64,000 nucleotides of DNA, from positions 11,225-75,224 of the forward strand of contig CAIYES010000095.1 of NCBI GenBank assembly GCA_903925275.1. The letters run 5' to 3'. The notes below the pieces were generated by a model. The model was not told where the DNA came from, ran no database searches, and saw only the letters and a program-made list of their open reading frames with translations. The position numbers were made by a program, and so were the translations under genes. Source of the stretch: an uncultured Bacteroidales bacterium (GTDB taxonomy: Bacteria > Bacteroidota > Bacteroidia > Bacteroidales > FEN-979). Each line of letters begins with the position of its first letter. The first letter of the stretch is position 1. This document shows positions 1 through 64,000 of the stretch, piece by piece.

Positions 1-12
1 GATCATTATTCC

Positions 13-333
13 TTGGTCATTACCTTTGCCGGTTATCTCATCGTGCTTGGTGCATTGGCCATCATGGCTTATTTTTTCACGCGATTGCACACATTGCAGG
101 ATTTCCTGAAAAAACGCAAACTTGGTAAACCCGGTGATAATGAACAGGAACAGAAAACCAAGGTAGTAATGACTGGTGAAGAAAATGCTGCCATTGCTGC
201 TGCCCTTTATTTGTTTTTTTCAGAATTGCATGATGAGGAGAAATATGTGATGACCATCCGTAAAGTTTCGAAAACATACTCCCCCTGGAGCTCAAAGATC
301 TATGGAATCCTGAACACAATGAAACACTGGTAA
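13..333 (+). CDS. OadG-like small membrane subunit of a Na+-translocating biotin-dependent decarboxylase; the frame is open to the window edge, so the start is uncertain
   Basis: N-terminal TM helix ITFAGYLIVLGALAIMAYFF and an AAIAAALYL motif typical of OadG-family subunits. It lies directly upstream of the biotin-carrier and beta subunits. Confidence 0.55.
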   Translation: MVITFAGYLIVLGALAIMAYFFTRLHTLQDFLKKRKLGKPGDNEQEQKTKVVMTGEENAAIAAALYLFFSELHDEEKYVMTIRKVSKTYSPWSSKIYGILNTMKHW

Positions 334-336
334 ACC

Positions 337-768
<432 letters not shown>

Positions 769-771
769 CCC

Positions 772-1953
772 ATGAATACGCTGCAAACATTACTCGGGCT
801 TTGGGAAGATACCGGCTTTTATAATGCCACCTGGGAAAACATCATCATGATCCTGGTGGGCATTATCCTGGTTTTTTTAGCAATCAGGTACAGCTACAAA
901 CCACTGCTGCTCATACCTCTCGGAATGGGTGTTATTTTAGGGAATATTCCATTTCTTCACGGAGCAGCTTACCATCCCGGGATTTACCAGGAGGGCAGTG
1001 TGCTCAACTATCTTTTTTTCGGGGTGCTGAAAGGGATTTACCCGGCTTTGATCTTCCTTGGTCTGGGCGCCATGACCGATCTGTCTCCGCTTATATCAAA
1101 TCCTAAGCTTATGCTGCTTGGAGCTGCTGCCCAGGTTGGTATATTTGTGACCTTCCTTGGAGCCATGGTTTTAGGCTTCCCCATGGCAGAATCTGCCGCA
1201 ATTGCCATCATCGGCGGGGCTGATGGAAATACCGCTATTTTCCTTACCTCCCAGCTTGCCAATGGATTGCATGCAACCGGAAATGGCATGGTGATTCAAA
1301 ACCTCATAGGTCCGATTGCCATTGCTGCCTATATCTATATGTCGCTGGTTTCAGTTATTCAGCCGCCTATCATGAAGCTGCTCACTACAAAAAAAGAGCG
1401 GTTGATACGCATGAAACCCCCAAGAACTGTAAGTAAGTTTGAGAAAATTTTATTCCCGCTGCTTGGTTTGCTTTTAAGCGCGTTTGTTGCCCCTGCTTCG
1501 CTGCCCCTGCTCGGAATGTTTTTCTTTGGAAATATTTTAAAGGAATCAGGCCTGACCAAACAACTGGCCAATACAGCAAGTACCATTCTTATTGATATTG
1601 TTGTGATCCTGATCGGATTAACCGTTGGGGCTTCAACACAAGCTGATGTTTTTTTAAAATGGCAATCAATTCTTATCTTTGTTCTCGGCGCCTTTGCCTT
1701 CATGGTGGCAACCGCCGGAGGGATAATGTTTGCAAAAGTCATGAACCTCTTCCTTAAAAAGGAGAATCGGATAAATCCGCTCATTGGTGCATCGGGTGTT
1801 GCGGCAGTGCCCGACAGTGCGCGGATTGCTCATGAAATGGGACTCAGGGAAGATCCGACAAACCATCTGATTGGTCATGCAATGGCGCCAAATATTGCCG
1901 GACTGATTGGCAGTGCAATTGCTGCCGGCTTGTTATTGGGTTTCTTATTATAA
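772..1953 (+). CDS. Na+-transporting decarboxylase beta subunit (OadB/MmdB/GcdB family)
   Basis: 393-aa polytopic membrane protein with conserved blocks IIGGADGNTAIF and IGASGVAAVPDSARI. It starts 4 nt after the biotin-carrier stop. Confidence 0.85.
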   Translation: MNTLQTLLGLWEDTGFYNATWENIIMILVGIILVFLAIRYSYKPLLLIPLGMGVILGNIPFLHGAAYHPGIYQEGSVLNYLFFGVLKGIYPALIFLGLGAMTDLSPLISNPKLMLLGAAAQVGIFVTFLGAMVLGFPMAESAAIAIIGGADGNTAIFLTSQLANGLHATGNGMVIQNLIGPIAIAAYIYMSLVSVIQPPIMKLLTTKKERLIRMKPPRTVSKFEKILFPLLGLLLSAFVAPASLPLLGMFFFGNILKESGLTKQLANTASTILIDIVVILIGLTVGASTQADVFLKWQSILIFVLGAFAFMVATAGGIMFAKVMNLFLKKENRINPLIGASGVAAVPDSARIAHEMGLREDPTNHLIGHAMAPNIAGLIGSAIAAGLLLGFLL

Positions 1954-1957
1954 AACG

Positions 1958-2614
1958 ATGCTGATAATTGGAATTGCCGGTGGGTCCGGTTCAGGAAAGT
2001 CGACAGTTGTAAAACAGGTGATCAAACATCTGCCAAAAGAGGCAGTTACGGTAATTCCGCAGGATGCCTATTATAAGGATAATGGCCATAAATCGGCCGA
2101 AGATCGGGCTAAAATTAATTTTGATCATCCCAGTTCCATCGAATGGAACCTGCTAATCAGGCACCTCGAAATCCTGAAATCCAGCACATCCATTGAAATG
2201 CCATTGTATTCGTATGTTACATGTGCCCGTTCAAAAGAAACTGTAACTGTCAATCCCTCAAAAGTCATCATCGTCGAAGGAATTCTTATATTGTCCAATC
2301 CCCGCCTTCGAAAAAAGTTGGACATTAAAGTATTTGTCGATGCCGATGGCGACGACCGCCTGATGCGCATTATATGGCGCGATATCGAAGAACGGGGACG
2401 ATCTTTTCAGCAGGTTCTTGAACATTATGAGAACTTTGTTAAACCAATGCACCTGCAATTCATTGAGCCTACCAAACGTTATGCTGACATCATTGTCCCG
2501 CAGGGTGGACAAAATAAGGTTGCCATCGACATTCTCTCCTCCCGGATTAAATCGCACATTAACCGCGATGCTGATGACGGAAAAATAACCCAACCAAATA
2601 ATAAGCAGCCATAG
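1958..2614 (+). CDS. udk: Uridine kinase
   Basis: P-loop GIAGGSGSGKST, VIIVEGIL and DADGDDRLMRIIWRDIEERGR blocks. I chose the ATG at 1958 because the ORF-track start at 1907 overlaps the upstream gene. Confidence 0.9.
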   Translation: MLIIGIAGGSGSGKSTVVKQVIKHLPKEAVTVIPQDAYYKDNGHKSAEDRAKINFDHPSSIEWNLLIRHLEILKSSTSIEMPLYSYVTCARSKETVTVNPSKVIIVEGILILSNPRLRKKLDIKVFVDADGDDRLMRIIWRDIEERGRSFQQVLEHYENFVKPMHLQFIEPTKRYADIIVPQGGQNKVAIDILSSRIKSHINRDADDGKITQPNNKQP

Positions 2615-2777
2615 CCAATGGTTGTGTAAATATCCCACAAACTGTGGGGATGGGATCAGATTGTCATGGATGGATGAGAAAGTTTCTGTTGAAGTGGGCC
2701 ATTGAGAACTTGGTTTCATCGCCCATGGATATTCGCAGAAAAATTCGTAAGTTTGAATTCTCAAATCAATAGGAATT

Positions 2778-3281
2778 ATGGAAACAAAAAATGCCCTTGA
2801 AATCCTTAAAATGGCAATTCTCATGGAAAAGAGAGGTTTTGCCTTTTATGCAAAAGTCGCTGAACAAACGCCCGATCAAGAGATAAAACATATCTTCCTG
2901 ACCATGGCTGATGAGGAAACCAAACATGTGAAATTTCTCTCAGAACAATACATCAGCTATGAGAAAAACAATACCTTCAAAAAAGTGCAACTGCCTGATC
3001 TGGCAAATGAAGGCTTTGCTACACTGATTCTCACCGAAGATATGAAACAAAAGATTTCTGCTGCCGGATTTGAAGCCGCTGCCATTTCAGCCGCCATCGA
3101 TTTTGAGAAAAAAGCCGTGGAAGTCTATTCAAATCAAGCTGAATTATCAACTGACCCCAATGAAAAAGCGCTTTACCGCTGGCTTGCTGAGTGGGAAGGC
3201 GGGCACCTGAAGATCCTCAGTGATATGGACAATGAACTGAAGGAGAAAATCTGGAACGATAATCAATTCTGGCCCTTCTAA
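2778..3281 (+). CDS. Ferritin-like / rubrerythrin-family diiron domain protein
   Basis: Helical 167-aa protein with paired E..H metal-ligand motifs (ADEETKHVKFL and WEGGHLKIL). Confidence 0.6.
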   Translation: METKNALEILKMAILMEKRGFAFYAKVAEQTPDQEIKHIFLTMADEETKHVKFLSEQYISYEKNNTFKKVQLPDLANEGFATLILTEDMKQKISAAGFEAAAISAAIDFEKKAVEVYSNQAELSTDPNEKALYRWLAEWEGGHLKILSDMDNELKEKIWNDNQFWPF

Positions 3282-3282
3282 C

Positions 3283-4527
3283 CTACATTCCAGTTCTCAT
3301 TGCTTCAACAGGATCAAGTTTTGAAGCTGAATATGCTGGTAAGATACCTGAAATCAGTCCGATAATAGCTGAAACACCAATCCCGAGAAAAATATTTCCC
3401 TGGGTCAGGATTAAAGTAAATTCAGTTGTATAGGAAACGATAAGGGTAAGTAGCAGGATAATCAATAAACCGAATATTCCCCCGATCAGGGAAAGAAAAA
3501 TGGCTTCAAAAAGGAATTGCAGCAGGATAAAGTAATTCTTGGCTCCAAGCGCTTTCTGAATACCGATGATGCTGGTACGTTCTTTTACCGATACAAACAT
3601 AATGTTGGCGATTCCGAATCCTCCCACCAGCAGGGAAAACCCACCGATTATCCATCCTACCATGGCAATTACCCGGAATAAACTGTCAAACCCCTTTGAA
3701 ATGATATCTGTTTCATTGATGGCAAAATTATCTTCAGCCGACGGTTTTTGTTTCCTGATCGATCGCATAAGGCCAGTAAGTTCATCGCGCAATTCGTCAT
3801 TTGAAACCATTGGTTTTGCTTTTACAACGATGGTTGAACCCATGTCCCTTAGATCAACAACAGTTTTAAAATAATTGATCGGCAGATAAACAACCTTATC
3901 ATTTGAATTGCCAAAAAAATCTTCTCCCTCTTTTGTAATTACCCCGATCACTTCAATATTCCGTCCGAAAATCTTTATTTTCTTACCAATAGGATCACCT
4001 TCCCTGAAAAGATCCGTTGCCATATCAGCACCGATAATGGCAATATTCTTCCCACTGGCTGATTCAGTGAGGGAAAAATAACGGCCTTCGGCCAATTCAA
4101 ATTTCCAGACCTTGTCGAAATCCTGCGAAACACCCATCACTCCTATGTTTTCAACATAATTATTCTGGTATTTGACAGTCTTGTTCACCTGTACCATGTA
4201 AGCTATTGCATCGGCCAGATTTGATCGCTTCTCAACCTCACGCATGTCGTCAAGTGAGGCCTCCGGCCGTTGCCAATATTTCCACCAGGGATAATCACCC
4301 CCCATGGACCAGGGCCATTTTTGAATATAAAGAACATTGCTCCCCAACGAGGCTATGCTCTTGCGAATGGAACTTTCCATCGAATCAAAAACGGTAAAGA
4401 CCGATATAACACAAAAAATGCCGATGGTTATGCCAAGAAGGGAAAGGATTGTACGAACCTTATTTACTATAATTTCTTGAAAAGCAAATAAATAGCTTTC
4501 GCGAACTAATCGTAATATTAAAATCAT
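3283..4527 (-). CDS. ABC transporter permease, MacB/FtsX family
   Basis: N-terminal TM helix, large periplasmic MacB-like domain and a C-terminal three-helix FtsX-type domain. Confidence 0.8.
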   Translation of the reverse strand: MILILRLVRESYLFAFQEIIVNKVRTILSLLGITIGIFCVISVFTVFDSMESSIRKSIASLGSNVLYIQKWPWSMGGDYPWWKYWQRPEASLDDMREVEKRSNLADAIAYMVQVNKTVKYQNNYVENIGVMGVSQDFDKVWKFELAEGRYFSLTESASGKNIAIIGADMATDLFREGDPIGKKIKIFGRNIEVIGVITKEGEDFFGNSNDKVVYLPINYFKTVVDLRDMGSTIVVKAKPMVSNDELRDELTGLMRSIRKQKPSAEDNFAINETDIISKGFDSLFRVIAMVGWIIGGFSLLVGGFGIANIMFVSVKERTSIIGIQKALGAKNYFILLQFLFEAIFLSLIGGIFGLLIILLLTLIVSYTTEFTLILTQGNIFLGIGVSAIIGLISGILPAYSASKLDPVEAMRTGM

Positions 4528-4687
4528 GGATGAATAGATTTCATTATTTTTGAACAGTAAAGGTAATATTTAATCCCGTATGGTCGATTGCATTGTCTGA
4601 TCCGGTATTTTTTGGTAACATTGCAAAGGGGCTCAAAAATTTGAAATTAGACGCAGGTATTCAGTTCTTGTTACATAATTTTATAAG

Positions 4688-6214
4688 ATGACCGATCAAA
4701 TCAAAATTAAATCCGCACTTATTTCCGTCTTTGACAAAGAGGGGATCGAAGAACTTGCACGCAAACTTGAATCCTTCGGAATCCAGATAATCTCGACAGG
4801 AGGAACTTACGACTTTCTGAAATCCAAAGGAATATACGCTACTTCTGTTGAGTCAATTACCTCATATCCATCAATTTTGGGAGGGCGTGTAAAAACATTG
4901 CATCCAAAGGTTTTTGGAGGCATATTATGGCGCCGCGACCAGCTTGCAGATGTTGGCGATGTTGAGAAGTATGAACTTCCATCTGTTGATCTGGTTATCG
5001 TTGATCTTTATCCTTTTGAAAAGACCATAGCCTCTACCGTCAACGAGGAGGAAATTATTGAACAAATCGACATTGGAGGCATTAGCCTGATAAGGGCGGC
5101 GGCCAAAAATTATGCCCACGTTGTGGTTGTTCCGTCCACCGGGTTTTATCCCTTGCTTCTCGACATACTGGAAAAAAACAATGGTTTTACGAACCTGAAT
5201 GATCGCCGGTTATTTGCAGCTCAGGCTTTTAACATTTCATCCCATTACGATACCTTGATTTTTAATTATTTCAACCGTAAAGAGCATATCCGGGTTTTCA
5301 AACAAAGCATCCTTTCATCCTGTCCCATGCGATATGGCGAAAACCCACATCAGGAAGCTACTTTCTTTGGTGATCCTGATAGTGTTTTTATTAAATTGCA
5401 TGGAAAGGAATTATCATACAATAACTTTGTTGATGTTGATGCAGCCATTAACCTGATCGGGGAATTCACCGAACCAACAGTCGCAATCATCAAACACACC
5501 AATCCTTGTGGAGTTGCCAGCCGCTCCTCAATAAAGCTGGCATATCTTGATGCCCTTGCATGTGATCCTGTTTCAGCCTTTGGAGGCATTATTATAGCCA
5601 ATGGAATTATCGGGATGGATACTGCTGAAGAATTGAACAAACTCTTCTTCGAAATATTAATTGCAAACGATTTTGAAAATGATGCACTTGATCGGTTAAA
5701 ATCCAAGAAAAATAGAATAATTTTGCGTAAAAATTCATTTGCGTTTTCATCCCGGCAATTTAAGTCAATCCTGAATGGTGTACTTGAACAGGAGAAGGAT
5801 CTTAAATCAGAGCAAGAAACAGATTTTCAATATGTTAGCAAGAAAAGACCAACATCTCAGGAAACAGATGCGTTGATTTTTGCAAATAAAATTGTTAAGC
5901 ACTTGAAATCCAACACTATCGTGCTGATAAATAACCGTCAGCTCATAGGATGTGGAATGGGCCAGACTTCAAGGGTGGATGCACTTCGCCAGGCGATTAT
6001 CAAAGCAAATGCCTTTGGATTTGATACCGAAGGATCAGTGATGGCTTCTGATGCATTTTTTCCTTTCGCCGATTGTGTCGAGATTGCAAATGAAGCTGGT
6101 ATTAAAACGGTCATTCAACCCGGTGGATCTATCCGCGATATTGATTCGGTTAATTATTGCGACGAACATGATATGTCCATGGTTTTTACCGGAATACGTC
6201 ATTTTAAACATTGA
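4688..6214 (+). CDS. purH: Bifunctional AICAR transformylase / IMP cyclohydrolase
   Basis: Full-length 508-aa match to the PurH pattern, including ALISVFDKEGI, STGGT, GGRVKTLHP and KHTNPCG. Confidence 0.95.
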   Translation: MTDQIKIKSALISVFDKEGIEELARKLESFGIQIISTGGTYDFLKSKGIYATSVESITSYPSILGGRVKTLHPKVFGGILWRRDQLADVGDVEKYELPSVDLVIVDLYPFEKTIASTVNEEEIIEQIDIGGISLIRAAAKNYAHVVVVPSTGFYPLLLDILEKNNGFTNLNDRRLFAAQAFNISSHYDTLIFNYFNRKEHIRVFKQSILSSCPMRYGENPHQEATFFGDPDSVFIKLHGKELSYNNFVDVDAAINLIGEFTEPTVAIIKHTNPCGVASRSSIKLAYLDALACDPVSAFGGIIIANGIIGMDTAEELNKLFFEILIANDFENDALDRLKSKKNRIILRKNSFAFSSRQFKSILNGVLEQEKDLKSEQETDFQYVSKKRPTSQETDALIFANKIVKHLKSNTIVLINNRQLIGCGMGQTSRVDALRQAIIKANAFGFDTEGSVMASDAFFPFADCVEIANEAGIKTVIQPGGSIRDIDSVNYCDEHDMSMVFTGIRHFKH

Positions 6215-6238
6215 AAGATTGTATAAAGATAGCATGAT

Positions 6239-6395
6239 TGACAAGTGACAAATGACAAGTGACAAATGACAAGTGACGAATGACATTTGGATGTCGAATT
6301 TATAAAGTAGTAATCAGGGTATCAAAACTATAATCGAAAATAGAAAAAGATAAGTTCACAGGTCACTTGTCATTTGTCATTCGTCATTTTTTTTA
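6239..6395. repeat. 7-bp tandem array (TGACAAG/TGACAAA, 7 units, 6239-6287) with an inverted partial copy (6362-6386) followed by a T8 run; possibly a long-loop terminator
   Basis: Read directly from the sequence. The reverse complement of 6362-6386 is TGACGAATGACAAATGACAAGTGAC, which can pair with the first array. TGA occurs in all three plus-strand frames. Confidence 0.9.
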
Positions 6396-6426
6396 TTTAG
6401 TTTGAAAGGCTCTAAAATTTATATAC

Positions 6427-7440
6427 ATGGGATTATTTACAAAAGAAATAGCCATCGACTTGGGTACGGCCAATACCATTATTATTTATAACGATAAAGT
6501 AGTTGTTGATGAACCTTCCATAGTTGCCATTGAACGGAGTACCGGAAAAATCATTGCGGTTGGGAAGAAGGCCCAGATGATGCATGGCAAAACCCACGAA
6601 AATATCAAAACTATCCGTCCATTGCGAGGAGGTGTTATTGCCGATTTTCAGGCTGCCGAACACATGATTCGGGCTATGATCAAGATGATTGATCTTCGCA
6701 AATCCTGGTTCCCTCCTGCGCTCAAAATGGTTATTTGTATTCCATCAGGAATTACCGAAGTTGAGGAACGCGCTGTAAAAGACTCTGCCGAACAAGCCGG
6801 AGCAAAAGAGGTTCGCCTTATTCATGAACCTATGGCTGCTGCCATCGGGATCGGTATCGATGTTCTGGAACCGATCGGCAATATGGTTATCGACATCGGC
6901 GGCGGCACCAGCGAAATTGCTGTAATCGCCCTGGGTGGTATTGTTAACAATAAATCGATCCGCATTGCAGGGGATGAATTCAATGCCGACATCGAAGAAT
7001 ACATGCGCAAACAACACAATATAAACGTAGGCGAACGTACGGCAGAACGAATCAAAATAGAGGTCGGTGCAGCACTGGCGGATATAGATAACCCTCCTCC
7101 CGACTATGCCGTACACGGACGTGACCTGCTCACAGGTATTCCTAAAGAGGTTATTGTTAATCATGCTGAAATTGCGCACTGTCTTGATAAATCGGTAGCG
7201 AAAATTGAAGCTGCTGTATTGAATGCACTTGAAATGACACCCCCTGAACTTGCTTCTGATATATTCGAAACAGGCATTTATCTTACAGGAGGTGGCGCAC
7301 TGCTGCGGGGTCTTGATAAACGGATCCACCTGAAGACCAAACTGAAAGTTCATGTTGCCGAGGATCCCCTGCGGGCGGTTGCACGCGGAACAGGCATCGC
7401 ATTGAAAAACTTTGATAAGTTTACCTTCCTCATCAAGTAA
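6427..7440 (+). CDS. mreB: Rod shape-determining protein MreB
   Basis: Actin-fold motifs IAIDLGTANT and VIDIGGGTSEIAV, with 337-aa length typical of MreB. Confidence 0.95.
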   Translation: MGLFTKEIAIDLGTANTIIIYNDKVVVDEPSIVAIERSTGKIIAVGKKAQMMHGKTHENIKTIRPLRGGVIADFQAAEHMIRAMIKMIDLRKSWFPPALKMVICIPSGITEVEERAVKDSAEQAGAKEVRLIHEPMAAAIGIGIDVLEPIGNMVIDIGGGTSEIAVIALGGIVNNKSIRIAGDEFNADIEEYMRKQHNINVGERTAERIKIEVGAALADIDNPPPDYAVHGRDLLTGIPKEVIVNHAEIAHCLDKSVAKIEAAVLNALEMTPPELASDIFETGIYLTGGGALLRGLDKRIHLKTKLKVHVAEDPLRAVARGTGIALKNFDKFTFLIK

Positions 7441-7448
7441 GAGGTACC

Positions 7449-8282
7449 ATGCGGAATCTTTTTTTCTTTCTCCGGAATCACTATTTCTATTTTCTTTTTT
7501 TAGTGTTGGAGACCTTTTCGCTGACTCTGCTTTTTAACTACAATGAATTTCAGGGAAGTTCCCTCTATTCAGTTTCAAATTCCGTATCGGGATATGTAAA
7601 CAGCATGTTCAACGGGATTTCAGAGTACTTTTCGCTCCGGAAAACAAACAGGGTTCTTATTGATGAGATGGCTAAGTTGCATTCCCGCATACCGGAAGCT
7701 TTTTACACGACCGATGTTAATATTTTTTACAAAAAAGATTCCATCGTAAAATTGGAGTACAAATATATCAGCGCAAAAGTGATTAGCAATTCCACAAACA
7801 AACGAAATAATTTCCTGATGATCAACAAGGGCGCAATTCATGGCATTGAAAATCATATGGGCGTGATTATTGGCAATAAAATCGTTGGTCAGGTGGTTAG
7901 CGTTTCTCCTCATTTCAGCTGGATCATGTCAATGCTGAATAAAGACAGCCGAATATCCGGAAAATTCAAAAAGAACAACCAATTGGTGAATGTTGAATGG
8001 AACGGAGGCAGTTATCATATAGGACAGGTAAAGGAAATTCCAAAACATGTTGTGATAGTTAATGGTGATACAATTATAACCAGCGGGAATTCTGACATTT
8101 TTCCTGAAGGGCTTTTGATTGGTACCATCTCTGATTTTACAAAGGTTCAGGATGAAAATTTCAATAACGGAGAGATTTTTTTTTCAACCGATTTTAACAG
8201 TCTCGGATATGTAGAGGTGGTTGTTGATTTGATGCGAAAAGAAAAAGACGATTTAAAGGCATCCTTTAAAACTCAGCAATGA
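7449..8282 (+). CDS. mreC: Rod shape-determining protein MreC
   Basis: N-terminal TM helix and a beta-rich periplasmic domain, positioned between mreB and mreD. Confidence 0.8.
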   Translation: MRNLFFFLRNHYFYFLFLVLETFSLTLLFNYNEFQGSSLYSVSNSVSGYVNSMFNGISEYFSLRKTNRVLIDEMAKLHSRIPEAFYTTDVNIFYKKDSIVKLEYKYISAKVISNSTNKRNNFLMINKGAIHGIENHMGVIIGNKIVGQVVSVSPHFSWIMSMLNKDSRISGKFKKNNQLVNVEWNGGSYHIGQVKEIPKHVVIVNGDTIITSGNSDIFPEGLLIGTISDFTKVQDENFNNGEIFFSTDFNSLGYVEVVVDLMRKEKDDLKASFKTQQ

Positions 8283-8794
8283 CTTCAAGAACCCTCTTTT
8301 TTAACGTCATCCGGTTTTTCTTCCTGGTTTTTCTTCAGGTGTTAATATTAAATAATATTAATTTGGGGGGATATATCAATCCATACTTTTACATTTATTT
8401 TATTCTGTTATTGCCGTTTGGTGCGCCCCGGTGGCTGTTGCTAATTAGTGCATTTATCCTGGGATTAAGTATTGATATTTTCACCAACACCATCGGGCTG
8501 AATGCCGCCGCCTGTGTTGTCATGGCCTTTTTTCGTCCGTTTGTGATCTCGGCCATCTCCACCGGTCCCGAATCGCTGATCGGTGATACACCGTCACTCA
8601 GAAATCAGGGAATTAAATGGTTTCTATATTATTCAATTATCCTGGTTTTAATTCATCATTCGGTCCTGTTCTATCTTGAGATATTTCGATTCAGCGAGTT
8701 TACAGTGACCTTTATTCGCGTGCTGCTAAGCAGTGCCTTCACCATGGTACTTGTACTGATAAGCGAATATTTATTGTATCCCCGGGGGAAATAA
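8279..8794 (+). CDS. mreD: Rod shape-determining protein MreD
   Basis: 171-aa polytopic membrane protein overlapping the mreC stop by 4 nt, in the canonical mreBCD order. Confidence 0.7.
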   Translation: MTSRTLFFNVIRFFFLVFLQVLILNNINLGGYINPYFYIYFILLLPFGAPRWLLLISAFILGLSIDIFTNTIGLNAAACVVMAFFRPFVISAISTGPESLIGDTPSLRNQGIKWFLYYSIILVLIHHSVLFYLEIFRFSEFTVTFIRVLLSSAFTMVLVLISEYLLYPRGK

Positions 8795-8820
8795 AAAACC
8801 CGTTCCTTAAAGAAACGGGT
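8793..8820 (-). terminator. Rho-independent terminator downstream of tRNA-Cys; overlaps the mreD stop codon
   Basis: Stem ACCCGTT/AACGGGT with a 9-nt loop, followed on the minus strand by a T6 run. Confidence 0.6.
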
Positions 8821-8824
8821 GAAG

Positions 8825-8895
8825 AGGTTTCGAGCGGAGTCGAACCGCTGTGGACGGTTTTGCAGACCGCTGCCTAGCCACTCGGCCACGAAACC
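8825..8895 (-). tRNA. tRNA-Cys (anticodon GCA)
   Basis: Hand-folded cloverleaf. Acceptor GGTTTCG/CGAAACC, anticodon stem GCGGT/ACCGT with loop CTGCAAA, T-arm AGCGG-TTCGACT-CCGCT, and discriminator U as expected for Cys. Confidence 0.85.
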
Positions 8896-8947
8896 ATTTT
8901 TTCAATTGGAGGGCAAAGTTACAAAAAGTTTTGAATTTATTAGCAAA

Positions 8948-9319
8948 TCATTTCTTCCATTGGGTTTTGAAGCTTACTTGTTGCATCTTTCCGCCTATCG
9001 GAGGATTGATCTTGGCAATCTTAAGCTTGATCGAATCAATAGCAGGGAAATCTTTGTGAACAGCAGTCAGAATTCGCTTTGCTACGTGTTCAAGCAAATG
9101 TGATTTCTCATCCATTTCCTTTTTTACACATTGGTAAAGTCCTACATAATCTACGGTATCCCTCAGATGATCTGAAGCCTCAGAAATCGTGGTATCGGTT
9201 TTGATTTTTAAGTCAACTATGAATTTCGTCCCGATAATCTGTTCTTCTTTAAAACAACCATGAAATGCGAAGAACTCCATTCCTTCAAGTAGAATAGTAC
9301 CCATAATTCGATTTTTCAA
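8948..9319 (-). CDS. folB: Dihydroneopterin aldolase
   Basis: FolB-like pattern (LEGMEFFAFHGCFKEEQIIGTKFIVDL and DTVDYVGLY) in a ~120-aa protein. An alternative start at MGTILL (9304) is possible. Confidence 0.85.
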   Translation of the reverse strand: MKNRIMGTILLEGMEFFAFHGCFKEEQIIGTKFIVDLKIKTDTTISEASDHLRDTVDYVGLYQCVKKEMDEKSHLLEHVAKRILTAVHKDFPAIDSIKLKIAKINPPIGGKMQQVSFKTQWKK

Positions 9320-9373
9320 CCGTCTAAATTACCAAATTCCTGTTAACTAAGCCAAACGTTTTTTAAATTGTAG

Positions 9374-9381
9374 TAAGTTTG
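9374..9381 (+). promoter_or_regulatory. Candidate Bacteroidota -7 promoter box (TAAGTTTG) upstream of glnS
   Basis: Matches the TAnnTTTG consensus ~84 nt upstream of the glnS ATG. No clear -33 TTTG was found. Confidence 0.3.
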
Positions 9382-9464
9382 CAGATTAATCCGCCTGCAG
9401 CAATGAGGCTGACAAAAAGAATTTTCGATACACCGATGGTCAGTGTAATTAATATTATGGTTTT

Positions 9465-11168
9465 ATGGAAGAATTAAAAATCCAGGATGAAGAAAAGGAA
9501 CCCCGGTCTCTGAATTTCATTGAAGAAATTATCGAGGATGATATAAGGAATGGTGTCAATGAAGGCCGGGTTCATACCCGTTTTCCTCCCGAGCCGAATG
9601 GATATTTGCATATTGGTCATGCCAAATCGATCTGCCTGAATTTTGGGCTGGCAAAAAAGTACCAGGGAAAAACGAATCTGCGGTTCGACGACACCAACCC
9701 GGTCAAAGAAGATACTGAATATGTCGATTCCATAATGGAAGATGTAAAATGGCTGGGTTTTGACTGGGAGGATCGACTGTTTTATGCTTCCGATTATTTT
9801 GAACAGATCTTTGAGTATGCCATGATTCTTATCCGCAAAGAAAAGGCCTATGTGTGTGATATGACGGCAGAAGAAATGAGCGAAACCCGCGGCACACCTA
9901 CGAGACCAGGAAAAGAAAGTCCGTTCAGAACCCGGTCAGTGGAGGAAAACCTTGACTTGTTTACCCGAATGCGTCATGGTGAATTTCCTGATGGTACAAG
10001 GGTACTGAGAGCCAGAATCGACATGGCTTCTCCAAATATGCAGATGCGCGATCCGGTACTTTACCGCATTCTCCATGCACACCACCACCGTACAGGCGAC
10101 CAATGGTGCATTTATCCGATGTATGATTTTGCCCACGGACAGTCAGATTCAATCGAAAGAATTACGCATTCAATTTGTACTCTTGAATTTGAGGTTCACA
10201 GACCCCTCTATGATTGGTTTATCCGGGAAATCGGGATCTATGTGCCCAGACAAATTGAATTTGCCCGGCTTAATATGACTTATACTGTGATGAGTAAGCG
10301 GAAATTGTTGGAATTGGTACAGGAAGGATATGTAAACGGATGGGATGATCCGCGGATGCCAACGATCTGCGGCCTGCGTCGACGGGGATTTACCCCGGAA
10401 TCGATCCGTAATTTTACCGAGATCATCGGTGTTGCCAAACGTGACAATGTCATCGATGTAAGTCTGCTCGAATTCTGTATCCGGGAAAATCTTAACAAGC
10501 ATGCAAACCGATTGATGGCAGTTTTGAATCCTGTCAAAATTATTATAGATAACTATCCTGATGATCAAGAGGAAGAGTTGGAATCGGTAAATAATCCAGA
10601 AGATGAATCGCAAGGAAAACGTAAAATTCCTTTTTCAAAAACCCTGTTCATAGAACGGGAGGATTTTATGGAAGAACCACCCAATAAATTTTTCCGCCTC
10701 GCTCCTGGCCGTGAAGTGCGGTTGAAGGCTGCCTATATCATCAAGTGTGAAAATGTTGTGAAGGACCCTATAACAGGTATTATTAATGAAATCCATTGCA
10801 CCTATGACCCCATGACAAAAAGCGGCATGCCCGACAGTAGCCGTAAAGTTAAAGGCACATTGCATTGGGTATCTGAAAAACAAGCAGTCAAAATCGAAGT
10901 CAGGCTCTATGACCGGCTTTTTATCAAAGAAAACCCCGATGATATCGAGGGCGACAAAACATTTAAAGATTATCTGAACCCAGATTCCCTGAAAGTTATA
11001 ACGGCGTTTGCTGAACCGGAGGTTATTAATGCGAAAATTTATGAAAAATACCAGTTTGAACGTATTGGCTATTTTTCTGTAGATAAGGATTCAACCCCAC
11101 AAAATCTAGTATTTAATCGGGTTGTCCCATTAAAAGATTCCTGGACAAAAGCGGAAAAAGTTAAATAA
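9465..11168 (+). CDS. glnS: Glutaminyl-tRNA synthetase
   Basis: [23 protein letters not shown] and [13 protein letters not shown] blocks nearly identical to known GlnRS, plus the VMSKRK (KMSKS) motif. Confidence 0.95.
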
Positions 11169-11195
11169 AACGTGACAGCTTTGCAAAAAATGTAT

Positions 11196-11203
11196 TAATT
11201 TTG
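11196..11203 (+). promoter_or_regulatory. Candidate -7 promoter box (TAATTTTG) for tRNA-Gln
   Basis: Matches TAnnTTTG and ends 9 nt before the tRNA 5' end. A TTTG at 11180-11183 lies closer than the usual -33 spacing. Confidence 0.35.
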
Positions 11204-11212
11204 CAGTCTGAT

Positions 11213-11285
11213 TGTCCGATGGTGTAACTGGCAACACAAATGATTCTGGATCATTAGAGTCTAGGTTCGACCCCTAGTCGGACAA
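11213..11285 (+). tRNA. tRNA-Gln (anticodon CUG)
   Basis: Hand-folded 73-nt cloverleaf. Acceptor TGTCCGA/TCGGACA with U1-A72, D-stem GTGT/ACAC, anticodon stem AATGA/TCATT with loop TTCTGGA, T-arm CTAGG-TTCGACC-CCTAG. Confidence 0.85.
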
Positions 11286-11288
11286 CAA

Positions 11289-11327
11289 AAATCCCTGTTT
11301 TGCAATTGCATGCAGGGATTTTTTTTA
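11289..11327 (+). terminator. Rho-independent terminator after tRNA-Gln
   Basis: Stem ATCCCTG/CAGGGAT followed by a T8 run. Confidence 0.7.
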
Positions 11328-11374
11328 GTATAGCGTTGAAGCATTATTTATTGTTTTGATCAGGTTGACGTTCC

Positions 11375-13198
11375 TTGGCTGAAAAGCTCATCAAAAGGCT
11401 AGACATGAAAGTCATTTCACAATCAGGATCAGGGATCCGGAATAAGGTTACCGGGAAGAAAAAAACCGGGACAAATACCCCCGGTTTCCAAAAAAGGACA
11501 AACACGCAGAAAGGATTTAATTTTTCGCGCGATTACCTGCTGGCCGGAACCATCGCATTATTTACGCTTCTGCTTTACCTGCATTCGCTGCAGAACGGAT
11601 TTGTTGACTGGGATGATCCTGATTATCTTCGCGATAATCTGGTTGTGCATCAGCTAGGCTGGAAACAATTGGTAGCAATTTTTTCCTCATTCTACAGTGG
11701 AAACTATCACCCTCTTACCACACTTTCCTTTTCACTTGAATATGCTGTAAGCGGTTACCAGTCTGCTGCAATTTATCATTTCGATAATCTTTGTTTGCAC
11801 CTGGTCAATGTCCTTCTTGTCTTTTGGTTTATCCGTAAGATAACTGATAACGCACTGATTGCTCCTTTCGTTGCATTCTTGTTCGGTATCCATCCCATGC
11901 ACGTTGAATCTGTTGCGTGGATTTCTGAACGAAAGGACCTTTTGTATAGTGCCTTTTTTCTGGCTGGTTTGATCAGTTATTGTTATTTTTTAAAAGGCCA
12001 GGGACATGGAACAGCACTGAGAAATAGAAAATTTTATCTGCTTGCTTTACTTTTTTTTCTTTTTTCGCTTTTAGCGAAATCGGCGGCAGCTGTTTTGCCT
12101 TTGGTTTTGTTGCTGATCGATTTTTTACAAAACCGAAGTTTTTCCAAACAACAAATTATTGAGAAGATACCTTTCTTCGCCCTTGCGCTGCTATTTGGTA
12201 TCCTGGCCATACTCTCTCAGGAGTCGGCCATTCAACATGGCGTTGAATTGTCGTTATCTCCAATTGGCCGGTTTTTCACAGTAAACGTTGCTATTGTACG
12301 ATACATGGCGATGCTATTTTATCCTGCCGGATTGTCAGCCTACCACCCCTACCCTATTTTACAAGGAGTGAACCATGGAATTGTAAATTATCTCCCACTG
12401 TTGTTCAATGTGCTCGTTATAGGTGTTGTAATCTATTCATTAAAATATTCGCGGAAATGGGTTTTTGGATTTTTTTTCTTCATTGTCAACATAATCCTTG
12501 TTTTACAAATAATCCCTGTTGGTGGCGCTTTTATAGCAGAACGTTATTCCTACATGGCTTATATAGGCCTTTTTTACATTATCGCCTGCCTTTTTGCAAT
12601 TGCTGAAGAGAAGTTCGGAAAAGTTCTTGCTTTACGGATATTTTTATGGCTTATTTTTTTCCTGTTTTCAACGTTATTTTCTATTACCAGTTATCAGCGT
12701 ATCCGTGTCTGGAATAATTCTTTGGCGCTTTTTGATGATGTTGTTAGAAAGTATCCGGACAATTTTTTGGCATACAATCTAAGGGCTTCTGCCCGGAAAG
12801 ATAAGGATGTTGTAGGTGCAATTGAGGATTATTCGAAGTCTGTAGCCCTGAATCCAAAAAATCCAAGAGCGTTTAACAACCGGGGAAATATTTATTCGGC
12901 TAGTGGAAAATACCGGGAAGCACTTGAGGATTATAATGCCGCGCTAAAATTTGATTCAACACTTACGGAAGCATTCAACAATAGAGGAGCAATAAAAGCC
13001 ATTTTTGGCGATCTGAACGGAGCACTTTCAGATATTAATAAAGCAATAATGCTAAAACCGGAATCAAAAGATGCCTACAGGAACAGGGGACTGGTACGGT
13101 TACAATTGCATGACCTTTCCCTGGCCAGAGATGACTGGAGAAAGGCAGCAGCGTTGGGAGATGAACTTTCAGTAAAATTGCTGAATCGTTATAAGTAA
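11375..13198 (+). CDS. PMT/TMTC-like polytopic membrane glycosyltransferase-family protein with C-terminal TPR repeats
   Basis: About 10 TM helices with an early DWDD motif, then about 4 TPR units (AFNNRGNIY, AFNNRGAIK, AYRNRGLV). The TTG at 11375 or the ATG at 11405 could be the start. Confidence 0.65.
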   Translation: MAEKLIKRLDMKVISQSGSGIRNKVTGKKKTGTNTPGFQKRTNTQKGFNFSRDYLLAGTIALFTLLLYLHSLQNGFVDWDDPDYLRDNLVVHQLGWKQLVAIFSSFYSGNYHPLTTLSFSLEYAVSGYQSAAIYHFDNLCLHLVNVLLVFWFIRKITDNALIAPFVAFLFGIHPMHVESVAWISERKDLLYSAFFLAGLISYCYFLKGQGHGTALRNRKFYLLALLFFLFSLLAKSAAAVLPLVLLLIDFLQNRSFSKQQIIEKIPFFALALLFGILAILSQESAIQHGVELSLSPIGRFFTVNVAIVRYMAMLFYPAGLSAYHPYPILQGVNHGIVNYLPLLFNVLVIGVVIYSLKYSRKWVFGFFFFIVNIILVLQIIPVGGAFIAERYSYMAYIGLFYIIACLFAIAEEKFGKVLALRIFLWLIFFLFSTLFSITSYQRIRVWNNSLALFDDVVRKYPDNFLAYNLRASARKDKDVVGAIEDYSKSVALNPKNPRAFNNRGNIYSASGKYREALEDYNAALKFDSTLTEAFNNRGAIKAIFGDLNGALSDINKAIMLKPESKDAYRNRGLVRLQLHDLSLARDDWRKAAALGDELSVKLLNRYK

Positions 13199-13258
13199 AT
13201 AGATAAAAACGTTTTCCGGGGCAGATTAGGCTTATCAGGAAGGTTTCGCTAAAATTTT

Positions 13259-14803
13259 TTATTTTGTCTGCAGATGGGCTAAGCTCTCAAGTCCAAGCCT
13301 TATCCTTGTCAGGAACTCTTCCTTCCCCAAAACATCCGCCAGATCCATCATCCCTGGACCCTGATTTGAACCAACCATCAGAAGACGCAGAGGATTCATT
13401 AGTAGCCCTGTCTTGATTCCTGTTCTCTGGGTATATTCCTGAATCAGCGTATGAAAAGTATCTTTGTTTAAAACAGTGAGCGTTTCTATTTCGTTTGCAA
13501 TTTCCGTAACCAAACTGTTCGTTCCGGATTGCCAGATTTTTTGGTAAACCTGGGAATCAAAATGAACTGGACGCATAAAGAAATACCAGGAATTACTCCA
13601 TAAATCAGGAACCAGAAACGCACGCTCTTTTACTAGGTGGATAACTTTACTCAGCATTTCAGGTAATGGTAAAACACCATTTTTATCGAGCCATGGTTTT
13701 AGAAGGAGAGAAAGTTCCTCATCGGTTTTTCTTTGCAGATATTGATGATTGAACCACTTTGCTTTTTCTGGATCAAACTTTGAACCGTGTTTGCCGACTC
13801 TTTCCAAAGAAAATTGTTGAATTAGATCATTCATTGAAAAAAGCTCTTGTTCTGTTCCTGGATTCCAGCCAAGATGTGCAAGTATATTGATAACAGCCTC
13901 AGGTAAATAGCCTGATTCGCGGTAACCGGAAAATATTTCTCCGGTTTTTGGGTCGGTCCAGGCCGTCGGAAATACTGGAAATCCCATTCTGTCACCATCC
14001 CGTTTGCTTAATTTTCCGTTTCCATCAGGTTTCAATATTAAGGGAAGATGCGCAAACTGAGGCATGATATCTTCCCATCCGAAAAAACGATACAGGAGTA
14101 CATGAAGAGGTGCAGAAGGAAGCCATTCTTCCCCACGAATTACATGTGTAATCTTCATCAGATAATCATCCACCACATTTGCTAAATGGTAGGTTGGTAA
14201 GCCGTCGGATTTAAAAAGAACTTTATCATCAAGATTTGAGGTGTTTACTACTACCTCTCCCCTGATCAGGTCGTGCACGACAACTGTTTCATTTTCAGGT
14301 ATTTTTATCCGTATTACATAGGGAGTCTTGGAATCAAGCAAAGACTTGAATGTTTCTTCTGAAAGTGCAAGAGAATTCTGTAAATATTGCCGTGTTTGAA
14401 AATTATATTGAAAGAGTGTCCCCCCGGCAGATTTCGATTTTTCACGGAGGGATTCCAATTCGGATTCAGTATCAAATGCGTAATACGCATGACCTGTGGC
14501 AATGAGTTGGTGTATATATTCTTTGTAAAATTCGGAGCGCTCTGACTGGCGGTAAGGTGCGAAGGGACCCCCCTTTTGCGGGCTCTCATCGAATTCAAGG
14601 CCGCACCAGCCTAAAGAGTCCACGATATATTTTTCTGCCCCTGTGATAAACCTGTTCTGATCGGTATCTTCAATGCGTAGAATCAGCGTTCCGCCTTGCT
14701 TCCGTGCAAATAGAAAATTATAAAGAGCTGTCCTGACTCCTCCAATATGAAGTGGACCTGTCGGACTTGGTGCGAACCTCACACGAATATTTTCTTTTTT
14801 CAT
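13259..14803 (-). CDS. gltX: Glutamyl-tRNA synthetase
   Basis: RFAPSPTGPLHIGGVRTALYN (HIGH), RIEDTD and KLSKRD (KMSKS) motifs. Confidence 0.95.
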   Translation of the reverse strand: MKKENIRVRFAPSPTGPLHIGGVRTALYNFLFARKQGGTLILRIEDTDQNRFITGAEKYIVDSLGWCGLEFDESPQKGGPFAPYRQSERSEFYKEYIHQLIATGHAYYAFDTESELESLREKSKSAGGTLFQYNFQTRQYLQNSLALSEETFKSLLDSKTPYVIRIKIPENETVVVHDLIRGEVVVNTSNLDDKVLFKSDGLPTYHLANVVDDYLMKITHVIRGEEWLPSAPLHVLLYRFFGWEDIMPQFAHLPLILKPDGNGKLSKRDGDRMGFPVFPTAWTDPKTGEIFSGYRESGYLPEAVINILAHLGWNPGTEQELFSMNDLIQQFSLERVGKHGSKFDPEKAKWFNHQYLQRKTDEELSLLLKPWLDKNGVLPLPEMLSKVIHLVKERAFLVPDLWSNSWYFFMRPVHFDSQVYQKIWQSGTNSLVTEIANEIETLTVLNKDTFHTLIQEYTQRTGIKTGLLMNPLRLLMVGSNQGPGMMDLADVLGKEEFLTRIRLGLESLAHLQTK

Positions 14804-15044
14804 TTTTAAAGTATTCTATGCAAAATTAAGCTATTAAGTACTCCAAAAATATCATGTGGCGCTATTTAGTACTTTTGCAATAGGATACTAAATTTTTTTA
14901 CCGACGTTATCAATTTATTAATAGTTTAACTTGTATAGCGCAAGTAATTTTTTTTAGAATTTACCTCCAATTTATTTTATCAATATTTTCTGGATATTGC
15001 TATAATGGATATTTTGAAATGAAAACGAAATAGGACTGTATAAA

Positions 15045-18000
15045 ATGACCAGTGACCACCTACTTATTATAAAGCTTGATGACTTTATTAGGAAATATTA
15101 TAAAAACCGTCTGATCAGAGGAATAGTAGGATTTTTTACTGTTATTCCGGCATTTTATATATTTCTGGTAATACTGGAATATTTCTTCCATTTTAATCAA
15201 TTTTTGAGAACAGTTTTGTTTTTTTCATTTTCGGGATTTTCAATCTTTTTGTTTGTTAGAGTGGTATTGGTGCCACTTTTGCAGCTATATAAAATCGGGA
15301 AAATTATTACACATGACAAAGCTGCGCAAATAGTTGGACAACATTTTTCAGATATTCAGGACAAACTCCTAAATACATTGCAGTTGATAAAGCAAAAGGG
15401 AATGGTTGACCCTTACTCTGATTTGCTTACAGCTAGTATTGAACAGAAAACAAAAAGCAATGAAAGTTTTCAGATTCAGTGTCGCTATCGATTTCAGAAA
15501 AAACTTACGGTATCTGCGCTTTGCAATACTTCCAATTTCACTTATTCTGTTTATTATAATAATAGCGCCAAATATTATTTCTGAACCTACCAGTCGTATT
15601 GTTCATTTTAACCATGTTTTTGTTGTACCCCCGCCATTTAAAATCGAATTTCTGAATAAAAGCTGGACAACCCTGCAGCAAGAGGATTTTGAACTGAAAA
15701 TTAAAGTAACAGGAGAAGAAATTCCATCTGAAATTTATGTAAAAACAAAGGATTTTGCTGTAAAAATGTGCAAGGGTCAAAGATTTGCATTTTCACATCT
15801 GTTCAAATCACTTCAGAAAAATGTATATTTTAAGTTAGTGGCAGGCGACTATCAGTCGGAGGAATATGAAATTATCGTAAACCCCAAGCCCATCATTCTT
15901 AATTTTGACGTTTTTTTAAAATATCCAATATATATTAATAAGGTTGATGAAAAAGTTGAAAATCTTGGAGATTTTACTATTCCGGAAGGTACAGTGATGA
16001 CATGGAATTTTCATACCAAGGATGTTAGCTCTCTTAGGTTAAGGTTTGATAGTGTTGACATTTTATTATCAAACGCTATCAATCAAAAATTTTCCTATTC
16101 CCAAAAGATCTCAAAATCTTTAAATTATTGTATTTCACCAATAAATGTAAACGTATCTATTCCGGATTCTCTTACTTATCGGATAAGTGTTATACCTGAT
16201 GGATATCCGTCAGTGTTTATTAATGAATCTGCAGACTCAACAATTATTTCAAGCATTTTCTTTAAAGGTACGATTAAGGATGATTACGGTTTTTCCAAAC
16301 TAACTTTTAATTATGGACTTTTTTCAAAGGAAGATTCAATAGTTTCGCCATACAAGGCTGAAAGTGTTATGATTGATAATTCGATAAATAATCAGGTGTT
16401 TTACTTTTCTGCTGATTTAACTAAACTTATGGTTATAAATGGTCAGCATATGAATTATTACTTTGAAGTCTGGGATAATGATGGAATACATGGACCAAAA
16501 TCGGCAAGATCTGAAATGAAAACTATTTCAACACCAACGATTGATGAAATTTCCATACTTACATCAGAGAATGAACAATCAATTAACAAGTTTCTTGAAA
16601 AGAGCATTTCTACTTCGAAAGGGATGACGAAAACAATGGAAAATTTGAGTAAACAGTTAATCGACAAAAACACTTTATCCTGGCAAGAAAAAATGAAAAT
16701 CGAGGATTTGATAAAAGCAAATCGGGATATAGAAGATAAAGTGCAGCAAATCAGAAAGAAAAATGAAAATAATATACTAAACGAAGAGAAATTCCTGAAA
16801 ACGAGTGAACGCATCATAGAAAAACAAAAGCAATTAACTGACTTAATGGAGCAGTTGCTTTCAGAAGAGATGAAAAAAATGGTAAAAGAGATGAAAGATC
16901 TTTTGAATCAGATTGATAAAACAAAACTGGGCAACATGCTGGAGAAGATGAAGTTATTAAATGAAGATCTTGAAAATCAATTAGACAGAAACCTGGCTCT
17001 GATGAAGCAAATCGAATTCGAAAGAATATTAGAGGAATTGGTTAAAGATATTCGAAGTAATGCTGATAACCTGGAATCGCTTGCAAAGGAAACAGATAAT
17101 CAACGTAAGGATAAGGAGGTACTACTACAAAATCAGGAGTCAATTAAAAAGATAGCAGACACCCTGGCAAAGAAAGCAACCTCACTGGAAAAACAAGGAA
17201 AGGAACTGGAAACACCCACTGATATAGGAAATAATAAAAATCTGGAGGATAGTATTGGAAGGAATCTCGCTGAAAGTAAGCAAAAATTAGGAGAAGACAG
17301 AAAAAAGGAGGCTGCGGAGGCACAAAGGAAAGCAGCAAAGCAAATGAAGGAAATGGCGCAGCAAATGGAAGATTCCCAGGAGGAAAGTGAGGATGATCAG
17401 TTAGGAGAGGACGCTTCAAATATTAGAATGATAGTAGAAAATTTGTTGCGCCTTTCATTTGAGCAGGAAGATCTGATTGCAAATACACGTGTCGTCACAA
17501 ACACCGATCCAAAGTACAATGAGATTATTTTGAAACAAAAGGAACTGAGTGAGAAATTGGTGGCTGTAGAAGATTCATTATATGCAATTGCCAAACGGCA
17601 AATTATGATTAAACCAATTGTTTCTAAAGAAATATCAGCAGTAAATCAAAACATCGAATTATCACTTGAGGCTATGAAGATCCATAATATAAATATGGCG
17701 GTAGCAAAACAACAATACGCTATGACCTCCTTAAATAATCTGGCCATCTTGCTTAATGAGTCACTTGAACAGATGAATGAGCAAAAATCGATGAATATGA
17801 AAACTAAAGGAGGAAAGAAATCTTGTCAAAAGCCTACAACAAAAGGGGGAAAAATGTCGGCCAAAGACATGAAGGATTTACAGCAAAAGATTGGAAAACA
17901 ACTTGAAAAGTTAAAGTCCGGGATAGAAGAAGCGAAGAAACAAGGGCTGGGAAAAATGCAGGATAAAAGTGGTATGAATAAAGAAATTGCTAAGCTGGCA

Positions 18001-18399
18001 GCTCAACAGGAAGCCTTGCGTAATCAATTACAAAGTTATCAGGATCAAATGAGTACAAAAAATGCCCAGAATCAGAGTAATTTGAACGAGGTTTCTAAAG
18101 AGATGGAACAAATGGAGAGAGATTTAATAAATAAGAATATTACCCGGGAAACATTTCTACGGCAACAAAATATTGTAACCCGTTTATTAGAGTCTGAAAA
18201 CGCCGAGCAAACAAGGGATCAGGAAGAAAAAAGAGAGGCAACAGAAGCAAAAAATCAAAAAATTGGTAACCCTGGACAAAATTTTCAGTATAACAAGATG
18301 AAGAAAACGAGTTTAGACAACATTCAATTGGTTTTACCGGTCTTAAATTCGTTTTATAAACGTAAAGTTAACAGTTATAGTGTTAAAATTGGACAATGA
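15045..18399 (+). pseudogene. Large membrane-anchored coiled-coil protein (DUF4175-like by recollection), split over two frames by an apparent 1-nt frameshift near 15447-15456
   Basis: ORFs 15045-15584 and 15406-18399 overlap in different frames. Continuity is restored at the A-runs in cagaaaacaaaaagc (IEQKTK then AMKVFRFSVAIDF). The C-terminal half is K/E/Q-rich coiled coil. Confidence 0.55.
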
Positions 18400-18400
18400 T

Positions 18401-18886
18401 ATGAAACACGATGTCAGAGATCTGGTAATAACCGGACATAAAGAAATTACCAAGATTGAAAAATTTGTCGAGGAAATTTGTGACTTTTATAATGTAAACA
18501 ATGACTATTTTGGGAATATTTTATTGGCTACAACTGAAGCAGCTGAAATTTTATTTTCCCTCAATGAATCTTTTGAAATCGATAAGCTGGGAATTAGTTT
18601 CGAACGAACCAGAAAAGGCATGGTTTTCAAAATTAAACTTGTTAATGATTCAAAATTGGAAGTTATTGAAGAAGATTTGCTTGAAAGAGAAATCAGACGT
18701 CATAAATTGTCAAAAGAGATATTTATTATAAAAGCATTAACAGATGAAATTACCATATCTGTTAATGCGAAAAGTATTATTCTGGTGTTTTATATTTCAA
18801 GCATGAATTATGAAAAATCCCTCTATAGAATAAATCAATTGAAAGAATACTGGATAAAAATGGAAAATGTAATTCAAAAAAAGTGA
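18401..18886 (+). CDS. Hypothetical protein; weak resemblance to SpoIIAB-like anti-sigma ATPase-fold proteins
   Basis: The ATG at 18401 lies just after the upstream stop. The gene is tightly packed before ybeY, and no diagnostic motif was recognized. Confidence 0.4.
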   Translation: MKHDVRDLVITGHKEITKIEKFVEEICDFYNVNNDYFGNILLATTEAAEILFSLNESFEIDKLGISFERTRKGMVFKIKLVNDSKLEVIEEDLLEREIRRHKLSKEIFIIKALTDEITISVNAKSIILVFYISSMNYEKSLYRINQLKEYWIKMENVIQKK

Positions 18887-19311
18887 GTGAAAGCATAAAT
18901 TTTTTCAAAGATTCCACGAAGTTCAAACTAGAAAAACGAAGAGAACTCAGGAAGTGGATCAACAATGTTGTGAATTCAGAGAAATGTAATATTGAATGGA
19001 TCAACTTTGTTTTTTGCGATGATAGAATTCTGGCAGATATGAATATTAAATATTTGAATCATAATACTCTGACAGATATTCTAACTTTTTCATTTAGTAA
19101 TAGTGGAGAAAATATTAGTGGAGAGATATACATAAGTGTTCAAAGAGTTAGGGAAAACGCGTCAAATTATAAAGTCACGTTTGAAAAGGAACTGCACAGA
19201 GTGATGATTCATGGAATTCTTCATTTATTAGGATATAAAGATTCTACAAAAACCGAAAAAGATATCATGAGACAGAAGGAAAATTTTTATTTGTCTTATC
19301 TATTTCAATAG
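18883..19311 (+). CDS. ybeY: rRNA maturation endoribonuclease YbeY
   Basis: Zinc-binding motif HRVMIHGILHLLGYKD (HxxxHxxxxxH) in a ~140-aa protein. Confidence 0.9.
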   Translation: MSESINFFKDSTKFKLEKRRELRKWINNVVNSEKCNIEWINFVFCDDRILADMNIKYLNHNTLTDILTFSFSNSGENISGEIYISVQRVRENASNYKVTFEKELHRVMIHGILHLLGYKDSTKTEKDIMRQKENFYLSYLFQ

Positions 19312-19477
19312 ATCGTGCAAAATATCCTTCTTACAATAGTTTTATAATGCCCAGGGTTTTTTAATGTTTTAGCGATATCATTTATTTTATTTTTAGGCTA
19401 TTATAGAATTTAGAGTTCTTATGGAATTATTTATAATACCGTTTTAGATTTGCCAGGATATCAAAGTACAAAGTCAT

Positions 19478-19493
19478 TGTTTCACGTGAAACA
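19478..19493. promoter_or_regulatory. Perfect 16-bp palindrome TGTTTCACGTGAAACA in the mnmG leader; related copy at 21374-21389
   Basis: Read directly from the sequence. It ends 11 nt before the mnmG ATG. A TAGATTTG -7-like box lies at 19445-19452. Confidence 0.3.
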
Positions 19494-19504
19494 TTAAAAA
19501 TCTG

Positions 19505-21373
19505 ATGAGGAAATATGACATTATTGTGGTAGGAGCAGGTCATGCAGGTTGTGAAGCGGCAGCAGCTGCGGCAAATCTGGGATCTAAGGTTTTGTTGATA
19601 ACCATGAATATGTCGAACATGGCTCAAATGTCTTGTAACCCATCAATGGGAGGAATAGCAAAAGGGCAGATAGTGCGTGAAATTGATGCTTTGGGAGGAT
19701 ATTCCGGAATTGTAACTGACCGAACAATGATTCAGTTCAGAATGCTAAATCGTTCGAAGGGACCGGCAATGTGGAGCCCACGGGCTCAAAATGACAGGGT
19801 TTTATTTTCTGTCGAATGGCGCAACATGTTGGAGTGTACCGAGGGGGTAGATTTTTGGCAAGATACAGCAACAGAGATTTTGGTAAAGAAGGATAAAGTT
19901 GTTGGCATAAAAACAGGATTAGGTTTAGTTTTTAATTGCAACGCCATAATTCTGGCAAATGGCACATTTTTAAATGGAATTATATATATTGGTGAGAAGC
20001 AGTTTTCTGGAGGTAGAATCGGAGAACGGGCAGTTAAAAATTTGACAGAACAGTTAATAGGTTTAGGATTTGTTTCAACTAGAATGAAAACCGGAACACC
20101 TGTCAGGGTTGATGGAAGATCACTTGATTTTAAGAAAATGACCGAACAACCCGGTGATGAATACCCGGGGAAGTTTTCCTATACGAATACTCCGAGTTTA
20201 AAAAAACAAAGAAGTTGTTTTATTACATACACAAGTAACGAGGTTCATGATATTTTGAGGACTGGTTTTGACAAATCTCCAATGTTTTCGGGAAGGATAA
20301 TCGGGAAAGGACCTAGATATTGTCCTTCCATCGAGGATAAGATTGACAGGTTTGCTACAAAAGAACGTCATCAGCTTTTTATTGAACCTGAAGGTTGGAA
20401 TACTGTTGAATATTATGTGAACGGGTTTTCCTCTTCTCTTCCGGAAGAAATACAATTCAAAGCGCTTAGAAAAGTTAAAGGATTTGAAAAAGCCAAATTT
20501 TTCAGACCTGGGTATGCTATAGAATATGATTATTTTCCCCCTAATCAATTACATTTTACGCTAGAAACAAAAATTATCGAAGGATTGTATTTTGCAGGGC
20601 AAATAAATGGAACAACTGGATATGAAGAGGCTGCTGCACAGGGTCTGATGGCAGGAATCAATGCTCATAACAAATTAAGGAAGGAACCTGGTTTTGTATT
20701 AAAACGATCTGATGCGTACATAGGGGTTTTAATTGACGATTTGGTCACAAAAGGAACAGAAGAACCATATAGAATGTTTACATCAAGAGCTGAATACAGG
20801 GTACTTCTAAGGCAAGACAATGCTGACCAGCGGTTAACCAAGTTCTCCTGCAATCTTGGTTTGGCTTCAGCAGAGAGGTTGAAAAATGTATTAGAAAAGT
20901 ATAAGAAGATCGATAAGTTGATAAAATTCATTCAGGAGGAAAGTATCATGCCATTGCAGATTAATACCTTGCTAGCTGAAAAAATGACAGATCCGATAAA
21001 CCAGAAATATAAAATGTCGTCAATTTTACTCCGGCCCCAGATATTTTTAAAGGATATTATTGGACATATTGATTCTGTCAGAGATTTTTTTATTGATAAT
21101 GATTTACTCCAAGATGAGATAATTGAAGAAGCGGAGATTAAAATTAAGTACGAGAGCTATATTATAAAAGAACAGGCATTAGCGGATAAAATGTCACACC
21201 TTGAATATCTTTCTTTGGCAGGTGTCACGGACTATTCAAAAATTACCTCTTTGTCGTATGAAGCCCGGGAAAAACTATCAAAAGTTAAACCAGAAACAAT
21301 CGGACAAGCATCCAGGATCAGCGGTGTTTCGCCAGCGGACATATCCGTGCTTATTGTCTACATTGGTCGATGA
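19505..21373 (+). CDS. mnmG: tRNA uridine 5-carboxymethylaminomethyl modification enzyme MnmG (GidA)
   Basis: FAD-binding motif DIIVVGAGHAGCEAA and full-length 622-aa MnmG pattern. Confidence 0.95.
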   Translation: MRKYDIIVVGAGHAGCEAAAAAANLGSKVLLITMNMSNMAQMSCNPSMGGIAKGQIVREIDALGGYSGIVTDRTMIQFRMLNRSKGPAMWSPRAQNDRVLFSVEWRNMLECTEGVDFWQDTATEILVKKDKVVGIKTGLGLVFNCNAIILANGTFLNGIIYIGEKQFSGGRIGERAVKNLTEQLIGLGFVSTRMKTGTPVRVDGRSLDFKKMTEQPGDEYPGKFSYTNTPSLKKQRSCFITYTSNEVHDILRTGFDKSPMFSGRIIGKGPRYCPSIEDKIDRFATKERHQLFIEPEGWNTVEYYVNGFSSSLPEEIQFKALRKVKGFEKAKFFRPGYAIEYDYFPPNQLHFTLETKIIEGLYFAGQINGTTGYEEAAAQGLMAGINAHNKLRKEPGFVLKRSDAYIGVLIDDLVTKGTEEPYRMFTSRAEYRVLLRQDNADQRLTKFSCNLGLASAERLKNVLEKYKKIDKLIKFIQEESIMPLQINTLLAEKMTDPINQKYKMSSILLRPQIFLKDIIGHIDSVRDFFIDNDLLQDEIIEEAEIKIKYESYIIKEQALADKMSHLEYLSLAGVTDYSKITSLSYEAREKLSKVKPETIGQASRISGVSPADISVLIVYIGR

Positions 21374-21397
21374 TGTTCCACGTGAAATATAATCAAA

Positions 21398-22291
21398 ATG
21401 GAGGAAATAATTTTTTGCTGTCCCGTTTGTGGTAAAAAAGAATTCTCTGATTACTTGGAGGTTCAGGATCATTTTTTATCAAAGGAACATTTTTTAATTC
21501 AGAAATGCAATTTTTGTGGATTCAGATTTATAAATCCACGACCTGCCAAATCAGAAATTGGACGATATTATCAGTCGGATGAATACATTTCTCATGGAGT
21601 AAAAAAAAATGATTTTTTAAGTAGAATATACGGCCTAGCTCGTTTTTTTTCTATTAAAAACAAGTTCATGGTTGTAAAAAAATATGGTCATTCGGGAAAA
21701 CTTCTCGATGTTGGCTGCGGTACTGGTGAATTTCTTTCATATTGCCATAAAAACGGTTGGGAAGTTTCAGGTGTGGAGCCTAATGAAAAAGCAAGGAAAT
21801 ATGCTCAAACCAAGAATAATATTTCAGTGACCGACCAGCTAAGTTTATTGAATGACCATTCGGGCTTATTTAGTTGTATTACAATGTGGCATGTATTGGA
21901 ACATGTTCATGATCTGGATGAGACCCTGGAAACAGTAAAAAATCTTTTAACTCCGGATGGAGTTTTCGTTGCAGCTGTTCCCAACAGCAATTCTTGGGAT
22001 GCATTGAAGTATCAGGGTTATTGGGCTGCTTATGATGTTCCACGACATCTGTATCATTTTACCGAAGTTACCATGCATACTTTGGCTGCAAGGAAAGGGT
22101 TTGAGGTATTGGAAACCATCCCTCAAAAACTCGATGCTTATTATGTTTCAATGTTAAGTGAAAAGTACCTTACCGGTAGAGCAAATTATCTTAAATCTCT
22201 TATTTATGGAATTTGGTCAAATTGCAAGGCGAAAAAGAAAGGCATGGGGTATTCGAGCATTATTTTTATCCTTTCATTAAAAAGAAGGTGA
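21398..22291 (+). CDS. Class I SAM-dependent methyltransferase with an N-terminal zinc ribbon
   Basis: CPVCG...CNFCG zinc ribbon and SAM motif I LLDVGCGTGEF. Confidence 0.75.
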   Translation: MEEIIFCCPVCGKKEFSDYLEVQDHFLSKEHFLIQKCNFCGFRFINPRPAKSEIGRYYQSDEYISHGVKKNDFLSRIYGLARFFSIKNKFMVVKKYGHSGKLLDVGCGTGEFLSYCHKNGWEVSGVEPNEKARKYAQTKNNISVTDQLSLLNDHSGLFSCITMWHVLEHVHDLDETLETVKNLLTPDGVFVAAVPNSNSWDALKYQGYWAAYDVPRHLYHFTEVTMHTLAARKGFEVLETIPQKLDAYYVSMLSEKYLTGRANYLKSLIYGIWSNCKAKKKGMGYSSIIFILSLKRR

Positions 22292-22410
22292 TTTTAAGCC
22301 CCAGGATTAACCAAGGACGCAGATGGAGGAATTGTATTGCCCTGGACTGGAAACGCGTTTATAGAGGCTCTGGACGGCCCATGCTTATTGTGTTATAAAT
22401 CACGAACATA

Positions 22411-25400
22411 GTGAATCAGGGATCAAAGGACGAAAAAAAATTGAAAGTCACATTTCTTTTATGTACAATCTTCTTGTTTTTTGCCATACTTGGCTCGAAA
22501 ATATATTTCGAGAAACAAAATGATCTCAATTATATTTATTCAGGATTTCAGAAAAGCATAAATGAAACAGAAAATGAAGTAAAAAATTCCATAGATATTT
22601 TTAGAAATAAATTTGACACAAATACCAATGAGGGTACTTTCTGGAAAGCCCGCTTTCAGAACTTATTAATTGGTAGTGACAACAAGATTTCATTTTTTGT
22701 TTTCAAAAAGGATTCATTGATCTTCTGGAGTGATAATAAAATTATCCTGCCTGATGATTTCAAAACTTATTTACCGGCCTGCGATTTTGCCATAAAACTA
22801 AAAACTGGTTGGTATGGGTTTCATTGTAGACAAGCGGGCTCTTTTTTATTCATAGGCTGTTACCTGATACTACATCAATATCCTTTTCAGAATGAGTATT
22901 TAAAAAACAGATTTTCACCACGGTTCAATTTTCCGGAAATCAATTCTTTGACAAAAGAGCCCGGGCCATACGCTATTCGTTCAATTAATCATACTTATCT
23001 GTTTAGTCTGAACTTTAGCAAGAACATGGGAAAAACCATGGTTGATTCTGATTTCTACAATGGACATATTCAACAAGGGTGGCCATTTGTTTTTTACTTT
23101 GTGCTCTTTATGCTGACATTCCTTTGTTTGCTACGTTTCATTTATCTGCTTTATAAAGGAATAGACTGGTTTGCTAATCGGAAGCCACTTCTAATAATTT
23201 CATTTTGTATCGATGTGTTGCTGTTGCGGATCATACAGTTTTACTTTCGTTTTCCCGCTGAACTTTACAGCTCGGAACTCTTCGGTCCTTTCTGGTATTC
23301 CTCGTCTGTTTTTTTGCCTTCATTAGGGGATTTTTGCATAAATGTATTTCTTCTTTTTGCAATAGCTCTGGTGTTTTTCAAAAACGGAGACATCAAACCT
23401 GTAACAAGCAAAGTACACCCCGGAAGACAAGTTTTTGAAAAAGTGTTTACCATTTTCATTGTCCTGCTTTTCTTTCAAACCATGGCATACTTTATCAACG
23501 ATTTGATAATTAATTCTTCATTGCCACTGAATTTGCAAAATGTTTCAGGACTGCAACCAGAGAGCGGATATGGTTTGTTAATTGTTTCAGCGATTTTATT
23601 TTCATTCTGGATGATTTCAGCAAGCGTGTTTAACAATATTTTTCAAGAGGCAGAACGGAAGAAATGGCTGATTCTCCTGGCCGCTTGCATTGCAATAGGT
23701 TTGAATGGATTGTTTTTTGAGGTGATGAGATGGAAGATTAATTATCTGATAATTCTGTTTTATATCATTTATTTTTTGGCATATTGGTACATCAAAACCA
23801 GAAAAGGAATGATGTTCTCGATACAGAGCTTGTTATTCTTTCTTTGTTTTTATGCTGTTTTTGCAACATTTATCTTAAACAGTGCCAACCATCTGAAAGA
23901 AAATGAAAAATTGAATCTGTTAGCCGTAAAACTTGCAACACATCGAAATCCTGTAACAGAGGTACTGTATGAGCAACTGGACCGCAAACTCAGGGCAGAT
24001 TCTCTGCTTAGGAACAACTTTCAACTTTGTTTTACCTGTAGAAGGCTGAGTCCCGATAGTCTGATAACTTATCTGAAAGATCAGTATTTTAAGGATTTTT
24101 GGCGGAAATATAATATTCAGATTACTTTATGTGATTCAATGAAGGATTTACGTATTCAGCCACAGGGTTATCTTATTAACTGTAACAACTATTTTAATGG
24201 TATCATAAGAAATTATGGAGAAGAAACTGTCTTGCAAAACCTGATTTTTCTCGACTATGGATTTGGAAAGGAATATTACCTGGCAATTTTAACCGGGAAA
24301 GATTTTGGCATTGCAGGGGGAGGCAAACAAAAAATCTTTATTGAAATTAATATAAAAAACGCTTATCCCGATCCGGGTTACCCGGGATTACTTACTGACA
24401 ATACACGTATGGACCTTCCGAATCTGTCGGATTATTCGTATGGCGTATTTCAGAATGGGAGGTTGATTCATTCAGTAGGTGCTTACAGTTATAACATTGA
24501 ACTGGATCAATATAAAGAGTATTCTAAGGCAAAGCCTGCCTTTTCAGAAGAAGAGATAACTCATTATCAATATCCTATCAACAATTCAACGTTGTTACTG
24601 ATAAGTAAAAAGGAGGATACTTTATTAACATTTATCACACCATTTTCGTACCTTTTCATTTTGTTTGCTGTTCTTGTATTATTGTTCGCTGGAATTCTCA
24701 ATTTTCCAAAAAATCTTAATCGCACACCATATAGTCTCCGGAATCGGCTTCATATCTCACTCACCGGAATATTAATTATTGCTTTGCTTGCAATAGGTAT
24801 TGTTCAGGTAATCAATATTATCGACATCAATTCTAAGAAGAATACCGATAATTTACGTGAACGGGCATATTCAGTTTTGGTAGAGGTTCAACACAAATAT
24901 AGTGCGGTGAGGGAACTCCGGGATATTCCTAAAAACGAATTGGAGGATTTCCTGATCAAGTTATCGAACGTATTCTTTACTGACCTTAATTTTTATGATG
25001 TAAGTGGCTTATTAATAGCAACCAGTCGTCCGCAGATATTTGAAGAAGGCTTGGTTTCAGAAAGGATGGATCCGGAAGCCTATCAAAAATTGATTGTTGA
25101 TAATAAATCGATCTTTATTCATAAGGAATTAATTGGCAACATGCAATTCAGTTCAGCATACCTGCCGTTTTATAACGATCAGAACACCCTGCTCGGATAT
25201 ATCAATTTGCCATATTTTTTAAAGCAGGATGAGTTAAAAAAAGAAATTTCATCGTTCCTGGTCACTTTTGTAAATATTTATATTTTACTTATTTTATTTG
25301 GTGTTTTTATCACCATAATTATCTCCAATTATATTACTGCTCCATTGGCATTGCTGGCCGAAAAAATGTCGAAGCTAAGGCTTGGAAGTGTCAATGAAAA

Positions 25401-26184
25401 GATATACTGGAAGCAGCATGACGAAATAGGTCAATTGGTTACCGAATATAACCGTATGATTGACGAACTTGGAAACAGTGCTGCCATGCTCGCACAATCG
25501 GAGCGCGAAAGCGCCTGGAGGGAGATGGCCAGGCAGGTGGCGCATGAAATAAAAAATCCGCTTACACCGATGAAACTCAGTGCTCAGTATTTGCAAAGAG
25601 CCTGGCATGATAAGGCTCCTGACTGGGATCAGCGATTAGAAAAGTTCACGGCTATCATGGTTCAACAGATCGATACATTATCGGCAATTGCTTCTGATTT
25701 CTCAGAATTTGCCAAAATGCCCTCTGTTATCACTGAACAGGTTGATCTTGATGAGGTTATAAGATTTGTGCTTTTCTTATATAAGGATATCCCCGGGATC
25801 AGTGTCGAATTTCAATCCGATCTAGATATATCGTCAGTTTATGCCGACCGTTCGCAGCTAATCCGCGTTTTCACTAATTTGTTAAATAATGCGGTTCAGG
25901 CAATTGGAGATAGGAAAGGAGGAATAATAAAGATTTTGTTATCAAAGATTAATAATCAAATTATTGTGAAGATTTCCGACAACGGGGTTGGAATACCGGT
26001 TGCCCGGGCGGAAAAAATATTCCAGCCTGATTTTTCGACAAAAACCGGGGGTATGGGACTAGGTCTTGCCATCGTAAAAGGCATTGTTGAAGGAATGAAG
26101 GGAGAGATCTCATTTACTTCGGAAGAGCAAAAAGGGACTACATTTGTCATTAAAATTCCAGTCGATGTCGGGTATAAACAATAG
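22411..26184 (+). CDS. Large multi-domain sensor histidine kinase (about 10 TM helices, two extracytoplasmic domains, HAMP, HisKA, HATPase)
   Basis: H-box VAHEIKNPLTPM, N-box LLNNAVQA, G-boxes DNGVGIP and GGMGLGLAIV. GTG start. No response regulator is adjacent. Confidence 0.85.
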   Translation: MNQGSKDEKKLKVTFLLCTIFLFFAILGSKIYFEKQNDLNYIYSGFQKSINETENEVKNSIDIFRNKFDTNTNEGTFWKARFQNLLIGSDNKISFFVFKKDSLIFWSDNKIILPDDFKTYLPACDFAIKLKTGWYGFHCRQAGSFLFIGCYLILHQYPFQNEYLKNRFSPRFNFPEINSLTKEPGPYAIRSINHTYLFSLNFSKNMGKTMVDSDFYNGHIQQGWPFVFYFVLFMLTFLCLLRFIYLLYKGIDWFANRKPLLIISFCIDVLLLRIIQFYFRFPAELYSSELFGPFWYSSSVFLPSLGDFCINVFLLFAIALVFFKNGDIKPVTSKVHPGRQVFEKVFTIFIVLLFFQTMAYFINDLIINSSLPLNLQNVSGLQPESGYGLLIVSAILFSFWMISASVFNNIFQEAERKKWLILLAACIAIGLNGLFFEVMRWKINYLIILFYIIYFLAYWYIKTRKGMMFSIQSLLFFLCFYAVFATFILNSANHLKENEKLNLLAVKLATHRNPVTEVLYEQLDRKLRADSLLRNNFQLCFTCRRLSPDSLITYLKDQYFKDFWRKYNIQITLCDSMKDLRIQPQGYLINCNNYFNGIIRNYGEETVLQNLIFLDYGFGKEYYLAILTGKDFGIAGGGKQKIFIEINIKNAYPDPGYPGLLTDNTRMDLPNLSDYSYGVFQNGRLIHSVGAYSYNIELDQYKEYSKAKPAFSEEEITHYQYPINNSTLLLISKKEDTLLTFITPFSYLFILFAVLVLLFAGILNFPKNLNRTPYSLRNRLHISLTGILIIALLAIGIVQVINIIDINSKKNTDNLRERAYSVLVEVQHKYSAVRELRDIPKNELEDFLIKLSNVFFTDLNFYDVSGLLIATSRPQIFEEGLVSERMDPEAYQKLIVDNKSIFIHKELIGNMQFSSAYLPFYNDQNTLLGYINLPYFLKQDELKKEISSFLVTFVNIYILLILFGVFITIIISNYITAPLALLAEKMSKLRLGSVNEKIYWKQHDEIGQLVTEYNRMIDELGNSAAMLAQSERESAWREMARQVAHEIKNPLTPMKLSAQYLQRAWHDKAPDWDQRLEKFTAIMVQQIDTLSAIASDFSEFAKMPSVITEQVDLDEVIRFVLFLYKDIPGISVEFQSDLDISSVYADRSQLIRVFTNLLNNAVQAIGDRKGGIIKILLSKINNQIIVKISDNGVGIPVARAEKIFQPDFSTKTGGMGLGLAIVKGIVEGMKGEISFTSEEQKGTTFVIKIPVDVGYKQ

Positions 26185-26668
26185 AATCCTAATCAAACAG
26201 GCTGCATTCATATTTGTTTTTATCAGTATGAGTGTTTTATGTGGAACAGGTTGCAAAAACAGCGATAACAAAGAGTTGTACCATAAATTTCCAAATAGAA
26301 ACTGGGCAAGGTTCAATATCCTGCGTTTTGAAATTCCAGTAATAAATGTAGAAAAATTGTATAATGTATATTTATTTGCTTGCTTTTCGCCCGAATTTCA
26401 ATACGAAAAGCTTGAATTCAATATGGTTATGAATACTTCGGCAGGCGAAGAGCGGATAAACAAATACGAGATGAACGTCAGATCAAAATCAGGGACTTTT
26501 CTTGTGAATTGTAAAAATGATTCCTGCCAGGGAATCATCTTGTTGAAGAGAGAACTTAACCTGGCAAAATCAGGTATCCTGAGCATTGAGATTGAAAATC
26601 TTACACCCCGGTTAAAGACCGAAGGAATAATAGGGGTTGGTATCCGGATGGTTCCATCAGGAAAGTAA
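26165..26668 (+). CDS. GldH-like lipoprotein
   Basis: Lipoprotein-type signal ending LCGTGC. Size and sequence pattern (Y..F....W.....F.F, C-terminal GIIGVGIRM) resemble gliding-motility lipoprotein GldH as I recall it. Confidence 0.45.
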   Translation: MSGINNRILIKQAAFIFVFISMSVLCGTGCKNSDNKELYHKFPNRNWARFNILRFEIPVINVEKLYNVYLFACFSPEFQYEKLEFNMVMNTSAGEERINKYEMNVRSKSGTFLVNCKNDSCQGIILLKRELNLAKSGILSIEIENLTPRLKTEGIIGVGIRMVPSGK

Positions 26669-27127
26669 TTTTATTGCTTGTATTTTATCTTCATGGATTT
26701 GTTGAACCAACTCATCCAGATTTTTGAATTTTTTTTCATCCCGGATGCGATCAATGAAATAAACCACGAGGGTTTTGCCATACAAATCGGCAGAAAAATC
26801 AAATAAGTTTATCTCAACAGTCATTGTTTTCCCATCAATGGTAGGGCGGATTCCGGCATTGGCCATGCCGTTATAAACAATGTGGTTTATTTCAGCCTTT
26901 ACAGCATACACGCCATGTGCCAGTAAAAATGGTTTATGTTTCAGCAATTCAAGGTTGGCCGTCGGGAATCCCAATGTTCGTCCAAGGTGGTTGCCATGTA
27001 CAACCAGGGCATGAATCAGATAAACAGATCCCATTAATTCGTTGGCTTTACGGATGTTTCCTTTAGCGAGTGCATCAAGGACTTGCGAAGAATTAAGGTC
27101 GAGGCTCATGATGAAGCAAAGCTCCAA
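26657..27127 (-). CDS. ribF: Riboflavin kinase domain protein, apparently a 5'-truncated ribF lacking the FMN adenylyltransferase domain
   Basis: VVHGNHLGRTLGFPTANL, GVYAV, NAGIRPT and DLYGKTLVVYFIDRIRDEKKF align with the C-terminal half of RibF. The protein is only 156 aa, and only the tail of the N-terminal domain is retained. Confidence 0.8.
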   Translation of the reverse strand: MELCFIMSLDLNSSQVLDALAKGNIRKANELMGSVYLIHALVVHGNHLGRTLGFPTANLELLKHKPFLLAHGVYAVKAEINHIVYNGMANAGIRPTIDGKTMTVEINLFDFSADLYGKTLVVYFIDRIRDEKKFKNLDELVQQIHEDKIQAIKLLS

Positions 27128-27130
27128 TGG

Positions 27131-28033
27131 TTAATAAACAGGTGGTTTCTCTTTTTTACTTAAACGTTTAATCATAACCAGTTCATAAACGGCATACGCA
27201 TAATGAGCCCATACACCGGCCAACATGATGAGCAGGGTAATTATCATCCACAATGGCGCAATCGGCGTCCAGAGTTCCCTGGAGGGCACTTCTGCCTTAT
27301 AATATTGCTTATGAACACCCCAGTTTATCACATTTTGGCCCTGGACATTGCCAAATTTATCGCTTTCTTCAATTTTTGCGATAACAGTAAGATTTCCCAG
27401 CGTATCTCCAACAATTTCTTTTGGAAATTCAAGGGTTCCAGATCCACTTTCGTCCAGTGCTATTTCACCGATTTTCAACAAGCTGAAAAGTCTGGGAATA
27501 TATATTAGTAGTGTTTCTTTGGGGATAGCTACATCTTCGCCTTTTTCATTTTTCTGGGTTGCAGTTATTTTTAATACCCGGAGAGAGTCCTCAATGGTGA
27601 AAAACAGCCGGATTTTTGCTGGCTTGGCTGAAAAGGAGGCTTCGGCAGTGGGGTATTTGTTTGTGCCAGTGAATTTTGCAGTATAGGCCACCATGCCATC
27701 TTTTTCGATTGGCAATCCTGCTGCAGGGCATTTGAAAATGGCATTTCCCTCCTGATCGGTTGCAGCCTTTCCCAAGGATCTGCTCACTTTTCCGTCAGAT
27801 GCAGAAAAATCAATAAAAGCATTTTTCAGGAAAAACGAAGCATCTCCCTTATTAATACTCAGGGTTGCAATGAGTAAAACAGAATCAGAGCCACACAGGT
27901 AATTAAGTGAAAGGCGTGATTCAACCGGTTTAATAGTTGAGTCCGGCTTTTCTGCCGTGTTTGAATATGATGGCTTTACAGCCAAGGCAGAAGTAAGCAA
28001 AAAAACAATTAATAACGCGATAACTCTTTTCAT
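27131..28033 (-). CDS. Hypothetical exported protein with a C-terminal TM anchor; last gene of the cytochrome/quinone module
   Basis: Signal peptide, beta-rich body with no Cys or heme motifs, and C-terminal helix PLWMIITLLIMLAGVWAHYAYAV. Confidence 0.45.
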   Translation of the reverse strand: MKRVIALLIVFLLTSALAVKPSYSNTAEKPDSTIKPVESRLSLNYLCGSDSVLLIATLSINKGDASFFLKNAFIDFSASDGKVSRSLGKAATDQEGNAIFKCPAAGLPIEKDGMVAYTAKFTGTNKYPTAEASFSAKPAKIRLFFTIEDSLRVLKITATQKNEKGEDVAIPKETLLIYIPRLFSLLKIGEIALDESGSGTLEFPKEIVGDTLGNLTVIAKIEESDKFGNVQGQNVINWGVHKQYYKAEVPSRELWTPIAPLWMIITLLIMLAGVWAHYAYAVYELVMIKRLSKKEKPPVY

Positions 28034-28062
28034 GGGGTTATTTGAATAAAACCGGTAATTAA

Positions 28063-29376
28063 TTAAATGAGAACATCTTCCTTTTTTCCCTCACCTTCCA
28101 ATCCGGAAACAGGAACAATGGTAATAAATTTTGAAGCCAGGGTGAAAAGAAGACAAAATACAGCAACCCCTGCTGCCGTAAGGCTCCATTCGACCCATGT
28201 TGCAGTATAGTTAAGCCATTCGGGACGTGCATCCTGTATCGGCAGATATGGAGATTCAAGTGTTGGAACGACAATAATATAACGGTTTAGCCAGAGTGCA
28301 ATTATAACTACAATTGCTGTGAGCGTAATATTGGTGATAGTTCTAAGTTTAGCAATTCCAATTACCAGCAAGGGCAAAAGCACGCCAACGTAATTTGAAA
28401 TGATGAATGGCCAGTAGAATTCTTTGAAAAGCAATTGGATAAGCAATTCATCATTTTTTTCGGAACCATACCATTTTGTAAGGTAGTCGCTGAAAGTAAA
28501 GTAGCCGAAAAATGCAGCAAGAACAAGCATGATAACTCCAACAGCGACAAAATGTTTTTTCGTAATATATTCTTCGAGATGGTAAACTTTTCTGAAAACC
28601 CACATGCACAAAATAAGTACTGCACTTCCGGAATAGACTGCAGCAATGACGAAATAAGGTCCGAATATGGTGCTGTGCCAGCCAGGTTGCAGGGTAACGC
28701 TGAAAATCCAAGCCAACACAGAGTAAACGATGATAGCGATTGAAATAACCATCGCTGCCATAATATCTGTTGCCCTGTTTAAACGTTGTTGTTGTTCGGG
28801 GGTTCCCGTATAGCCAAGAGCAAGTGCTTTATAGATTTTTTTTCTCCAATTCGGAAGTTGAAGAAGTTCGTAATCTCTCAGTGTGGCCAGGTCGCGCAGT
28901 ACTGCAAGATAGAGGAAGATAAAACACCCGAATATATCGGTAGAGATCGCGATAACGTCCCAGGTGATAGGTGATTGGATTCTTCCGAAGAGCACCAGGT
29001 AAGGCAATCTATCAAGTCGTCCGATGCATAGCAGGATAAAACATGGGCCGATCAACAACGAGATGACTGTAATAAATTCGGCCATCCTGATTATCGGTTT
29101 ACGCCAAGCGGTTTTAAACAGGTGAAGGGTTCCTGAGATGAGTGCCCCCGCATAACTGACCCCCATAAAGAAAATAAAATTCACAATATAGACTCCCCAA
29201 ACCACATTGTCGCGCATTCCCGTAACTTCATGGCCATAAATAACCTGATTAAGAAAGGCAAAGACACCCAATCCTATCACCATAAGCAGAAAAAGGATCC
29301 AGGCGTATCCCTGAATACTGGTTCGCTCGAGTTGGGGGGCGAACTCTTTTAACGGGTTTTTTTGTTGTAGTTCCAT
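28063..29376 (-). CDS. NrfD/PsrC/HmcC-like polytopic quinone-interacting membrane subunit
   Basis: 437 aa with about 10 TM helices and an N-terminal pattern typical of the NrfD family. It lies immediately downstream of the TAT-exported FeS subunit. Confidence 0.8.
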   Translation of the reverse strand: MELQQKNPLKEFAPQLERTSIQGYAWILFLLMVIGLGVFAFLNQVIYGHEVTGMRDNVVWGVYIVNFIFFMGVSYAGALISGTLHLFKTAWRKPIIRMAEFITVISLLIGPCFILLCIGRLDRLPYLVLFGRIQSPITWDVIAISTDIFGCFIFLYLAVLRDLATLRDYELLQLPNWRKKIYKALALGYTGTPEQQQRLNRATDIMAAMVISIAIIVYSVLAWIFSVTLQPGWHSTIFGPYFVIAAVYSGSAVLILCMWVFRKVYHLEEYITKKHFVAVGVIMLVLAAFFGYFTFSDYLTKWYGSEKNDELLIQLLFKEFYWPFIISNYVGVLLPLLVIGIAKLRTITNITLTAIVVIIALWLNRYIIVVPTLESPYLPIQDARPEWLNYTATWVEWSLTAAGVAVFCLLFTLASKFITIVPVSGLEGEGKKEDVLI

Positions 29377-29378
29377 GG

Positions 29379-30341
29379 TTAAGGTTTATTTTTTTTACTG
29401 TATGGAGTATCCTTGTACCTTTCTTTAATTGCGGGATCCAAGTCGCCAAAGCCGCGTTCCACTTCGAATTGCCGTTCGACAGGAGGCAAGTAATAAACGC
29501 AGGGGCGGGTTCCCAGTGTTTCAAGATAACGGTATCCGGCCCGGTCGCTGATAAGTTTGCTGAACTGATATGTTTCGGTTCCATTGGTAACCGTATCCTC
29601 ATCAACATCGCCAAAGTAGATAACGCCCATGGGACAGGCAGAAACACAATATGGAACTTTTCCTACCCGGATCAGATCGGGACAGAAATCACATTTCGAG
29701 ACAGTCCCCTCTCTTCCCGGACTACCGGCCTCTGGTGAATAGGGCTCTTTATCTTCATCAAATTCAGCATAATGTTTCCATGCAAAAACACGGGTAGAAT
29801 AAGGGCAGCCAGTCATACAAAACTTACAGCCGATGCAGCGTTCGTTGTCGATGAGTACGATTCCGTCGCTGCGCTTATAGGTTGCGCCAACCGGGCAAAC
29901 GCTTACACACAGGGGGTTGTCACAATGGAAACAGGGTTTCGGGAACCAGTATGGAGAGGTTTTTTCAGAATCCTGCAAGAGGTATACCTTCATGAATTCC
30001 TGACTTTTTGGAAGATGATGGCCTTTCTGGCAAGCTTCCACGCATTTACGTGCATTCTTGCATTTTCCAAGATCGATAACCATCACGAATTTTCGACCGG
30101 GGATGCCTTTATGGGATTCCTCGGTTGAAACACGGGGAAGTTTAAGCAACCCTTTATCGACTTCCATGATTTCGCCATTGGTTGTAAGAACTTTTACCTT
30201 TTCTCCGGTTTCTGCAGCCGTTGCGTCAACATAAGCTGCAATAAGCCCACCACCCAGGGCAACCCCGGCGCCTGCAATTATTCCTTTTTTCAGGAACTGA
30301 CGACGGGAGTTTTTTTGGCAATTATTCGATGTTTCTTCCAC
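29379..30341 (-). CDS. TAT-exported 4x[4Fe-4S] ferredoxin subunit (NrfC/HybA/HmcB/DsrO-like)
   Basis: Twin-arginine signal SRRQFLKKGIIAGAG and four Cys clusters (CKNARKCVEAC, CFHCDNPLCVSVCP, CIGCKFCMTGCP, CDFC...CVSACP). Confidence 0.9.
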   Translation of the reverse strand: MEETSNNCQKNSRRQFLKKGIIAGAGVALGGGLIAAYVDATAAETGEKVKVLTTNGEIMEVDKGLLKLPRVSTEESHKGIPGRKFVMVIDLGKCKNARKCVEACQKGHHLPKSQEFMKVYLLQDSEKTSPYWFPKPCFHCDNPLCVSVCPVGATYKRSDGIVLIDNERCIGCKFCMTGCPYSTRVFAWKHYAEFDEDKEPYSPEAGSPGREGTVSKCDFCPDLIRVGKVPYCVSACPMGVIYFGDVDEDTVTNGTETYQFSKLISDRAGYRYLETLGTRPCVYYLPPVERQFEVERGFGDLDPAIKERYKDTPYSKKNKP

Positions 30342-30352
30342 GTGATTAAAGT

Positions 30353-30976
30353 TTAATGAGATTCATGATATCCATTAATCATGCTTTTAAAATTGCTTGT
30401 CGGGTTTTTTCCGATGGTGCAAAAATAGACATGAACACACATGATGATGCTGACAGTAAAACCGGCGACAATGTGAAGCAGGTCAGTAAGATCCAGCCCG
30501 CTGAAACCAAAAAAGCTTTTAACTGTAATTTCCGGATACAGAAGTCCCCAGCCTGAAAGAATTACAAACGGAATAAATCCATACATCAAAACAACGTAGG
30601 TAACCTGCTGCAATGGATTGAACTTGGTTTCTGTGCTCACCGGAAAAGGTGCATCTTCTTTTTTGAAAATACCAATGGTATAGTAAATGAATTGTTTTTG
30701 AAGACGTACTATAAAGCCTTTAACAGGAATTACATAATAGGTTCCGTTGGATGTAAAGAGATTGCCAATAAAAAATACGCCATAGCTAATTGTAAGAATA
30801 ATTCCGGCAATATTGTGAACGGAAACAGCAGCATTAAATTTTACAACTGTTCCCGGATTTGAAAACTGGATACTTAAACCGGTCAATATTAAAACAAGGC
30901 AGAGGAACGCATTCGTCATGTGCCAGATTCTGATCCAGACAGGATACAGATAAAGCCGTTCGGATAGATGATTCAT
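30353..30976 (-). CDS. Membrane b-type cytochrome (PhsC/FdnI/HyaC-like, 4 TM)
   Basis: 207 aa with the RIWHMTNA motif in TM1 and conserved His residues in TM helices (SVHNIAG, LLHIVAG, MCVHVYF). Confidence 0.7.
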   Translation of the reverse strand: MNHLSERLYLYPVWIRIWHMTNAFLCLVLILTGLSIQFSNPGTVVKFNAAVSVHNIAGIILTISYGVFFIGNLFTSNGTYYVIPVKGFIVRLQKQFIYYTIGIFKKEDAPFPVSTETKFNPLQQVTYVVLMYGFIPFVILSGWGLLYPEITVKSFFGFSGLDLTDLLHIVAGFTVSIIMCVHVYFCTIGKNPTSNFKSMINGYHESH

Positions 30977-30979
30977 AGG

Positions 30980-32005
30980 CTAATCGGATTTTTTTATGCG
31001 CAGAGCTGCGTGTATAATTATGGCCAGAATTGTCAAGCCAAAAATGATGATGCTAAAAATATTAAGTGTATTGCTTTTGTCGGGACCGATGGTAGTAGCA
31101 TCTCCCATCAACAGACCCCTGACCAGGCCCTCTTTCTGAATATTTTCACTTACCTGGTGCTTATAGAGTGAAGCATAGAGTATTGAATTTTTTGAATGGC
31201 ATGATTCACATTTACGCACAGCCATTTTTTTGGGCATGATGTGATGGGCTACAACCAATGTGTCTTCGTTTTTAGCATGGCATTCAATACAACGGACATT
31301 TGTAAAATGAGATGCCTGATTTGGAAGCCATTCATGTTTTTGAAGAATGTTCGGCTTTTTTTTGTCGGTGAGCAATTGATAATTGTTGATGTCCCCGTGA
31401 CAATTTAAGCAAATGAGATTATCGTATGTTATGGTTTCCTTCAGAATCTCGTTGGTACGGGCATTTATTTTATATGTATGTGCATTGTGGCACATCCAGC
31501 AGGTAAAATCTTTGCTATGTGTTTCGGAATGGACACTGGCCTGAAATTCCGATTCAATCTGTTCAAATTTGAACTTGGCATATTTTTCATCGCCGCCGTG
31601 GCAATCGATGCAGTTGGCCTTTGCTTCCATGCGCAGGTTTCCTGCATGCGGGAAAGTTCCATAATCTTCGGAATGGCAGTCAGTGCATTTAAATTCACGA
31701 TGGTTTGATGTATAAAAGATATCGCGGTTTAATATCAATTCTGCATACATCCTTTTAGTTACAGTGTTTTTCGATTCAGCATTTTCGTAGGAGTACTTTG
31801 ACTGGCCGTGACATTTGAGGCAGTTTTCGTTTTCCGCAGCATTCTTAAATTTTGAAAGATCAATTTTGGAAGGAGTTATCTGTTCGGTTTGAACTTTTTC
31901 ATCGGGTGTTGAATCAGAAGTTTTTACTAAGGTGAAGGCAAGTGTAAAAACCATCAGCAATACCAAAACTACCCATGCCGGTCGTATATTTGTTTTATAA
32001 AACAT
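30980..32005 (-). CDS. Heptaheme c-type cytochrome with N- and C-terminal TM helices
   Basis: Seven CxxCH motifs: CLKCH, CTDCH, CIDCH, CWMCH, CLNCH, CIECH, CESCH. Hydrophobic helices at both termini. Confidence 0.9.
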   Translation of the reverse strand: MFYKTNIRPAWVVLVLLMVFTLAFTLVKTSDSTPDEKVQTEQITPSKIDLSKFKNAAENENCLKCHGQSKYSYENAESKNTVTKRMYAELILNRDIFYTSNHREFKCTDCHSEDYGTFPHAGNLRMEAKANCIDCHGGDEKYAKFKFEQIESEFQASVHSETHSKDFTCWMCHNAHTYKINARTNEILKETITYDNLICLNCHGDINNYQLLTDKKKPNILQKHEWLPNQASHFTNVRCIECHAKNEDTLVVAHHIMPKKMAVRKCESCHSKNSILYASLYKHQVSENIQKEGLVRGLLMGDATTIGPDKSNTLNIFSIIIFGLTILAIIIHAALRIKKSD

Positions 32006-32042
32006 AGTAATAAATGAAGAAAGTTATTGACCTGAAAAGATA

Positions 32043-32089
32043 AAAAAATAAAAGGGTGTTAACAGAAAAGTCCCGTTAACACCCTTTTT
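32043..32089 (-). terminator. Bidirectional rho-independent terminator separating the monoheme cytochrome c gene from the heptaheme operon
   Basis: 10-bp stem GGGTGTTAAC/GTTAACACCC, flanked by an A-run on one side and a T-run on the other. Confidence 0.7.
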
Positions 32090-32116
32090 GTAAATCATCG
32101 CAGAAACAAAATGCAG

Positions 32117-32536
32117 TTACTTTTTCAATGTACGCATAAAGGCAACCAATGCCCAGCGATCGCCGATGGCAGGAATTTTTGTTTCATACTTGGGCATTTC
32201 ATCGCGCCCTTTATCTGTACGGTAAAGGAGTTCTCCGTCGGTGGAACTCTGGAAAGCGGCAGCGGAGAAATCACCCGGGAAAGTTTTCAGAGAGGCGGCT
32301 TTCGGACCATCACCTAAACCTTTGCTTCCGTGGCATGATTTGCAATGTTTTGCCCATAGATCTTTGCCTGTAGCAACATCAGTATTTGCAGGCGCTTTCA
32401 TGGCTTTGTCCTTATCTGGTACCGGCCATGGTTTTGCTTTTGCCTGTGTCTGTGCCTGCGCGAGGTTACCAAACAGGAAAACCACAGCAATAACTGCAGC
32501 TACCAATAATGATGCGATTTTTTGTGTTGTTTTCAT
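32117..32536 (-). CDS. Class I monoheme cytochrome c, periplasmic
   Basis: Signal peptide, a single CKSCH motif and a distal Met candidate (DEMPKY). Confidence 0.85.
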   Translation of the reverse strand: MKTTQKIASLLVAAVIAVVFLFGNLAQAQTQAKAKPWPVPDKDKAMKAPANTDVATGKDLWAKHCKSCHGSKGLGDGPKAASLKTFPGDFSAAAFQSSTDGELLYRTDKGRDEMPKYETKIPAIGDRWALVAFMRTLKK

Positions 32537-32578
32537 AGTTATTAGTTTTATTTGTTAGAAATTATGTTTGGTTGAAGA

Positions 32579-33661
32579 TTAAAAGGTCCACAACCGGGTT
32601 ATATTGAATCCAAGAAGAATAGCTCCGTTATAAGGATTATTGCGATTATACATTACATTTTCTTGCGGAACGAGCCCATTTGCTGCGCTCAGGAATATCT
32701 GAAATGCATGGGTACTGGTAGAAATTTCAACACCAAGACCGAAATTTGGCCATGGGGCAGTATTCAGGTAAGTCATGAGCGGTTGAGAATAACTTAACAT
32801 TATGGAAGCCTGTGGGCTGATTTTGACTTTTCCGATACCTGAAATGTTGATGTTATCGTTTTTCATACCATTGGCATGGTTATAATTCATTTCGGTAAAA
32901 TCAACAAGGTTATAATGTACCCATGAGATCCCCAATTGGGCTGAAAACTCTTTACAGAACCTGCGGGCAAACAGCATTTCGGCAAAATAGGAAAACCGGT
33001 AAGAGGCTTTAAAGGTGTGATCAAAAAGTGAGCCCAAGTCGGACTTATTGGCTCCGTTGAGCCCTGTCGCCTGATTATAGGTTATATAGTTTAAAGCATA
33101 ATTCGTGTCGTTTTGTATGACCTGGTTTGCGATGCTTCTTTGGAATGCAGTATCTTTAACAATGGAGTTGAAATCAAGGTCCGATGATAACTTATTATTT
33201 CCAAGAAAAGACTTATTCCTTGCATCGAGCGCAACATTCCCATAAAATGTGATGGTAAGCGGGAAACCGCCTTTCCGCTGGCGTGCAATGATATATTTGA
33301 CGCTGAAATCCTGGAGCATCTTTAACTTTGTGGTTCCGAAACCAACCTGCAGGTCTTTTGTAATGGTGAAATTCAATCCGATGCGGATATTGGAACCGCC
33401 CCAGATGCCATAGAGATCGGACCAGTGTTGCTGGATCGTGCCAAAATCATGTTGGATAACTGCCTCAAGGGTTTTCGCAGGGGGAAGGCAAACGGTTCGG
33501 TCTGCAATGAAATATCCGCTTTCAAAAGGTGCTTTTTCCAATGGTTTCCGGGTTGGTTGTTCCGGAATCGAATCCTGTGCAATAACCATTCCAAAACTGC
33601 TCAGCATGAAGATGAACCCTAAAAATAATCGTTTCATTTTACCCATCGTATATGTATGCAT
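32579..33661 (-). CDS. Outer-membrane beta-barrel protein (DUF5777-like by recollection)
   Basis: Signal peptide, alternating beta-strand pattern, C-terminal aromatic residue (RLWTF) and an early HDFG motif. Confidence 0.6.
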   Translation of the reverse strand: MHTYTMGKMKRLFLGFIFMLSSFGMVIAQDSIPEQPTRKPLEKAPFESGYFIADRTVCLPPAKTLEAVIQHDFGTIQQHWSDLYGIWGGSNIRIGLNFTITKDLQVGFGTTKLKMLQDFSVKYIIARQRKGGFPLTITFYGNVALDARNKSFLGNNKLSSDLDFNSIVKDTAFQRSIANQVIQNDTNYALNYITYNQATGLNGANKSDLGSLFDHTFKASYRFSYFAEMLFARRFCKEFSAQLGISWVHYNLVDFTEMNYNHANGMKNDNINISGIGKVKISPQASIMLSYSQPLMTYLNTAPWPNFGLGVEISTSTHAFQIFLSAANGLVPQENVMYNRNNPYNGAILLGFNITRLWTF

Positions 33662-33690
33662 TTCGATTAATTATTAATGTGAACAATCAA

Positions 33691-34083
33691 TTAATTATTT
33701 TTTGCTCCCTGGCTGATCCATTTGTAAACAGAATCGGCATTTGCCTTTGTGCAATAACCTGACATACTACCCCCCGTAGACATTTTCCGGTAAAGAATGC
33801 TATTCCCCGGGGCTGCTACAATAACCATATCCGCCGTATTCATCAAGGCAAGATAGGATTTTCCTTCAACTAAAACGGGAGCAACCTGACCAACCCCATG
33901 ACAACGAATACAATCTGCGGTAAAAATGGGTTGTATTTCTCCCGCAAAGCTGATTTGACCGGGTACAGGAGGTGGTGGTGCGGGTGTTGGCGGATCAGGC
34001 AGAATGGAATCCTTTGAACAGGAAGAAAGGATAAAAATCACAGACAGAATTGTGATCACTTTTTTCAACGTTCTAATTTGCAT
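33691..34083 (-). CDS. Lipoprotein with a Pro-rich linker and a monoheme cytochrome domain (Planctomycete cytochrome C / PSCyt1-like)
   Basis: Lipobox LSSC, linker PDPPTPAPPPPVPG, and IQPIFTADCIRCHG with C-terminal KWISQGA. Confidence 0.7.
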   Translation of the reverse strand: MQIRTLKKVITILSVIFILSSCSKDSILPDPPTPAPPPPVPGQISFAGEIQPIFTADCIRCHGVGQVAPVLVEGKSYLALMNTADMVIVAAPGNSILYRKMSTGGSMSGYCTKANADSVYKWISQGAKNN

Positions 34084-34167
34084 AATTACTTTTTTTAGGT
34101 TTGATCGATTAATGATTCACGAATAAATGTTTTACTAAAACAATTAATGGGTGATTGTTTGTTGTTT

Positions 34168-34202
34168 GAAAAAAAGGCTTCAGAGAACCTGAAGCCTTTT
34201 TT
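34168..34202 (-). terminator. Bidirectional rho-independent terminator after the multiheme lipoprotein gene
   Basis: 9-bp stem AGGCTTCAG/CTGAAGCCT with a 5-nt loop, flanked by A/T runs on both sides. Confidence 0.7.
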
Positions 34203-34220
34203 CTGATTTTAAGGCGTTTT

Positions 34221-35570
34221 TTAGAGACCAGCAGCGTTCAATGCTGCAATAGTATTGGTCATAAGAGCTGTTACGTAGGCGGTGTTATGAATACCAAGAC
34301 TGTACTCTCTTAAGCAGAATTGGAAATTGATAAGGGCTCCCACCTGAACATTCAATAATTTTGGGAATTTAGGTTGTGCACTACCACTCATTTTCCAATA
34401 TCCAGCAGGATTTGATGCTGCATCATAGATATCAAGGTACCCGTCATAATTGTTGGTGGTTAAACCCCACCAGAGATTTGCCGAGGAGGCTTCTCTGTGC
34501 AGAATGTCATGTCCACCGCCGGCTGCGTTAATTTTATCAGCCAGCTGATTCAGCAATGTTTGAACAGATGCTCTTGTATTGACCCATTTGGCGGAAGTTT
34601 TATCCAGTGGCTCATCAATATGACAGCCAGTAACATTACAACCGTTAAAATTCCAGGTAGTACCGGAGCCCAGGGCGGATTCTTTTGCGTTTCTTACGTT
34701 GAATGAGTGACCCCCGGCAATACCGGTCATTGGATTTGCCATATGGCAATCAACGCACGAAGCATGGGTGGTATGGTATGAATTGCTGTAAGCCATGGTC
34801 CCTGCAAATTCAATAGCACCAACTCCAGCATATACAGCTCCAACGGCACCATAATGAATGTGCATTCTGTAGGATGGTTTCACTCCGTGATTTGTCACAC
34901 CGGCAGTAGAATCATACTGAACAGTCAGGGGGAAGTTCTTCAGAGAGTCATAATTTAAAACTCTTCCAGACGCATCATAACCACATGTCAAAGGACGTGG
35001 CTGATGACATTTAGCGCATAAATTGCCGCTTCCGCTATCGGCGGGCAGATCAATCGTTTTAGCTCCGGCCCACATGGTCATAGAAATAGGGGCTGTGGTG
35101 GTAAGTGCAATATCTGATGCACCATATGTCGTATGTAAACTGCTGTGGCAGGTCCAGCAACCGATTTCACCAAATGTGCTGGCAGCGTCGGGAAAATATT
35201 GGTTTACCCATTTTCCTCCAGTAAAAAGAAAAGCAGAGGAAGTATTGTTTTGGCATACATAAACAAATGCTTTTTGTTCATGGCAAGGAGTACAGGCAGT
35301 ATTTCCTGCTTCTTCGAATGCTGTCGCACCCCATGAGTGTTTTGCCATTTGAAATTCCACTGCAATCCTGTCAACCATCGTGGCAGTATGACATATTTTG
35401 CAGGTTTCATTGGCATCTTTACCATTTGTTCCGTTTATTCCGTTTGTTCCGTCTTTACCATTAATACCAGCGACTCCCTGGGGGCCTTCTTTGGTACAGG
35501 CAGTGAATAAAAAAGCCGCAGCCGCGATCATCAATCCGGCAGCAAAAAATAATTTGTGTAAATTTTTCAT
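34221..35570 (-). CDS. Multiheme c-type cytochrome lipoprotein with an N-terminal collagen-like (GXY)8 segment
   Basis: Start at MKNLHKLFF (ATG at 35570), lipobox LFTAC, then GPQGVAGINGKDGTNGINGTNGKD. Five CxxCH motifs (CKICH, CTPCH, CWTCH, CAKCH, CVDCH) plus one CxxxxCH (CNVTGCH). Confidence 0.85.
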   Translation of the reverse strand: MKNLHKLFFAAGLMIAAAAFLFTACTKEGPQGVAGINGKDGTNGINGTNGKDANETCKICHTATMVDRIAVEFQMAKHSWGATAFEEAGNTACTPCHEQKAFVYVCQNNTSSAFLFTGGKWVNQYFPDAASTFGEIGCWTCHSSLHTTYGASDIALTTTAPISMTMWAGAKTIDLPADSGSGNLCAKCHQPRPLTCGYDASGRVLNYDSLKNFPLTVQYDSTAGVTNHGVKPSYRMHIHYGAVGAVYAGVGAIEFAGTMAYSNSYHTTHASCVDCHMANPMTGIAGGHSFNVRNAKESALGSGTTWNFNGCNVTGCHIDEPLDKTSAKWVNTRASVQTLLNQLADKINAAGGGHDILHREASSANLWWGLTTNNYDGYLDIYDAASNPAGYWKMSGSAQPKFPKLLNVQVGALINFQFCLREYSLGIHNTAYVTALMTNTIAALNAAGL

Positions 35571-35724
35571 ATTCTTACAGTTTTTGTTAATAAATACGTT
35601 TGTGGTCGCAGCAGACAACTTGTGCAAATTGTTTCGGGAACAAAAATATCGAAGTTTGTGAATCAACCTGTTGATAAGTTAGTGAGATTTGTTAATAATG
35701 TAACTGATATATCTCAACACTTCA

Positions 35725-35738
35725 TTGACATATATCAA
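35725..35738. promoter_or_regulatory. FNR/CRP-type palindromic box TTGACATATATCAA upstream of the multiheme lipoprotein gene
   Basis: One mismatch to TTGAT-N4-ATCAA. It lies in the intergenic region between fnr-like and the cytochrome gene. A TATTTTTG -7-like box lies on the minus strand at 35641-35648. Confidence 0.45.
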
Positions 35739-35829
35739 TCCGTAGATAAATAAATGAGTAAAAAAATGAAAAAAGCAGATTAAACCGGATCAAGGGAGGG
35801 CAACAAATGCCCTGATTGTTAATCTATTA

Positions 35830-36525
35830 TCAGCCGGTTTCGCTGATCTGACGCAACTGTTTCGGATTGAGGATCTCTAAGGCGTTTCCAGCAAGTGTTA
35901 AAATTCCTTCTTCTTTAAATTCCTTTAATATCCGGATCGCGCTTTCTTTCGACATGCCGGAGAGGTCGGCCAGGTCCTGTCGCGAGATGGTCAGTTCAAA
36001 CGGATTCTGGCAATAAATTTTATCAGAAAGGTAAAAGAGTACATCGGCAATCCGGCCGTGCATTTGTTTTTGTGTGAGGCTTATTACCTGGTCAAAGTTA
36101 AAAATGGACTGCAGCGACACCCGTTTAATAAATTCTTCGGCAAAATCAGCATTTTCCCGGATCAATTTTTTAAAGATGTTGACATCAACAAGGCATGCCT
36201 GACAATCCTCAACGGCAGAAGCTGAATAATAGTGGCGGTTATCGACATAGATTCCCGGACCGAAAATATAATCTACCGGTTTAATCAGCGCAAGGATTAG
36301 GTTCTTTCCATATCCCTCAATATATATTTTAGCAAGGCCGGAGGTAACGCATACAAAGTAGGGAGAAGGTGTGCCTTGTTTGAAAATGATTTCGCCAGCC
36401 TTATAACTTACCTTGAACCGGCTGCTGTTAATCAAAGAAATTTCGAAGGGACTCAGGTTTTTAAATATGGAAGCTTTACAGTTGCAATCGGCGCAATTGG
36501 AAGAATGATGTAATTTATTTACCAT
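35830..36525 (-). CDS. Crp/Fnr-family transcriptional regulator with an N-terminal Cys cluster
   Basis: cNMP-binding-like beta-roll, C-terminal helix-turn-helix (SRQDLADLSGMSKESAIRILKEF) and an N-terminal CADCNC motif. Confidence 0.85.
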   Translation of the reverse strand: MVNKLHHSSNCADCNCKASIFKNLSPFEISLINSSRFKVSYKAGEIIFKQGTPSPYFVCVTSGLAKIYIEGYGKNLILALIKPVDYIFGPGIYVDNRHYYSASAVEDCQACLVDVNIFKKLIRENADFAEEFIKRVSLQSIFNFDQVISLTQKQMHGRIADVLFYLSDKIYCQNPFELTISRQDLADLSGMSKESAIRILKEFKEEGILTLAGNALEILNPKQLRQISETG

Positions 36526-36581
36526 CAGATTTGACTGCTTGAATCATTGTTTTTGAAAAGCAGACAAATTTAATACATAAA

Positions 36582-36595
36582 TTGATATAAAACAA
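36582..36595. promoter_or_regulatory. FNR-like box TTGATATAAAACAA upstream of the fnr-like gene (possible autoregulation)
   Basis: One mismatch to TTGAT-N4-ATCAA, about 60-70 nt upstream of the ATG at 36525. Confidence 0.3.
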
Positions 36596-36635
36596 TTTTT
36601 CCGGCTCTTTTGATCAACGTAAAACTTGAGATAAA

Positions 36636-37631
36636 TCAACCTCCGGCCAATCCATTGGCGTATAAATAGGTTGCAATCTGTACAGCATTGGTGGCTGCAC
36701 CTTTCCGGAGATTATCTGCAACAATGAAGAGATTCAGGGAGTTGGGCTGTGATTCGTCACGTCGAATCCTGCCGACGAATACCTCGTCTTTGCCCTTGGC
36801 CCCGATCGGCATCGGGTAAATGTTATTTTTAATATCATCCTGAACGATTATTCCGGGTGCAGCGCCAAGCAGGGCAAAAATGTCGCGGATTTCATAATCC
36901 CGGCAAAATTCCAGGTTAATGGCTTCGGAATGACCGCCCAGAACAGGAACCCTGACAATCGTGGCCGTAATCCTGATTGAATAATCATCAAGAATTTTTT
37001 GGGTTTCGTTTACCAGTTTCATCTCTTCTGAGGTATAACCATTTTCCTGAAAAACACCTCCATGAGGAAACAGGTTCAGATCGATCGGGTATGGATATGC
37101 CATTTCTCCCATAATACCCTTGCGTTCATTTTCGAGCTGTTGTATGGCTTTTGCTCCCGTTCCGGTTACCGACTGATAAGTTGACGCAACGATGCGTTTG
37201 ATTCCATATTTCGCATGAAGTGGCGCCATAACGAGTACCAATTGAATTGTTGAGCAATTGGGATTGGCGATGATCTTGTGATCTTTAGTCAGAATTGAAG
37301 CGTTTATTTCAGGGACAATTAAAGGAATTGACTGATCCATACGCCAGGCGGAGGAATTATCTATAACCGTTATTCCTGCAGCAGCATAGCGGGGAGCCCA
37401 TTCCCTTGATGCAGCAGCGCCGGCAGAAAAGATTGCAATGTCGGGCTTTGCTCCAATTGCCTGTTCGTGGGTGTGAATAAAATAACTGTTGTGGTTGAAA
37501 GTAAGTGGAAGCCCTGCTGATTTCATTGAAGCGACAGGGATGAATAATTCGGGATAAAGCTTATGTTCATCAAGAACTTTAAGAATCTCGCGTCCCACCA
37601 AACCTGTAACACCGACAATTGCCAGCTTCAT
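36636..37631 (-). CDS. asd: Aspartate-semialdehyde dehydrogenase
   Basis: MKLAIVGVTGLVGRE Rossmann start and active-site block IANPNCSTI. The ORF-track extension to 38015 merely reads through tandem repeats. Confidence 0.9.
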   Translation of the reverse strand: MKLAIVGVTGLVGREILKVLDEHKLYPELFIPVASMKSAGLPLTFNHNSYFIHTHEQAIGAKPDIAIFSAGAAASREWAPRYAAAGITVIDNSSAWRMDQSIPLIVPEINASILTKDHKIIANPNCSTIQLVLVMAPLHAKYGIKRIVASTYQSVTGTGAKAIQQLENERKGIMGEMAYPYPIDLNLFPHGGVFQENGYTSEEMKLVNETQKILDDYSIRITATIVRVPVLGGHSEAINLEFCRDYEIRDIFALLGAAPGIIVQDDIKNNIYPMPIGAKGKDEVFVGRIRRDESQPNSLNLFIVADNLRKGAATNAVQIATYLYANGLAGG

Positions 37632-37661
37632 GTTGTATTTTTTGGCAAAGGTACAGGAAAA

Positions 37662-37782
37662 ATGGTGAAATGGTGAAATGGTGAAATGGTGAAATGGTGA
37701 GATGGTGAGATGGTGAGATGGTGAAATGGTGAAATGGTGAGATGGTGAAATGGTGAAATGGTGAGATGGTGAAATGGTGAAA
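37662..37782. repeat. 8-bp tandem array, 15 units (ATGGTGAA / ATGGTGAG), in the asd / LTD-protein divergent intergenic region
   Basis: Counted directly. Unit order is a a a a g g g a a g a a g a a. The array ends 30 nt from the asd ATG. Confidence 0.95.
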
Positions 37783-37871
37783 AAAATCCGGAATGGGAAG
37801 ATTGGCGGGGAGTTTTTATCAACACAGGTATTACTTTTCGGTAATTTCCGGATTAAGCAGAAAAACCGCAT

Positions 37872-40508
37872 ATGAAAACTTTTTATTCCAGCATTGTCAA
37901 TATTGTCTGCATTGCCTGCATTGTCTGCATTTCCTGCATTGTCTGCATTTCCAGCATTTCCCAGGCCCAGGTGACGGATGATTTTTCGGATGGAAATTTT
38001 TCCAGGAACCCGCAATGGCTAGGGGATACCATGCAGTTTGAGGTCAATACGGCCGGCCAGCTTCATTTAAAAGGTCAAAGCAGCGATACATCCCTATTAA
38101 TGACAAGAAGTGAATCCAGCTCAACCACTGAATGGCGTTTTTGGATAAAATTATCGTTCAACACCTCCTCAAATAATTATGCACGAATCTATCTCGCGTC
38201 AGACACTATAAATGTATTTTCCGCGATGAATGGCTATTTTCTTCAGACGGGTGGTGGGGATGACAGCATCTTTATCATAAAACAGTCGGGCATGGTTCAG
38301 GAAAAGATATACCGTGTTCAATTTTATAAAACGTTTCATTCAACAAATACGTTTCGGATGAAAATCACACGTGATGAAGCAGGGGGCTGGGAGGTAATGA
38401 TTGATACAACCGGGGGATTTAATTATTATCAGGACGGTAGGTTTTCAGACAATTCACTCTTTCCGGCACGATGGATTGGCGTTTGTTGCCGCTATACATC
38501 CAGTAATGCAACGAAATTTTATTTTGATGATTTTTATATAGGGCCGATCATTTATGATACCATTGCACCTTCAGTTATCTCTCAGGAATTTCAGGCAGAG
38601 AAAGTTATTAGGGTTGCTTTCTCAGAGACGATAGAAAGAAGAAACGCAGAGACTCCTGAGAATTATCAACTCGGCCCGGATGTCGGATCTCCTGATTCTG
38701 TCATTATGGATGTGCAGGAGCCTGCCGTAGCTTTGTTTCTTCATGAACCAATGAAAGAAGGCATTTATGGTTCATTGCATATTCAGGGGGTTACTGATTT
38801 GGCTGGAAACCTGATGAAAGATACCGTGGTTCCGGTATGCTGGTATCGGCCGAAAGTTTTTGACATCCTTATACATGAGATCATGGCAGACCCGGATCCT
38901 CCTGTTGAATTGCCGGATGGTGAATTTGTAGAGTTGTTTAACCGCACAGATTTCCCAATAAATCTAAAGGGTTGGAGCTTCAGTTATGGAAGCTATATCA
39001 AGATATTCCCCTCAACGGTCATTTCACCAAAGGGATATTTGCTAATTGTAAAAGATTCATCCTATTTAAGTTACGCAGTATGTGCGGTTTTATTCACATC
39101 TTCCACTTCCTTATCAAATGAAGGAACTGCCCTGATACTGAAAGATCAGTGGAATCATGTTATTCACACTGTTTCATACACCCCGGAATGGTACAAAGGT
39201 TTATTTAAAGGAGAAGGCGGATGGTCGCTGGAGATGATAGATCCGGGAAATCCATGTGGTTGTGGAGAAAACTGGGGCGCATCGCAGGCAAAATCCGGAG
39301 GAACACCCGGGAGTCCAAATTCTATTGGCAAATCCAACCCTGATCTGAAAAGTCCGGTTCCCATGAGAGCCGTGATATCTGATTCGTCATCCTTGGAAGT
39401 TTACTTTTCAGAAGCAATGGACAGCACTTCATTGCTTTCACCGGCAGGCTGGATTATAGGTTCCCCGGATGGGGCGATCCACCCCGTTAGGGCTGAACCG
39501 GTTTCTCCCGGGTTTATTTCAACAAAACTATTGTTCAGCAAAGCTTTTGAACCAGGGATATCTTACACGCTCAATGTTTCGGGTGATTTTAAAGATTGTA
39601 CGGGTAACTATTGCGACACTACCCGAACAGTCAGGTTTGCGATTCCGGATTCCGTGACCCTTCATGACATCGTCATCAACGAAATTTTATCCAATCCAGC
39701 CAGTGGAGGAGCAAGATTTGTTGAGTTAATCAACCGTTCAGAAAAAATTATTGATCTGCAAACCCTGGTATTGGCGAACCGTGACACTGTAACTGGATTT
39801 CTTCCGGGTTCAACACCGCTTTTCCCTTCCGGATATTTATTGTTCCCCGGAGATTATATCGCGCTGACTTCAAGCTCTGATGAAATCCGGGACCGGTATC
39901 ATTCACCTTTCCCGGAAGCCATCGTTTCGATGCAGGGATTTCCAGTGTTCGGAGACGACACAGGAACTGTGATCCTAGCCAGAAAAGATAATTTAATGGT
40001 CATTGACAGGATTCACTATGATCCGGATATGCATTATCCATTGCTGGCAACTTCAGAAGGAGTGTCGTTGGAGCGGACCAATCCGGACATGCCCTCCGAA
40101 AGCAAAGACAATTGGCATTCGTGTGCTGAAACGGCAGGATTTGCTACTCCTGGTTTCATAAATTCGCACTTTGTCATTCATGAAACAACGGATAGGGAAA
40201 TTGTTATCGAACCGTGTGTTTTTTCACCCGACAATGATGGGCATGATGATTTATTGTCCATCATCGTCCGTGAAAATGACCCAGACTGTACGGTCAGCAT
40301 TGAAATTTATGATTCGAAAGGACGAATAATCAACCAATTAGTCAATAACGTGTTAACTGGCAGCGAGGGAATTTTCATCTGGGATGGGATGACCTCTAAC
40401 AAGAACAAGGCACCGCTTGGCTTTTATGTTTTCCTGATTGAAATAACAAGGCCGGATGGTACGGTGAAGCACTATAAAGGGACTGCCGTGCTGGGGGGAA
40501 GACTCTGA
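37872..40508 (+). CDS. Secreted protein with two lamin-tail domains (LTD) and a C-terminal beta-sandwich carrying an FSPDNDGHDD motif
   Basis: LTD signatures HEIMADPDPPVELPDGEFVELFN...LKGW and NEILSNPASGGARFVELIN. The signal peptide ends SQAQ. The C-terminal FSPDNDG motif resembles T9SS type-B/FlgD-Ig-like domains. Confidence 0.7.
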   Translation: MKTFYSSIVNIVCIACIVCISCIVCISSISQAQVTDDFSDGNFSRNPQWLGDTMQFEVNTAGQLHLKGQSSDTSLLMTRSESSSTTEWRFWIKLSFNTSSNNYARIYLASDTINVFSAMNGYFLQTGGGDDSIFIIKQSGMVQEKIYRVQFYKTFHSTNTFRMKITRDEAGGWEVMIDTTGGFNYYQDGRFSDNSLFPARWIGVCCRYTSSNATKFYFDDFYIGPIIYDTIAPSVISQEFQAEKVIRVAFSETIERRNAETPENYQLGPDVGSPDSVIMDVQEPAVALFLHEPMKEGIYGSLHIQGVTDLAGNLMKDTVVPVCWYRPKVFDILIHEIMADPDPPVELPDGEFVELFNRTDFPINLKGWSFSYGSYIKIFPSTVISPKGYLLIVKDSSYLSYAVCAVLFTSSTSLSNEGTALILKDQWNHVIHTVSYTPEWYKGLFKGEGGWSLEMIDPGNPCGCGENWGASQAKSGGTPGSPNSIGKSNPDLKSPVPMRAVISDSSSLEVYFSEAMDSTSLLSPAGWIIGSPDGAIHPVRAEPVSPGFISTKLLFSKAFEPGISYTLNVSGDFKDCTGNYCDTTRTVRFAIPDSVTLHDIVINEILSNPASGGARFVELINRSEKIIDLQTLVLANRDTVTGFLPGSTPLFPSGYLLFPGDYIALTSSSDEIRDRYHSPFPEAIVSMQGFPVFGDDTGTVILARKDNLMVIDRIHYDPDMHYPLLATSEGVSLERTNPDMPSESKDNWHSCAETAGFATPGFINSHFVIHETTDREIVIEPCVFSPDNDGHDDLLSIIVRENDPDCTVSIEIYDSKGRIINQLVNNVLTGSEGIFIWDGMTSNKNKAPLGFYVFLIEITRPDGTVKHYKGTAVLGGRL
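37891..37962. repeat. 9-bp tandem array, about 8 units (GCATTGTCT / GCATTGCCT / GCATTTCCT), inside the signal-peptide coding region of the LTD protein
   Basis: Counted directly. It translates in frame as IVNIVCIACIVCISCIVCISSIS. ATTGCCTGC is the reverse complement of the GCAGGCAAT unit at 62958-63083. Confidence 0.9.
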
Positions 40509-40511
40509 CAT

Positions 40512-41201
40512 TCAGAGCATGGCTGTAGCAATACACGCAATACTAATCTTTACCCGGGGGATTTCCGATAAAGCCTGAATGCAGGCCTCCAGTGTAGCCC
40601 CGGTGGTAATCACATCATCGACAAGCAACAGGTGTCGTCCTTCGAATTTTTCAGGATTGCGGACAGCAAAGATTTCATGGACATTCTCATATCTTTTAAA
40701 ACGGGATTTTCGGGTTTGTGTTTCTGTGGCTTTGGTGCGGGAAAGTAAAAATCTGTCAACAGGAACAATCATAGACCTGGCAAGTCCGATGGCAAACTGT
40801 TCACTTTGGTTATATCCGCGTTGCATGTATTTTTTCTTGTGCAGCGGAACCGGGATGATGAAATCGACCGTGTTAAAAGGAGTTAAATTGCGCAATGTCT
40901 GGCCATATTGTGCACCAAGGTAAATCCCGATGTCTTTTCTCCCTTTGTATTTTAGTAGATGCACCATTTGCTGAACCCTGTTCCCTTTGTTAAAAAACAG
41001 AAAAGCTGTTCCACCTTCGATTTGTGCTCTTCCCCAGAAGAGACGGGTTACAGGATTTTCCTTTTCGAGATGAAAATTTGTTTTCGGGAGGTGGTATTCA
41101 CAGAATTTGCAGAGCACCTCCTCATGTTTCCAGAGGCTGTTGCCGCAACCGGCACAGATTCTGGGAAAAATCAGTGAAATGAAATCGTCGAACCAGAGCA
41201 T
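40512..41201 (-). CDS. comF: ComF-family phosphoribosyltransferase-domain protein
   Basis: N-terminal zinc-finger Cys pairs (CAGCG...CKFC) and PRTase motif LLLVDDVITTGATL. Start set at MLWFDD (ATG at 41201). Confidence 0.8.
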   Translation of the reverse strand: MLWFDDFISLIFPRICAGCGNSLWKHEEVLCKFCEYHLPKTNFHLEKENPVTRLFWGRAQIEGGTAFLFFNKGNRVQQMVHLLKYKGRKDIGIYLGAQYGQTLRNLTPFNTVDFIIPVPLHKKKYMQRGYNQSEQFAIGLARSMIVPVDRFLLSRTKATETQTRKSRFKRYENVHEIFAVRNPEKFEGRHLLLVDDVITTGATLEACIQALSEIPRVKISIACIATAML

Positions 41202-41289
41202 AGAATTGTTTTTGCTTAATCGGGCGAAATGGAAAAGGTGATACATAATTGAAAAAAAACACGTAGGTTTGATCAAAATTTATCAGGAA

Positions 41290-42963
41290 ATGACATTCAA
41301 TCCTTTGCTTGAGGTACGCGATCTGTCAATCGGTTTTACAGCCGACAACCAGGAGCTGATGGTGGTGGATCACATATCTTTTCAGTTAAAGGAAGCTGAA
41401 ACCCTTGCCGTAGTGGGGGAGTCGGGCTCCGGGAAAACCGTTACGGCATTGGCAATACTCAGGTTGATCCCAACACCTCCGGGTAGAATTTCAAGCGGGG
41501 AAATTTTATTCAGAAATGGGAATAGCGGGGTAACCGATATCCTGCGCATCGGGGAGGGTGAAGTTCAAAAACTCAGGGGATTCAGGATTTCAATGATTTT
41601 CCAGGAACCCATGACCTCGTTGAATCCCGTATTTACCTGCGGTGACCAGGTTACGGAAAGTCTTCGAATTCATCTGGGATTTACGAAAAAACAGTCCCGT
41701 GAAAAAGTACTGGATTTATTCAGTGAAGTTAAGCTCCCAAGGCCGGAGGCCGTGTTTAATAATTATCCGCACCAGCTTTCGGGCGGCCAGAAGCAACGTG
41801 TCATGATCGCCATGGCCATTGCATGTAATCCTGCAATTCTGATTGCTGACGAACCAACCACGGCACTGGATGTGACGGTCCAGAAAACAATTCTTGAGCT
41901 GTTAAAAAACCTGCAGTCAACCCGGAAAATGAGCATCCTGTTTATTACCCATGACCTCGGGCTTGTTGCCGGATTCGCCGACAGGGTTTTAGTTATGCAT
42001 GGAGGTAAGCTTGTTGAACAAGGTAATGTTACCGATATTTTTCAATCGCCTCAGCATGCCTACACCCGTGGATTGCTGGCTTGCCGCCCCCCGCTTGATT
42101 CCAGGCCATCCCGTTTGCCCACCATTGAAAAATATCTTAATGACAATCGGGAGGTGGCAGTACCGATCGTAACCCCGGATGAGCGAAAAAGTGAACATGA
42201 ACGGCTTTTTGCTCAGAAACCCATCTTACTCATTGAAAAACTGAGTAAACATTTTGGATCTTTTCCTGCATTGGAAAAGGCAAGTTTTAATGTATATCCA
42301 GGTGAAACCCTTGGAATTGTGGGCGAATCCGGAAGTGGAAAAACCACACTTGCCCGCGTGGTACTTGAACTTCTTCCTGCTTCCGAAGGAAAGGTGTTTT
42401 ATCGGGACTGCGATATTACAAGGCTGACCTCCCATAAACTTAAAGCACTTCGCAAAGACTTGCAGATCATATTCCAGGATCCTTATTCTTCGTTAAATCC
42501 AAGGATCTCTGCCGGTTCAGCAATTCTTGAGCCGATGAAGGTTCATAAATTGCATCGGAATGACACAACCCGAAAGGAAAGGGTGATGGAGCTCCTGCAA
42601 AAAGTTGGTCTGAAACCTGAACATTTTTCCCGTTATCCGCATGAGTTTTCGGGCGGCCAGCGGCAACGGATCTGCATTGCCAGGGCATTGGCTGTCGAAC
42701 CACGGCTGATCATCTGCGACGAATCGGTTTCAGCGTTAGATGTTTCCATCCAGGCCCAGGTATTGAACCTGCTGAATGATCTGAAAAAAGATTATGGGCT
42801 GACCTACATTTTTATCTCCCATGATCTGTCGGTTGTTAAATTCATGTCGGACCGTTTGATTGTTATGAAGAATGGAAAAATCGAAGAGATTGGAGAGGCC
42901 GACCAGGTTTATGCAAATCCACAATCGGAATATACAAGAGCGTTGCTGGAGGCGGTCAGGTAA
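41290..42963 (+). CDS. ABC transporter ATP-binding protein with two fused ATPase domains (peptide-type, YejF/GsiA-like)
   Basis: Two Walker A motifs (GESGSGKT twice), two LSGGQ signatures (LSGGQKQR, FSGGQRQR) and two Walker B motifs. No permease gene is adjacent. Confidence 0.9.
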   Translation: MTFNPLLEVRDLSIGFTADNQELMVVDHISFQLKEAETLAVVGESGSGKTVTALAILRLIPTPPGRISSGEILFRNGNSGVTDILRIGEGEVQKLRGFRISMIFQEPMTSLNPVFTCGDQVTESLRIHLGFTKKQSREKVLDLFSEVKLPRPEAVFNNYPHQLSGGQKQRVMIAMAIACNPAILIADEPTTALDVTVQKTILELLKNLQSTRKMSILFITHDLGLVAGFADRVLVMHGGKLVEQGNVTDIFQSPQHAYTRGLLACRPPLDSRPSRLPTIEKYLNDNREVAVPIVTPDERKSEHERLFAQKPILLIEKLSKHFGSFPALEKASFNVYPGETLGIVGESGSGKTTLARVVLELLPASEGKVFYRDCDITRLTSHKLKALRKDLQIIFQDPYSSLNPRISAGSAILEPMKVHKLHRNDTTRKERVMELLQKVGLKPEHFSRYPHEFSGGQRQRICIARALAVEPRLIICDESVSALDVSIQAQVLNLLNDLKKDYGLTYIFISHDLSVVKFMSDRLIVMKNGKIEEIGEADQVYANPQSEYTRALLEAVR

Positions 42964-42996
42964 TGAAATGGTGAAATAGTGAAATGGTGAAATGGT
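42962..42996. repeat. Short 8-bp array (about 4 units of TGGTGAAA-type) between the ABC ATPase stop and the rnr start
   Basis: Sequence aatgaaatggtgaaatagtgaaatggtgaaatgg, the same unit family as 37662-37782. Confidence 0.8.
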
Positions 42997-43016
42997 TTTT
43001 CGATAATAAATATTTT

Positions 43017-45173
43017 ATGGGAAAGAAGAAGAGTTTAAGTGGCAGTGAAAAAAACACCTTTGTAAAATCGGTGCTGGATGTGTTTCAGAACAATCCATAC
43101 AGCAGCTTCAATTACAAACAGGTTGCATCGAGGCTTGGGATTCAGGATCGTGCAAGCAAGGATCTGATCAGCCTGATCATCGGACAGTTATTCAAGAACC
43201 AGGAACTTGCCATGAGCAAGCGTGGGAAATACCAGATCAATACCGAAAGTCCGCGCTATGAAAAGGAGGTAAAAACCTCCCTCACCGGAACGGTCGACAT
43301 GAAACAAACCGGGAAAGCTTACGTGATCCCGGAAGATAAATCGGAAGATGTGTTTGTTGCTGCGACAAACACGAACCATGCCCTTCACGGCGATAAGGTG
43401 AAGGTGTTCATTTTTCCCCGGCGGAAGGGACATAAACTGGAAGGTGAGATAGCAGAGATCATCAAACGGAATAAGAAACAATTTGTCGGGACAATTGAAA
43501 CCTCCAAGAATTTTGCATTTCTCAGGCCTGATAATGCGACCATGCCGGTAGATATTTTCATTCCCATTTCAAAACTTAACGGAGCAAAGAACGGCCAAAA
43601 AGTTGTAGCAGTGATCACCGAATGGCCGGCCCAGTCGGCCAACCCATTCGGAGAGGTAAAAGAGGTGCTGGGGAAGCCGGGCGACAATCGTGTAGAAATG
43701 CAGTCGATACTGGCAGAAATAGATTTTCCGTTGTCTTTTTCAGCCCAGGCAGAAAAGGAAGCCTCTTCGTTTCCGGATGCCATTCCGCCTGCTGAGATCA
43801 GCACACGCAAGGATTTCAGACAGATATTTACCATTACCATTGACCCCGAGGATGCAAAGGATTTTGACGATGCCATTTCGCTGAAGCAGTTGGACAAGGG
43901 ACATTGGGAGATTGGAGTGCACATCGCTGATGTATCCTATTATGTGCAACCGGGATCGGCCATTGAGGAGGAGGCGATTGAGCGGGGAACCTCGGTTTAT
44001 ATGGTTGGTCGCACGATCCCGATGCTTCCTGAACGGTTATCAAATGGATTGTGTTCCCTGAAACAGGGCGAAGACCGGTTGTGCTTTTCGGCGGTTTTTG
44101 AAATGGATGAAACGGGTAAGATCCATGCCGAATGGTTTGGCAAGACGGTGATCAATTCGAACCGCCGTTTTGCGTATGAGGAGGTTCAGGAGATCATTGA
44201 AACCGGGAAAGGGGAATTTTCGACGGAGATCGCTGTTCTGAATAAGGTAGCCTTAAAGCTGCGTGAAGAAAGGTTCAGGAAGGGTTCGTTTAATTTTGAA
44301 ACCCAGGAGGTCAGGTTCAAACTTGATGAACTCGGCCGGCCGTTGAGCATCTATCTGCGGGAAATGAAGGATGCCAATAAGCTGATCGAAGATTTCATGT
44401 TGCTGGCAAACCGCAAGGTTGCTGAATTTATCGGAAAGAAAAGGGAAAATCAGACGGTGAAAACCTTTGTGTACAGGGTTCACGATACTCCGAATCCCGA
44501 AAAACTCGATACGTTCACCCAGTTTGTGGAGCGGCTTGGGTACAAAATGAAAATAAGTTCAAAAAAATCGCTTGCCGATTCATTTAACAAGTTGTTCAGC
44601 GATATCAAGGGCACCGGTACCGAAACCATGATCGAAACCATCGCCATCCGGACCATGTCGAAGGCCTATTATTCAACCAACAACATAGGTCATTACGGTC
44701 TGGCTTTTCAGTATTATTCACATTTCACCTCACCCATCCGCCGTTATCCCGACCTGATGGTACACCGGTTGTTGTTCAACTACATGAACAATGCCCCGTC
44801 GGTTTCGAAAGAGGTGTATGAGCCAATGTGCGAGCATGCTTCGGAAATGGAACGCAGGGCCGTTGATGCCGAAAGAATGTCGGTTAAATACAAACAAGCT
44901 GAATACATGCTTGATAAAATCGGGCAGGAATTTGATGCACTTATCTCAGGTGTAAGCAAATGGGGCATTTTTGCCGAGATCATCGGGACAAAATGTGAAG
45001 GGATGATTAGGCTTCGAGATCTGGAGGATGACTATTATTATCTTGATGAAGAAAACTACCAGATCATCGGGCAGCGCCATGGCTACCGTTTTAAGCTTGG
45101 CGACAAATTGAAAATACGGGTCAAACGCATCGATCTTGCCCGGAAGCAGATGGATTACGAGTGGGTTCCCTGA
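43017..45173 (+). CDS. rnr: Ribonuclease R
   Basis: RNB catalytic domain (TIDPEDAKDFDDA, FTSPIRRYPD) and C-terminal S1 domain. ATG at 43017 preferred over the track start inside the repeat. Confidence 0.95.
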   Translation: MGKKKSLSGSEKNTFVKSVLDVFQNNPYSSFNYKQVASRLGIQDRASKDLISLIIGQLFKNQELAMSKRGKYQINTESPRYEKEVKTSLTGTVDMKQTGKAYVIPEDKSEDVFVAATNTNHALHGDKVKVFIFPRRKGHKLEGEIAEIIKRNKKQFVGTIETSKNFAFLRPDNATMPVDIFIPISKLNGAKNGQKVVAVITEWPAQSANPFGEVKEVLGKPGDNRVEMQSILAEIDFPLSFSAQAEKEASSFPDAIPPAEISTRKDFRQIFTITIDPEDAKDFDDAISLKQLDKGHWEIGVHIADVSYYVQPGSAIEEEAIERGTSVYMVGRTIPMLPERLSNGLCSLKQGEDRLCFSAVFEMDETGKIHAEWFGKTVINSNRRFAYEEVQEIIETGKGEFSTEIAVLNKVALKLREERFRKGSFNFETQEVRFKLDELGRPLSIYLREMKDANKLIEDFMLLANRKVAEFIGKKRENQTVKTFVYRVHDTPNPEKLDTFTQFVERLGYKMKISSKKSLADSFNKLFSDIKGTGTETMIETIAIRTMSKAYYSTNNIGHYGLAFQYYSHFTSPIRRYPDLMVHRLLFNYMNNAPSVSKEVYEPMCEHASEMERRAVDAERMSVKYKQAEYMLDKIGQEFDALISGVSKWGIFAEIIGTKCEGMIRLRDLEDDYYYLDEENYQIIGQRHGYRFKLGDKLKIRVKRIDLARKQMDYEWVP

Positions 45174-45699
45174 TTTTGTGGAAATTCCTTTTAGGATTAT
45201 CTTATCGTTATCAAAAGAGACCTGAGATCAGTCAGTTCCTGGCCGGTTCAGGTATGAGGTATGAACGTCCAAAGATTAACATGACAATATTCCTATTTCA
45301 TGTTTGGGAAACCCCGGTGAAATCAACAAAAGAGTTGTTAATTAATTCACGTTTTTGAAAATATTTAACCCGGGAACCGATCTTATATCAACTCATTTTT
45401 TGTGAATCGCTTTGAAAAAGAGGATTGTATCCCTGGTTCTTCTCCAGGCTGTGGATAAAAAATCCATTGTGTAAAAGATAACAACTTGACAACCGGATAT
45501 TTATATTGTATATTGCCCTGGTTTTGTTCAAAAATGTTCCAAACTATTACCTAACCCAGTTTCGACTGGAAACCCGGTAACTACTTTGCCTGTCACTTTT
45601 TTCTATATATTGTTTAATCGCTATGGGTATAATTCCCCGCCTTGTGCAGCAGGGAAATACAATTAAATATAAACCGGATAAAACTGCAACCATTTAAAG

Positions 45700-48600
45700 A
45701 TGAGAACAATTTTCAGGCTTTTTGTAGTGCTTGGATTTATTTTTGCTATTCCAGGTCTTTCTGTTTTCAGTCAGGTTAGCATCAAAACCGATGGCAGTCC
45801 ATGCGACCCTTCAGCCATGCTGGATGTGAATGCAAAAGACCGGGGGTTACTCCTCCCGCGTATGTCGGTTGCTGCACGCAACCTGATTCTATCTCCCGCA
45901 ACCGGCCTGCTAATCTACAATACGACTTCGAACCAATTCAATTATTACAATGGCAGTCACTGGTTCCAGTTGGAAACAACCTTTATCATTTTAAAAACCG
46001 CAGGAAGCCCAAGCACAGGCAGCAACGGTGTTGCCATTGGCACTTCACTGGGAACACAGGCGGAAAGTACGGCGATGCTCGACATCAATGATCCGGCCAG
46101 GGGTATGCTGATCCCGAGAATTTCAACCTCAGCCCGCGACCTTATCCCATCGCCTGCCAATGGTTTGATCATTTACAACACATCTTCAAATCTCCTCAAT
46201 TATTACAACAATACCCGTTGGGTTACCGTGTGTGCCAGTTCAACGGGGATAACGGGTGCCAGCGGAAGCCAGGCCTCCGTCGGGATAGCTATCAAATCAG
46301 ACAATTCAAACGCGGATCCATCCGCAATACTGGATGTATCGGCTACCGACAAGGGGGTGCTGATCCCACGACTTACGAATGCCCAGCGTGATGCTATTCT
46401 TCCTGTTACCGGACTGGTCATCTATAATACCATAACCAACAATATTGAATTTTACAATGGCTCAGGCTGGTACCAGTTTGTCACAAACCTGCTCTCATCC
46501 CCATTGGCCGGTATACATGTGCCAACCGGAACAGAGATCACCTGGAACTGGAACAGCGTTGCCGGTGCCATCGGTTATAAATGGAATACGGTCGATGATT
46601 ACACAACGGCGACCGACTTGGCTGCCGTCACCACGAAGACCGAAACAGGTCTCATCCCCATCACAGCCTATTCGAGATATGTATGGGCCTACAACAGTTG
46701 CGGGGTATCGGCAGCGACCACGCTGACACAGTCGACCACAGCCTGGGCGTGCGGCTCTTCATTCACCATTGATCATGTAGCCGGCGATGTGGCACCTGTC
46801 ACAAAAACCGTTACCTACGGTACAGTTCCGAATATTGCGGGTAGTCCTGAAAAATGCTGGATTACCAGAAACCTGGGTGCCGACCAGCAGCCAACGGCCG
46901 TTGATGACGCATCCGAAGCATCGGCAGGCTGGTACTGGCAGTTTAACCGGAAACAGGGTAACAAGGTTGATCAGGATGGCTTCACCCGCAAGCCCGCTGC
47001 CACCTGGACCACGAATATTCTTGAAAGCACTTTCTGGGAGGCCGCCAACGACCCCTGCACCCATGCTCTTGGCAGCGGGTGGCGCATTCCTACTTATACG
47101 GAATGGAACTCAGTAGTAGCGCTCTTTCCAAACCATCTTAATCCATGGATATCTGATTTGAAGCTGCATGCAGCCGGTCGTCTCATCGTAGCCGATGGTT
47201 CACTATTCCAACGAGGTCTCTTCGGTGAATACTGGTGCAGCAATGGTGACGGTCCTTTAATCCCCCCCCCAGGTGTAAATACGAGCATGACCCTCTTCTT
47301 CATCGCTGGAATTATCGAAGCGGGTTTTGGGGTTAACTTTAATGCAACCGGGGAGTCGATGCGCTGCCTCAGAGATGAAGCAAGTTTCACCACTACCCCC
47401 ACCCTCACCACAACGGCTGCCGGCAATATTACTACGACAACGGCAACCGCTGGCGGCAATGTCCTCAGCGAAGGAGGGGTAGCAGGAATTGTAAAGGGTG
47501 TATGCTGGAGCACTTCACCTTTGCCCACCATTGCCGACAACCACACGACCGACGGCAGCGGAACCGGTGTGTTTACAAGCAATTTCAGCGGCCTCACGGC
47601 GAATACCCTTTATTATGCAAGGGCTTATGCTACCAATGGTTCCGGAACCGCTTACGGGAATGAGGTAAGTTTCAGGACCTTCTTCACCTGCGGTACTTCC
47701 ATCACAGTTAACCATGTTGCGGGCGATGTGGCGCCGGTTAATAAAACCGTTACCTACGGCACCGTTGCAAACATTCCCGGCGAACCAGCAAAATGCTGGA
47801 TCACCCGTAATCTGGGCGCCGACCAACAGGCTGCCGTTGATGACGATAACACCTCTGCCGCTGCAGGCTGGTACTGGCAGTTTAACCGCAAACAGGGGTA
47901 CCAGGTTGATATGAACGGGGCCAGAACACCCAATACCAGCTGGATAACCTCAATAAATGAAAACAGTGACTGGGAGGCTGCCAAGGATCCCTGTACCCTT
48001 GAACTTGGCGCTGGCTGGCGTATCCCGGCCATGTCGGAACTGGAGAACCTGGATGCAGGCGGAGCCTGGACCAATGAGAGTTTTCCTTGGAATTCCGGGT
48101 TAAAACTGCATGAAGCCGGGATCATACATGAAAATGATATGTTATTCAACCGCGGAAAGACAGGCTTTTACTGGAGCAATACACAGAACGGCGCTTCAAA
48201 GGGATGGAACCTGTTCTCCGGCGTTGGAACATGTTCCATTGAATCCAACACCAAAGTCAGTGGTATGTCGCTGCGCTGCCTCAACGATGGCGGTGCTACC
48301 ACAACCACACCTGCTGTTACAACGTTGGTTGCCAGCAATATTGCTGCTACTGCAACAACAGGCGGGGGCTATGTTTACAGTGACGGCGGAACTGCTGTAA
48401 CTTCCCGTGGAATTTGCTGGAGTAACGTACCAAATCCTACTTTGGCAAACAGCCATTCAACCAACGGCAGTGGTTCGGGTTTGTTTACTGGCAGCCTCGC
48501 CGGTCTCACACCGAATACCCTGTATTATGTATGTGCATATGCTACCAATGGTAACGGCACTGCCTATGGAAATGAAATAACTGTGACAACCACTACCAGC

Positions 48601-51600
48601 TCAACCTGCGGTACTTCCATTACCATCAATCATATAGCAGGAACCGTAGCGCCGGTGACAAAAACAGTTACTTACGGAACTGTTACAAACATACCCGGTG
48701 AACCGGCAAAATGCTGGATTACCAGCAACCTCGGGGCGGACCACCAGGCTTTGGCAATAGATGATGCCACTGAAGCCGCGGCAGGCTGGTACTGGCAGTT
48801 TAACCGCAAACAAGGGTACAAGCATGATGGAACAACCAGAACACCCCATACCGATTGGGATGAATGGATTTTTGAAAACTTTGACTGGCAGTTTGCCAAC
48901 GATCCCTGTGCCCATGAGATAGGCAGTGACTGGCGTATTCCAACGTATACCGAATGGAATAATGTTGCTGCTGGTGGAAACTGGGTAGACTGGAATGGCC
49001 CGTGGAATTCCGGTTTAAAACTCCATGCAGCAGGTTACCTGTATACTTTCAATGGTGACGGGCTGCACAACCGGGGCGAACTTGAAGATTACTGGAGCAG
49101 TTCACAGGACCCCATCTACCAAGGATGGCACCTGTTTTACCCGGGCAGTATCCAGGGCATGCCCGACGGTGGGGTGTATCATGACGGTAAAAGTTTCGGA
49201 TATCCGCTTCGTTGCATCAAAGATTCGCCCAATCCGCTCATTCCAACAGTAACAACAGCCATTGTGACGGACATCACTTCAAACACCGCCTCAGGTGGAG
49301 GAAACGTCGCTTCCGATGGAGGGGCGCTGGTAACCGCAAAAGGGGTGTGCTGGAGCACCTCGTCAAATCCTACTACTGCCAGCAGTCATACGACAGATGC
49401 CAGCCTCACAGGAGTGTTTTCAAGCAGTCTCACCGGCCTTATACAGAATACGCTATATTATGTTAGGGCATATGCAACCAACAGTGCGGGCACGGCTTAC
49501 GGAACCGGGGTGACATTTACCACCCTGAATTCTGTTCCTCCAACGGTTCTTACAACTGCCGTGACCTCCATCGCTCAAACCACCGCCACCGGCGGAGGAA
49601 ATGTCACCGCCGATGGCGGAGCACCGGTTACAGATCGTGGTGTATGCTGGAGCGCCGCATCAAATCCAACCATCCCCGGGAACAGCCATACCAATGATGG
49701 CAGCGGTACCGGAGTGTTCACCAGCAGTCTCACAGGCCTCACAGCGAATACCCTGTACCACACAAGGGCCTATGCGACCAACAATGCAGGAACGGCTTAT
49801 GGACTGGATTTGACCTTTACCACCCTGCCAAATCCGGTTATTCCAACAGTAACCACAACAGCAGCAACAGTTATAGCTCAAACCACCGCGACCAGCGGAG
49901 GAAATGTCACCGCCAATGGCGGAGCACCGGTTACAAATCGTGGCGTATGCTGGAGCACCGCATCAAATCCAACCATCCCCGGGAACAGTCATACCAACGA
50001 TGGCGGTGGCACCGGAGTGTTCATCAGCAGTCTCACAGGTCTCGCTGCGAATACCCTCTATCATGTCAGAGCGTATTCAACAAACAGCGCGGGTACTGCT
50101 TATGGGACAGACCTGACGTTCACCACATTAAACGGGGTTCTTCCATCGGTAACTACAACATCGGTTACAGAAATCACCAAGACGACTGCCACCGGAGGAG
50201 GGAATGTACTTTCTGACGGCGAAGTTACGGTCACGGCCCGTGGCATATGCTGGAGTACATCATCCCCACCTTTGGTCACGAATTATCATACGACCGATGG
50301 CGGCGGAACCGGGGCATTCACAAGCAGCCTCACCGGCCTGGCCCAGAACACCCGGTATTATGTAAGGGCTTATGCAACAAACAGTATCGGTACCGCTTAC
50401 GGGAATGTAGTAGATTTTTTAACACTCAATCCCTGTCCCGGAATTGAAACCATCACCATAAACCATGTTTCAGGTAATGTATCTCCGGAAAATAAAACCG
50501 TTACCTATGGAACTGTCATGGGTATCCCCGGAGAACCTTCAAAATGCTGGATTACCAGTAACCTGGGCGCCGACCACCAGGCAACCGCTGTTAATGATGC
50601 CACAGAACCTTCGGCAGGATGGTACTGGCAGTTCAACCGGAAGCAGGGATACAAAAACGCCGGATCAACCGTACCGGCATGGACGACAACCTATGTCAAT
50701 GAAAATCTGAACTGGGAGGCTGCCAATGACCCGTGTTTCGTTGAACTTGGTGCCGGCTGGCGTATTCCTACCTCCAGTGAATTGGGTAATGTAAGCGGAA
50801 GCTGGACCAACTGGAACGGTCCATGGAATTCAGGTTTAAAGCTCCATGCTGCCGGGTTCCTGTTCAGCAATGGTTCACTGCAAGCCCGTGGTTCCTATGG
50901 CAATTACTGGAGCAGTGAGCAGTTCGGCAATACCAATGGCTGGTACCTGAATTTTACCAGCACAACCGTCAACCCGGGCATCGTTTCAAAAGCTTACGGC
51001 ATGTCGATCCGCTGCCTGATGGATGCCACGGCCACGGTAACAACAACCGTGGTTACCAATATTGCCTCAACTACCGCCATCTCAGGCGGTAATGTTGTGA
51101 ACGAAGGCTTATCTGCCGTTACTGTCAGGGGTGTTTGCTGGAGCACTACAACATCTCCCACCATCTACGGTAATAATACTGCTGATGGTAGCGGAACCGG
51201 TGTTTTTGTGAGCAACCTGGCCGGTCTTACGCCGAATACATTGTATTATTTAAGGGCCTATGCGACGAACAGTGCCGGAACGGCATATGGGAATGAAGTC
51301 AGTTTCACAACTTCCGCTGTATTTCTCTGCGGATCCTCCCTAACCATCAACCATCTGATATCAGGAGGTGTTGCTCCTGTTGATAAATCAGTAACCTATG
51401 GCACCGTGACTAATTTACCCGGCGAACCTTCAAAATGCTGGATCACAAGTAACCTGGGGGCAAGTCAGCAATCGACCGCCGTGGATGACAATACCGAGGC
51501 TTCTGCCGGCTGGTACTGGCAATTCAACCGGATGCAGGGATACATGAATGATGGTTCAACCTATCCGTCGTGGACGATAACCAGCATCAGTGAAAATGCC

Positions 51601-51930
51601 AACTGGGAACCCGCCAACGACCCGTGTGTCATTGAACTTGGCGCAGGTTGGAGGATACCTACATTTACCGAATGGGACAATGTGAATACATGGGGCGGCT
51701 GGGCAAACTGGGACGATGCCTGGGCCTCTGAGCTCAAACTGCATGCGGCCGGGAACCTTGCTTATTGGTACGGTGGGATATTCTACAACCGGGGTTCACA
51801 GGGCTTATACTGGAGCAGCACGCAGAATGACGATATTACCGGCTATTACCTGTTCCTCTTTTCGGGATATACCACCATGAGTACAATTGAAAAGGCATCC
51901 GGCTGCCCGGTGCGCTGCCTTAAAGAGTAA
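45700..51930 (+). CDS. Giant modular cell-surface protein: 3 N-terminal ~55-aa repeats, 5 Fib_succ_major-like domains and about 10 Fn3-like modules
   Basis: Signal peptide. Repeats (A/S)xLD(V/I)...G(L/M/V)L(L/I)PR...YN(T)...YYNG..W occur 3 times. Modules H(V/I)AG.VAPV.KTVTYGTV...KCWIT.NLGA...GWRIPT..EW...YWSS...RCL occur 5 times. Modules GGNV..DGG..VT.RGVCWS...NTLYY.RAYATN.AGTAYG occur about 10 times. Confidence 0.85.
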   Translation: MRTIFRLFVVLGFIFAIPGLSVFSQVSIKTDGSPCDPSAMLDVNAKDRGLLLPRMSVAARNLILSPATGLLIYNTTSNQFNYYNGSHWFQLETTFIILKTAGSPSTGSNGVAIGTSLGTQAESTAMLDINDPARGMLIPRISTSARDLIPSPANGLIIYNTSSNLLNYYNNTRWVTVCASSTGITGASGSQASVGIAIKSDNSNADPSAILDVSATDKGVLIPRLTNAQRDAILPVTGLVIYNTITNNIEFYNGSGWYQFVTNLLSSPLAGIHVPTGTEITWNWNSVAGAIGYKWNTVDDYTTATDLAAVTTKTETGLIPITAYSRYVWAYNSCGVSAATTLTQSTTAWACGSSFTIDHVAGDVAPVTKTVTYGTVPNIAGSPEKCWITRNLGADQQPTAVDDASEASAGWYWQFNRKQGNKVDQDGFTRKPAATWTTNILESTFWEAANDPCTHALGSGWRIPTYTEWNSVVALFPNHLNPWISDLKLHAAGRLIVADGSLFQRGLFGEYWCSNGDGPLIPPPGVNTSMTLFFIAGIIEAGFGVNFNATGESMRCLRDEASFTTTPTLTTTAAGNITTTTATAGGNVLSEGGVAGIVKGVCWSTSPLPTIADNHTTDGSGTGVFTSNFSGLTANTLYYARAYATNGSGTAYGNEVSFRTFFTCGTSITVNHVAGDVAPVNKTVTYGTVANIPGEPAKCWITRNLGADQQAAVDDDNTSAAAGWYWQFNRKQGYQVDMNGARTPNTSWITSINENSDWEAAKDPCTLELGAGWRIPAMSELENLDAGGAWTNESFPWNSGLKLHEAGIIHENDMLFNRGKTGFYWSNTQNGASKGWNLFSGVGTCSIESNTKVSGMSLRCLNDGGATTTTPAVTTLVASNIAATATTGGGYVYSDGGTAVTSRGICWSNVPNPTLANSHSTNGSGSGLFTGSLAGLTPNTLYYVCAYATNGNGTAYGNEITVTTTTSSTCGTSITINHIAGTVAPVTKTVTYGTVTNIPGEPAKCWITSNLGADHQALAIDDATEAAAGWYWQFNRKQGYKHDGTTRTPHTDWDEWIFENFDWQFANDPCAHEIGSDWRIPTYTEWNNVAAGGNWVDWNGPWNSGLKLHAAGYLYTFNGDGLHNRGELEDYWSSSQDPIYQGWHLFYPGSIQGMPDGGVYHDGKSFGYPLRCIKDSPNPLIPTVTTAIVTDITSNTASGGGNVASDGGALVTAKGVCWSTSSNPTTASSHTTDASLTGVFSSSLTGLIQNTLYYVRAYATNSAGTAYGTGVTFTTLNSVPPTVLTTAVTSIAQTTATGGGNVTADGGAPVTDRGVCWSAASNPTIPGNSHTNDGSGTGVFTSSLTGLTANTLYHTRAYATNNAGTAYGLDLTFTTLPNPVIPTVTTTAATVIAQTTATSGGNVTANGGAPVTNRGVCWSTASNPTIPGNSHTNDGGGTGVFISSLTGLAANTLYHVRAYSTNSAGTAYGTDLTFTTLNGVLPSVTTTSVTEITKTTATGGGNVLSDGEVTVTARGICWSTSSPPLVTNYHTTDGGGTGAFTSSLTGLAQNTRYYVRAYATNSIGTAYGNVVDFLTLNPCPGIETITINHVSGNVSPENKTVTYGTVMGIPGEPSKCWITSNLGADHQATAVNDATEPSAGWYWQFNRKQGYKNAGSTVPAWTTTYVNENLNWEAANDPCFVELGAGWRIPTSSELGNVSGSWTNWNGPWNSGLKLHAAGFLFSNGSLQARGSYGNYWSSEQFGNTNGWYLNFTSTTVNPGIVSKAYGMSIRCLMDATATVTTTVVTNIASTTAISGGNVVNEGLSAVTVRGVCWSTTTSPTIYGNNTADGSGTGVFVSNLAGLTPNTLYYLRAYATNSAGTAYGNEVSFTTSAVFLCGSSLTINHLISGGVAPVDKSVTYGTVTNLPGEPSKCWITSNLGASQQSTAVDDNTEASAGWYWQFNRMQGYMNDGSTYPSWTITSISENANWEPANDPCVIELGAGWRIPTFTEWDNVNTWGGWANWDDAWASELKLHAAGNLAYWYGGIFYNRGSQGLYWSSTQNDDITGYYLFLFSGYTTMSTIEKASGCPVRCLKE

Positions 51931-52062
51931 TATTTGATTATCTTTATGGCGGATTAACAGGACACCTTATCCAATGCCACATTCTCCTGAAGGAGAAGGG
52001 AAATTCCTCCTCCAAACAAAGGGGGTTGTGGTGATGTTGTTTTTCAAAAGTAATAAACAACT

Positions 52063-53520
52063 ATGAACAAGAATTTTGCAAACACGGGAAATAGCTTTTT
52101 AATTGCATTTTTTCTTTTACTGGTCTCCCATTTTTATTGCCCGGCCCAGGGAAAAGATGTTACGGTAACCATACACCTGCGAGGTGTTTATGACAGCAAA
52201 ATAAGCCTTTTGGCCCTTTCTGTATCAAAAACATTTAAACCCATCGTGGAAGTACCGGGAATAAAAGATGGCGAAACCACAAAAATAACGGTCACCAGCG
52301 ATCACCTGCCCGGGGAGTTTGTACTGCGGTTCGACTACAGGGACAAAGAGTCAAGTACGCCATATCCTTCGGAGAAAAATCTTTTCATCAATGCCCAAAA
52401 CCTGGAACTGTGGGTCAGTCCGAAATACTGCAACAATTCCGACAGTACGCATTTCCAGGTGGGAGAACTGGAAAATGCCGCATTTGCCAGTTTTTCAAAA
52501 GAAAACAGCAAACAAAAGGACAAACTGGCCCTGCTTCAGAATTTTTTACTGAACTATGATGACACGCAATCGGCATTCTACCAGCAGGGCATTAATGAAT
52601 ATGAACAGCGGCGGCAAAGCTACAACCAGTGGCTGGCAGCCCGGGAACAACAGGATAAGGCACTTTTTGTAAGCAACTTGTATGATTTTCAGTATGTGCC
52701 GGAAACATCCTGGAATGGCACGGAAACCGACCGGATTGAAAGCCTGATAAAGCACTATTTTGACGGCATGGATTTTAAGGATCCCCTGCTGGTTAAAACC
52801 GCCGAGCTGAACAAATGGATGGACGGTTATGTAAACCTTTACGGCCGTCAATCAACCACCGTAGCGCTACGCGACTCCCTGTTCCCCATTGCCGGACGAG
52901 CTGCGATAGAGAAAGCTAAAAGGGGACATCCGCTGATATATGGCTGGATGGTGGATTATTTTTATAAAGGATACGAAACCAATGGGATAACCGCCGGGAT
53001 GAAAATTTTGAAACCGTATCTGAATGATACGAACTGCCTCACATCAAAACGGCAGGAAATTGCACGCAGGCTGAAAGGCATGGAAACCCTGGTGCCCGGA
53101 ACCAAAGCTCCTGATATTTCATTGAAAGATTCGGATGGCAATTTTTTTGAACTGAACACATTCGAAACATCGGCAAAGTATATTCTGTTGCTTTTCTGGT
53201 CGGCTGATTGCAGCCATTGTGTAAAAATGGTCGATCAGTTATATCCCTGGCATCAGCAAACAGAAACCCGGCAGAAAATTGCAGTTGTGGCAATCAGCCT
53301 GGATGAAACAGATATTGAGGTGAAAGTATGGGATAAAAAGATCAAAGGACTGTCAGGGTGGAAGCATATGCGGGGTTCAGATGGTATCCGCAGCAAAGTA
53401 GCAGCCGATTACTTTGTTTTAGCAACACCATTTATGGTTCTGATTGATGAAAAAACCAGGGAGATTATTGATACGCCAAATACGCTGGAGGAATTGATGA
53501 ATGCCATGCAGAAAAAATAG
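52063..53520 (+). CDS. TlpA/AhpC-like thioredoxin-fold thiol:disulfide oxidoreductase with a large N-terminal domain
   Basis: Signal peptide and a C-terminal thioredoxin fold with LLLFWSADCSHC (CxxC). Confidence 0.75.
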   Translation: MNKNFANTGNSFLIAFFLLLVSHFYCPAQGKDVTVTIHLRGVYDSKISLLALSVSKTFKPIVEVPGIKDGETTKITVTSDHLPGEFVLRFDYRDKESSTPYPSEKNLFINAQNLELWVSPKYCNNSDSTHFQVGELENAAFASFSKENSKQKDKLALLQNFLLNYDDTQSAFYQQGINEYEQRRQSYNQWLAAREQQDKALFVSNLYDFQYVPETSWNGTETDRIESLIKHYFDGMDFKDPLLVKTAELNKWMDGYVNLYGRQSTTVALRDSLFPIAGRAAIEKAKRGHPLIYGWMVDYFYKGYETNGITAGMKILKPYLNDTNCLTSKRQEIARRLKGMETLVPGTKAPDISLKDSDGNFFELNTFETSAKYILLLFWSADCSHCVKMVDQLYPWHQQTETRQKIAVVAISLDETDIEVKVWDKKIKGLSGWKHMRGSDGIRSKVAADYFVLATPFMVLIDEKTREIIDTPNTLEELMNAMQKK

Positions 53521-53526
53521 TCGGGC

Positions 53527-54260
53527 TCACGCCAATTTCTTCCGCTCCACCAAATCGAAAAAAGTTTTGTGATAGGTTTCGCTTACCGGGATGTACTGGT
53601 CGCCGATCTTGATACGGTTCCGCTCGATCGATTCGATTTTATCCAAGGCAATAAAAAAGGATTTATGAACCCTGCAGAACTGGGGCTCATGCAACACCTC
53701 TTCTAATTTACGGGCATTCATGAGGGTCATAATCCTTCGCGTTTTTGTTACAATCCGCCAGTAATCACCCATGCCTTCGACGTATAGCACATCGTTGTTT
53801 TCAATGCGTTCCATACGGGTCTCGGTTTCACAAAGAAAAAGGATGGTTCCGCAGTCTTTGGCTTGACATTTTCCGGTTTGATTGCTCCAGTATCAAATTG
53901 CATGCGTTCGCACACCTTGTTAACTCCTTTGATGAAACGTTCAAAAGAGATGGGTTTCAGCATGTAATCCACCACATCAAGTTCAAAGCCCTGTATGGCA
54001 TAACGCTCATATGCGGTGGTGAAAATCACGAAAGGACGATGTTTCAGCGCATTCAGCAACTGAATTCCGGTGAGTTCCTCCATCTGGATATCCAGGAAGA
54101 TCAGGTCGATTTTGTTTGACCGAATATATTCAATGGATTCAATGGCATTGTCGAATGTTTTCAGCAGGTTGAGGAAAACCACTTTTGAACAGTAATCTTT
54201 AATGATGTCGAGCGCCAGAGGCTCATCATCAATTGCAATACAGTTGATATTCATATCCAA
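53527..54260 (-). pseudogene. LytTR-family response regulator interrupted by a 1-nt frameshift between the receiver and LytTR domains
   Basis: The receiver domain (54260-53748) and the LytTR domain (53814-53527; VLYVEGMGDYWRIVT, RVHKSF) are in different frames. Adding one A at gtgaaacc (plus strand 53826-53828) restores FFFVKTETRMERI. Confidence 0.75.
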
Positions 54261-55276
54261 AGGATTAATAAAACATTATACAAATCGTTGTCTGTGCTGA
54301 TTTCAAGCTGATGTTTACCGGGGTAAAGCAGGTTGAGCCGGCGCCGGATGTTTGTTAACCCGATTCCACTGGCCGGGTCTTTGATAGCGTTTGTGTTTTT
54401 TCTGATATGGTTGCTGACTTCAAACCGTATTTGTTGCAACCCGATGGAAAGATCGATCCGGATTCCCGGGACAGTAACATTCCGGCTCCCGTGCTTAAAG
54501 GCGTTTTCAACAAAAGGGATAAGCAACATGGGTGCGATGGTTCGCCCCTCCACATTCCCCGAAATATTCAACTCCACAAAATCTTTGTGCCTGATCCGGA
54601 GTTTTTCAAGTTCGATGAAACTCTTGAGGTATTCAATCTCTTTTTCCAGTAAAACCTTATCGGTGGTTGCATCGTAAAGCATATAACGCATGATTGACGA
54701 CATTTTCATCACCGCTTCGGGGGCATCATCCGACTTTTTGTAAACCAGGGAATATATGTTGTTCAGGGTATTGAACAGGAAGTGCGGATTAACCTGTGAC
54801 CGGAGCAACGCCAATTCGCCCGATTGTTTTTCCAGCAACAACTCGGTTTTCAATTTCTGTGTATCAAACCAACCAATAGCAAGTTGTATCAGCAATGCGT
54901 AAATGCCATAAATGATCACCAGGCGTATGGAGTTATACCACCAGCTGCTGTCAATGACTAACGAATCAGGCACTTTGATGTGTTGGTACCCGATATATTT
55001 CCAGAAGAGATATTCAATGCCAACGCGCAATGGAACAAGGATGACAATAACCGCGATCAATAAAATAATGGGATAGCGTTTATTTTTTCTGACGAAAAAC
55101 AACGCGTAAGTGAAATAGAAGCTATAGAACGTTATAAAACTTGTGATGGGATAAATGGTAATTTCCTGAAACGGATCATACTCTTTTGCCGACATCATGG
55201 CAATAGCAAGAATAACCTGATTAAACATGTAAATCCAGAAGGCGACGTGGATCAGGATTTTATACTTTGTCTTCAT
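54251..55276 (-). CDS. LytS/YehU-type sensor histidine kinase
   Basis: Six-helix TM N-terminus, His_kinase block QVNPHFLFNTLNNIYSL and a C-terminal HATPase. It overlaps the downstream response regulator by 10 nt. Confidence 0.85.
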   Translation of the reverse strand: MKTKYKILIHVAFWIYMFNQVILAIAMMSAKEYDPFQEITIYPITSFITFYSFYFTYALFFVRKNKRYPIILLIAVIVILVPLRVGIEYLFWKYIGYQHIKVPDSLVIDSSWWYNSIRLVIIYGIYALLIQLAIGWFDTQKLKTELLLEKQSGELALLRSQVNPHFLFNTLNNIYSLVYKKSDDAPEAVMKMSSIMRYMLYDATTDKVLLEKEIEYLKSFIELEKLRIRHKDFVELNISGNVEGRTIAPMLLIPFVENAFKHGSRNVTVPGIRIDLSIGLQQIRFEVSNHIRKNTNAIKDPASGIGLTNIRRRLNLLYPGKHQLEISTDNDLYNVLLILWI

Positions 55277-55704
55277 TACATATGTTAATAAATTTTATTA
55301 ACCGATTACTGGAGATCCCCATAAAATGACATATCTGATTTTTATGATAATTGTTGAATGAACATTTTATATTGTTGAAATCCAGCGACAAATTAACAAC
55401 AGATACTGATAAAAACCAAACAAAATGACGTCAAATCGACCATGCAGGCTGTTTGTCCGCCCATAGGTTCATTTCTACCGATTACCATGGTCGATGTATT
55501 CACCAAAAAGTGTGTTTTTCAGGGTCTCCATAAAAAGAGCTTTAGCGTTAACCCCTGTTTTGCTGCATCTGGGCACATCCGGAAAATCAGACAACGTGTT
55601 AATTGTGCCTGTCGTGGCAGAAATCAGTAATTTATCATGGTACTTCTTGTAGTGAAGAATAACTTTTCGTAAGTTTGAAAGAGTAAAAGATCCTGATCTT
55701 CATC

Positions 55705-57006
55705 ATGAGCAGATTGAAAACCTTCAGCTTAAGAATTAGCCGGAATTTCTGGATTTTTGTTGTAATCATGCAGCTTGCAGGCGTCGTTACCGAGGCGCAG
55801 CGGCACTACCATTTTTATTATGGGAAGGTCACAGAGCAGGGTACAAAGGCGGCGATTCCTAATGTCAATCTTTCCTTTGCCGGATTGCGTAAAGGAACAG
55901 TAACAGACGAAAAAGGAGCGTTTTCATTTTTTATTGACAGTCTGCCTGCAACCCTTATCGTGAGTCATGTCGGTTATGAAACAAAAACCATTCTGCTTGA
56001 TGAAACATCTTATTCACTAACCTTGTACCTTTCTCGAAAAGCCAGCGAGCTGCAGGAAGTTGAAATCAAAGCAAATGTCCAGGAGGTGTTTTTCAAAGAT
56101 GAACACTACGCGGTGCTTGATTATGAGCTCGACAGCAACCAGGTTTATTTGCTGATTTACAGGCAACGGTTATCGAATGCTGAACTGATTTGTAAAAATT
56201 TCGCAGGGGATACTGTAGCCAGTTCGATGGTTTTCTATTTCACCCCGGAAAAGTTGTTCAAAGACTGCTTAGGCATGTTGCATGTGCTAAGTCATGATTC
56301 AGGATTCCAGGTATTTCGCCAGGGGAAGGTGTTGCATATGATCCATCCGGTGAAGCTGAAGAAATTTGATGATGTACTTAAAAATTGTGTGGCAACCATG
56401 CCGGATATTTTATTTTTTCAAAGAGTAACGGATCACGGGTTAGGGGTGGAGTATTACGGCGTTAATAAAAAGACCCTGCTGAAACGCGAAATCGCCCAGA
56501 TCAGGGATGAGAAAAAAGCGAAAATGCTGCGACGCAATTACGATGATGCGGCTTTGCTGGGAAGCAGCAGGCCGCCCGATTCACGGGATGATTTTGCAAA
56601 CTGGAATTATGTTCACAAGATACTTTACCGGCCGATAAAAACATCCCTGGTCAGGATCGGGAGCTATATCTGTATTTTCAACACGCCCGACCGGCAAATA
56701 GAGTTTTATGACAGCATTGGAAATTTTTCCTATAAACTTGCGCTGAATATTGATAATCTGAAAGATGGCCGTTGGTCAAATGATATTTTGGTGGATGAAA
56801 CAAAAGAGACGGTTTATACGACTTTTCTAAAAAACGGCATCTGCAACATGTATTCAATTGATCTGAATTCGGGGAATCTCAGGAAAAAGCTTTCCATTTC
56901 CCATGATTATCCTGAAAAAGTGCGTGTTTACGGTGAAAGTGTTTTTTACCTCTACAACATTCCGGGAAACCCGGATAACAAAATGCTTTACCGTCAGAAA
57001 TTTTAA
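55705..57006 (+). CDS. Hypothetical exported protein with an N-terminal carboxypeptidase-regulatory-like domain
   Basis: Signal peptide and the GKVTE..G..IPNVNLSF...GTVTDEKGAFSF...L.VSHVGYETK pattern. Confidence 0.5.
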   Translation: MSRLKTFSLRISRNFWIFVVIMQLAGVVTEAQRHYHFYYGKVTEQGTKAAIPNVNLSFAGLRKGTVTDEKGAFSFFIDSLPATLIVSHVGYETKTILLDETSYSLTLYLSRKASELQEVEIKANVQEVFFKDEHYAVLDYELDSNQVYLLIYRQRLSNAELICKNFAGDTVASSMVFYFTPEKLFKDCLGMLHVLSHDSGFQVFRQGKVLHMIHPVKLKKFDDVLKNCVATMPDILFFQRVTDHGLGVEYYGVNKKTLLKREIAQIRDEKKAKMLRRNYDDAALLGSSRPPDSRDDFANWNYVHKILYRPIKTSLVRIGSYICIFNTPDRQIEFYDSIGNFSYKLALNIDNLKDGRWSNDILVDETKETVYTTFLKNGICNMYSIDLNSGNLRKKLSISHDYPEKVRVYGESVFYLYNIPGNPDNKMLYRQKF

Positions 57007-57185
57007 TGACATTGACCGTATTATCTGGTCGTATCTCTTTCGTGACAAGGAGGATTTTTTTCCCGGGGAAGGTGAATTCAGATGCATAAGACTATTTTCA
57101 ATTAGCATAAGTGTCTGCTTAAATTTCTTATTAAATCCCATTAGGGATTTTATATGGGTAGAAAAACAGGAATAGATGCATTATT

Positions 57186-57254
57186 TCGTCCCGTACGGGA
57201 CGAGATGGTTCTCAGAACATTCGAGTTCTATCCAGATTTTGTGCCTACGGCACA
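57186..57254. repeat. REP-like pair of GC-rich hairpins (TCGTCCCGTACGGGACGA and TGTGCCTACGGCACA) in an intergenic region
   Basis: An 18-bp perfect palindrome at 57186-57203 and a 6-bp stem hairpin at 57240-57254, both read directly. Confidence 0.5.
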
Positions 57255-57369
57255 GCCTTACACATAGAAATACAACAAAATAAAAAATTCAAACAGCTTA
57301 TAAACAACCAGAAAAGGTCGGCGGATTTGAAAAATGTAGTCTATATTTGACACCTAAAATATAAACATT

Positions 57370-58053
57370 ATGGAAATCATTCAAAACAACGAAAACCCTG
57401 ATCAATTGCCATTACCGGAACCAACAGTTTCTGGCGTGTATGGCTACAGTTGGAATATCCTGAAACAAAAATTCCCGGATCTTCTTTTGGTGCTGTTAGT
57501 TCAGATGCTTCTTTCTGTCCCCATGGGATTTACCAGTATGTTTTTCAACATACAGTATGTTGGCACATTCACCACAGGCTTGTTTAATCTTATTTATGGC
57601 GTGATTGTATTGATGCCGGTAAGTTATGGCACTTCGTGGGTATTTCTGAAAGCGGTGAAGGGCGAGCCATTCCGCGTGCAGGACATTTTCTTCGCGTATC
57701 AGTCATTTGCGAACATCCTTTTGGCCAATATCCTTGTTTTTTTAATTGTCGGGGCGGGGGTCGCAATGTTATTGGTACCGGGTATTATTTTTGCCTGCAA
57801 ACTCAGTTTCGTGCCCTACCTGGTGATGGAGGAAAAGATGGAGGCCGTGGAGGCCGTAAAGAAAAGCTGGAATATGACCAAAGGGTACACCGGGACCATT
57901 TTCCTGATGGGGGTTACAGCTTTCTTTGTTGGGCTTGGTGGTTTTATTTGTTTTTTCGTTGGTATTTTTCCTGCCTCGATCTGGATCAGCCTTTCGTTTG
58001 CAGCAATTTACATGGTTGTTGCCGCGAAAGTGAAGCCGGAAGCCGGAATATAA
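57370..58053 (+). CDS. Hypothetical integral membrane protein (about 5 TM)
   Basis: Hydrophobic helices throughout; no diagnostic motif recognized. Confidence 0.45.
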   Translation: MEIIQNNENPDQLPLPEPTVSGVYGYSWNILKQKFPDLLLVLLVQMLLSVPMGFTSMFFNIQYVGTFTTGLFNLIYGVIVLMPVSYGTSWVFLKAVKGEPFRVQDIFFAYQSFANILLANILVFLIVGAGVAMLLVPGIIFACKLSFVPYLVMEEKMEAVEAVKKSWNMTKGYTGTIFLMGVTAFFVGLGGFICFFVGIFPASIWISLSFAAIYMVVAAKVKPEAGI

Positions 58054-58141
58054 AAGAACAAGGCTGCGTCGGATCTTCTGAAACAGCCTCGTTTTTGCAT
58101 TGGTAACAAACAAACAACTATACTTGTTTTTCCTTCTTCAA

Positions 58142-60781
58142 TTAGTTTGATTTAACAAGTTGCATTTCAACCCTTCTATTCATTGCACGGTCTTTTTCTG
58201 AGCTATTGCTATTGAGCGGATCAGCCTTGCCCATACCATTGGTTTTTATTCGTTCCTTTGTCAGCCCAAATTTCTGAATGAGGATGTTCATAATTGCTTC
58301 AGCTCGTTTTTGGGAAAGTTTTATATTATGATTATCAGAACCGGTATTGTCGGAATATCCTGTAATAGTAAGATAAAATCCCCGGTTTTCGTTTAAAAAT
58401 TGACCTGCCTGGATTATCTCCTTCATGTAATTAGCGTCAATTTTATCAGATTCAGTAGAAAAGTAAATTTTATCAAATTTAATTGCAGCAGGCTCAATTT
58501 CTTTCTTTTGTGCAAGAACCTCTTGTGGTTTAACGATTTCATCTTTTACCAGCGTAAGCTCACTGATAAGGTTGGTTGCACCTGCATATTTGTCGATGAT
58601 AAAGAGTACGTAACGGATATCAACGTTGATGGTGCGTTGCATCTCGGGTTCGAACATGATGTCTCCGCTCATGGCTTCCCAGTTGCCATCGAATGCAAGT
58701 CCGATGAGCTGGCCGTTGCCATTGATGACCGGACTTCCGGAGTTACCTCCGGTGATGTCGTTGGTGGTAAGGAAGCAAACAACCATTTCGCCGTTTTCGC
58801 CATACTGACCATAATCCTTGGCCTGGAAGAGCTCTTTCAGTTTCTTTTCAACAATAAACTCATCATTTGTGGGATCTTCTTTTTGCATAACACCTTTCAG
58901 GGTGGTTACATAGTCGTAGTGAACTGCATCGGCAGGATAATAATCGAGCACACTGCCATAACTCATGCGCATCGTTGAATTTGCATCGGGGTATTTCACC
59001 AGGTTCGGGTTCATCTCACGCAAACCCGCAATGAACAAGCGGTTTGAAATGCCAAGGCTTGCTCTTTCAGTCATGTAATCGCCGGAACATTTGCCCATAG
59101 CCTCCTCCATTGATTTGGCAAGTTGCCAGCCAAGATCTTTTTTAAACACGTTCAGACTGGGTTTTTCGATGAAGGCTTTCGCTTTTTCAGGGGTTGCAAA
59201 AACAGAAGTTTCATACAGCGCATCGGCAAAGGCGGTAAAATCATTTTTATACTCTTTTTCGATGGTTGCAAAGATCGAAGGCAGGGCAGATTTAGTAACC
59301 TCCCATTTTCCCGTATTCGTTAATACGGAGTCAATTTGTGGAACATCTGCTGCATACATTCTGAGCATCTCAGCAAGCGTTTTTTTTGCTATGGCCAGGT
59401 CAAACTCCTTAAAATGTTTAGCAACAGCATCTTTTAACCCACTCTGGGCCTCTTTTACTGCAGCGTTGTTCTTCTTTTCAAGCGCAGCCTTGAGCCCGCC
59501 AAACTGGTTTGCAATTTTCACAACATCAAGTCCCATTCCTCCGAGGGTGGTATAAAAAAAGGGATTAGCGACTCTTCTTATGTTTGCATAGCTCGTTTGA
59601 AGGTTGTCAAGCACTTTTCCGTATTTTTTCTGCAAACCGGGATCTTTGCTGTACCAGGTTATGAATTCCTGTTCAATCACCTTTTTCTTATCTTCAACTT
59701 TATTTCGGACAAGCATCCTTGATTGACCAATGTAATTTTTCCAGGAATTGGCAATGTTTGCATAAGTGGCAGAATAGGCAATTTTTACAGCATTATCCTG
59801 GTCCATTCGTTCTTTCATAACCTCTAATTCTTTCCCAAAAAGTTTAATCAGGGCCGGGTAAAGCATCTGGAGGTTGTATTCGATGCCATACGAAGTAAGA
59901 TAACGGGTTGTTGTGCCCGGATAGCCCCAGATCATGGCAAAATCATTTTTCTTAATGCCATTCAGGCTGATCGGCAAGTGATAAGTTGATTTAAGCGGGA
60001 CATTCCTTTCCGAATACCTGGCAGGATTGCCCTCGGGATCGGTATAAACCCGCAGAATAGAAAAATCGCCGGTATGTCGCGGCCACATCCAGTTATCGGT
60101 ATCGCCGCCAAATTTTCCGATGGAAGAGGGGGGGGCACCAACCAGACGCACATCCTTGTAAGTTTTGAAAACGAACATGTAAAACTCATTCCCTCCATAA
60201 AACGGTTTAACAGCTACTTCAAATTTACCTCCTTCTTCGGCTCTTTTGCGGATCCGGGAGGATATTTCTTTTATTTTACCGGCACGATCTGATTCTTTTA
60301 TTGTTTCTGAAAGAAAGGGAATAATGGAATCGGTGACATTTTCGATACGCTGGAGAAATGAGGCACACATGTTTTCGTTGGATAACTCTTCGCCGAACGA
60401 CTTAGCCCAGAATCCGGTGGTAAGGTAGTCGTGGTCGGTCGAACTGTGACTTTGAACTGCGCCATATCCGCAATGATGATTGGTAAAGAGAAGTCCCTGG
60501 CCGGATACCAATTCGGCGGTGCAGAAGAAACCACCACCTCCTCCACCGTTGGAGAGACCTACAATGGCATCCTTCAGGCTGTTGTGGTTGATGCTGTATA
60601 ATTCTTCTGCAGTAAGGTGAAGTCCCATCTTTTGCATGTCGACATAATTCAGCCGTTCGAGCAAAATAGGTAACCACATACCCTCATCGGGAGGGTTTTC
60701 GGCATAACTGAATGATCCCGCTGAGATAAATAGTGCAAGCGCGATCAATAATAAGTTGAATTTTTTTGATACTGTTTTCAT
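58142..60781 (-). CDS. S46-family dipeptidyl-peptidase (DPP7/DPP11-like) fused to a C-terminal OmpA-like peptidoglycan-binding domain
   Basis: S46 hallmarks DEGMWLP, FTNHHCG (His) and TGGNSGSPV (Ser). The C-terminal ~120 aa carry TGYSDNTGSDNHNIKLSQKRAEA...NRRVE, an OmpA_C signature. Confidence 0.85.
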   Translation of the reverse strand: MKTVSKKFNLLLIALALFISAGSFSYAENPPDEGMWLPILLERLNYVDMQKMGLHLTAEELYSINHNSLKDAIVGLSNGGGGGGFFCTAELVSGQGLLFTNHHCGYGAVQSHSSTDHDYLTTGFWAKSFGEELSNENMCASFLQRIENVTDSIIPFLSETIKESDRAGKIKEISSRIRKRAEEGGKFEVAVKPFYGGNEFYMFVFKTYKDVRLVGAPPSSIGKFGGDTDNWMWPRHTGDFSILRVYTDPEGNPARYSERNVPLKSTYHLPISLNGIKKNDFAMIWGYPGTTTRYLTSYGIEYNLQMLYPALIKLFGKELEVMKERMDQDNAVKIAYSATYANIANSWKNYIGQSRMLVRNKVEDKKKVIEQEFITWYSKDPGLQKKYGKVLDNLQTSYANIRRVANPFFYTTLGGMGLDVVKIANQFGGLKAALEKKNNAAVKEAQSGLKDAVAKHFKEFDLAIAKKTLAEMLRMYAADVPQIDSVLTNTGKWEVTKSALPSIFATIEKEYKNDFTAFADALYETSVFATPEKAKAFIEKPSLNVFKKDLGWQLAKSMEEAMGKCSGDYMTERASLGISNRLFIAGLREMNPNLVKYPDANSTMRMSYGSVLDYYPADAVHYDYVTTLKGVMQKEDPTNDEFIVEKKLKELFQAKDYGQYGENGEMVVCFLTTNDITGGNSGSPVINGNGQLIGLAFDGNWEAMSGDIMFEPEMQRTINVDIRYVLFIIDKYAGATNLISELTLVKDEIVKPQEVLAQKKEIEPAAIKFDKIYFSTESDKIDANYMKEIIQAGQFLNENRGFYLTITGYSDNTGSDNHNIKLSQKRAEAIMNILIQKFGLTKERIKTNGMGKADPLNSNSSEKDRAMNRRVEMQLVKSN

Positions 60782-61192
60782 GGGGTGACATTGTTAGTTT
60801 GATTTATATCGTGATTCCTGATTTTCCCCGGATAAAAAAGTAATACAGCCCCTTTGTACAAATTTCGGATGAAATGACAAAGGGGAAGGTTATATGCAAT
60901 ATTAATGACATTTTCAGTGAAACCGTGTTTTTTTTGATTAATGGGGAATATTCTCGACGATCCGTTTCTTTTAGCAGGTAAAACAGGTTCGGATAGCTTT
61001 TCGTATCACCGAACCGATTCACCTTATCCCTGGACCCTTCGCCAAAAACAAGATGGGGAATTTACGCACCTGAAGGAGTGTGTGAGGTGAAGTGACCAGA
61101 AAAAACAGGGGATTTCATCCGGTTTTTCATGGCAAACGTCAAATAAAATTGACAATCCCGAAATCAATGTTCATTTTTGCAAAAAAACCGTC

Positions 61193-62245
61193 ATGATATT
61201 CAGCAACCTTTCTCACAAGAGCAAACGGAATTTTATTTTTCAGCAGCTTTTTTTCTGGCTGATCAGTGTTGTATTGTTTACTGTAGTGCTCATTTATACC
61301 AGGGGTGATTTTAATTTCTACAGCATCGATCTGCGGCTGACGATCAACATCCTTATTACCATAGGGTTTCTGGCAATCTCGGTGTACATCAACTTATTGT
61401 GGCTGATTCCGGTATTTTTCAATAAAAGAAGATTTTTCTTGTTTTTTCTCCTTGAACTTGCCAACATTCTCCTGTTCATTCTGCTAAATTATTTTGTAAC
61501 CTATTTTTTTGAAGGAGGGAATCATCCGAATTTTATAACCGAATTTGTTGCTGAATTCATTCTGATCCTGCTGTTTCTGATCGTATCAACCTTGCTGCAG
61601 GTAATGCGCGATTCAATCACATTGCAGGATGTAGAGCTGCGGATGAAGGAGGTACAAAAACAAAAGATTGAATCAGAACTCAGAGCGCTCAAAGCGCAGA
61701 TAAATCCTCATTTTTTATTCAACACTCTGAACAGCCTTTATTCCCTGAGTCTCGACAAATCGGAAAAAGCGCCTGAAATGATCCTGAAGCTTTCCGACCT
61801 GATGCGGTATGTTATTTACGAGTCGAATGACGACCTGGTACCGGTATCAAAACAATTGGAATTTCTTCAAAGTTATGTTTACCTGGAACGGTTGCGTGCC
61901 GATGAAAACCTTAAAATCGAGTTCGAAGTAAAGGGCAATAATTTTGAACTTAAAATCGCTCCGCTATTGTACATTGCATTTATTGAAAATGCATTTAAAC
62001 ATGGATCGAAAGCGAAAAGTGACAATCCTTTTATTCATATTGCATTTGATCTGGAACACCAAGACCGGATTGGTTTCTTCATTGAAAACAGGATGGACAC
62101 GTTTCATGAAAAAACACCTTCCGGCGGATTTGGGTTGTCTAATGTTAAAAAGCGGCTTGAATTGCTATATCCCGGCAGGTATATATTGAATATTCGTGAA
62201 ATATCATCTGTTTATCGGGCAGAATTAACTATTTTAGTCGCATGA
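61193..62245 (+). CDS. LytS/YehU-type sensor histidine kinase
   Basis: TM N-terminus, QINPHFLFNTLNSLYSL block and a C-terminal HATPase. Paralogous to 54251-55276. Confidence 0.85.
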   Translation: MIFSNLSHKSKRNFIFQQLFFWLISVVLFTVVLIYTRGDFNFYSIDLRLTINILITIGFLAISVYINLLWLIPVFFNKRRFFLFFLLELANILLFILLNYFVTYFFEGGNHPNFITEFVAEFILILLFLIVSTLLQVMRDSITLQDVELRMKEVQKQKIESELRALKAQINPHFLFNTLNSLYSLSLDKSEKAPEMILKLSDLMRYVIYESNDDLVPVSKQLEFLQSYVYLERLRADENLKIEFEVKGNNFELKIAPLLYIAFIENAFKHGSKAKSDNPFIHIAFDLEHQDRIGFFIENRMDTFHEKTPSGGFGLSNVKKRLELLYPGRYILNIREISSVYRAELTILVA

Positions 62246-62958
62246 ACATCCGGTGTTTAATAATCGATGATGAACCGCTTGCACAGCGTGTCATTGAAAA
62301 GTATACTGAGAATATTCCGTTTCTCGAGATCGTCGGGAAATGCAGCAATGCGGTTGAAGCCATTGAAGTGCTGCATAACCGGGAGGTTGATCTTTTATTC
62401 CTGGATATCAACATGCCAAGGCTTAATGGCATGGACTTTCTTAAAACCCTGAAAAACCCGCCATTGGTCATCATTACCACGGCCTATGCTGAATATGCCA
62501 TCCAGGGGTATGAGCTTGATGTAGTTGATTATCTGATGAAACCGTTTGCTTTTGACCGGTTTTACAAGGCCATCCAGAAAGTCGAAGAGATGATAAAAGG
62601 GAGGGAAATACCCCAAACCGAAGCCAAAGAGGCAACCAGACAGGAAGAGACCTTCATTTTTGTCAAATCAAGTAAAAAAACCTATAAGGTCAACCTGGAT
62701 GAAATCCTTTACATTGAAGCTTTGGGAGATTATGTAAAGATATACACCACAGAGAAAATGATTATCAGCTACCAGTCGCTGAAGAATATTGAATCACTCC
62801 TGCCGGCCTCCTCTTTCCCGCGGATTCATAAATCATTTATCATAGCCTTGTCGCGTATTGATCTGATCGAGGGGAATCACGTAAAGATCAAAGACCGGCA
62901 GATTCCGATCGGCACTAATTTTAAATCTGAATTTGAGAGGCTTATTAAATCTATTTAA
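62242..62958 (+). CDS. LytTR-family response regulator
   Basis: Receiver domain (IIDDEP, DLLFLDINMP, KPF) plus LytTR domain (ILYIEALGDYVKIYT, RIHKSF). It overlaps the kinase stop by 4 nt. Confidence 0.9.
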   Translation: MNIRCLIIDDEPLAQRVIEKYTENIPFLEIVGKCSNAVEAIEVLHNREVDLLFLDINMPRLNGMDFLKTLKNPPLVIITTAYAEYAIQGYELDVVDYLMKPFAFDRFYKAIQKVEEMIKGREIPQTEAKEATRQEETFIFVKSSKKTYKVNLDEILYIEALGDYVKIYTTEKMIISYQSLKNIESLLPASSFPRIHKSFIIALSRIDLIEGNHVKIKDRQIPIGTNFKSEFERLIKSI

Positions 62959-63083
62959 TGCAGGCCATGCAAACAATGCAGGCAATGCAGGCAATGCAAA
63001 CAATGCAGGCAATGCAAACAATGCAGGCAATGCAGGCAATGCAAACAATGCAGGCAATGCAAACAATGCAGGCAATGCAGGCA
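62958..63083. repeat. 9-bp tandem array, 14 units (ATGCAGGCA / ATGCAAACA), beginning at the response-regulator stop codon (TAATG)
   Basis: Counted directly. Higher-order 45-nt periodicity (units A G G A G). It is open on the plus strand as MQAMQTMQAMQA...I, with the stop at 63087-63089. Confidence 0.95.
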
Positions 63084-63111
63084 ATTTAAATTATGCAGGA
63101 ATGTATTAATT

Positions 63112-63139
63112 ATTGCCTATTGCCTACTGCCTACTGCCT
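63112..63139. repeat. 7-bp tandem array, 4 units (ATTGCCT / ACTGCCT), partly complementary to the preceding 9-mer array
   Basis: Read directly. The reverse complement AGGCAAT is contained in the GCAGGCAAT unit. Confidence 0.85.
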
Positions 63140-63142
63140 GAA

Positions 63143-63814
63143 TTAAGGCACCTTTAAGGAGATCCCTCTGAAAAACTCTAGGAGGGAGCCTGAGATAAAA
63201 AACACCCCGATGATCATAAACAGGAGGCCAACGATCCGGTTCATCCATAATTTTACCTGAGGATTACCGGCAATTTTGATCTTGGTGGCCAGAACGACTT
63301 TAAGAATATCAGTCATCAGAATAACGGACAAGGTCCCGATAAAAAAAAGTGCTACAGCCTTCTGATTTCCGCCATAAGTGGCATTGATGGCAAGCATCGA
63401 AGTAATCCAGAACACCCAGAGAAATGGATTGGCGAAATTCAGCACAAACCCTTTAAAAAAATAGGGCATCCGGCCGTTTTTCTTTACTTTGATCTCGCTG
63501 ATTGCCTCGACCTGCTCGGTCATGGGAACCTTTTTAAAAAAGGTATATACTCCGTAAATAGTCATTACAATGCCACCGATTATTCCAAGTATCAGGTGAT
63601 ATTTAGGATTGGTGACGATTGCAGAGGCGCCGAAGTAGAACCCTACCACAAGGGCCAGGTCGCTGGTAAATATTCCGGCGGCAAGGAATATCCCGGTTTT
63701 TATCCCGTGCTTGATGCTTGTCTGAAGCAATGCAAACAACGCGGGCCCGATTGAAATGGCAACTGTCAGCCCCAGGATAATGCCTTCAAATAAGGGATGT
63801 AAAATCGAACTCAA
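63143..63814 (-). CDS. LysE/RhtB-family amino-acid exporter
   Basis: 223 aa with 6 TM helices and an N-terminal pattern GLTVAISIGPALFALLQTS typical of the LysE family. TTG start. Confidence 0.8.
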   Translation of the reverse strand: MSSILHPLFEGIILGLTVAISIGPALFALLQTSIKHGIKTGIFLAAGIFTSDLALVVGFYFGASAIVTNPKYHLILGIIGGIVMTIYGVYTFFKKVPMTEQVEAISEIKVKKNGRMPYFFKGFVLNFANPFLWVFWITSMLAINATYGGNQKAVALFFIGTLSVILMTDILKVVLATKIKIAGNPQVKLWMNRIVGLLFMIIGVFFISGSLLEFFRGISLKVP

Positions 63815-64000
63815 TTATGTTTATGTGTTTTGCAGGTTCTTATATGCTCTTCCCATCGGTCCAGCTGATTATTTTTAAGTACCCGGGGAAATTTATGTGC
63901 CCCCCCCTCTTTTCCACGGGACTTCATCCAATCGTGAAATACGTGCAAAGGTAATACTTCCGCCGATACGTTTTTAATGGCTTCTATGCGTTCAACCCTG
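63811..64000 (-). CDS. 3' end of an unidentified ORF running off the window edge
   Basis: Hand translation gives ...RVERIEAIKNVSAEVLPLHVFHDWMKSRGKEGGAHKFPRVLKNNQLDRWEEHIRTCKTHKHN, with a TGA stop overlapping the lysE-like start. The ORF contains a C8/G8 homopolymer. Confidence 0.3.
   Translation of the reverse strand, partial: RVERIEAIKNVSAEVLPLHVFHDWMKSRGKEGGAHKFPRVLKNNQLDRWEEHIRTCKTHKHN

Follow-up and report, generated by a model that had tools for sequence, protein, structure and literature searches.

The short tandem arrays in this 64-kb stretch of DNA (the window) are genuine, slippage-prone and located at gene boundaries, and they probably represent dispersed short tandem repeat families of the LSSR / STRR-type class in the core chromosome of an uncultured freshwater Bacteroidota, shaped by slippage, by a polarity based on tolerance and by local hairpins. 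The literature already contains this repeat class, with examples from cyanobacteria, Xanthomonas, Beggiatoaceae and a few Bacteroidetes, as well as its positional rule (PMC4692102, PMC4679880), a precedent that an earlier note on this DNA had missed.

Arrays of the window and their authenticity

With purH-mreBCD, asd, rnr, gldH and the gene of a T9SS protein, the window is core chromosomal DNA of an uncultured freshwater Bacteroidota. TRF, run on the 64-kb window, recovered every array of the earlier note at its coordinates and, in addition, a coding 9-mer array missing from that list:

6239-6287, plus strand: heptamer array TGACAAG/TGACAAA, 6.7 copies, left hairpin arm (TRF at 6239-6285, sequence)
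6288-6361, plus strand: unique spacer, loop between the heptamer arms (MFE fold)
6362-6394, plus strand: inverted heptamer array GTCAYTT, 4 copies, right arm, with T8 tract (TRF, sequence, fold)
35425-35452: coding 9-mer array, the addition to the earlier list (TRF)
37660-37782, plus strand: octamer array GGTGARAT (GGTGAAAT/GGTGAGAT), 15.4 copies, 94% matches (TRF)
37891-37961, plus strand: in-frame nonamer array ATTGYCTGC, 6.6 copies, encoding (I-V/A-C)n (TRF, translation)
42964-42996, plus strand: octamer array GGTGAAAT, 4.1 copies (TRF)
62957-63103, plus strand: nonamer array AATGCAGGC/AATGCAAAC (TRF)
63112-63139, minus strand: heptamer array GTAGGCA (plus strand TGCCTAC), 3.7 copies (TRF)

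The excess over ordinary sequence is real, and chance does not account for it: the 64-kb window holds 8 arrays, compared with a total of 1 in 100 dinucleotide-preserving shuffles of it and with 15, of which a single locus held 5, in 451 kb of Bacteroidota-like metagenome loci taken without selection. The arrays are not perfect, as had been claimed, since unit matches range from 78 to 96% and unit variants alternate. Higher-order periods of 14, 18/27 and 45 nt are present and fit better than the unit itself, namely 14 nt rather than 7 in the TGACAAR array (96% vs 82% matches), 18 nt elsewhere (94% vs 81%) and 45 nt rather than 9 in the AATGCAGGC/AATGCAAAC array (94% vs 81%, 3.3 copies). The reverse-complement relation between the two 9-mer arrays is correct, with GCAGGCAAT being the reverse complement of ATTGCCTGC, and the GTAGGCA heptamer derives from the nonamer ATTGCCT[GC] by shortening and inversion. 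No 7- or 8-mer array falls within an ORF, and the 9-mer array at 37891 is indeed in frame, as the earlier note said.

The same arrays are present in ENA ERZ27313313, ERZ27313350 and ERZ18642253, in Logan ERR4194093 and in an NCBI MAG contig of 82,665 bp, and are thus no product of a single assembly. An assembly or sequencing artefact might be suspected, as short-read assemblers break and cross-join at the arrays (contigs of L002, L004 and L205 end inside them) and the longest array nears k-mer and read length, but it is extremely improbable: at least five assemblies, made independently from different samples with different pipelines, have identical arrays and flanks; a strain with SNPs in the flanks shows a clean two-unit difference; and other species have orthologous arrays, the 9-mer remaining in frame within a conserved gene.

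Strand polarity at gene boundaries

The G-rich strand of the arrays reads away from the adjoining ORF, a strict polarity that the earlier note, looking at the plus strand, had missed. Gene models of the fetched loci came from a longest-ORF heuristic with arrays masked, without a gene finder. Among the GGTGARAT loci listed, the nearest ORF was a median of 3.5 nt away on the 5' side of the G-rich strand and 83.5 nt on its 3' side, the 5' side being closer in 68 of 88 arrays at these pattern-selected loci (p = 3e-7); for other 7/8-mers, the 5' side of the strand with G>C was closer in 72 of 99 (p = 7e-6). A positional bias relative to genes was thus found, in that the 5' end of the G-rich strand adjoins the nearest ORF, and this rule holds for all six intergenic arrays of the window. 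Sense arrays started a median of 1 nt past the stop codon, and (ATYTCACC)n ended 0-16 nt upstream of N-termini that looked genuine by eye (e.g. MKILITGAKGQLGNEL..., MLKGKKIVLGITGSIAAYKS...). Divergent gene pairs harboured 21 arrays and convergent pairs 44, against a baseline of 105 and 121.

Distances to the nearest start or stop codon in the window span 0-37 nt, so that the earlier "few nt" is accurate at 42964 (0 nt), 62957 (overlap) and 63139 (3 nt) and too narrow at 6239 (24 nt), 37660 (28 nt) and 6389 (37 nt). Likewise, TGA occurs in all plus-strand frames of the arrays at 6239, 37660 and 42964, but not at 6362-6389 and 63114-63139, which lack plus-strand stops and instead carry TGA and TAG on the minus strand, which at these sites is the one running away from the neighbouring gene.

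We propose that the polarity reflects which insertions are tolerated. Past a stop codon, the mRNA would carry the G-rich strand, usually with stops in all three frames; trailer arrays with unselected units tended to have such sense-strand stops (32 vs 13), which leaves the suggested translational insulation plausible. Before a start codon, the mRNA would carry the C-rich strand, which is G-poor, ATG-free and probably unstructured and might suit the Shine-Dalgarno-independent initiation of Bacteroidota; unselected leader-proximal arrays had C>G in 24 vs 4 cases and ATG on the sense strand in 1 vs 8. Tolerance alone offers no obvious reason why arrays start 0-8 nt from stops rather than anywhere in the trailer.

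Dispersal, resizing and hairpins

Three tandem GGTGARAT units were found at no fewer than 111 loci, mostly in Bacteroidota genomes of lineages with widely differing G+C (Hymenobacter, Bacteroidales, Flavobacteriales, Microscillaceae), these loci being chosen by the search pattern and counted among the matches listed. One MAG carried GGTGARAT on more than 25 contigs, and units outside the search selection recurred in it as well (ACATCGT at 8 loci, the AGGATGC/ATCCCGC family at 8, AGATATC at 4); a few units thus recur at many intergenic sites within one genome. The fetched loci contained 103 arrays of period 7 and 173 of period 8, with at most 12 of any other, and copy numbers ran from 3 to 30 with no favoured number. 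The proposal of a dispersed, genome-wide kind of repeat is borne out by the sites where assemblies break or cross-join, by a second 9-mer locus and by related MAGs with dozens of loci and the same few units. That second nonamer locus, lpd / pth, is exposed by cross-joined assemblies at the response-regulator/LysE site, which read RR-array-pth (L001) and lpd-array-LysE (L204), the junction TTTAATGCAGGC of the window following the stop of the dihydrolipoyl-dehydrogenase gene in L204. In the window, the first nonamer unit overlaps the TAA stop (62956-62958) of the LytTR response-regulator gene, and the convergent LysE gene has its stop (63143) 3 nt from the GTAGGCA array.

Unit number differs between strains at four arrays, a heterogeneity that the earlier note had suggested looking for: purH|mreB is two heptamers (14 nt) shorter in L118 and L119, the asd / LTD-CHU_C site has one more octamer in L116, the GTAGGCA array has 6.7 copies in L205 (three more than in the window), and the nonamer array of L204 is 45 nt shorter. 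The L116 difference could be an assembly effect, since an array of 123-131 nt nears short-read and k-mer length. From these differences and the higher-order periods it follows that arrays grow and shrink in place, by one to five units at once. Replication slippage or unequal exchange is the usual cause of such changes. Dispersal and a slippage-type length variation are both supported.

Whole modules are also gained or lost between close strains. The heptamer array of purH|mreB begins 24 nt past the purH stop (6212-6214), and the T8 tract (6387-6394) ends its inverted counterpart about 32 nt upstream of the mreB ATG (6427); the sister strain L120 lacks the entire 145-nt array-spacer-inverted-array module, and relatives have a purH-mreB gap of just 5 or 11 nt, so that the hairpin is dispensable. 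Between the ABC ATPase and RNase R genes, the octamer array begins right after the TAA (42961-42963) and ends 20 nt upstream of the RNase R ATG (43017), while the ortholog in L185 has (GACAGGCG)x3.4 overlapping the TGA stop and those in L186 and L187 have no array at this site. The larger octamer array occupies the divergent spacer between asd (ATG 37631, minus strand; 28 nt) and the LTD/CHU_C gene (ATG 37872; 89 nt), where L185 has (ACRGGCGG)x6 and L186 and L187 no octamer array. The nonamer behind it falls in the signal-peptide hydrophobic core of this 878-aa T9SS-type LTD/CHU_C protein (MKTFYSSIVNIVCIACIVCISCIVCISSISQAQ); it has 4.7 copies in L185 and is absent from L186 and L187, which have a normal signal peptide (MKNIFLVCLLLPLVTTAQV), and, tolerated inside the gene, would only lengthen the core. 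Elsewhere, same-site arrays of related species have differing units (L185 vs window, L074 vs L079) or an identical one (L024/L033, L034/L081). Both octamer sites of the window carry GGTGAAAT and the corresponding two sites of L185 carry GACAGGCG. Slippage accounts for resizing; it does not account for this difference, nor for the spread of one unit to many sites.

The earlier note had also missed that about a quarter to a third of the arrays have an inverted partner with which, as modelled, they would form a long hairpin. Such a partner was found within 250 nt of 73 of 288 arrays; of 124 arrays, up to 26 had inverted-partner units in the 3' flank, whereas the 5' flank never had any. The predicted fold of 6215-6426 reaches -56.3 kcal/mol (z -6.4, 0 shuffles as stable) and is followed by U8; the MFE structure of 63070-63140 pairs the heptamer array with the end of the nonamer array. 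Paired arrays fold similarly elsewhere (z -6.1 in L074; -93 kcal/mol, z -10 in Hymenobacter L062), single arrays are unstructured (-3.2 and 0.0 kcal/mol per 64 nt), and no G-quadruplex was predicted for GGUGAAAU. Facing arrays, as at purH|mreB and between the convergent response-regulator and LysE genes, would thus probably end or insulate transcription. Hairpin termination, as the earlier note had suggested, is plausible for arrays with inverted partners, such as purH|mreB with its U8, and cannot be what most arrays do, since about 70% are unpaired.

The hairpin modules invite the idea of a mobile palindromic element (MITE- or REP/BIME-like), in which array, spacer and inverted array are moved by a transposase and single arrays are half-elements. 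The presence or absence of the whole module between close strains (L120) would fit, as would the structured palindrome that many Hymenobacter species share between ORF ends, (GGTGARAT)n-GTTTGATGTTC-[30-40 nt]-GAACATCAAAC-(ATYTCACC)m, and the 23S_rRNA_IVP gene that L185, but not the window, carries between inverted heptamer arrays; terminal inverted repeats alone would also yield outward-facing polarity. We nevertheless regard this as unlikely, because the spacer 6288-6361 recurs neither elsewhere in the window nor at any of the fetched loci, inverted-pair spacers of the Kiruna MAG are mutually unrelated, no target-site duplication was apparent at the L120 junction, junction registers differ between loci, some 70% of arrays lack a partner, no transposase was found among the 20 window ORFs scanned, and GGTGARAT x3 had 0 matches in 2.9 million viral contigs.

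Rho prefers unstructured C-rich, G-poor RNA, and the C-rich strand is predicted to be exactly such an RNA, fully unstructured. Arrays could accordingly be sites or structures for a trans-acting factor (a protein, the ribosome, Rho or a G-quadruplex binder) within a transcriptional or post-transcriptional network, as was proposed for TAACTGA (PMC4679880) and GGGNATC (PMC4692102) repeats, and both the sharing of GGTGARAT by lineages of very different G+C and the tight, oriented placement beside start and stop codons might be read that way. It is nonetheless quite unlikely: many unrelated units act alike in one genome, orthologous sites of related species differ in unit, arrays come and go between strains beside essential genes, neighbouring genes share no common function, no copy number between 3 and 30 is preferred, and GGUGAAAU yields no predicted G-quadruplex. 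Contingency loci, in which slippage switches or tunes adjacent genes such as that of the T9SS-secreted protein, would explain varying unit number and a secreted-protein gene with one array on its promoter side and another inside its signal peptide. This phase variation, raised in the earlier note, is very unlikely and not supported, since the 7-/8-mers do not fall within ORFs, arrays that are in frame all have period 9 and cannot shift the frame, the 8-mer lies upstream of a promoter-proximal block conserved in L185 and not between LTD promoter elements, and the neighbours are mostly housekeeping genes (purH, mreB, asd, rnr, ABC ATPase). On like grounds, phase variation was rejected by Rehm et al. 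(PMC4692102). Under the preferred reading of dispersed tandem repeat families, the majority of the arrays probably amount to near-neutral filler that acts locally in cis, and do not make up one regulatory system.

Comparison with known repeat systems

Contingency SSRs of Haemophilus and Neisseria lie in ORFs or between promoter elements of surface and virulence genes, whose expression they switch. They share slippage-altered unit number with our arrays, and some are promoter-proximal, including 7-bp repeats; here, in contrast, the flanking genes are housekeeping ones, and arrays are found outside ORFs or, where in frame, have a period of 9. REP/BIME elements, known from Enterobacteria and Pseudomonas, each consist of one imperfect palindrome (about 20-40 nt) and are linked to RAYT transposases. 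Like the present arrays they are extragenic, sit just past stops, often in inverted pairs that give mRNA 3' hairpins, and exist in hundreds of copies whose presence varies between strains, whereas here the units are tandem and 7-9 nt long, with no RAYT among the 20 window ORFs scanned.

Cyanobacterial STRR (short tandemly repeated repetitive) sequences and the LSSR category of long simple sequence repeats, reportedly introduced by Mrazek et al. in 2007, are outlined in PMC4679880. They resemble our arrays in few unit families with heptamers commonest, many non-coding sites per genome, multiple-of-three units tolerated in coding sequence, sporadic phylogeny and a proposed polymerase slippage; they differ in units and phylum, and octamers are as prominent as heptamers in our octamer-selected sample.

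TAACTGA and other heptamer direct repeats are known from Beggiatoaceae, Cyanobacteria and five Bacteroidetes (MacGregor 2015, PMC4679880). They too are intergenic, a few nt from starts or stops, with stops in all frames of one orientation, form long arrays and mosaics of several heptamers (Gramella, Aequorivita, Elizabethkingia), are missing at the same gene pairs in close relatives and end contigs. In BOGUAY, however, the stop-containing "forward" TAACTGA strand points towards the downstream start, whereas here the stop-bearing G-rich strand points away from the adjoining ORF, the leader-side strand is ATG- and G-poor, and the units differ.

The G-rich heptamers GGGAATC / GGGGA(C/T)T of Xanthomonas and Nostoc follow the same polarity rule and show the same same-site variation (Rehm et al. 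2015, PMC4692102). Our units (GGTGARAT, TGACAAR, AATGCAGGC, TGCCTAC) differ in lacking G3-4 tracts and, for GGUGAAAU, a predicted G-quadruplex, in having periods 8 and 9 besides 7, in showing no preference for four units and in their host phylum, Bacteroidota. Shared with them are dispersed intergenic tandem arrays of a 7-nt-class unit in variable number, a G-rich strand whose 5' side has the closer ORF in either ORF orientation and which is the sense strand past stops and the antisense one ahead of starts, scarcity between divergent ORFs, inverted pairs, housekeeping neighbours, and same sites that differ in length and sequence between related species.

The arrays and their setting

TRF recovered every array that the earlier note had reported at gene boundaries, and in all found eight arrays of period 7-9 in the window with scores of 42-252, as against one array in total (maximum score 48) across 100 dinucleotide-preserving shuffles of the window, which upholds the claim that ordinary sequence does not account for them. 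As a density control we used unselected Bacteroidota-like metagenome loci from a scan with an asd query, relatives at no more than 65% identity and with no orthologous intergenic regions, in which 15 arrays occur in 451 kb, five of them in one locus, compared with 8 in the 64 kb of the window.

Arrays of period 7-9 in the window (TRF) and their surroundings
6239-6285: heptamer TGACAAR, 6.7 copies; begins after the purH stop (6214) and 24 nt, and is followed by a 74-nt unique spacer
6362-6389: inverted heptamer GTCAYTT, 4 copies; follows the 74-nt spacer and leads into T8 (6387-6394), then 32 nt, then the mreB ATG (6427)
35425-35452: coding nonamer TTTGTTCCG, 3.1 copies, in frame inside the minus-strand ORF 34221-35666 (multihaem cytochrome c-like)
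37660-37782: octamer GGTGARAT, 15.4 copies (123 nt); 28 nt from the asd ATG (37631, minus strand) and 89 nt from the secreted-protein ATG (37872)
37891-37961: nonamer ATTGYCTGC, 6.6 copies; starts 19 nt inside the secreted-protein ORF, in frame, with IVCIACIVCISCIVCIS as its product within the hydrophobic core of the signal peptide
42964-42996: octamer GGTGARAT, 4.1 copies; zero gap from the ABC ATPase TAA (42961-42963), then 20 nt to the RNase R ATG
62957-63103: nonamers AATGCAGGC/AATGCAAAC, spanning 147 nt; the first unit overlaps the response-regulator TAA (62956-62958)
63114-63139: heptamer TGCCTAC, 3.7 copies; follows the nonamers after a 28-nt spacer and lies 3 nt from the stop of the convergent LysE gene (63143)

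The first description of these arrays needs some correction, as they had been called perfect and their unit-level identity is 78-94%. Likewise, the heptamer and octamer arrays had been said to place TGA in all plus-strand frames, which is true of three of them but not of the two right-hand arms, whose stops are on the minus strand; the minus strand of the octamer array is stop-free in all frames. The nonamer array at 37891 does lie in a coding frame, that of the secreted-protein signal peptide, and it is one of only two coding arrays in the window, both 9-mers (arrays with a period that is not a multiple of three were masked in the ORF-context analysis). The other coding repeat, at 35425-35452, has a counterpart of 3.6 copies of CCGTTTGTT in a related species (L186:514-545), and thus appears conserved between species. 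The LysE-side heptamer (ATTGCCT / CTGCCTA) is a shortened inverted derivative of the nonamer ATTGCCTGC, so that the response-regulator/LysE spacer likewise holds an inverted arrangement.

Upstream of asd, the minus strand carries TACCTTTG at 37646-37653, 6 nt from the octamer array, which matches the Bacteroidetes -7 promoter motif TAnnTTTG; should the motif be in use, the array would occupy the upstream half of the asd promoter. Searching the neighbourhood of the arrays for the sigma-70 promoter and terminator consensus, which is ill-suited to Bacteroidota promoters, gave fewer hits than shuffles.

The window is a core chromosomal region of a gliding bacterium with a T9SS, and the Pfam matches to the T9SS CHU_C domain and GldH, together with the purH-mreBCD order, identify the host as a member of the Bacteroidota. 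Its genes include purH-mreB-mreC-mreD, folB, glnS, gltX, ybeY, mnmG, gldH and asd, as well as an 878-aa LTD/Big_5/CHU_C secreted protein, the ABC ATPase, RNase R, two LytTR two-component pairs and LysE, and no mobile-element gene was seen among the 20 window ORFs scanned with Pfam. Two compositional features stand out. A 2076-aa ORF (45700-51930; PTL_trimer, fn3 and Lcl_C hits) has 51-53% G+C compared with about 41% elsewhere and contains internal repeats of about 70% identity, which are also seen as several paralogous genes in the related species L185 (GCA_026391835.1); it is perhaps a surface protein that was acquired horizontally or evolves fast. The stretch 16000-22000, which covers a 997-aa DUF4175 protein, ybeY and mnmG, is low in G+C (33-36%), and both its GC skew (strongly positive, 0.15-0.23) and its AT skew are marked. 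Two fetched loci that reach about 2 kb leftward of the window (L206:879-937 and L207:459-517) hold two copies of a 29-nt unit, GCCGCATCGCAATGCGGCTCTACAATAAC, with a small hairpin of its own (GCCGCAT...ATGCGGC); it is a different, terminator-like duplicated element.

Polarity and inverted pairing

The arrays are strictly polar with respect to the neighbouring genes. In related loci, where gene models come from a longest-ORF heuristic with arrays masked and the polarity counts are limited accordingly, the median distance to an ORF boundary is 3.5 nt for the 5' end of the G-rich GGTGARAT strand and 83.5 nt for its 3' end (68 of 88 arrays, p = 3e-7), and among arrays that were not selected for, the 5' side of the strand with G>C is nearer the ORF in 72 of 99 (p = 7e-6). 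All six intergenic arrays of the window obey the same rule, and the positional bias relative to genes that had been proposed is thereby borne out. When the adjoining ORF is on the same strand, the array starts 0-8 nt past the stop codon or provides the TGA itself (median 1 nt, n = 61); when it is on the opposite strand, (ATYTCACC)n, the reverse complement, ends 0-16 nt before N-termini that look genuine by eye, such as MKILITGAKGQLGNEL..., MLKGKKIVLGITGSIAAYKS..., MPKLTHIDQSGKACMVDVS... and MPKHLVVLTGAGVSAESGI.... Arrays not selected for behave in the same sense, with C>G in leader-proximal arrays at 24 versus 4, a sense-strand ATG there at 1 versus 8, and sense-strand stops in trailer arrays at 32 versus 13. 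Spacers between divergent ORFs hold fewer arrays than those between convergent ORFs (21 versus 44, against a baseline of 105 versus 121).

We infer that this polarity reflects, at least in part, a filter for what is tolerated. In a leader, a G-rich strand containing ATG or GTG and stop codons would bring upstream starts and structure, and the C-rich strand would make a G-poor, start-free and unstructured leader. Bacteroidota use such leaders without Shine-Dalgarno pairing. Downstream of a stop codon, the stop-rich strand would be harmless whatever its register. Mimicry of a Shine-Dalgarno sequence by GGTGA was also considered and dropped, as dissimilar units behave alike.

In addition, the arrays frequently form hairpin pairs. 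Of 124 GGTGARAT arrays, up to 26 have inverted-partner units on their 3' side and none on their 5' side, and among 288 arrays of period 7-9 an inverted partner lies within 250 nt in 73 cases. The purH|mreB spacer is predicted to fold into a single long hairpin (-56.3 kcal/mol, z -6.4, unmatched by any shuffle) followed by U8, and the pair at a site in another genome (L074), which has an orthologous counterpart, folds comparably (z -6.1); the 62950-63150 spacer folds no better than shuffles (z -0.96), and pairing there is only local, between the 7-mer and the last part of the 9-mer array. An array by itself has essentially no structure on either strand (-3.2 and 0.0 kcal/mol for 64 nt). Paired arrays probably act as terminator or insulator hairpins. 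In many Hymenobacter species a palindromic composite that takes up the space between ORF ends, (GGTGARAT)n-GTTTGATGTTC-[30-40 nt]-GAACATCAAAC-(ATYTCACC)m, often has a core with GCGC...GCGC and folds at -93 kcal/mol (z -10); it was seen at L007, L017, L047, L055, L062, L080, L088, L089, L091 and L108 (e.g. L062:5371-5520). Rfam 15 at gathering score found only two tRNAs in the window and gave no match in nine related loci, the Hymenobacter palindromes included.

Resizing, dispersal and orthologous sites

The length variation that the earlier note anticipated is seen between strains, and the arrays are resized in place by whole units or blocks. In loci from the same or close strains, the octamer array is one unit longer in L116 with flanks otherwise identical (an array of 123-131 nt being near the read or k-mer length), the purH|mreB heptamer array has lost 14 nt relative to the window in L118 and L119, which represent a strain with a few flanking SNPs, the LysE-side heptamer has 6.7 copies in L205 versus 3.7 in the window, and the nonamer array of L204 is 45 nt shorter, which is one higher-order block. 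Whole modules are gained and lost as well. L120 is without the entire 145-nt array-spacer-array module and has a purH-mreB spacer of 67 nt, and more distant relatives have a gap of only 5 or 11 nt, so that the module is a lineage-specific and dispensable gain. Longer periods of 14 nt (96%), 18 nt (94%) and 45 nt (94%, 3.3 copies) fit the arrays better than the units do, and these higher-order periods in themselves show growth through duplication of blocks of 2-5 units. Block-wise periods of this kind argue that array growth, at least, would be ordinary slippage; resizing probably proceeds through replication slippage or unequal exchange.

Unit families are spread over many loci. In the window, GGTGAAAT occurs at two loci and the 9-mer at two, and no further array lies in the 10 kb beyond it. 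In one MEGAHIT assembly, ERZ27313313, two contigs are cross-joined inside the 9-mer array (response regulator-array-pth, L001:10740-11238; lpd-array-LysE, L204:8326-8687), and the lpd junction CATCTT-TAA-TGCAGGCAATGCAAAC has a register identical to that at the response regulator; this implies at least one further nonamer locus in the genome, probably lpd|pth. A pattern scan of 185,579 species genomes, with the source genome not among the matches listed, found three tandem copies of GGTGARAT in at least 111 loci, mostly in Bacteroidota genomes. The matches listed include over 25 contigs from a single lake Bacteroidales MAG (Kiruna_bin-10044), more than 12 Hymenobacter species and MAGs, other Bacteroidales MAGs, Microscillaceae, Flavobacteriales, Leyella stercorea, Myroides, Proteiniphilum and Chitinophagaceae, and about 12 loci outside the Bacteroidota (Rahnella, Hyphomicrobiaceae, Desulfobulbaceae and others). 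The pattern was found in none of 2.9 million viral contigs, which leaves carriage by phage unsupported. In 830 kb of fetched loci, periods 7 (103 arrays) and 8 (173, of which 124 belong to the searched GGTGARAT family) are both far above other periods, and arrays not selected for in the related loci comprise 103 heptamers, 49 octamers and 12 nonamers. Among these, ACATCGT (8 loci, up to 30 copies), the AGGATGC/ATCCCGC family (8) and AGATATC (4) recur within one genome, and such arrays often directly adjoin octamer arrays as mosaics. Two of the asd control relatives carry an octamer array of 4.1 copies of GAGTTATT shortly downstream of asd (L125:4728-4760 and L183:350-382), the former with five arrays in 11.7 kb, so that genomes rich in arrays are scattered among relatives otherwise poor in them.

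The window was compared with syntenic loci of related species, whose nucleotide identity to it is about 70-80%. L185 has octamer arrays at both window octamer sites, with a different unit: (ACRGGCGG)x6 in the asd spacer, placed as in the window with respect to the conserved block GTTTTTATCAAC, and 3.4 copies of GACAGGCG overlapping the ABC ATPase stop. No remnant of ACRGGCGG was found in the window at up to 3 mismatches. The L185 signal peptide has the same nonamer in 4.7 copies, and two other related loci, L186 and L187, have no array at either octamer site and a normal signal peptide. Upstream of a gene starting MTIIEQIIAKHS, L074 carries an inverted pair of the window's nonamer family and the Kiruna MAG (L079) an inverted octamer pair, AAGGATTG / CCTTCATT, at the same site, and both site and unit are kept in L024/L033, L034/L081 and L035/L051. 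This alignment of sites is no more than suggestive of orthology of the arrays, since chance occupation of two given sites is not very improbable, about 0.1 by a rough estimate from the L185 array density. L185 also has, at 4932-5442, a 128-aa 23S_rRNA_IVP-family gene between the LTD and phosphoribosyltransferase genes that is absent from the window; it is bracketed by inverted heptamer arrays (AAAATGC x7.7 upstream, TGCATTT x6 downstream), each of which abuts an ORF end.

Possible origin and relation to known repeats

The observation made in the earlier note thus stands with corrections, and its interpretation is partly supported. Several explanations were weighed. An assembly artefact might be suspected, as contigs of other assemblies end within arrays (L002, L004, L205), but the window sequence with its arrays recurs in several lake-metagenome assemblies (ENA ERZ27313313, ERZ27313350, ERZ18642253/BUCK21, ERZ14268xx and Logan ERR4194093), so the arrays are not artefacts. 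Contingency loci, that is, phase-variable SSRs, would agree with the length variation, but the 7- and 8-mers are intergenic, the arrays inside ORFs have period 9 and the neighbours are mostly housekeeping genes, so that the phase variation proposed earlier finds no support here. A network of binding sites for Rho, a G-quadruplex ligand or a protein was another, less likely rival; the units have at most GG, and no quadruplex was predicted for (GGUGAAAU)8 by ViennaRNA with the G-quadruplex option.

Mobile palindromes are the remaining rival, and the Hymenobacter composite looks like a REP/MITE-like family with tandem-repeat arms. REP/BIME elements are imperfect palindromes of 20-40 nt with a RAYT transposase, whereas the arms in the window are tandem arrays around a unique loop, and no transposase was found among the 20 ORFs scanned. 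MITEs have TIRs, a target-site duplication and many copies with a shared internal sequence. The module does have inverted arms, but by inspection no target-site duplication was seen at the junction between L120 and the window, and no second copy of its internal sequence was found in 1.5 Mb of window and fetched loci. The Hymenobacter composite with its conserved core, which lies outside the window, would fit better.

Here we speculate, very much as a long shot, that the arrays are written or homogenised by a genome-specific process and are more than passive products of slippage. What points in this direction is the presence of GGTGAAAT at both sites here and of GACAGGCG at both orthologous sites in the related species, the orthologous inverted pairs with different units in two MAGs (9-mer versus 8-mer), and a geometry that is always 'ORF - G-strand out ... 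G-strand out - ORF' and never the reverse (up to 26 versus 0). Such an outward-G geometry could arise if an intergenic break had its 3' ends on both sides extended with G-rich repeats and was then rejoined; alternatively, a templated or gene-conversion mechanism might rewrite hairpin arms in concert. If the arrays are indeed written, this would be an unrecognised mechanism of repeat writing or concerted turnover at gene boundaries in Bacteroidota and, by extension, in Xanthomonas and Nostoc. Public lake metagenomes supply natural presence/absence and copy-number variants, and the spread of units, the origin of the polarity and possible termination at paired arrays are now testable by read-level population analysis. 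There is a practical side as well, as the arrays break or mis-join short-read MAG assemblies into chimeric contigs and cause spurious ORF calls, such as a 43-aa ORF inside the 9-mer array in ERZ1426828 and ORFs extended through the stop-free minus strand of the octamer.

Dispersed families of 7-8-nt tandem repeats have been known since the cyanobacterial STRRs, and to our knowledge neither their function nor the way they spread has been established. The window differs from the STRR family in its Bacteroidota host and in its units, which are not the STRR1-3 heptamers. The STRR trait of one unit in tandem at many loci of a genome is clear in related MAGs (over 25 contigs of Kiruna_bin-10044 among the matches listed); the window itself has two loci each for GGTGAAAT and the 9-mer. 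CRISPR arrays have 23-55-nt repeats and unique spacers of similar length, whereas the units here are 7-9 nt, head to tail and spacerless. Literature searches found nothing relevant with the octamer sequence or on octamer repeats in Bacteroidota, and no later mechanistic work on the heptamer class.

The published descriptions of LSSRs, TAACTGA and GGGNATC repeats are closer. LSSRs, as the definition of Mrazek et al. 2007 is given in PMC4679880, are tandem repeats of a 1-11-nt unit that are longer than composition predicts, with heptamers commonest where a genome is rich in 5-11-nt units, and with ORFs tolerating units that are multiples of three (PMC4679880). The window arrays likewise exceed chance length (TRF against shuffles), with heptamers commonest among arrays not selected for in the related loci and coding arrays in the window at multiples of three. 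MacGregor 2015 described arrays of TAACTGA and other heptamers beside start and stop codons in Beggiatoaceae, Cyanobacteria and five Bacteroidetes, with relatives that lack them and contigs that terminate in them (PMC4679880). In that system the forward, stop-containing strand aims at a start codon a few nt downstream (PMC4679880), whereas the leader-side orientation here is the opposite, and no TAACTGA array is present in the window. The closest likeness is to the GGGNATC arrays of Xanthomonas and Nostoc reported by Rehm et al. 2015, which lie nearer the 5' neighbouring ORF whatever its orientation, with the repeats on the sense strand after stops and antisense before starts, are under-represented between divergent ORFs, include inverted pairs, differ in length and sequence at the same sites of two species, and have housekeeping neighbours and no known function (PMC4692102). 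The window arrays and related loci share this polar placement; the window units have no G3-4 tracts, no predicted quadruplex and no preference for four units, their copy numbers being 3.7-15.4.

Since the LSSR, TAACTGA and GGGNATC literature describes such arrays, the window arrays are a new Bacteroidota case of a published, mechanistically unexplained kind of repeat. What is added here is the Bacteroidota octamer family GGTGARAT with at least 111 loci, examples in which site and hairpin architecture are conserved and the unit is replaced, and an independent confirmation of the polarity rule in a third phylum, with units not predicted to form quadruplexes, which weakens the G-quadruplex explanation of that rule.

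Follow-up and report, generated by a model that had tools for sequence, protein, structure and literature searches.

Membrane modules that combine cytochromes b, cytochromes c, Fe-S proteins and NrfD-family subunits are known in several arrangements. In the Cbc5 cluster of Geobacter sulfurreducens, genes 1-2 (GSU0594/GSU0593) encode CbcBA: a cytochrome c of seven haems, whose C-terminal transmembrane (TM) helix carries a conserved His, and immediately after it a four-TM dihaem cytochrome b of family PF01292. The cytochromes CbcC and CbcD and the membrane protein CbcE are encoded downstream, and the regulator is the sigma-54 type BccR. A TAT-exported four-cluster ferredoxin and a cofactor-less NrfD subunit link the quinone pool by electron transfer to multihaem cytochromes of the periplasm in Geobacter Cbc4 (CbcSTU), Shewanella SirCD, E. 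coli NrfBCD and Desulfovibrio NhcABCD; as described, these systems have neither an FdnI-type cytochrome b nor an Ig-like TM subunit. Cytochrome b, NrfD, periplasmic Fe-S protein and cytochrome c occur together in HmcABCDEF and DsrMKJOP, where the cytochrome b is of the NarI type and is coupled to a cytoplasmic HdrD-like subunit, HmcF or DsrK. Two different quinol-oxidising membrane modules share one operon and a common periplasmic sink in E. coli NapC/NapGH, which serves here as an analogy only, being built from unrelated protein families (NapC tetrahaem, NapH) with nitrate reductase as the sink.

Here, we describe a five-gene operon in a window of 64,000 nucleotides (the whole stretch of DNA analysed) from an uncultured Bacteroidales bacterium. 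The genes lie on the minus strand with 2-29 bp between neighbours, as measured from the open reading frame (ORF) coordinates (table 1). The same genes are called independently on a public contig of identical sequence. The order, shared by 57 of 80 species-level genome loci and by every informative metagenome locus, is far above chance expectation. The individual parts are known, and what was previously undescribed is their combination, a CbcA/CbcB-type pair with an Fe-S protein, an NrfD protein and a 300-residue protein (X300) in one operon, carried by lake-dwelling Bacteroidota. A first-pass annotation of this DNA had pointed to cytochrome b, NrfD and a membrane-anchored heptahaem cytochrome in one gene group that lacks a cytoplasmic HdrD-like subunit. 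This description holds, the group being a conserved operon, and ORF and domain searches found no HmcF/DsrK-like gene inside or adjoining the cluster. Whether the operon is one already described has a divided answer: the first two genes fall in the known CbcBA family, but the full five-gene combination does not.

Table 1. Features of the five-gene operon and the surrounding cluster.
Feature	Position	Strand	Details
Heptahaem cytochrome c, putative CbcA homologue	30980..32005	-	341 aa, 7 CxxCH
4-TM dihaem cytochrome b, FdnI/PhsC type, putative CbcB homologue	30353..30976	-	207 aa, PF01292
TAT-exported four-cluster-type ferredoxin, DsrO/PsrB/NrfC/ActB2-like; optional cassette gene 1	29379..30341	-	320 aa, Fer4_11
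NrfD-family integral membrane subunit, ~10 TM, nearest ActC	28063..29376	-	437 aa, PF03916
X300, exported, two predicted Ig-like domains and C-terminal TM helix; cassette gene 3	27131..28033	-	300 aa
GC-rich hairpin and U-tract, between monohaem cytochrome c and heptahaem genes	32050..32088	-	18-pair stem
Context: soluble class I monohaem cytochrome c	32117..32536	-	PF00034/PF13442
Context: DUF5777 outer-membrane beta-barrel	32579..33661	-	PF19089, E 6e-62
Context: 130-aa lipoprotein, one CxxCH	33691..34083	-	weak LIC11213-family match
Context: lipoprotein multihaem cytochrome, weakly MtrC-like	34221..35570	-	449 aa; 5 CxxCH and one CX4CH
Context: Crp/Fnr-family regulator	35830..36525	-	PF00027 and PF13545

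The first two genes appear to be homologues of the Geobacter CbcA/CbcB pair. The cytochrome b matches its Pfam family with an E-value of 8e-23, reproduces the FdnI pattern with four invariant histidines (His19, His54, His168 and His182) and reaches 179 bits against the NCBIfam PhsC model, whose cut-off is 204. It aligns over its full length with CbcB of Oryzomonas japonica (32% identity, E 6e-32), whose locus has the published Cbc5 layout of a divergent sigma-54 regulator, a seven-haem CbcA that has a TM helix at its C-terminus, then CbcB, then a CbcC with 12 haems. Homology of the heptahaem cytochrome to the CbcA of that locus is weak (25% identity): haems 1-6 align, and haem 7 occupies a different position. 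All seven CxxCH motifs and eight additional histidines are invariant across 81 orthologues, and the AlphaFold2 (AF2) model has a pLDDT of only 44. TM helices had been predicted at both ends of this protein. The C-terminal one is universal among the orthologues and carries an invariant His332; at the N-terminus, a comparison across clades shows a hydrophobic segment that looks like an uncleaved anchor in the clade of the window alone, a further difference from Geobacter CbcBA, while in a Lentimicrobiaceae-like clade it resembles an ordinary cleavable signal peptide. The cytochrome b gene always directly follows the heptahaem gene. Relatives of the cytochrome b fall into 580 clusters, many of them fused to a heptahaem domain, and many of the nearest are single polypeptides with the identical seven-haem spacing fused upstream; because of these natural fusions, the two proteins are taken as one functional unit. 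Homologues of cbcBA annotated as 'thiosulfate reductase-like' have been noted in Bacteroidetes (Joshi et al. 2021), a label that agrees with the PhsC match and with the source names of relatives. Unlike Geobacter Cbc5, the pair is followed here by the Fe-S, NrfD and Ig-like anchor genes, and the regulator is of the Crp/Fnr type.

The Fe-S protein has a twin-arginine motif (SRRQFLKKG, read off the sequence) and 15 invariant cysteines in a 3+4+4+4 pattern, which probably bind three [4Fe-4S] clusters and one [3Fe-4S] cluster, the set present in ActB. Its best NCBIfam match is DsrO (171 bits, cut-off 200), followed by TtrB, QrcC and NrfC, and its top PDB match is PsrB. The NrfD protein (E 2e-30 to its Pfam family, about 10 hydrophobic segments) appears nearest to ActC of alternative complex III (ACIII; ActABCDEF), with 181 bits against ActC chain 6f0k_C over residues 26-428 and 154-163 bits against three further ACIII ActC chains. 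The gate arginine of ActC, Arg395, and the quinol-site residues Ser164 and Asp169 are retained as R365, S135 and D140. In contrast, His139 and Asp253, two of the three proposed quinol-binding residues, are replaced by an invariant Cys117 and by Ile224, and the quinone site of the NrfD protein may therefore be altered or absent. As in ACIII, the partner is a membrane-anchored multihaem cytochrome; unlike ACIII, there is a single NrfD paralogue (no ActF), no ActD or ActE gene and a cytochrome b, and the Fe-S protein, at 320 residues against about 1000 for ActB, is without the molybdopterin-like B1 domain.

These affinities bear on the analogy with Hmc and Nhc drawn in the first-pass annotation. 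On a reading of this kind, the operon would encode a transmembrane redox complex of Hmc/Nhc/Dsr type that links periplasmic cytochromes to cytoplasmic metabolism or sulfur respiration. The best NCBIfam matches, DsrO for the Fe-S protein and DsrP for NrfD (85 bits), speak for it, as does the presence of NrfD alongside a cytochrome b, a trait of both Hmc and Dsr. However, every score lies under its family cut-off (350 for DsrP; HmcB, at 76 bits, has a cut-off of 420), NrfD scores far higher against ActC, and the cytochrome b is of the PF01292 FdnI/PhsC type, not the NarI type, with the heptahaem as its partner as in CbcBA. Genes for HmcF/DsrK, DsrM, DsrJ and HmcA are all absent here and the cluster holds no sulfur-metabolism genes, so that this analogy is largely refuted and can be given hardly any credence.

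The third gene of the downstream group, X300, has no Pfam or NCBIfam match. A signal sequence opens the protein, and the TM helix at its C-terminus, the region of strongest conservation, carries an invariant His277. The AF2 model (pLDDT 82) places beta-sandwiches at residues 38-136 and 139-237 and a helix at 258-294, and Foldseek returns generic Ig/FN3 matches only; X300 is thus modelled as a new anchored protein with two Ig-like domains. As a partner of the other four genes X300 is genuinely co-conserved: among loci found through NrfD, 61 are informative, and X300 comes after NrfD in all 61.

Linkage was followed in 80 species-level genome loci that keep the heptahaem and cytochrome b genes, and in a second sample ascertained through NrfD. 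In the latter, 54 loci are informative, and in 53 of them cytochrome b is immediately followed by the Fe-S, NrfD and X300 genes; in the sole exception the cytochrome b/heptahaem pair is 1.4 kb off, still in the same cluster. The three genes are cleanly missing from 19 of the 80 species loci, and these absences are dispersed over several branches when the heptahaem sequences are clustered by average linkage; the breakpoints coincide exactly with the two ends of the cassette. The pair also occurs without them in the other phyla sampled. Pairwise identities of all five genes are correlated (r = 0.87-0.94). The Fe-S, NrfD and X300 genes, never found apart, therefore behave as a single cassette, an optional extension of a CbcBA-type operon, which sets them apart from CbcSTU, SirCD, NrfBCD and NhcABCD. 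The co-conservation of cytochrome b with Fe-S/NrfD supposed earlier is consequently asymmetric: Fe-S/NrfD is always found with cytochrome b, but cytochrome b and the heptahaem can lack Fe-S/NrfD.

The same pattern weighs on the idea of one five-protein supercomplex with cooperating quinone sites, a Q-cycle-like or quinone-cycling proton-motive device made from non-bc1 parts. Here NrfD would oxidise quinol at the periplasmic side, sending one electron through the Fe-S protein to the c haems and the other through the dihaem cytochrome b to a quinone at the cytoplasmic side. The cassette is strictly next to cytochrome b and inherited with it, and both single-pass subunits, the heptahaem and X300, pair a conserved TM helix with an invariant His. 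NrfD has a P-side site beside an Fe-S chain, FdnI-type b subunits have an N-side site, established from the Fdn-N structure, and for Dsr a proposal exists in which quinone cycles between DsrP and DsrM. However, the pair occurs without the cassette, and the b subunit would therefore have a complete function alone; moreover, the b haems would have to lie close enough to the NrfD site for electron transfer, which is hypothetical, and two ActC quinol-site residues are replaced. We regard such a device as improbable.

Upstream, the operon is part of an Fnr/Crp-linked cluster (table 1). The hairpin is kept in about 45 loci, with a consensus fold of 16 pairs, nine of them with compensatory changes, and is likely a terminator or attenuator at the 5' boundary of the five-gene unit. 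The monohaem cytochrome c, a likely periplasmic carrier with CxxCH and a Met ligand (invariant C65, C68, H69 and M114), and the DUF5777 barrel, with three invariant histidines, are both co-conserved with the cluster. The 130-residue lipoprotein conserves its lipobox Cys22, CxxCH and Met107. The Crp/Fnr regulator adjoins the cluster in most loci and has four invariant cysteines (C11, C14, C59 and C111). These conserved partners, namely cytochromes c and lipoprotein cytochromes alongside an outer-membrane barrel, argue against a quinol dehydrogenase module that would serve the reductase of a soluble substrate such as thiosulfate, polysulfide or nitrite, with the catalytic subunit encoded at another locus. 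The b subunit does come close to the PhsC cut-off and the Fe-S protein resembles PsrB, NrfC and TtrB, but across about 160 loci there is no molybdopterin or CxxCK-type catalytic gene, and we consider this role very unlikely.

The direction of electron flow is not fixed by the sequence, and uptake would also fit the monohaem cytochrome c, since class I cytochromes c with His/Met ligation usually have a high potential. With the same hardware reversed, donors outside the cell or in the periplasm, such as Fe(II) or reduced humics, would feed electrons in by way of the barrel, the lipoprotein cytochromes and the monohaem cytochrome c, and the inner-membrane modules would deliver them to the menaquinone pool, NrfD using proton-motive force for the uphill transfer, as proposed for ACIII of iron oxidisers. 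Besides the co-conserved soluble carrier, the proximity of NrfD to ActC and a monohaem lipoprotein beside a beta-barrel, which resembles a split form of fused cytochrome-porins, are consistent with this. So are the hosts, Bacteroidales of anoxic, iron- or humic-rich and stratified lakes to judge from the names of the metagenome-assembled genomes (e.g. Lac Pavin, ELA), and reports of lake Bacteroidetes with putative extracellular electron transfer (EET) genes of unknown direction. Against it, CbcBA, the only relative to have been characterised, oxidises menaquinol in reductive EET, and anaerobic induction is suggested because the regulator is Fnr-like with conserved cysteines. The host orders are mostly known as fermenters or anaerobic respirers, some of their genera are classed as metal-reducing by Joshi et al., and the cluster has no linked genes for a terminal oxidase or for carbon fixation. 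Reverse flow therefore seems rather unlikely, though deserving of more weight than the other alternatives.

On balance, we lean towards a role for the five genes at the inner membrane of Bacteroidota, where their products would oxidise menaquinol and so feed an extracellular (or periplasmic) electron-transfer pathway under anaerobic regulation; a second quinol site would be accessory. The core would be a CbcA/CbcB-type menaquinol:cytochrome c oxidoreductase, in which quinol oxidised at the b subunit passes electrons through two b haems to seven c haems held at the periplasmic face by the C-terminal helix. The cassette would add an ActB2/ActC-like quinone-interacting module: NrfD would take quinol at the periplasmic side, the exported Fe-S protein would connect it to periplasmic cytochromes, most likely the adjacent heptahaem, and X300, attached by its conserved TM helix, could be a structural or docking subunit. 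The monohaem cytochrome c, the DUF5777 barrel and the lipoprotein cytochromes would receive the electrons next. With two entry points, the cell would have two energetic gears: on a PhsC/CbcB-type route it could spend membrane potential for low-potential acceptors, and on an NrfD route protons would be released outside. Such an arrangement would recall the ImcH/CbcL/CbcBA set of Geobacter or NapC/NapGH of E. coli.

The operon consists of five closely packed open reading frames (ORFs) on the minus strand (table below), and the same five genes appear in gene calls made independently on a public contig of identical sequence. ORFs, domains and gene calls all agree with the inventory and gene order read in the first-pass annotation. 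We divide the operon into a core, formed by the heptahaem cytochrome c and cytochrome b, and a downstream cassette, formed by the iron–sulfur (Fe-S) protein, the NrfD protein and a protein that we term X300.

Genes and other sequence features of the operon, the upstream cluster and the neighbouring DNA
Feature	Position	Strand	Length	Characteristics
Five-gene operon	27131-32005	minus		intergenic gaps 3, 11, 2 and 29 bp
Heptahaem cytochrome c		minus	341 aa	seven CxxCH, N-terminal hydrophobic segment, C-terminal TM helix
Cytochrome b		minus	207 aa	PF01292, E 8e-23
Fe-S protein		minus	320 aa	twin-arginine motif SRRQFLKKG
NrfD protein		minus	437 aa	PF03916, ~10 hydrophobic segments
X300		minus	300 aa	without family match (Pfam, NCBIfam)
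Crp/Fnr regulator	35830-36525	minus		upstream
Multihaem lipoprotein cytochrome	34221-35570	minus		upstream; five CxxCH and one CX4CH
Monohaem lipoprotein	within 32579-34083	minus	130 aa	upstream; CxxCH and Met
DUF5777 beta-barrel	within 32579-34083	minus		upstream
Soluble His/Met monohaem cytochrome c		minus		upstream
Hairpin with U-tract, GC-rich	32088-32050	minus		between monohaem cytochrome c and heptahaem genes
Palindromic hairpin	34170-34202			A-run on one side, T-run on the other
Riboflavin kinase	26657-27127	minus		begins 3 bp past X300 stop codon
Tandem repeat	37660-37782			8-bp unit x15
Tandem repeat	37891-37961			9-bp unit x6
Large ORF	45700-51930	plus	2076 aa	weak FN3/Ig-like matches only

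Sequence comparison identifies the core as a cytochrome bc unit of the CbcBA type. In Geobacter, CbcA (GSU0594) is a seven-haem cytochrome with a C-terminal transmembrane (TM) helix and CbcB is a 4-TM dihaem cytochrome b; the two are jointly required for respiration below about −0.21 V. The heptahaem cytochrome of the operon has seven invariant CxxCH motifs and a TM helix at residues 316–334 with an invariant His332, and as in Cbc5 a 4-TM PF01292 dihaem cytochrome b gene lies 3 bp downstream. His19, His54, His168 and His182 of cytochrome b are invariant and reproduce the FdnI ligand pattern; His332 of the heptahaem cytochrome may therefore line the N-side quinone site instead of ligating a haem. 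The cytochrome b of Oryzomonas japonica (Geobacteraceae) came up when the search was started from a distant relative, and its locus matches the published Cbc5 layout. It comprises a sigma-54 response regulator gene in divergent orientation, a pair of small ORFs, the gene for a seven-haem cytochrome of 351 aa that ends in a TM helix, those for the b subunit and for a cytochrome with 12 haems, and 280- and 180-aa genes in the CbcD and CbcE positions. The window cytochrome b is 32% identical to this CbcB over its full length (E 6e-32). The heptahaem cytochrome shares 25% identity with Oryzomonas CbcA over 191 residues (pairwise E 1e-12), with haems 1–6 in register and the seventh out of register, and the last helix of either protein contains '...TLNI...' and has a His close to its cytoplasmic end; homology to CbcA is a consistent, though weak, reading of this alignment. 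Relatives of cytochrome b fall into 580 clusters in a search of 1.84 billion representative proteins, and many of the top relatives are fusions of 500–550 aa in which seven haem motifs, spaced in the same way, precede the b domain. These many natural fusions are strong evidence that the heptahaem cytochrome and cytochrome b act as one functional unit. Fused CbcBA forms have been reported in Chloroflexi, and Joshi et al. list homologues named 'thiosulfate reductase-like' in the Bacteroidetes Prolixibacter, Marinilabiliales and Labilibaculum. Searched against the PDB, the cytochrome b sequence had no meaningful match and the heptahaem profile only a weak one (E 0.005); the AF2 model of the heptahaem cytochrome (pLDDT 44 from an 18-sequence alignment) was left out of the fold search.

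The operon also departs from Cbc5. No sigma-54 activator is encoded in the window, which has a regulator of the Crp/Fnr family instead; the sigma-54 regulator BccR and the small upstream ORFs may be specific to Desulfuromonadia, not defining for the protein family. Geobacter CbcC, CbcD and CbcE are a 12-haem cytochrome, a 2-haem cytochrome and a membrane protein, not Fe-S and NrfD proteins, so that the operon with its five genes cannot count as a straightforward orthologue of Cbc5.

The cassette opens with a multi-cluster ferredoxin exported by the TAT route, and next comes a PF03916 membrane protein without cofactors; this is the make-up of an Fe-S/NrfD module. The best PDB match of the Fe-S protein is PsrB, and its 15 invariant Cys, in a 3+4+4+4 pattern, would hold three [4Fe-4S] clusters and one [3Fe-4S] cluster, as in ActB and QrcC. 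Placement of the NrfD protein, which is based on model and PDB scores, points to alternative complex III (ACIII): ActC (6f0k_C) is by far the top PDB match (181 bits, residues 26–428), followed by ActC of three other ACIII structures (154–163 bits), as against 31 bits for ActF, and at E 0.01 the PDB search returned no other solved NrfD-family chain, PsrC included. When the ActC residues discussed by Calisto and Pereira are mapped onto the alignment, Ser164, Asp169 and the gate Arg395 correspond to invariant S135, D140 and R365, whereas His139 is replaced by an invariant Cys117 and Asp253 by an invariant Ile224. The operon is nevertheless unlike ACIII itself, which has two NrfD-like subunits, ActC and ActF, where the operon has a single NrfD gene; in addition, the Fe-S protein aligns only to ActB residues ~797–992 and lacks the molybdopterin-like B1 domain. 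X300 is modelled with confidence (pLDDT 82) as a pair of Ig-like beta-sandwiches with a long TM helix. Its juxtamembrane and TM region is the most conserved part of the protein, invariant His277 included, and Foldseek returned generic Ig/FN3 matches only, from which no function follows. Taken at the level of these alignments and this model, the cassette is an ActB2/ActC-like Fe-S/NrfD pair with a new single-pass Ig-like subunit.

The co-occurrence of a cytochrome b and an NrfD subunit had led the first-pass annotation to an Hmc/Nhc-like module, a reading that the comparisons do not bear out. Cytochrome b matches PF01292 only, in contrast to the NarI-type HmcE/DsrM, and the scores for DsrO (the best NCBIfam model of the Fe-S protein, 171 of 200 bits), DsrP (85 of 350) and HmcB (76 of 420) are all under their cut-offs. 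The cytoplasmic HdrD-like subunit HmcF/DsrK, already reported missing in that annotation, is absent from the window cluster and from the syntenic loci. An Hmc/Dsr-type complex is thus largely refuted by the wrong type of cytochrome b, sub-threshold scores and missing subunits. The operon likewise differs from PhsABC: PhsC, the thiosulfate-reductase b subunit, is the best NCBIfam model for cytochrome b but scores 179 bits against a cut-off of 204, and no locus has a molybdopterin subunit. That the five genes serve a soluble-substrate reductase encoded far away is very improbable, as no catalytic gene is linked to them in ~160 loci. Literature searches gave nothing specific on any Bacteroidota module already described as having a cytochrome b as well as an NrfD subunit.

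The distribution of the cassette was followed from both ends of the operon. A scan for the heptahaem cytochrome, with one genome per species, gave 193 relatives, the best 80 of which were examined for synteny. These 80 are metagenome-assembled genomes (MAGs), nearly all labelled Bacteroidota (among them Bacteroidales, Prolixibacteraceae, Draconibacterium and Lentimicrobiaceae), and many come from stratified or iron-rich lakes, judged by MAG names. The whole cluster is syntenic across the 80 species loci. The five-gene order, for which the first-pass annotation had proposed a search in other genomes, recurs in 57 of them, with the cassette directly after the b gene; all three cassette genes are absent from 19, and the remaining four loci end at contig ends. 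Close relatives of the window (87–89% heptahaem identity) differ by a clean 3.2-kb indel whose ends lie just past the stop codon of the b gene and at that of X300, and in average-linkage clustering of heptahaem sequences the absences are spread over several branches. Cassette presence shows no correlation with the N-terminal anchor of the heptahaem cytochrome. Reverse ascertainment used metagenome contigs found via NrfD, independently of the heptahaem cytochrome: the b gene lies immediately before the Fe-S gene in 53/54 loci with enough upstream DNA, the heptahaem gene is present in 36/37 and X300 is downstream in 61/61. The sole exception, locus L128, has its heptahaem/b pair 1.4 kb off in the same cluster. 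The c/b pair has no cassette beside it in the four loci examined from other phyla, which come from Geobacteraceae, from one MAG labelled Chlorobi and one labelled Deferribacteres, and from a contig with relatives among the Thermodesulfobacteriota. From the two-way linkage counts and these lone c/b pairs it follows that the cassette depends on the CbcAB core, not the reverse; most simply, the cassette was inherited with the core and lost repeatedly.

Two variant arrangements were seen among these loci. L128 (metagenome contig Ga0209249_1000020) is the only rearranged locus and reads FeS-NrfD-X300-monohaem c-heptahaem-cytochrome b; the cassette can sit upstream of the core and still be within the cluster. 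The deepest-branching clade (L076, L077, L079, L095-L098, L107) also encodes a second, divergent Fe-S/NrfD pair, 22–36% identical to that of the window, on the strand opposite to the operon and a few kb downstream of it.

Pairwise identities among the five genes correlate (r = 0.87–0.94), with mean identities of 80–81% for the Fe-S and NrfD proteins, 65% for the heptahaem cytochrome and b subunit, and 53% for X300. The strict linkage and co-inheritance of the five genes are compatible with a single supercomplex, in which a P-side NrfD quinol site would be coupled to an N-side cytochrome b quinone site, as are the invariant His residues in the conserved TM helices of both single-pass subunits, the heptahaem cytochrome and X300. 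We consider such a supercomplex improbable; if it exists, it would work as a proton-motive machine of a Q-cycle-like or quinone-cycling kind, or else as a switch that senses potential, and none of its parts would be related to bc1.

Core and cassette are part of a larger cluster that is associated with an Fnr/Crp regulator and also encodes periplasmic, outer-membrane and lipoprotein cytochrome components. Upstream of the operon, in order, are genes for the Crp/Fnr regulator, the multihaem lipoprotein, the monohaem lipoprotein, the DUF5777 barrel and the monohaem cytochrome c. In the regulator, C11, C14, C59 and C111 are invariant across 61 orthologues, which points to a redox- or oxygen-sensing cluster like that of Fnr, though non-canonical in its spacing. 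The monohaem lipoprotein gene always directly precedes that of the DUF5777 barrel, which has three invariant His, and together the two proteins look like a split cytochrome-porin; a literature search found no paper on DUF5777. Immediately past its lipobox, the multihaem lipoprotein carries a collagen-like stretch of Gly-X-Y; its sixth haem motif, CX4CH, is invariant, and an extra divergent paralogue (28–38% identity) stands alongside it in L007, L011, L012, L014 and L036.

The hairpin between the monohaem cytochrome c and heptahaem genes was found again in ~45 loci, with compensatory changes at 9/16 pairs: the core GGGTG...CACCC is invariant, and the inner stem varies with compensatory changes. 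It is probably a terminator or attenuator at the start of the five-gene unit, and as such probably sets the ratio of outer-membrane and periplasmic to inner-membrane components. A second, palindromic hairpin, between the multihaem and 130-aa lipoprotein genes, resembles a bidirectional terminator. A promoter scan gave 16 sites against 22.8 expected with a sigma-70 model, which does not represent Bacteroidota promoters. Downstream of X300, the riboflavin kinase has a Flavokinase domain only, without the FAD-synthetase half, and its position is kept in most window-clade loci, cassette-minus ones included. Elsewhere in the window, two tandem-repeat arrays lie between the gene for aspartate-semialdehyde dehydrogenase and the divergent gene for an 878-aa type IX-secreted protein (CHU_C, lamin-tail domain), and lengthen both mechanical ORFs artificially. 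The 2076-aa ORF, with a G+C of ~0.52 against ~0.40 elsewhere in the window, may encode a horizontally acquired giant surface protein.

We propose that menaquinol would be oxidized at the b subunit, with electrons exiting via the seven c haems. The NrfD protein would provide a second quinol site on the periplasmic side, wired by the Fe-S protein to the same heptahaem cytochrome, and X300 would dock by its TM helix. The two routes would differ in energy coupling, the b route spending membrane potential and the NrfD route releasing protons outside. As established for Salmonella Phs, b subunits of the PhsC type can draw on membrane potential to push electrons towards acceptors of low potential. 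CbcBA has been linked to low yields, consistent with such use by a PhsC-type b subunit, and NrfD modules are described as releasing protons outside and may translocate ions. Onward transfer would lead to the monohaem cytochrome c and then to the barrel and lipoprotein cytochromes. The His/Met type of this cytochrome c keeps alive a reverse flow through the same cluster, with oxidation of Fe(II) or humic substances, which we regard as rather unlikely.

The building blocks all belong to known families, in a combination that appears to be new. Putative extracellular electron transfer genes in lake Bacteroidetes are already in the literature, and Joshi et al. mention CbcBA homologues in Bacteroidetes in one sentence. 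In the searched literature we found no description of the Fe-S/NrfD/Ig-like extension of CbcAB, its strict dependence on the CbcAB core, the presence/absence polymorphism of the cassette or the DUF5777-containing cluster. Only three inner-membrane quinol oxidases have been shown to matter for Geobacter extracellular respiration; CbcBA is one of them and has been proposed as a marker of extracellular respiration in other phyla. The same core occurs in ~190 species-level Bacteroidota genomes, largely from anoxic or stratified lakes by MAG names, where it sits in a complete-looking pathway from regulator to outer membrane. In some genomes it is accompanied by an ActC-like second quinone module and an Ig-like membrane subunit that had not been annotated before, in others it is not, and both states recur. 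This polymorphism amounts to a natural experiment on the way in which anaerobes adjust their energy conservation to the potential of the acceptor. The finding bears on carbon respiration to iron and humic substances in lakes and, if the two modules are coupled, would represent a new way of building a proton-motive quinol:cytochrome c oxidoreductase.

Follow-up and report, generated by a model that had tools for sequence, protein, structure and literature searches.

What does an array of fifteen near-identical octamers do between two divergent genes: does its unit number control either of them, or is it one of many unstable repeats of its host that came to lie between two promoters? We addressed this question in a 64-kb window (the whole stretch of 64,000 nucleotides analysed) from an uncultured Bacteroidales bacterium. 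The array and its two neighbours are:

36636–37631, minus strand: asd, aspartate-semialdehyde dehydrogenase, 331 aa (PF01118, Semialdhyde_dh, and PF02774, Semialdhyde_dhC)
37662–37781, plus strand: octamer array, 15 units of ATGGTGA(A/G), with no C on the plus strand and no G on the minus strand
37872–40508, plus strand: gene for an 878-aa LTD (lamin-tail-domain) / Big_5 / CHU_C protein (Pfam; CHU_C is a type IX secretion signal)

TRF placed the array at 37660–37782 with a period of 8, 15.4 copies and 94% matches, and a two-unit pattern search gave 14 overlapping matches at 37662–37781, where shuffles lead one to expect 0.01. The units read ATGGTGAA or ATGGTGAG, their eighth base running, in order, A A A A G G G A A G A A G A A. 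At 120 bp the array takes up half of the 240-bp intergenic region (37632–37871), leaving 30 nt to the asd ATG on one side and 90 nt to the LTD-side ORF on the other. Such near-identical, head-to-tail copies of a short unit, far above chance, make it a long simple sequence repeat (SSR). The true start of asd is the ATG at 37631–37629, and an identical protein is called on other contigs.

The unit sequence has marked effects on the reading frames. In frame 1 the plus strand translates as MVKW*..MVRW*, and a TGA every 8 nt closes all three plus frames. The minus strand carries no stops, and the asd frame consequently runs on into a 459-aa ORF, a spurious extension of 128 codons beyond the 331-aa Asd. 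The preliminary description had reported the fifteen units filling half of the region, their distance from the asd ATG, the stacked mini-ORFs with stops in all plus frames and the open minus strand, and all of this was borne out by TRF and pattern search, coordinates and translation. The ATG of the last unit also opens a 33-codon ORF whose TGA (37873–37875) overlaps the LTD start codon (ATGA); this overlap is not preserved in the closest relative (L111). In orthologous arrays the start-stop design is absent, ATAGCGAA units lacking the ATG and ATGGCRAA units the TGA. Conservation of small ORFs in orthologous leaders, as leader-peptide or uORF control would have it, was not found. The array RNA has little or no structure, the minus-strand transcript having an MFE of 0 and the plus-strand transcript one of -11 kcal/mol, and Rfam covariance models gave no match at E <= 1 over 37000–38500. 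We conclude that the unit sequence gives rise to the mini-ORFs and to the open minus strand incidentally.

Around the array, an alignment of ten orthologous asd/LTD spacers (A1) delimited the following features:

37646–37653, minus strand: predicted asd -7 box TACCTTTG (TAnnTTTG), with the ATG 14 nt downstream and the array 8 nt away
37654–37661, no strand assigned: conserved (c)aGGAAAA, the junction that joins the -7 box to the array (A1)
37782–37812, no strand assigned: non-conserved filler aaaaatccggaatgggaagattggcggggag 3' of the array, common only to the closest relative, L111
37813–37871, plus strand: conserved LTD promoter/5'UTR block, from invariant columns of A1 in orthologues with ~60–90% LTD identity
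37813–37824, plus strand: TTTTTATCAACA motif of the LTD block, near-invariant or invariant across orthologues
37832–37839, plus strand: -7-like TACTTTTC of the LTD block, one mismatch to the -7 consensus
37851–37858, plus strand: invariant GATTAAGC of the LTD block (A1)

At the predicted asd -7 box, GCAAAG.TA was invariant in 10 of 10 aligned regions (A1), only the nn positions varying. TAnnTTTG is reportedly the -7 promoter consensus of Bacteroidota, a description said to go back to Bayley et al. in 2000. In the window it was enriched ~3.6-fold in intergenic DNA, with sense copies typically 17–40 nt before start codons, as one would expect of a promoter motif. All orthologues keep both the asd -7 box and the LTD block, whatever the state of the array (0–4 units), and each promoter is predicted to lie between the array and its own gene. 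Since both -7 boxes stand outside the array and are conserved in array-less relatives, unit changes cannot alter core-promoter spacing, and since the array is periodic, the promoter-proximal units are the same at any count. In a phase-variable SSR of the spacer type the repeat lies between core promoter elements; here the -7 boxes are gene-proximal and the array is 120 bp long, and an array of that length cannot lie within a core promoter. The suggestion of the preliminary description that promoter elements would change their spacing with every 8 bp gained or lost is thus not upheld. It had further envisaged an LTD leader with up to 15 start-stop units, which needs a plus-strand start to the left of the array. 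No exact TAnnTTTG was found that would place the array in either leader, the nearest being ~2 kb or more away on the plus strand and 1.7 kb on the minus strand, and this idea is not supported either. The mini-ORFs are probably transcribed into neither mRNA. A -7-like TATTTTTTG with one mismatch does occur at 37636–37644, on the plus strand and left of the array, and its T-run is more simply explained by the A-rich sequence ahead of the asd start codon, of which it is the complement. A scan of 37300–38100 for sigma-70 promoters and intrinsic terminators, with a model unsuited to Bacteroidota, returned none.

Two minor points concern the same region. TTTTTATCAACA and GATTAAGC were kept even at only ~60% protein identity and are candidates for a regulator site or a 5'UTR element. 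The array was also considered as a binding site of the neighbouring Crp/Fnr regulator and rejected as such, being a direct repeat and not a TGTGA-N6-TCACA palindrome.

The orthologous spacers tell how the array arose. LTD orthologues at ~60–90% identity keep the divergent order with asd, and the array site lies directly after the conserved GGAAAA(A). Array or single-unit ancestor begins right after the (c)aGGAAAA junction in every lineage of A1. At this site the relatives carry:

L111 (90% identity): four ATGGTGAA-type units, the first being ACGGTGAA
L112 (70%): four ATAGCGAA-type units
L113 (62%, Bacteroidales MAG GCA_030681475.1): four ATGGCRAA units
L115 and L130 (61%): one ATAGCGAA
L220: mixed units
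L152: degenerate units
L132, L153, L172 and L173: no array

Copy number therefore differs among close relatives, with 15–16 units in the window's species and 4 in L111, and ranges from 0 to 4 in more distant orthologues. That the units drift in concert while their count runs from 0 to 16 is the signature of in-place slippage expansion from a single ancestral octamer. On this comparison the site is old and the array young, and the array is not a conserved control element.

The array also varies within the species. In a second sample (ERZ27313313), a contig with the same Asd and LTD proteins carries 16 units versus the 15 of the window. The extra unit lies inside the first, homogeneous A-type run, and over 10.9 kb the 8-bp indel is the only difference between the two, with 0 substitutions. 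A third contig, also with five A-type units, stops within the array, and two further contigs break within it. The preliminary description had asked whether unit number is fixed across populations; it is not, although this length polymorphism is based on assembled contigs from three samples only. Scanning metagenomes with the conserved flank yielded no further same-species alleles, as 7 of 106 matches were orthologous and all of these came from other species. Other arrays of the window's species are likewise length-polymorphic: the heptamer array upstream of mreB has two units fewer in two contigs, and one assembly (L224) has a longer 9-mer array behind the LytTR gene.

Taken together, these results make it reasonably likely that the asd/LTD array is a hypermutable long SSR that acts as a variable-length spacer between back-to-back promoters, outside both predicted mRNAs. 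It would have grown by lineage-specific expansion, through replication slippage, from one ATAGCGAA-like octamer just upstream of the asd -7 box. Its growth would have lengthened the gap between the divergent core promoters and changed neither of them, and the array would be one of many genome-wide 7–9-bp arrays that cluster at gene boundaries in this Bacteroidales lineage. Both slippage as the mechanism and the lack of a dedicated switch function are what we infer from the comparisons above.

The same unit also occurs in other places. An exact three-unit search across 185,579 species genomes returned at least 107 stretches with at least 126 ATGGTGA(A/G) arrays of three or more units; the window's own genome was not among the matches listed. 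The unit is dispersed, with at least 34 stretches in the freshwater Bacteroidales MAG Kiruna_bin-10044, at least 10 in the Bacteroidales MAG Co_metawrap_1939, at least 6 in AM-2014_bin-2482 and at least 10 from Hymenobacter species. Flavobacteriales, Chitinophagaceae, Saprospiraceae and a few non-Bacteroidota were also among the matches listed, and the stretches in that set held ~240 further arrays of many other 7- and 8-mers. Within the window TRF found 8 arrays. Only two loci carry the ATGGTGA(A/G) unit, the second being:

42964–42996, plus strand: ATGGTGA(A/G) array of ~4 units, from the stop codon of an ABC ATPase gene to 20 nt before the ATG of RNase R

This second array is identical in the other same-species contig.

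By a crude ORF caller, 78 arrays of the unit among the matches listed were intergenic versus 12 'genic', in DNA that is 86% coding. The octamer, whose length is not a multiple of 3, is thus kept to non-coding DNA, and the 9-mers of the window do occur in genes. The 78 intergenic arrays comprised 49 in co-directional, 19 in convergent and 10 in divergent contexts (same caller, among the matches listed). Sense arrays started about -15 to +20 nt around the upstream stop codon, and 18 of them supply the stop (again among the matches listed). When each array was oriented by its G-rich strand, a polar rule emerged: among the matches listed, and with the same crude caller, the octamer lay nearer to the ORF on its 5' side in 53 cases versus 24 (p = 0.001), and the other units did so in 86 versus 32 (p = 7e-7). 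Median distances to the 5'-side and 3'-side ORF were 4 vs 38 nt for the octamer and 12 vs 82 nt for the other units, among the same matches. The rule holds irrespective of the orientation of the 5'-side ORF; the asd/LTD array, with 30 vs 90 nt, conforms to it, as do all eight arrays of the window. At other loci the unit is found for the most part at the 3' ends of genes and is therefore no special device of the asd/LTD control region. Polar placement, and the use of one unit at dozens of loci, go beyond what random slippage alone accounts for and hint at selection or a sequence-specific process.

Several simple origins for the dispersed arrays were tried and discarded. Array flanks share no conserved sequence beyond the phase of the repeat, which argues against a mobile element, and stop codons are spread over -15 to +20 nt, with no single site at which an insertion could have been targeted to them. 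In 94 of 116 arrays among the matches listed the first full unit was preceded by AA, because arrays start in the phase AAATGGTG. The base preceding this AA was mixed (G 42, T 28 and A 24, with CAA only twice, among the matches listed) and TAA was not specially enriched, so insertion targeted to TAA was rejected. Singleton units, considered as seeds, numbered 7 in the window with the arrays set aside, versus 3.7 expected, which is within the shuffle range and not significant.

Compound arrays were common among the matches listed, with the octamer followed directly by ATCTGAT or AATCGTA heptamers. In Hymenobacter (L026, L030, L083, L084 and L104) a TTTGATGTTC-like motif recurs after the octamer arrays, which often form inverted pairs around ~70–100 bp, as if they were the arms of a small palindromic element.

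How does this repeat compare with those already known? Short tandemly repeated repetitive (STRR) heptamers are said to have been described in cyanobacteria by Mazel et al. in 1990. They form lineage-specific, dispersed families of intergenic tandem heptamers, like the present arrays, and differ in phylum and units. Among the papers that could be searched, none contained the ATGGTGAA repeat; ATGGTGA(A/G) would thus be a new member of the long SSRs, a class already known. Long SSRs with 5–11-nt units are an established class attributed to slippage (Mrazek et al. 2007, as summarised in PMC4679880). According to that summary the class shares the following features with the present arrays: perfect head-to-tail copies of 7–8 nt, a strong non-coding bias, patchy abundance by genome, length polymorphism attributed to polymerase slippage, and tolerance of multiples of 3 in genes, for which the 9-mer of the LTD signal peptide is a parallel (PMC4679880). 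In contrast to the present case, the richest genomes of the survey, as summarised there, do not include Bacteroidota.

A second family, the GGGNATC and GGGGA(C/T)T heptamers of Xanthomonas and Nostoc, comes in 2–26 copies, dispersed and with a non-coding bias (Rehm et al. 2015, PMC4692102). On the coding strand these heptamers lie at stop codons or after them, on the non-coding strand no more than 50 bp upstream of start codons, and no function was established for them (PMC4692102). Like them, ATGGTGA(A/G) arrays are closest to the 5'-side ORF as defined by the G-rich strand, in any orientation, are under-represented between divergent ORFs, and vary in length and sequence at orthologous sites (PMC4692102). 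Unlike them, the present unit is an octamer in a Bacteroidales host, the asd/LTD array is in the disfavoured divergent context, and no four-unit preference can be claimed for the octamer. Furthermore, ATGGTGA(A/G) has GG runs only, 6 nt apart, so that a G-quadruplex is unlikely. With the present arrays the polar rule reaches a third phylum and holds for a non-G4 unit, a finding that speaks against G-quadruplexes as the cause of the rule.

A third family, the TAACTGA heptamers, occurs in Beggiatoaceae, Cyanobacteria and five Bacteroidetes (MacGregor 2015, PMC4679880). It shares with the present arrays the intergenic location, stops in three frames in one orientation and the habit of abutting start or stop codons and, in Bacteroidetes, long and compound arrays within which contigs often break (PMC4679880). 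The units differ, and TAACTGA mostly points to a downstream start whereas ATGGTGAA arrays mostly begin at an upstream stop (PMC4679880).

Against this background the alternatives to a hypermutable spacer can be weighed. The array might be a contingency locus or rheostat in which unit number tunes or switches transcription of LTD and/or asd, acting through the distance or helical phase of the promoters relative to upstream DNA or through coupling of the divergent promoters. We consider this unlikely. The LTD product, a T9SS cargo and thus a surface or secreted protein, is a plausible target for variable expression; unit number varies between identical flanks and goes from 4 to 16 between close lineages. 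The array of the window's species is the largest at that site among the lineages seen, and for the largest array beside a surface-protein gene adaptive tuning fits as well as drift. The two -7 boxes lie ~49 bp apart with one unit (L115) and 178–186 bp apart in the window's species, so that the promoters would compete in the former and 120 extra bp would uncouple them. The (TAAA)n repeat of nadA is a known phase-variable precedent. A further one is hmw1A of Haemophilus influenzae, whose (ATCTTTC)n is part of the transcribed 5'UTR and, by pairing with a G-rich arm, makes an RNase III hairpin (PMC12721329). This is the nearest true phase-variable analogue of the asd/LTD array, having likewise a 7–8-bp unit upstream of a surface-protein gene, ~10–20 copies and unit-number polymorphism (PMC12721329). 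Unlike hmw1A, the asd/LTD array has the predicted LTD promoter downstream of it, no partner arm, little or no structure in its RNA, and the housekeeping gene asd as its other neighbour; neither transcription within a leader nor an RNase III hairpin finds support at this locus. The core promoter motifs outside the array, unaffected by unit number, speak against a rheostat, as do relatives that manage without the array. Same-unit arrays are mostly 3' of unrelated genes, the divergent context is the rarest (10 of 78 among the matches listed), and phase variation was judged unlikely for the analogous heptamers (PMC4692102).

Alternatively, the array could belong to a dispersed family of cis elements, putatively protein-bound or RNA-acting repeats at gene boundaries, which would here shield asd and LTD from one another or from transcriptional read-through. 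In one version the G-free, C-rich and unstructured (UUCACCAU)n transcript would be a Rho-loading or S1-binding site, and the minus-strand RNA, with its MFE of 0 and no G, suits this role; in another the duplex array would bind a nucleoid protein. That one unit comes back at dozens of loci across several genomes, placed in a polar way whatever the orientation of the neighbours, is consistent with such an element, as are inverted array pairs that form long hairpins (for example 6239–6389) and similar proposals for the TAACTGA repeats (PMC4679880). On the other hand, the repeat has no known binding factor, orthologous arrays differ freely in unit sequence (ATAGCGAA, ATGGCRAA, ATGGTGAA) and the array is absent in some relatives; the lack of an Rfam match over the region scanned and of singleton enrichment in the window point the same way. 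A functional cis element of such a family seems unlikely as well.

A further reading, which we hold to be quite improbable, is that a sequence-specific process at ORF boundaries across Bacteroidota makes or maintains ATGGTGAA-type arrays and the other G-skewed 7–8-mers of these genomes, which would then be more than passive products of slippage, and that the unusually long asd/LTD copy is a genuine copy-number rheostat for a type-IX-secreted surface protein. Candidates for the process would be a protein that binds the repeat, an element acting as RNA, or templated addition with ...AA ends as primers. Were sequence-specific maintenance true, it would supply a mechanism for the polar rule, so far unexplained, that is shared with the Xanthomonas and Nostoc repeats.

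Finally, the general view is that Bacteroidota do not depend on Shine-Dalgarno pairing, which counts against a barrier at the RNA level. Such a barrier, in which an LTD start left of the array would give a ~220-nt leader whose 14 mini-ORFs and 33-codon uORF throttle or couple translation, has in its favour that the mini-ORFs are real, that the uORF TGA overlaps the LTD ATG, that GGUGA stands 9 nt upstream of each AUG and that the one-mismatch motif at 37636–37644 is on the plus strand, but it is very unlikely given the missing exact plus-strand -7 box upstream, the conserved promoter-like block downstream of the array, and the loss of the mini-ORF design in orthologous arrays and of the ATGA overlap in L111.

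With the hypermutable spacer as the favoured reading, the locus is a caution against taking every promoter-region repeat for a phase-variation switch. The most interesting residue of the analysis is the polar rule itself. The lineage, an uncultured freshwater one of the Bacteroidales, is packed with polymorphic 7–9-bp arrays, which break assemblies, create spurious ORF extensions such as the 128 codons added to asd, and even build the core of a signal peptide. The last of these lies just inside the LTD gene:

37891–37958, plus strand: in-frame 9-bp repeat TGCATTGYC (TRF), encoding the C-I-V/A/S hydrophobic core of the LTD signal peptide

The core reads IVC IAC IVC ISC IVC ISS. The copies of the 9-bp tandem repeat vary by orthologue, with ~6 in the LTD gene of the window and 2–3 in L115, and the LTD orthologue of 90% identity is 3 aa shorter overall. 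The reverse complement of the same unit makes up a non-coding array at 62957–63103. There the 9-mers (AATGCAGGC/AATGCAAAC, with a 45-bp superunit) begin at the stop codon of a LytTR response regulator gene, and a TGCCTAC heptamer array at 63114–63139 adjoins the stop of the convergent LysE gene. One contig (L223) departs after ~5 of the 9-mer units into a different gene, by rearrangement or misassembly.

Between purH and mreB, a TGACAAR heptamer array (6239–6285) has an inverted partner at 6362–6389. The pair folds into a hairpin of -50.9 kcal/mol (z = -5.3) followed by a T-run and resembles a terminator built from two arrays; this ~145-bp inverted-array element is missing from one contig with an identical MreB. 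Two segments of the window stand out by composition. A 2076-aa ORF at 45700–51930, with weak matches to fn3 and Lcl_C, lies in DNA with a GC content of 51–53% versus ~41% in the rest of the window, which might point to foreign DNA or to a repetitive surface protein of distinct composition. At 16000–20000 GC falls to 33–34% with strong positive GC and AT skew, over a DUF4175 gene (15406–18399) and small downstream ORFs.

Follow-up and report, generated by a model that had tools for sequence, protein, structure and literature searches.

In-frame 9-bp tandem repeats supply the hydrophobic core of a predicted signal peptide in an uncultured freshwater Bacteroidales lineage

The hydrophobic core of the predicted signal peptide of an 878-aa LTD protein, encoded at 37872..40508 on the forward strand of the 64-kb stretch of DNA analysed here (the window), is provided entirely by the in-frame translation of a 9-bp tandem array. 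The repeat-built signal peptide is real and conserved, yet it has the appearance of a by-product that a genome rich in repeats tolerates. The array probably belongs to a family of short tandem repeats found throughout the lineage, as an in-frame copy with which a hydrophobic core is compatible.

Results

The array lies at 37890..37961 (forward strand) and comprises eight units with the consensus TGC-ATT-GYY, or Cys-Ile-Val/Ala/Ser, as evidenced through Tandem Repeats Finder (TRF), codon reading and shuffled sequences. Codons 7-30 form eight in-frame nnC-ATT-nYC units (AGC ATT GTC / AAT ATT GTC / TGC ATT GCC / TGC ATT GTC / TGC ATT TCC / TGC ATT GTC / TGC ATT TCC / AGC ATT TCC) that make up the whole of the hydrophobic core, and the first-pass annotation, which had described the core as the in-frame translation of about eight repeat units, was confirmed in this by both codon reading and TRF. 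The latter reported a period of 9 at 37891-37949 (6.6 copies) and a period of 18 at 37902-37958 (94% matches), with scores of 76-93, indicating a tandem array longer than expected by chance. The pattern (TGCATTNNN)2TGCATT has 13 matches in the window, compared with none in 100 dinucleotide-preserving shuffles.

The translation of the host gene begins MKTFYSSIVNIVCIACIVCISCIVCISSISQAQV, and the protein carries lamin-tail (LTD; 2.9e-24), Ig-like Big_5 (6.4e-07) and C-terminal CHU_C (1.6e-07) domains, all of which pass the curated Pfam cut-offs. The CHU_C domain (PF13585; residues 783-861; score 31.8 bits, cut-off 27) is a sorting domain of the type IX secretion system (T9SS) and was also found in orthologs; on this domain content, the LTD/Big_5/CHU_C protein is a predicted type IX secretion cargo. 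Homologs of the protein number more than 5000, and the matches listed include 55 near-full-length orthologs.

A 32-aa Sec/signal peptidase I signal peptide is predicted at 37872..37967 (forward strand), consisting of the n-region MKTFYSS, the h-region IVNIVCIACIVCISCIVCISSI and the c-region SQA, with predicted cleavage before Gln33. By inspection, the layout is that of a Sec signal, with K2, an apolar stretch of 16-20 residues and S30-Q31-A32. Bacteroidetes have been observed to follow a Q-rule, in which Gln occupies the +1 position past the cleavage site (PMC5837995), and here Q33 is followed by V-T-DDFSDGNF; of the 120 orthologs listed, ~100 were aligned on the motif Q..[DE].F.DG, and all of these have the +1 Gln. 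Signal peptidase I most likely cuts after Ser-Gln-Ala, in which case Gln33 would become the mature N-terminus. Orthologs share both the MKT.. start and the sequence around the predicted cleavage site, A-x-A|Q-V-x-DDFSDGNF, which, together with the CHU_C domain, supports the earlier proposal that this is the signal peptide of an exported protein. The ATG at 37872 is the only one ahead of Met54, which already falls within the conserved mature domain, so that the claim of no alternative Met before that domain also holds. An in-frame TAA is present at 37854-37856, six codons 5' of the ATG, and the sole alternative start codon is a GTG at codon 34, the use of which would delete the signal peptide.

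Upstream, the gene is divergent from asd (aspartate-semialdehyde dehydrogenase; 36636..37631, reverse strand; Pfam Semialdhyde_dh/dhC), an arrangement that is conserved in relatives. The intergenic region between the two contains an 8-bp tandem array identified by TRF (AAATGGTG/AGATGGTG; 37660..37782, forward strand; 15.4 copies), separated by 28 bp from the start codon of asd and by 90 bp from the LTD start codon downstream. The position of this array is constant in relatives whilst its unit changes among genomes, and its copy number is 15.4 in the window against 4.4 in the relative L081. The non-repetitive segment that follows (37783..37871, forward strand) likely holds the LTD promoter and 5' leader, as suggested by a by-eye comparison with L081, L203, L004 and L202 in which the box TTTTTATCAACA..GGTATTACTTTT is conserved. 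On the other side, a TAnnTTTG-like box of asd at 37646-37653 adjoins the 8-bp array, and L004, L081 and L203 all retain the asd-side sequence CAAAGGTA or CAAAGATA.

The Cys-Ile-x array is present in more than 40 orthologs with 55-90% identity. Signal peptide length equals 17+3n residues in 44 of the 46 orthologs compared (20 to 44 aa), and the reading frame is kept through the array in all 46. A plain 17-aa signal peptide was found in more distant relatives and in three groups nested within the repeat clade; this nesting rests on a rough neighbour-joining tree, and may reflect either repeated loss or repeated gain. The 17-aa form contains a proto-repeat of two units, ATTTGCTTG ATTTGCCTG.

Length also differs between close strains. 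L004 and L206 have six units and L204 and L205 have five, in genes that are 99.4-99.9% identical and in which one TGCATTTCC unit is the sole indel, and the window has one unit more than L081 (91.8% identity), again with the 9 bp in the array as the sole indel. Orthologs both bear the repeat and are polymorphic in length, and these two cases agree with the first-pass suggestion that slippage of a unit would alter the signal peptide by three residues with the frame intact. Unit content also turns over at constant length, as between P0018 and P0175. A difference in unit number was found within only one of ~15 clusters (at least 90% identity, two or more full-length members), and one cluster has 36 identical members. 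Across the 46 orthologs, the uninterrupted apolar stretch is ~16 aa whatever the length of the signal peptide (slope -0.10), and the longest arrays contain R, D, N, Y or P units.

At the DNA level, the unit is frozen, its preferred codons and wobble bases each exceeding 90% compared with ~50% outside the array. Cys is encoded by TGC in 67 of 73 cases in the array (92%) against 81 of 160 elsewhere in the gene (p=2e-10), Ile by ATT in 104/114 (91%) against 353/891 (p=2e-27), and the Val/Ala wobble position is a pyrimidine in 81/88 (92%) against 1071/2026 (p=8e-15). All three wobble positions of the unit are frozen across 18 lineages. As synonymous sites would be expected to be saturated over these lineages, the constancy of TGC/ATT/GYY exceeds what slippage alone explains, and an extra force acting on the DNA is needed. 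This force might be a factor that binds the repeat, conversion by arrays elsewhere or preferential amplification of the motif. That arrays have stayed near-perfect across so much divergence could also be read as positive selection for mutability.

The same unit occurs away from the LTD gene. A search of the window for repeats revealed a non-coding array of this 9-bp unit (TGCATTGCC/TGCATTGTT, ~14-16 copies) at 62957..63103 on the reverse strand, whose start coincides with the stop codon of a gene for a LytTR response regulator and which lies between convergent genes. Non-coding TGCATTGYY arrays are also found in the contigs of relatives, one of which bears an ortholog with a 17-aa signal peptide, and the intergenic arrays in the window genome and its relatives have a common end, ..GCATTAAA. 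Because the unit recurs in non-coding arrays, the Cys richness of the core, which had been singled out as unusual, follows from the DNA unit and is no design feature of the peptide itself.

There are eight tandem arrays in the window, and other 6-9-bp arrays occur at 0.73 per 10 kb in array-bearing genomes compared with 0.08 in close 17-aa relatives (~9x). Over 64 kb of the window genome, the presence of the unit at unlinked sites and this enrichment are the pattern of a dispersed repeat family. In 1.4 Mb of related loci, an array of at least three units was found solely at the LTD gene. A metagenome scan for (TGCATTNNN)3TGCATT listed heterogeneous matches, mostly non-coding and some from eukaryote-like or very AT-rich contigs; among the matches listed (87 metagenome arrays), none coincided with the beginning of a long ORF, and none belonged to an LTD gene. 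A 48-aa CIV-repeat peptide had no scorable match in a set of 5.8 billion proteins. Separately, a high-GC stretch at 46-52 kb of the window was considered as rRNA and rejected, with Rfam giving two tRNAs only and the stretch being a 2076-aa ORF.

Discussion

The preferred explanation is that the minisatellite unit TGCATTGYY belongs to a family of 7-9-bp repeats that has become dispersed between the genes of this uncultured freshwater Bacteroidales lineage, and that one copy lies in, or grew from a two-unit proto-repeat within, the h-region of the Sec signal that a type IX cargo carries. The array would have survived there for two reasons, the first being that its period is a multiple of three, and the second that its frame gives Cys-Ile-(Val/Ala/Ser/Phe), which would satisfy the only requirement of the h-region, hydrophobicity. 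It has been noted previously that repeat units in coding regions are multiples of three and that repeats become fixed at the peripheries of proteins (PMC4679880). Replication slippage, the presumed source of unit gain and loss, would add or remove whole units, giving signal peptides of 17+3n residues, whilst selection for export may hold the usable hydrophobic stretch at roughly 14-20 residues, either because long arrays are purged or because N-proximal units become fixed for polar, charged or proline residues.

The closest comparison is with prokaryotic long simple sequence repeats (Mrazek et al., 2007, as summarized in PMC4679880) and with dispersed heptamer arrays such as TAACTGA, observed in Beggiatoaceae, Cyanobacteria and a few Bacteroidetes (PMC4679880). 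The repeats described here share with them a restriction to certain lineages, dispersed units of 5-11 nt that are mostly intergenic and often touch start or stop codons, and tolerance of multiple-of-three units within genes, with intragenic repeats at the protein periphery. They differ, however, in their units (TGCATTGYY, AAATGGTG, GGACAAGC and AAAATGC), and uncultured freshwater Bacteroidales are not among the lineages described in that review, whose account of these repeats likewise does not report a whole signal peptide core derived from a repeat and conserved over dozens of species. A literature search for an in-frame, repeat-built signal peptide in bacteria found no precedent. In humans, the APOB signal peptide has a 9-bp (Leu-Ala-Leu) insertion/deletion polymorphism with two or three alleles, which is similar in that an in-frame 9-bp unit is gained or lost in the hydrophobic core and the alleles are three residues apart, but this system is eukaryotic, has no extended array and stands outside any genome-wide repeat family.

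The alternative that survives best is that the repeated TGCATTGYY serves as a DNA or RNA site, bound by a factor or propagated sequence-specifically, with the peptide merely compatible, a reading that is considered unlikely without being negligible. The frozen wobble positions would be expected of such a site, as would the units that carry D, N or R in the 'hydrophobic' region and still keep CATT (L068, L010) and the intergenic arrays with their shared end. The 8-bp arrays at two conserved sites, of which the unit is common within a genome and differs between genomes in four of six cases, also point in this direction. However, no candidate factor was found, and RNA structure is absent, both within the 5' coding region (z=+1.2) and as pairing of the upstream 8-bp array with the signal peptide array (z=-0.3). 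The confinement of arrays of three or more units to the LTD gene in the related loci argues against it too, as does the tolerance of degenerate arrays (P0028, P0030-32, P0038-43) and of complete loss, and a motif that is homogeneous to begin with could, by slipping preferentially, mimic the pattern without a factor. It is similarly doubtful that a sequence-specific process, whether a binding factor or preferential copying of the unit, maintains the arrays in this Bacteroidales lineage in place of passive slippage, but a single process of this kind would account together for the synonymous freeze, the unlinked non-coding copies and the genome-specific 8-bp units. If this were true, the signal peptide would be a captured array, and changes in its length could influence how far a type IX cargo is exported or retained in the membrane.

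Less likely still is that unit number is selected to vary, as the first-pass annotation had proposed in likening the array to a rheostat for export efficiency; the array might tune either that efficiency or the targeting route (SRP vs SecA, cleaved vs anchored), and the hypervariable 8-bp array on the promoter side may act alongside it. Unit number does differ between strains and species, the array persists through many species, and a crude hydrophobicity sum goes from signal-peptide-like to transmembrane-like at three or more pure CIV units. Furthermore, both arrays co-occur at one surface-protein gene, with the copy number of the 8-bp array so different between 92%-identical relatives. A precedent exists in the opa genes of Neisseria, in which CTCTT coding repeats in the leader-peptide region undergo slipped-strand mispairing and switch expression on and off at ~1e-3 per generation (PMC3960869). 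The two systems are alike in that a short repeat of variable unit number at the 5' end of the coding region specifies the hydrophobic leader with which an outer-surface protein begins, but the 5-bp opa unit shifts the frame, whereas the 9-bp LTD unit, being divisible by three, alters signal peptide length only, and the polymorphism of the LTD array between close strains (five vs six units) is modest. Variable 7-bp promoter repeats upstream of hmw1A/hmw2A in Haemophilus influenzae have a demonstrated graded effect on expression. These resemble the 8-bp array in being variable short repeats upstream of an adhesin-like surface-protein gene; the 8-bp array, in contrast, lies upstream of the likely promoter boxes and adjoins the divergent asd promoter.

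The rheostat claim is not supported in the form proposed. The effective apolar stretch remains flat over total lengths of 20-44 aa, which points to buffering and not tuning, and the longest arrays include polar units. The proportion of variable clusters, and the large cluster of identical members, place the array far below classical contingency loci. Several lineages also retain the gene with a plain 17-aa signal peptide, and the unit is found in non-coding arrays within genomes that are rich in repeats throughout.

It is very improbable that the start is mis-annotated, with the repeat being 5' untranslated, or that the protein is a lipoprotein cleaved by signal peptidase II at a repeat Cys: some gene callers do begin orthologs at V34 or M54 (clusters 2, 4 and 6) and [AS]-C dipeptides occur in the units, but all orthologs keep an open frame in the same register, with length differences all multiples of three, a type IX cargo needs a Sec signal, DDFSDGNF upstream of M54 is conserved as protein, the -3 position of every [AS]-C is Cys and not L/V/I so that the canonical lipobox ([LVI][ASTVI][GAS]C) is absent here and is not conserved in orthologs, and what never varies is a Gln preceded by A/G/S at -1, as the Q-rule for signal peptidase I has it.

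Even if the array is tolerated junk, it serves as a warning for gene callers, several of which have clipped the signal peptide, and for signal peptide predictors that meet Cys-rich periodic cores. The orthologs form a natural series in which one signal peptide carries one to nine extra three-residue units on an otherwise conserved protein, offering a test bed for how h-region length and composition relate to Sec targeting, to cleavage by signal peptidase I and to the transfer of cargo to the type IX system in Bacteroidota. The unit's synonymous sites have stayed constant well beyond what neutral drift should permit, pointing to an unexplained DNA-level force on short tandem repeats, and the array shows how a working targeting signal can be reshaped by a genome prone to repeats and yet remain unbroken.

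Results

The LTD gene, ORF 37872..40508(+), encodes an 878-aa product that opens with MKTFYSSIVNIVCIACIVCISCIVCISSISQAQVTDDFSDGNF, and to which Pfam assigns a lamin-tail domain (2.9e-24), a Big_5 Ig-like domain and, at the C-terminus, the CHU_C domain of type IX secretion (31.8 bits against a cut-off of 27). T9SS cargo depends on Sec for its first step, passage across the inner membrane, so this protein should begin with a signal peptide. The hydrophobic N-terminus is followed in ∼100 orthologs by the segment Q-[VIL]-x-D-D-F-S-D-G-N-F with A, G or S at -1, and Gln after the cleavage site is the Bacteroidetes "Q-rule" for signal peptidase I substrates (PMC5837995); predicted cleavage was therefore placed after S30-Q31-A32, which would give a 32-aa signal peptide. 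No canonical lipobox was found in this signal peptide, because Cys stands at -3 of each [AS]-C. Other secreted proteins of the window have ordinary signal peptides. An ordinary signal peptide (..SVFS/QV) is also present on the 2076-aa ORF at 45700-51930, where G+C is 51–53% against ∼41–45% around it; rRNA as the source of this stretch was ruled out, there being no Rfam match.

The first-pass annotation held that the whole hydrophobic region is coded by an in-frame 9-bp repeat, which proved right in all particulars. By codon reading, eight units occupy 37890-37961 (+), residues 7–30: AGC ATT GTC, AAT ATT GTC, TGC ATT GCC and TGC ATT GTC (units 1–4), then TGC ATT TCC, TGC ATT GTC, TGC ATT TCC and AGC ATT TCC (units 5–8). 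Tandem Repeats Finder detected periods of 9 bp (37891-37949) and 18 bp (37902-37958, 94% matches), and TGCATTNNNTGCATTNNNTGCATT had 13 matches in the window against 0 in 100 dinucleotide-preserving shuffles. An in-frame TAA lies six codons 5' of the ATG, and, as had also been claimed, no other Met precedes the mature domain, the next being residue 54, within conserved mature sequence. Many orthologs are annotated in public gene calls with a start at V34, at M54 or at a Met-Gly inside the protein (clusters of proteins P0027, P0021, and P0022), an annotation artefact that removes the signal peptide, whether repeat-encoded or conventional.

The protein search returned >5000 homologs, the best at 90% identity; by genome scan the family is hosted by uncultured Bacteroidales MAGs, mostly from freshwater, and LTD identity in species-representative genomes never exceeded 64%. 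A Cys-Ile-x periodic N-terminus with a varying number of units is found in >40 orthologs at 55–90% identity, with signal peptides of 20 (9 cases), 23 (9), 26 (13), 29 (8), and 32 (2) aa, and further repeat-type lengths of 35, 38, and 44 aa. A length of 17+3n, n being the number of extra three-residue units, fits 44 of the 46 signal peptides. Almost all more distant orthologs have a plain 17-aa signal peptide, e.g., MKKICLICLLFPLVATA. In a rough NJ tree of mature proteins, the repeat-type signal peptides fall in a single large clade that also encloses three 17-aa groups, so loss or gain of the array has occurred on more than one occasion. The 17-aa form at L202, the locus of one relative, is coded by ATT TGC TTG ATT TGC CTG, a two-unit 9-bp proto-repeat.

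That slippage could add or remove one unit without breaking the frame was also suggested beforehand, and whole 9-bp units do separate close relatives. Loci L004 and L206 (873 aa) have six units and L204 and L205 (870 aa) five, the difference being a single TGCATTTCC unit in genes otherwise 99.4–99.85% identical, with 150 bp upstream identical among the four; in the protein collection, 870-aa members (n = 5) and 873-aa members (n = 2) come from different samples. The window gene is 91.8% identical to that of relative L081, and the two genes are separated by just one indel, of 9 bp, located in the array (eight against seven units), all relatives being metagenome assemblies and the 72-bp coding array lying comfortably inside read length. 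Proteins P0018 and P0175, from one 90% cluster, are of equal length with different internal units. No length difference was found in the remaining ∼13 clusters with at least two full-length members, one of which has 36 members, and the array is thus dynamic but not hypermutable.

The unit is also conserved at the DNA level, with the consensus T-G-C-A-T-T-[G/T]-Y-Y across lineages. In signal peptides pooled from 18 lineages (19 for Val/Ala), compared with the rest of the same genes, Cys is TGC in 67/73 against 81/160 (Fisher p = 2e-10), Ile is ATT in 104/114 against 353/891 (p = 2e-27), and Val/Ala ends in a pyrimidine in 81/88 against 1071/2026 (p = 8e-15), p values that are to be read in the light of units inside one array not being mutually independent. 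TGC and TGT are equal (5 to 5) in conventional 17-aa signal peptides. CATT is kept in some units coding Asp, Asn, Arg or Tyr (CIDCINCIDC at L068, IVRIVCIVRIVC at L010).

Copies of this unit are also found outside genes. Another array, non-coding and of ∼14–16 copies (TGCATTGCC/TGCATTGTT), lies at 62957-63103 (-); it starts from the stop codon that closes a LytTR response regulator gene and has convergent genes on either side. Next to it, at 63114-63139, is (TGCCTAC)x3.7, whose end is 4 bp away from the stop codon of LysE, the convergent gene, and this intergenic space is made wholly of repeats. Among the matches listed in a metagenome scan were many unrelated TGCATTNNN arrays; also listed were TGCATTGYY arrays on contigs of this lineage's composition, which were all non-coding, and several of which ended in ..GCATTAAA. 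One such contig, SESG01000057.1 (75,664 bp), is of the same length as the longest contig listed for P0036, an ortholog whose signal peptide is 17 aa long. Across 1.4 Mb of related loci, arrays of at least three units were found only at the 5' end of the LTD gene.

Eight arrays of 7–9-bp units lie in the 64-kb window, and placing arrays relative to ORFs in the window and its relatives gave four sites, A–D. Site A, in the window an 8-bp array (AAATGGTG/AGATGGTG) at 37660-37782, there takes up most of the intergenic space between the divergent asd and LTD genes; across genomes it lies 29–40 bp from the asd ATG and 61–92 bp from the LTD ATG, and it is found in most repeat-type genomes with units that vary between them (AAATGGTG, AAATAGCG, GGACAAGC, ACAGGCGG, GTGGGCGA and others). 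It has 15.4 copies in the window and 4.4 in L081 (92% identical), although copy number in this 123-bp array may be less reliable in metagenome assemblies than in the 72-bp coding array. The window's site A array adjoins a TAnnTTTG-like box of asd. Site B, (TGAAATGG)x4.1 at 42964-42996, lies right after the ABC ATPase TAA, upstream of the RNase R gene, and its unit is that genome's site A unit in the window, L002, and L068, and approximately so in L004; the unit is thus common to both sites within a genome, yet differs between genomes (window, L002, L068). The ABC ATPase gene call extends into a tandem array in L204 (13629-15404), L003 (13930-15642), and L068 (13475-15187), giving 591 aa against the usual 557, so arrays can be absorbed as C-terminal extensions. 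Sites C and D, seen in relatives, are (AAAATGC)n after the LTD stop and an inverted copy after the stop of a convergent phosphoribosyltransferase gene. The former lies ≤8 bp past the LTD stop in L002, L003, L004, L006, L008, L204, and L206; the pair encloses a 45-aa ORF, as in L204 (12621-12653 and 12832-12861, the inverted array being (GCATTTT)-like), and the window lacks both.

With both LTD 5'-end arrays left uncounted, array density is 0.73 per 10 kb in repeat-type genomes and 0.08 in close 17-aa relatives (Mann–Whitney p = 0.02), and the signal peptide array therefore accompanies a genome-wide propensity. Elsewhere in the window, the space that separates the purH stop from the mreB start holds inverted heptamer arrays, (TGACAAA)x6.7 at 6239-6285 and (GTCATTT)x4 at 6362-6389. 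They fold into a ∼20-bp stem with a U-run after it (MFE -48 kcal/mol, z = -5.5, 0/200 shuffles as good), which looks like a putative intrinsic terminator made of tandem repeats. A 9-bp coding repeat at 35425-35452, in ORF 34221-35570(-), encodes a short Gly-x-y (collagen-like) run, GPQGVAGINGKDGTNGI, just past a lipoprotein-like N-terminus in a protein with weak multihaem cytochrome matches; several relatives have a 9-bp repeat at the equivalent position.

Discussion

The signal peptide array is real, conserved, and polymorphic by whole units. That unit number acts as a rheostat, tuning export of this surface protein as first proposed, is possible but not favoured. By a crude sum on a biological hydrophobicity scale, at least three pure CIV units make the segment look transmembrane-like, which the family's 17-aa signal peptides and the window's other signal peptides do not. 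Across 46 orthologs, however, the apolar stretch (the longest run without D, E, K, R, N, Q, H or P; mean ∼16) did not increase with total length (slope -0.10, Spearman rho -0.17, p = 0.26). N-proximal units of the longest arrays (44, 38, and 32 aa) include Arg, Asp, Asn, Tyr or Pro, so that 14–15 apolar residues are left, and the window peptide, with ∼16–20, is at the upper end. A flat apolar stretch is the pattern that purifying selection on a functional h-region would give, and argues that long pure arrays may be disfavoured rather than exploited. No extra mRNA structure was found around the LTD start, which had if anything less than shuffled controls (z = +1.2), nor any pairing between the two flanking arrays (z = -0.3).

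In the literature searched, no bacterial signal peptide was described whose core is made from a variable repeat that stays in frame. Closest among the named precedents is Neisseria opa, with a CTCTT repeat in the leader peptide; that repeat acts by frameshifting (PMC3960869), whereas the LTD array does not. Where PMC4679880 cites Mrazek et al. (2007), long simple sequence repeats are described as known but sporadic, with units in coding regions being multiples of three and intragenic copies placed at protein ends; the repeat propensity of this lineage, and a multiple-of-three unit at the end of a protein, resemble this.

The codons common to 18 lineages at 55–65% protein identity exceed what within-lineage slippage homogenisation predicts, and of all the findings this constancy of the unit as DNA most invites an explanation. 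Overall, the likeliest reading is that the array belongs, in frame, to a family of short tandem repeats spread across the lineage; it would be tolerated where it lies, in the sole segment of a secreted protein that needs only hydrophobicity, and selection may hold it within functional bounds.
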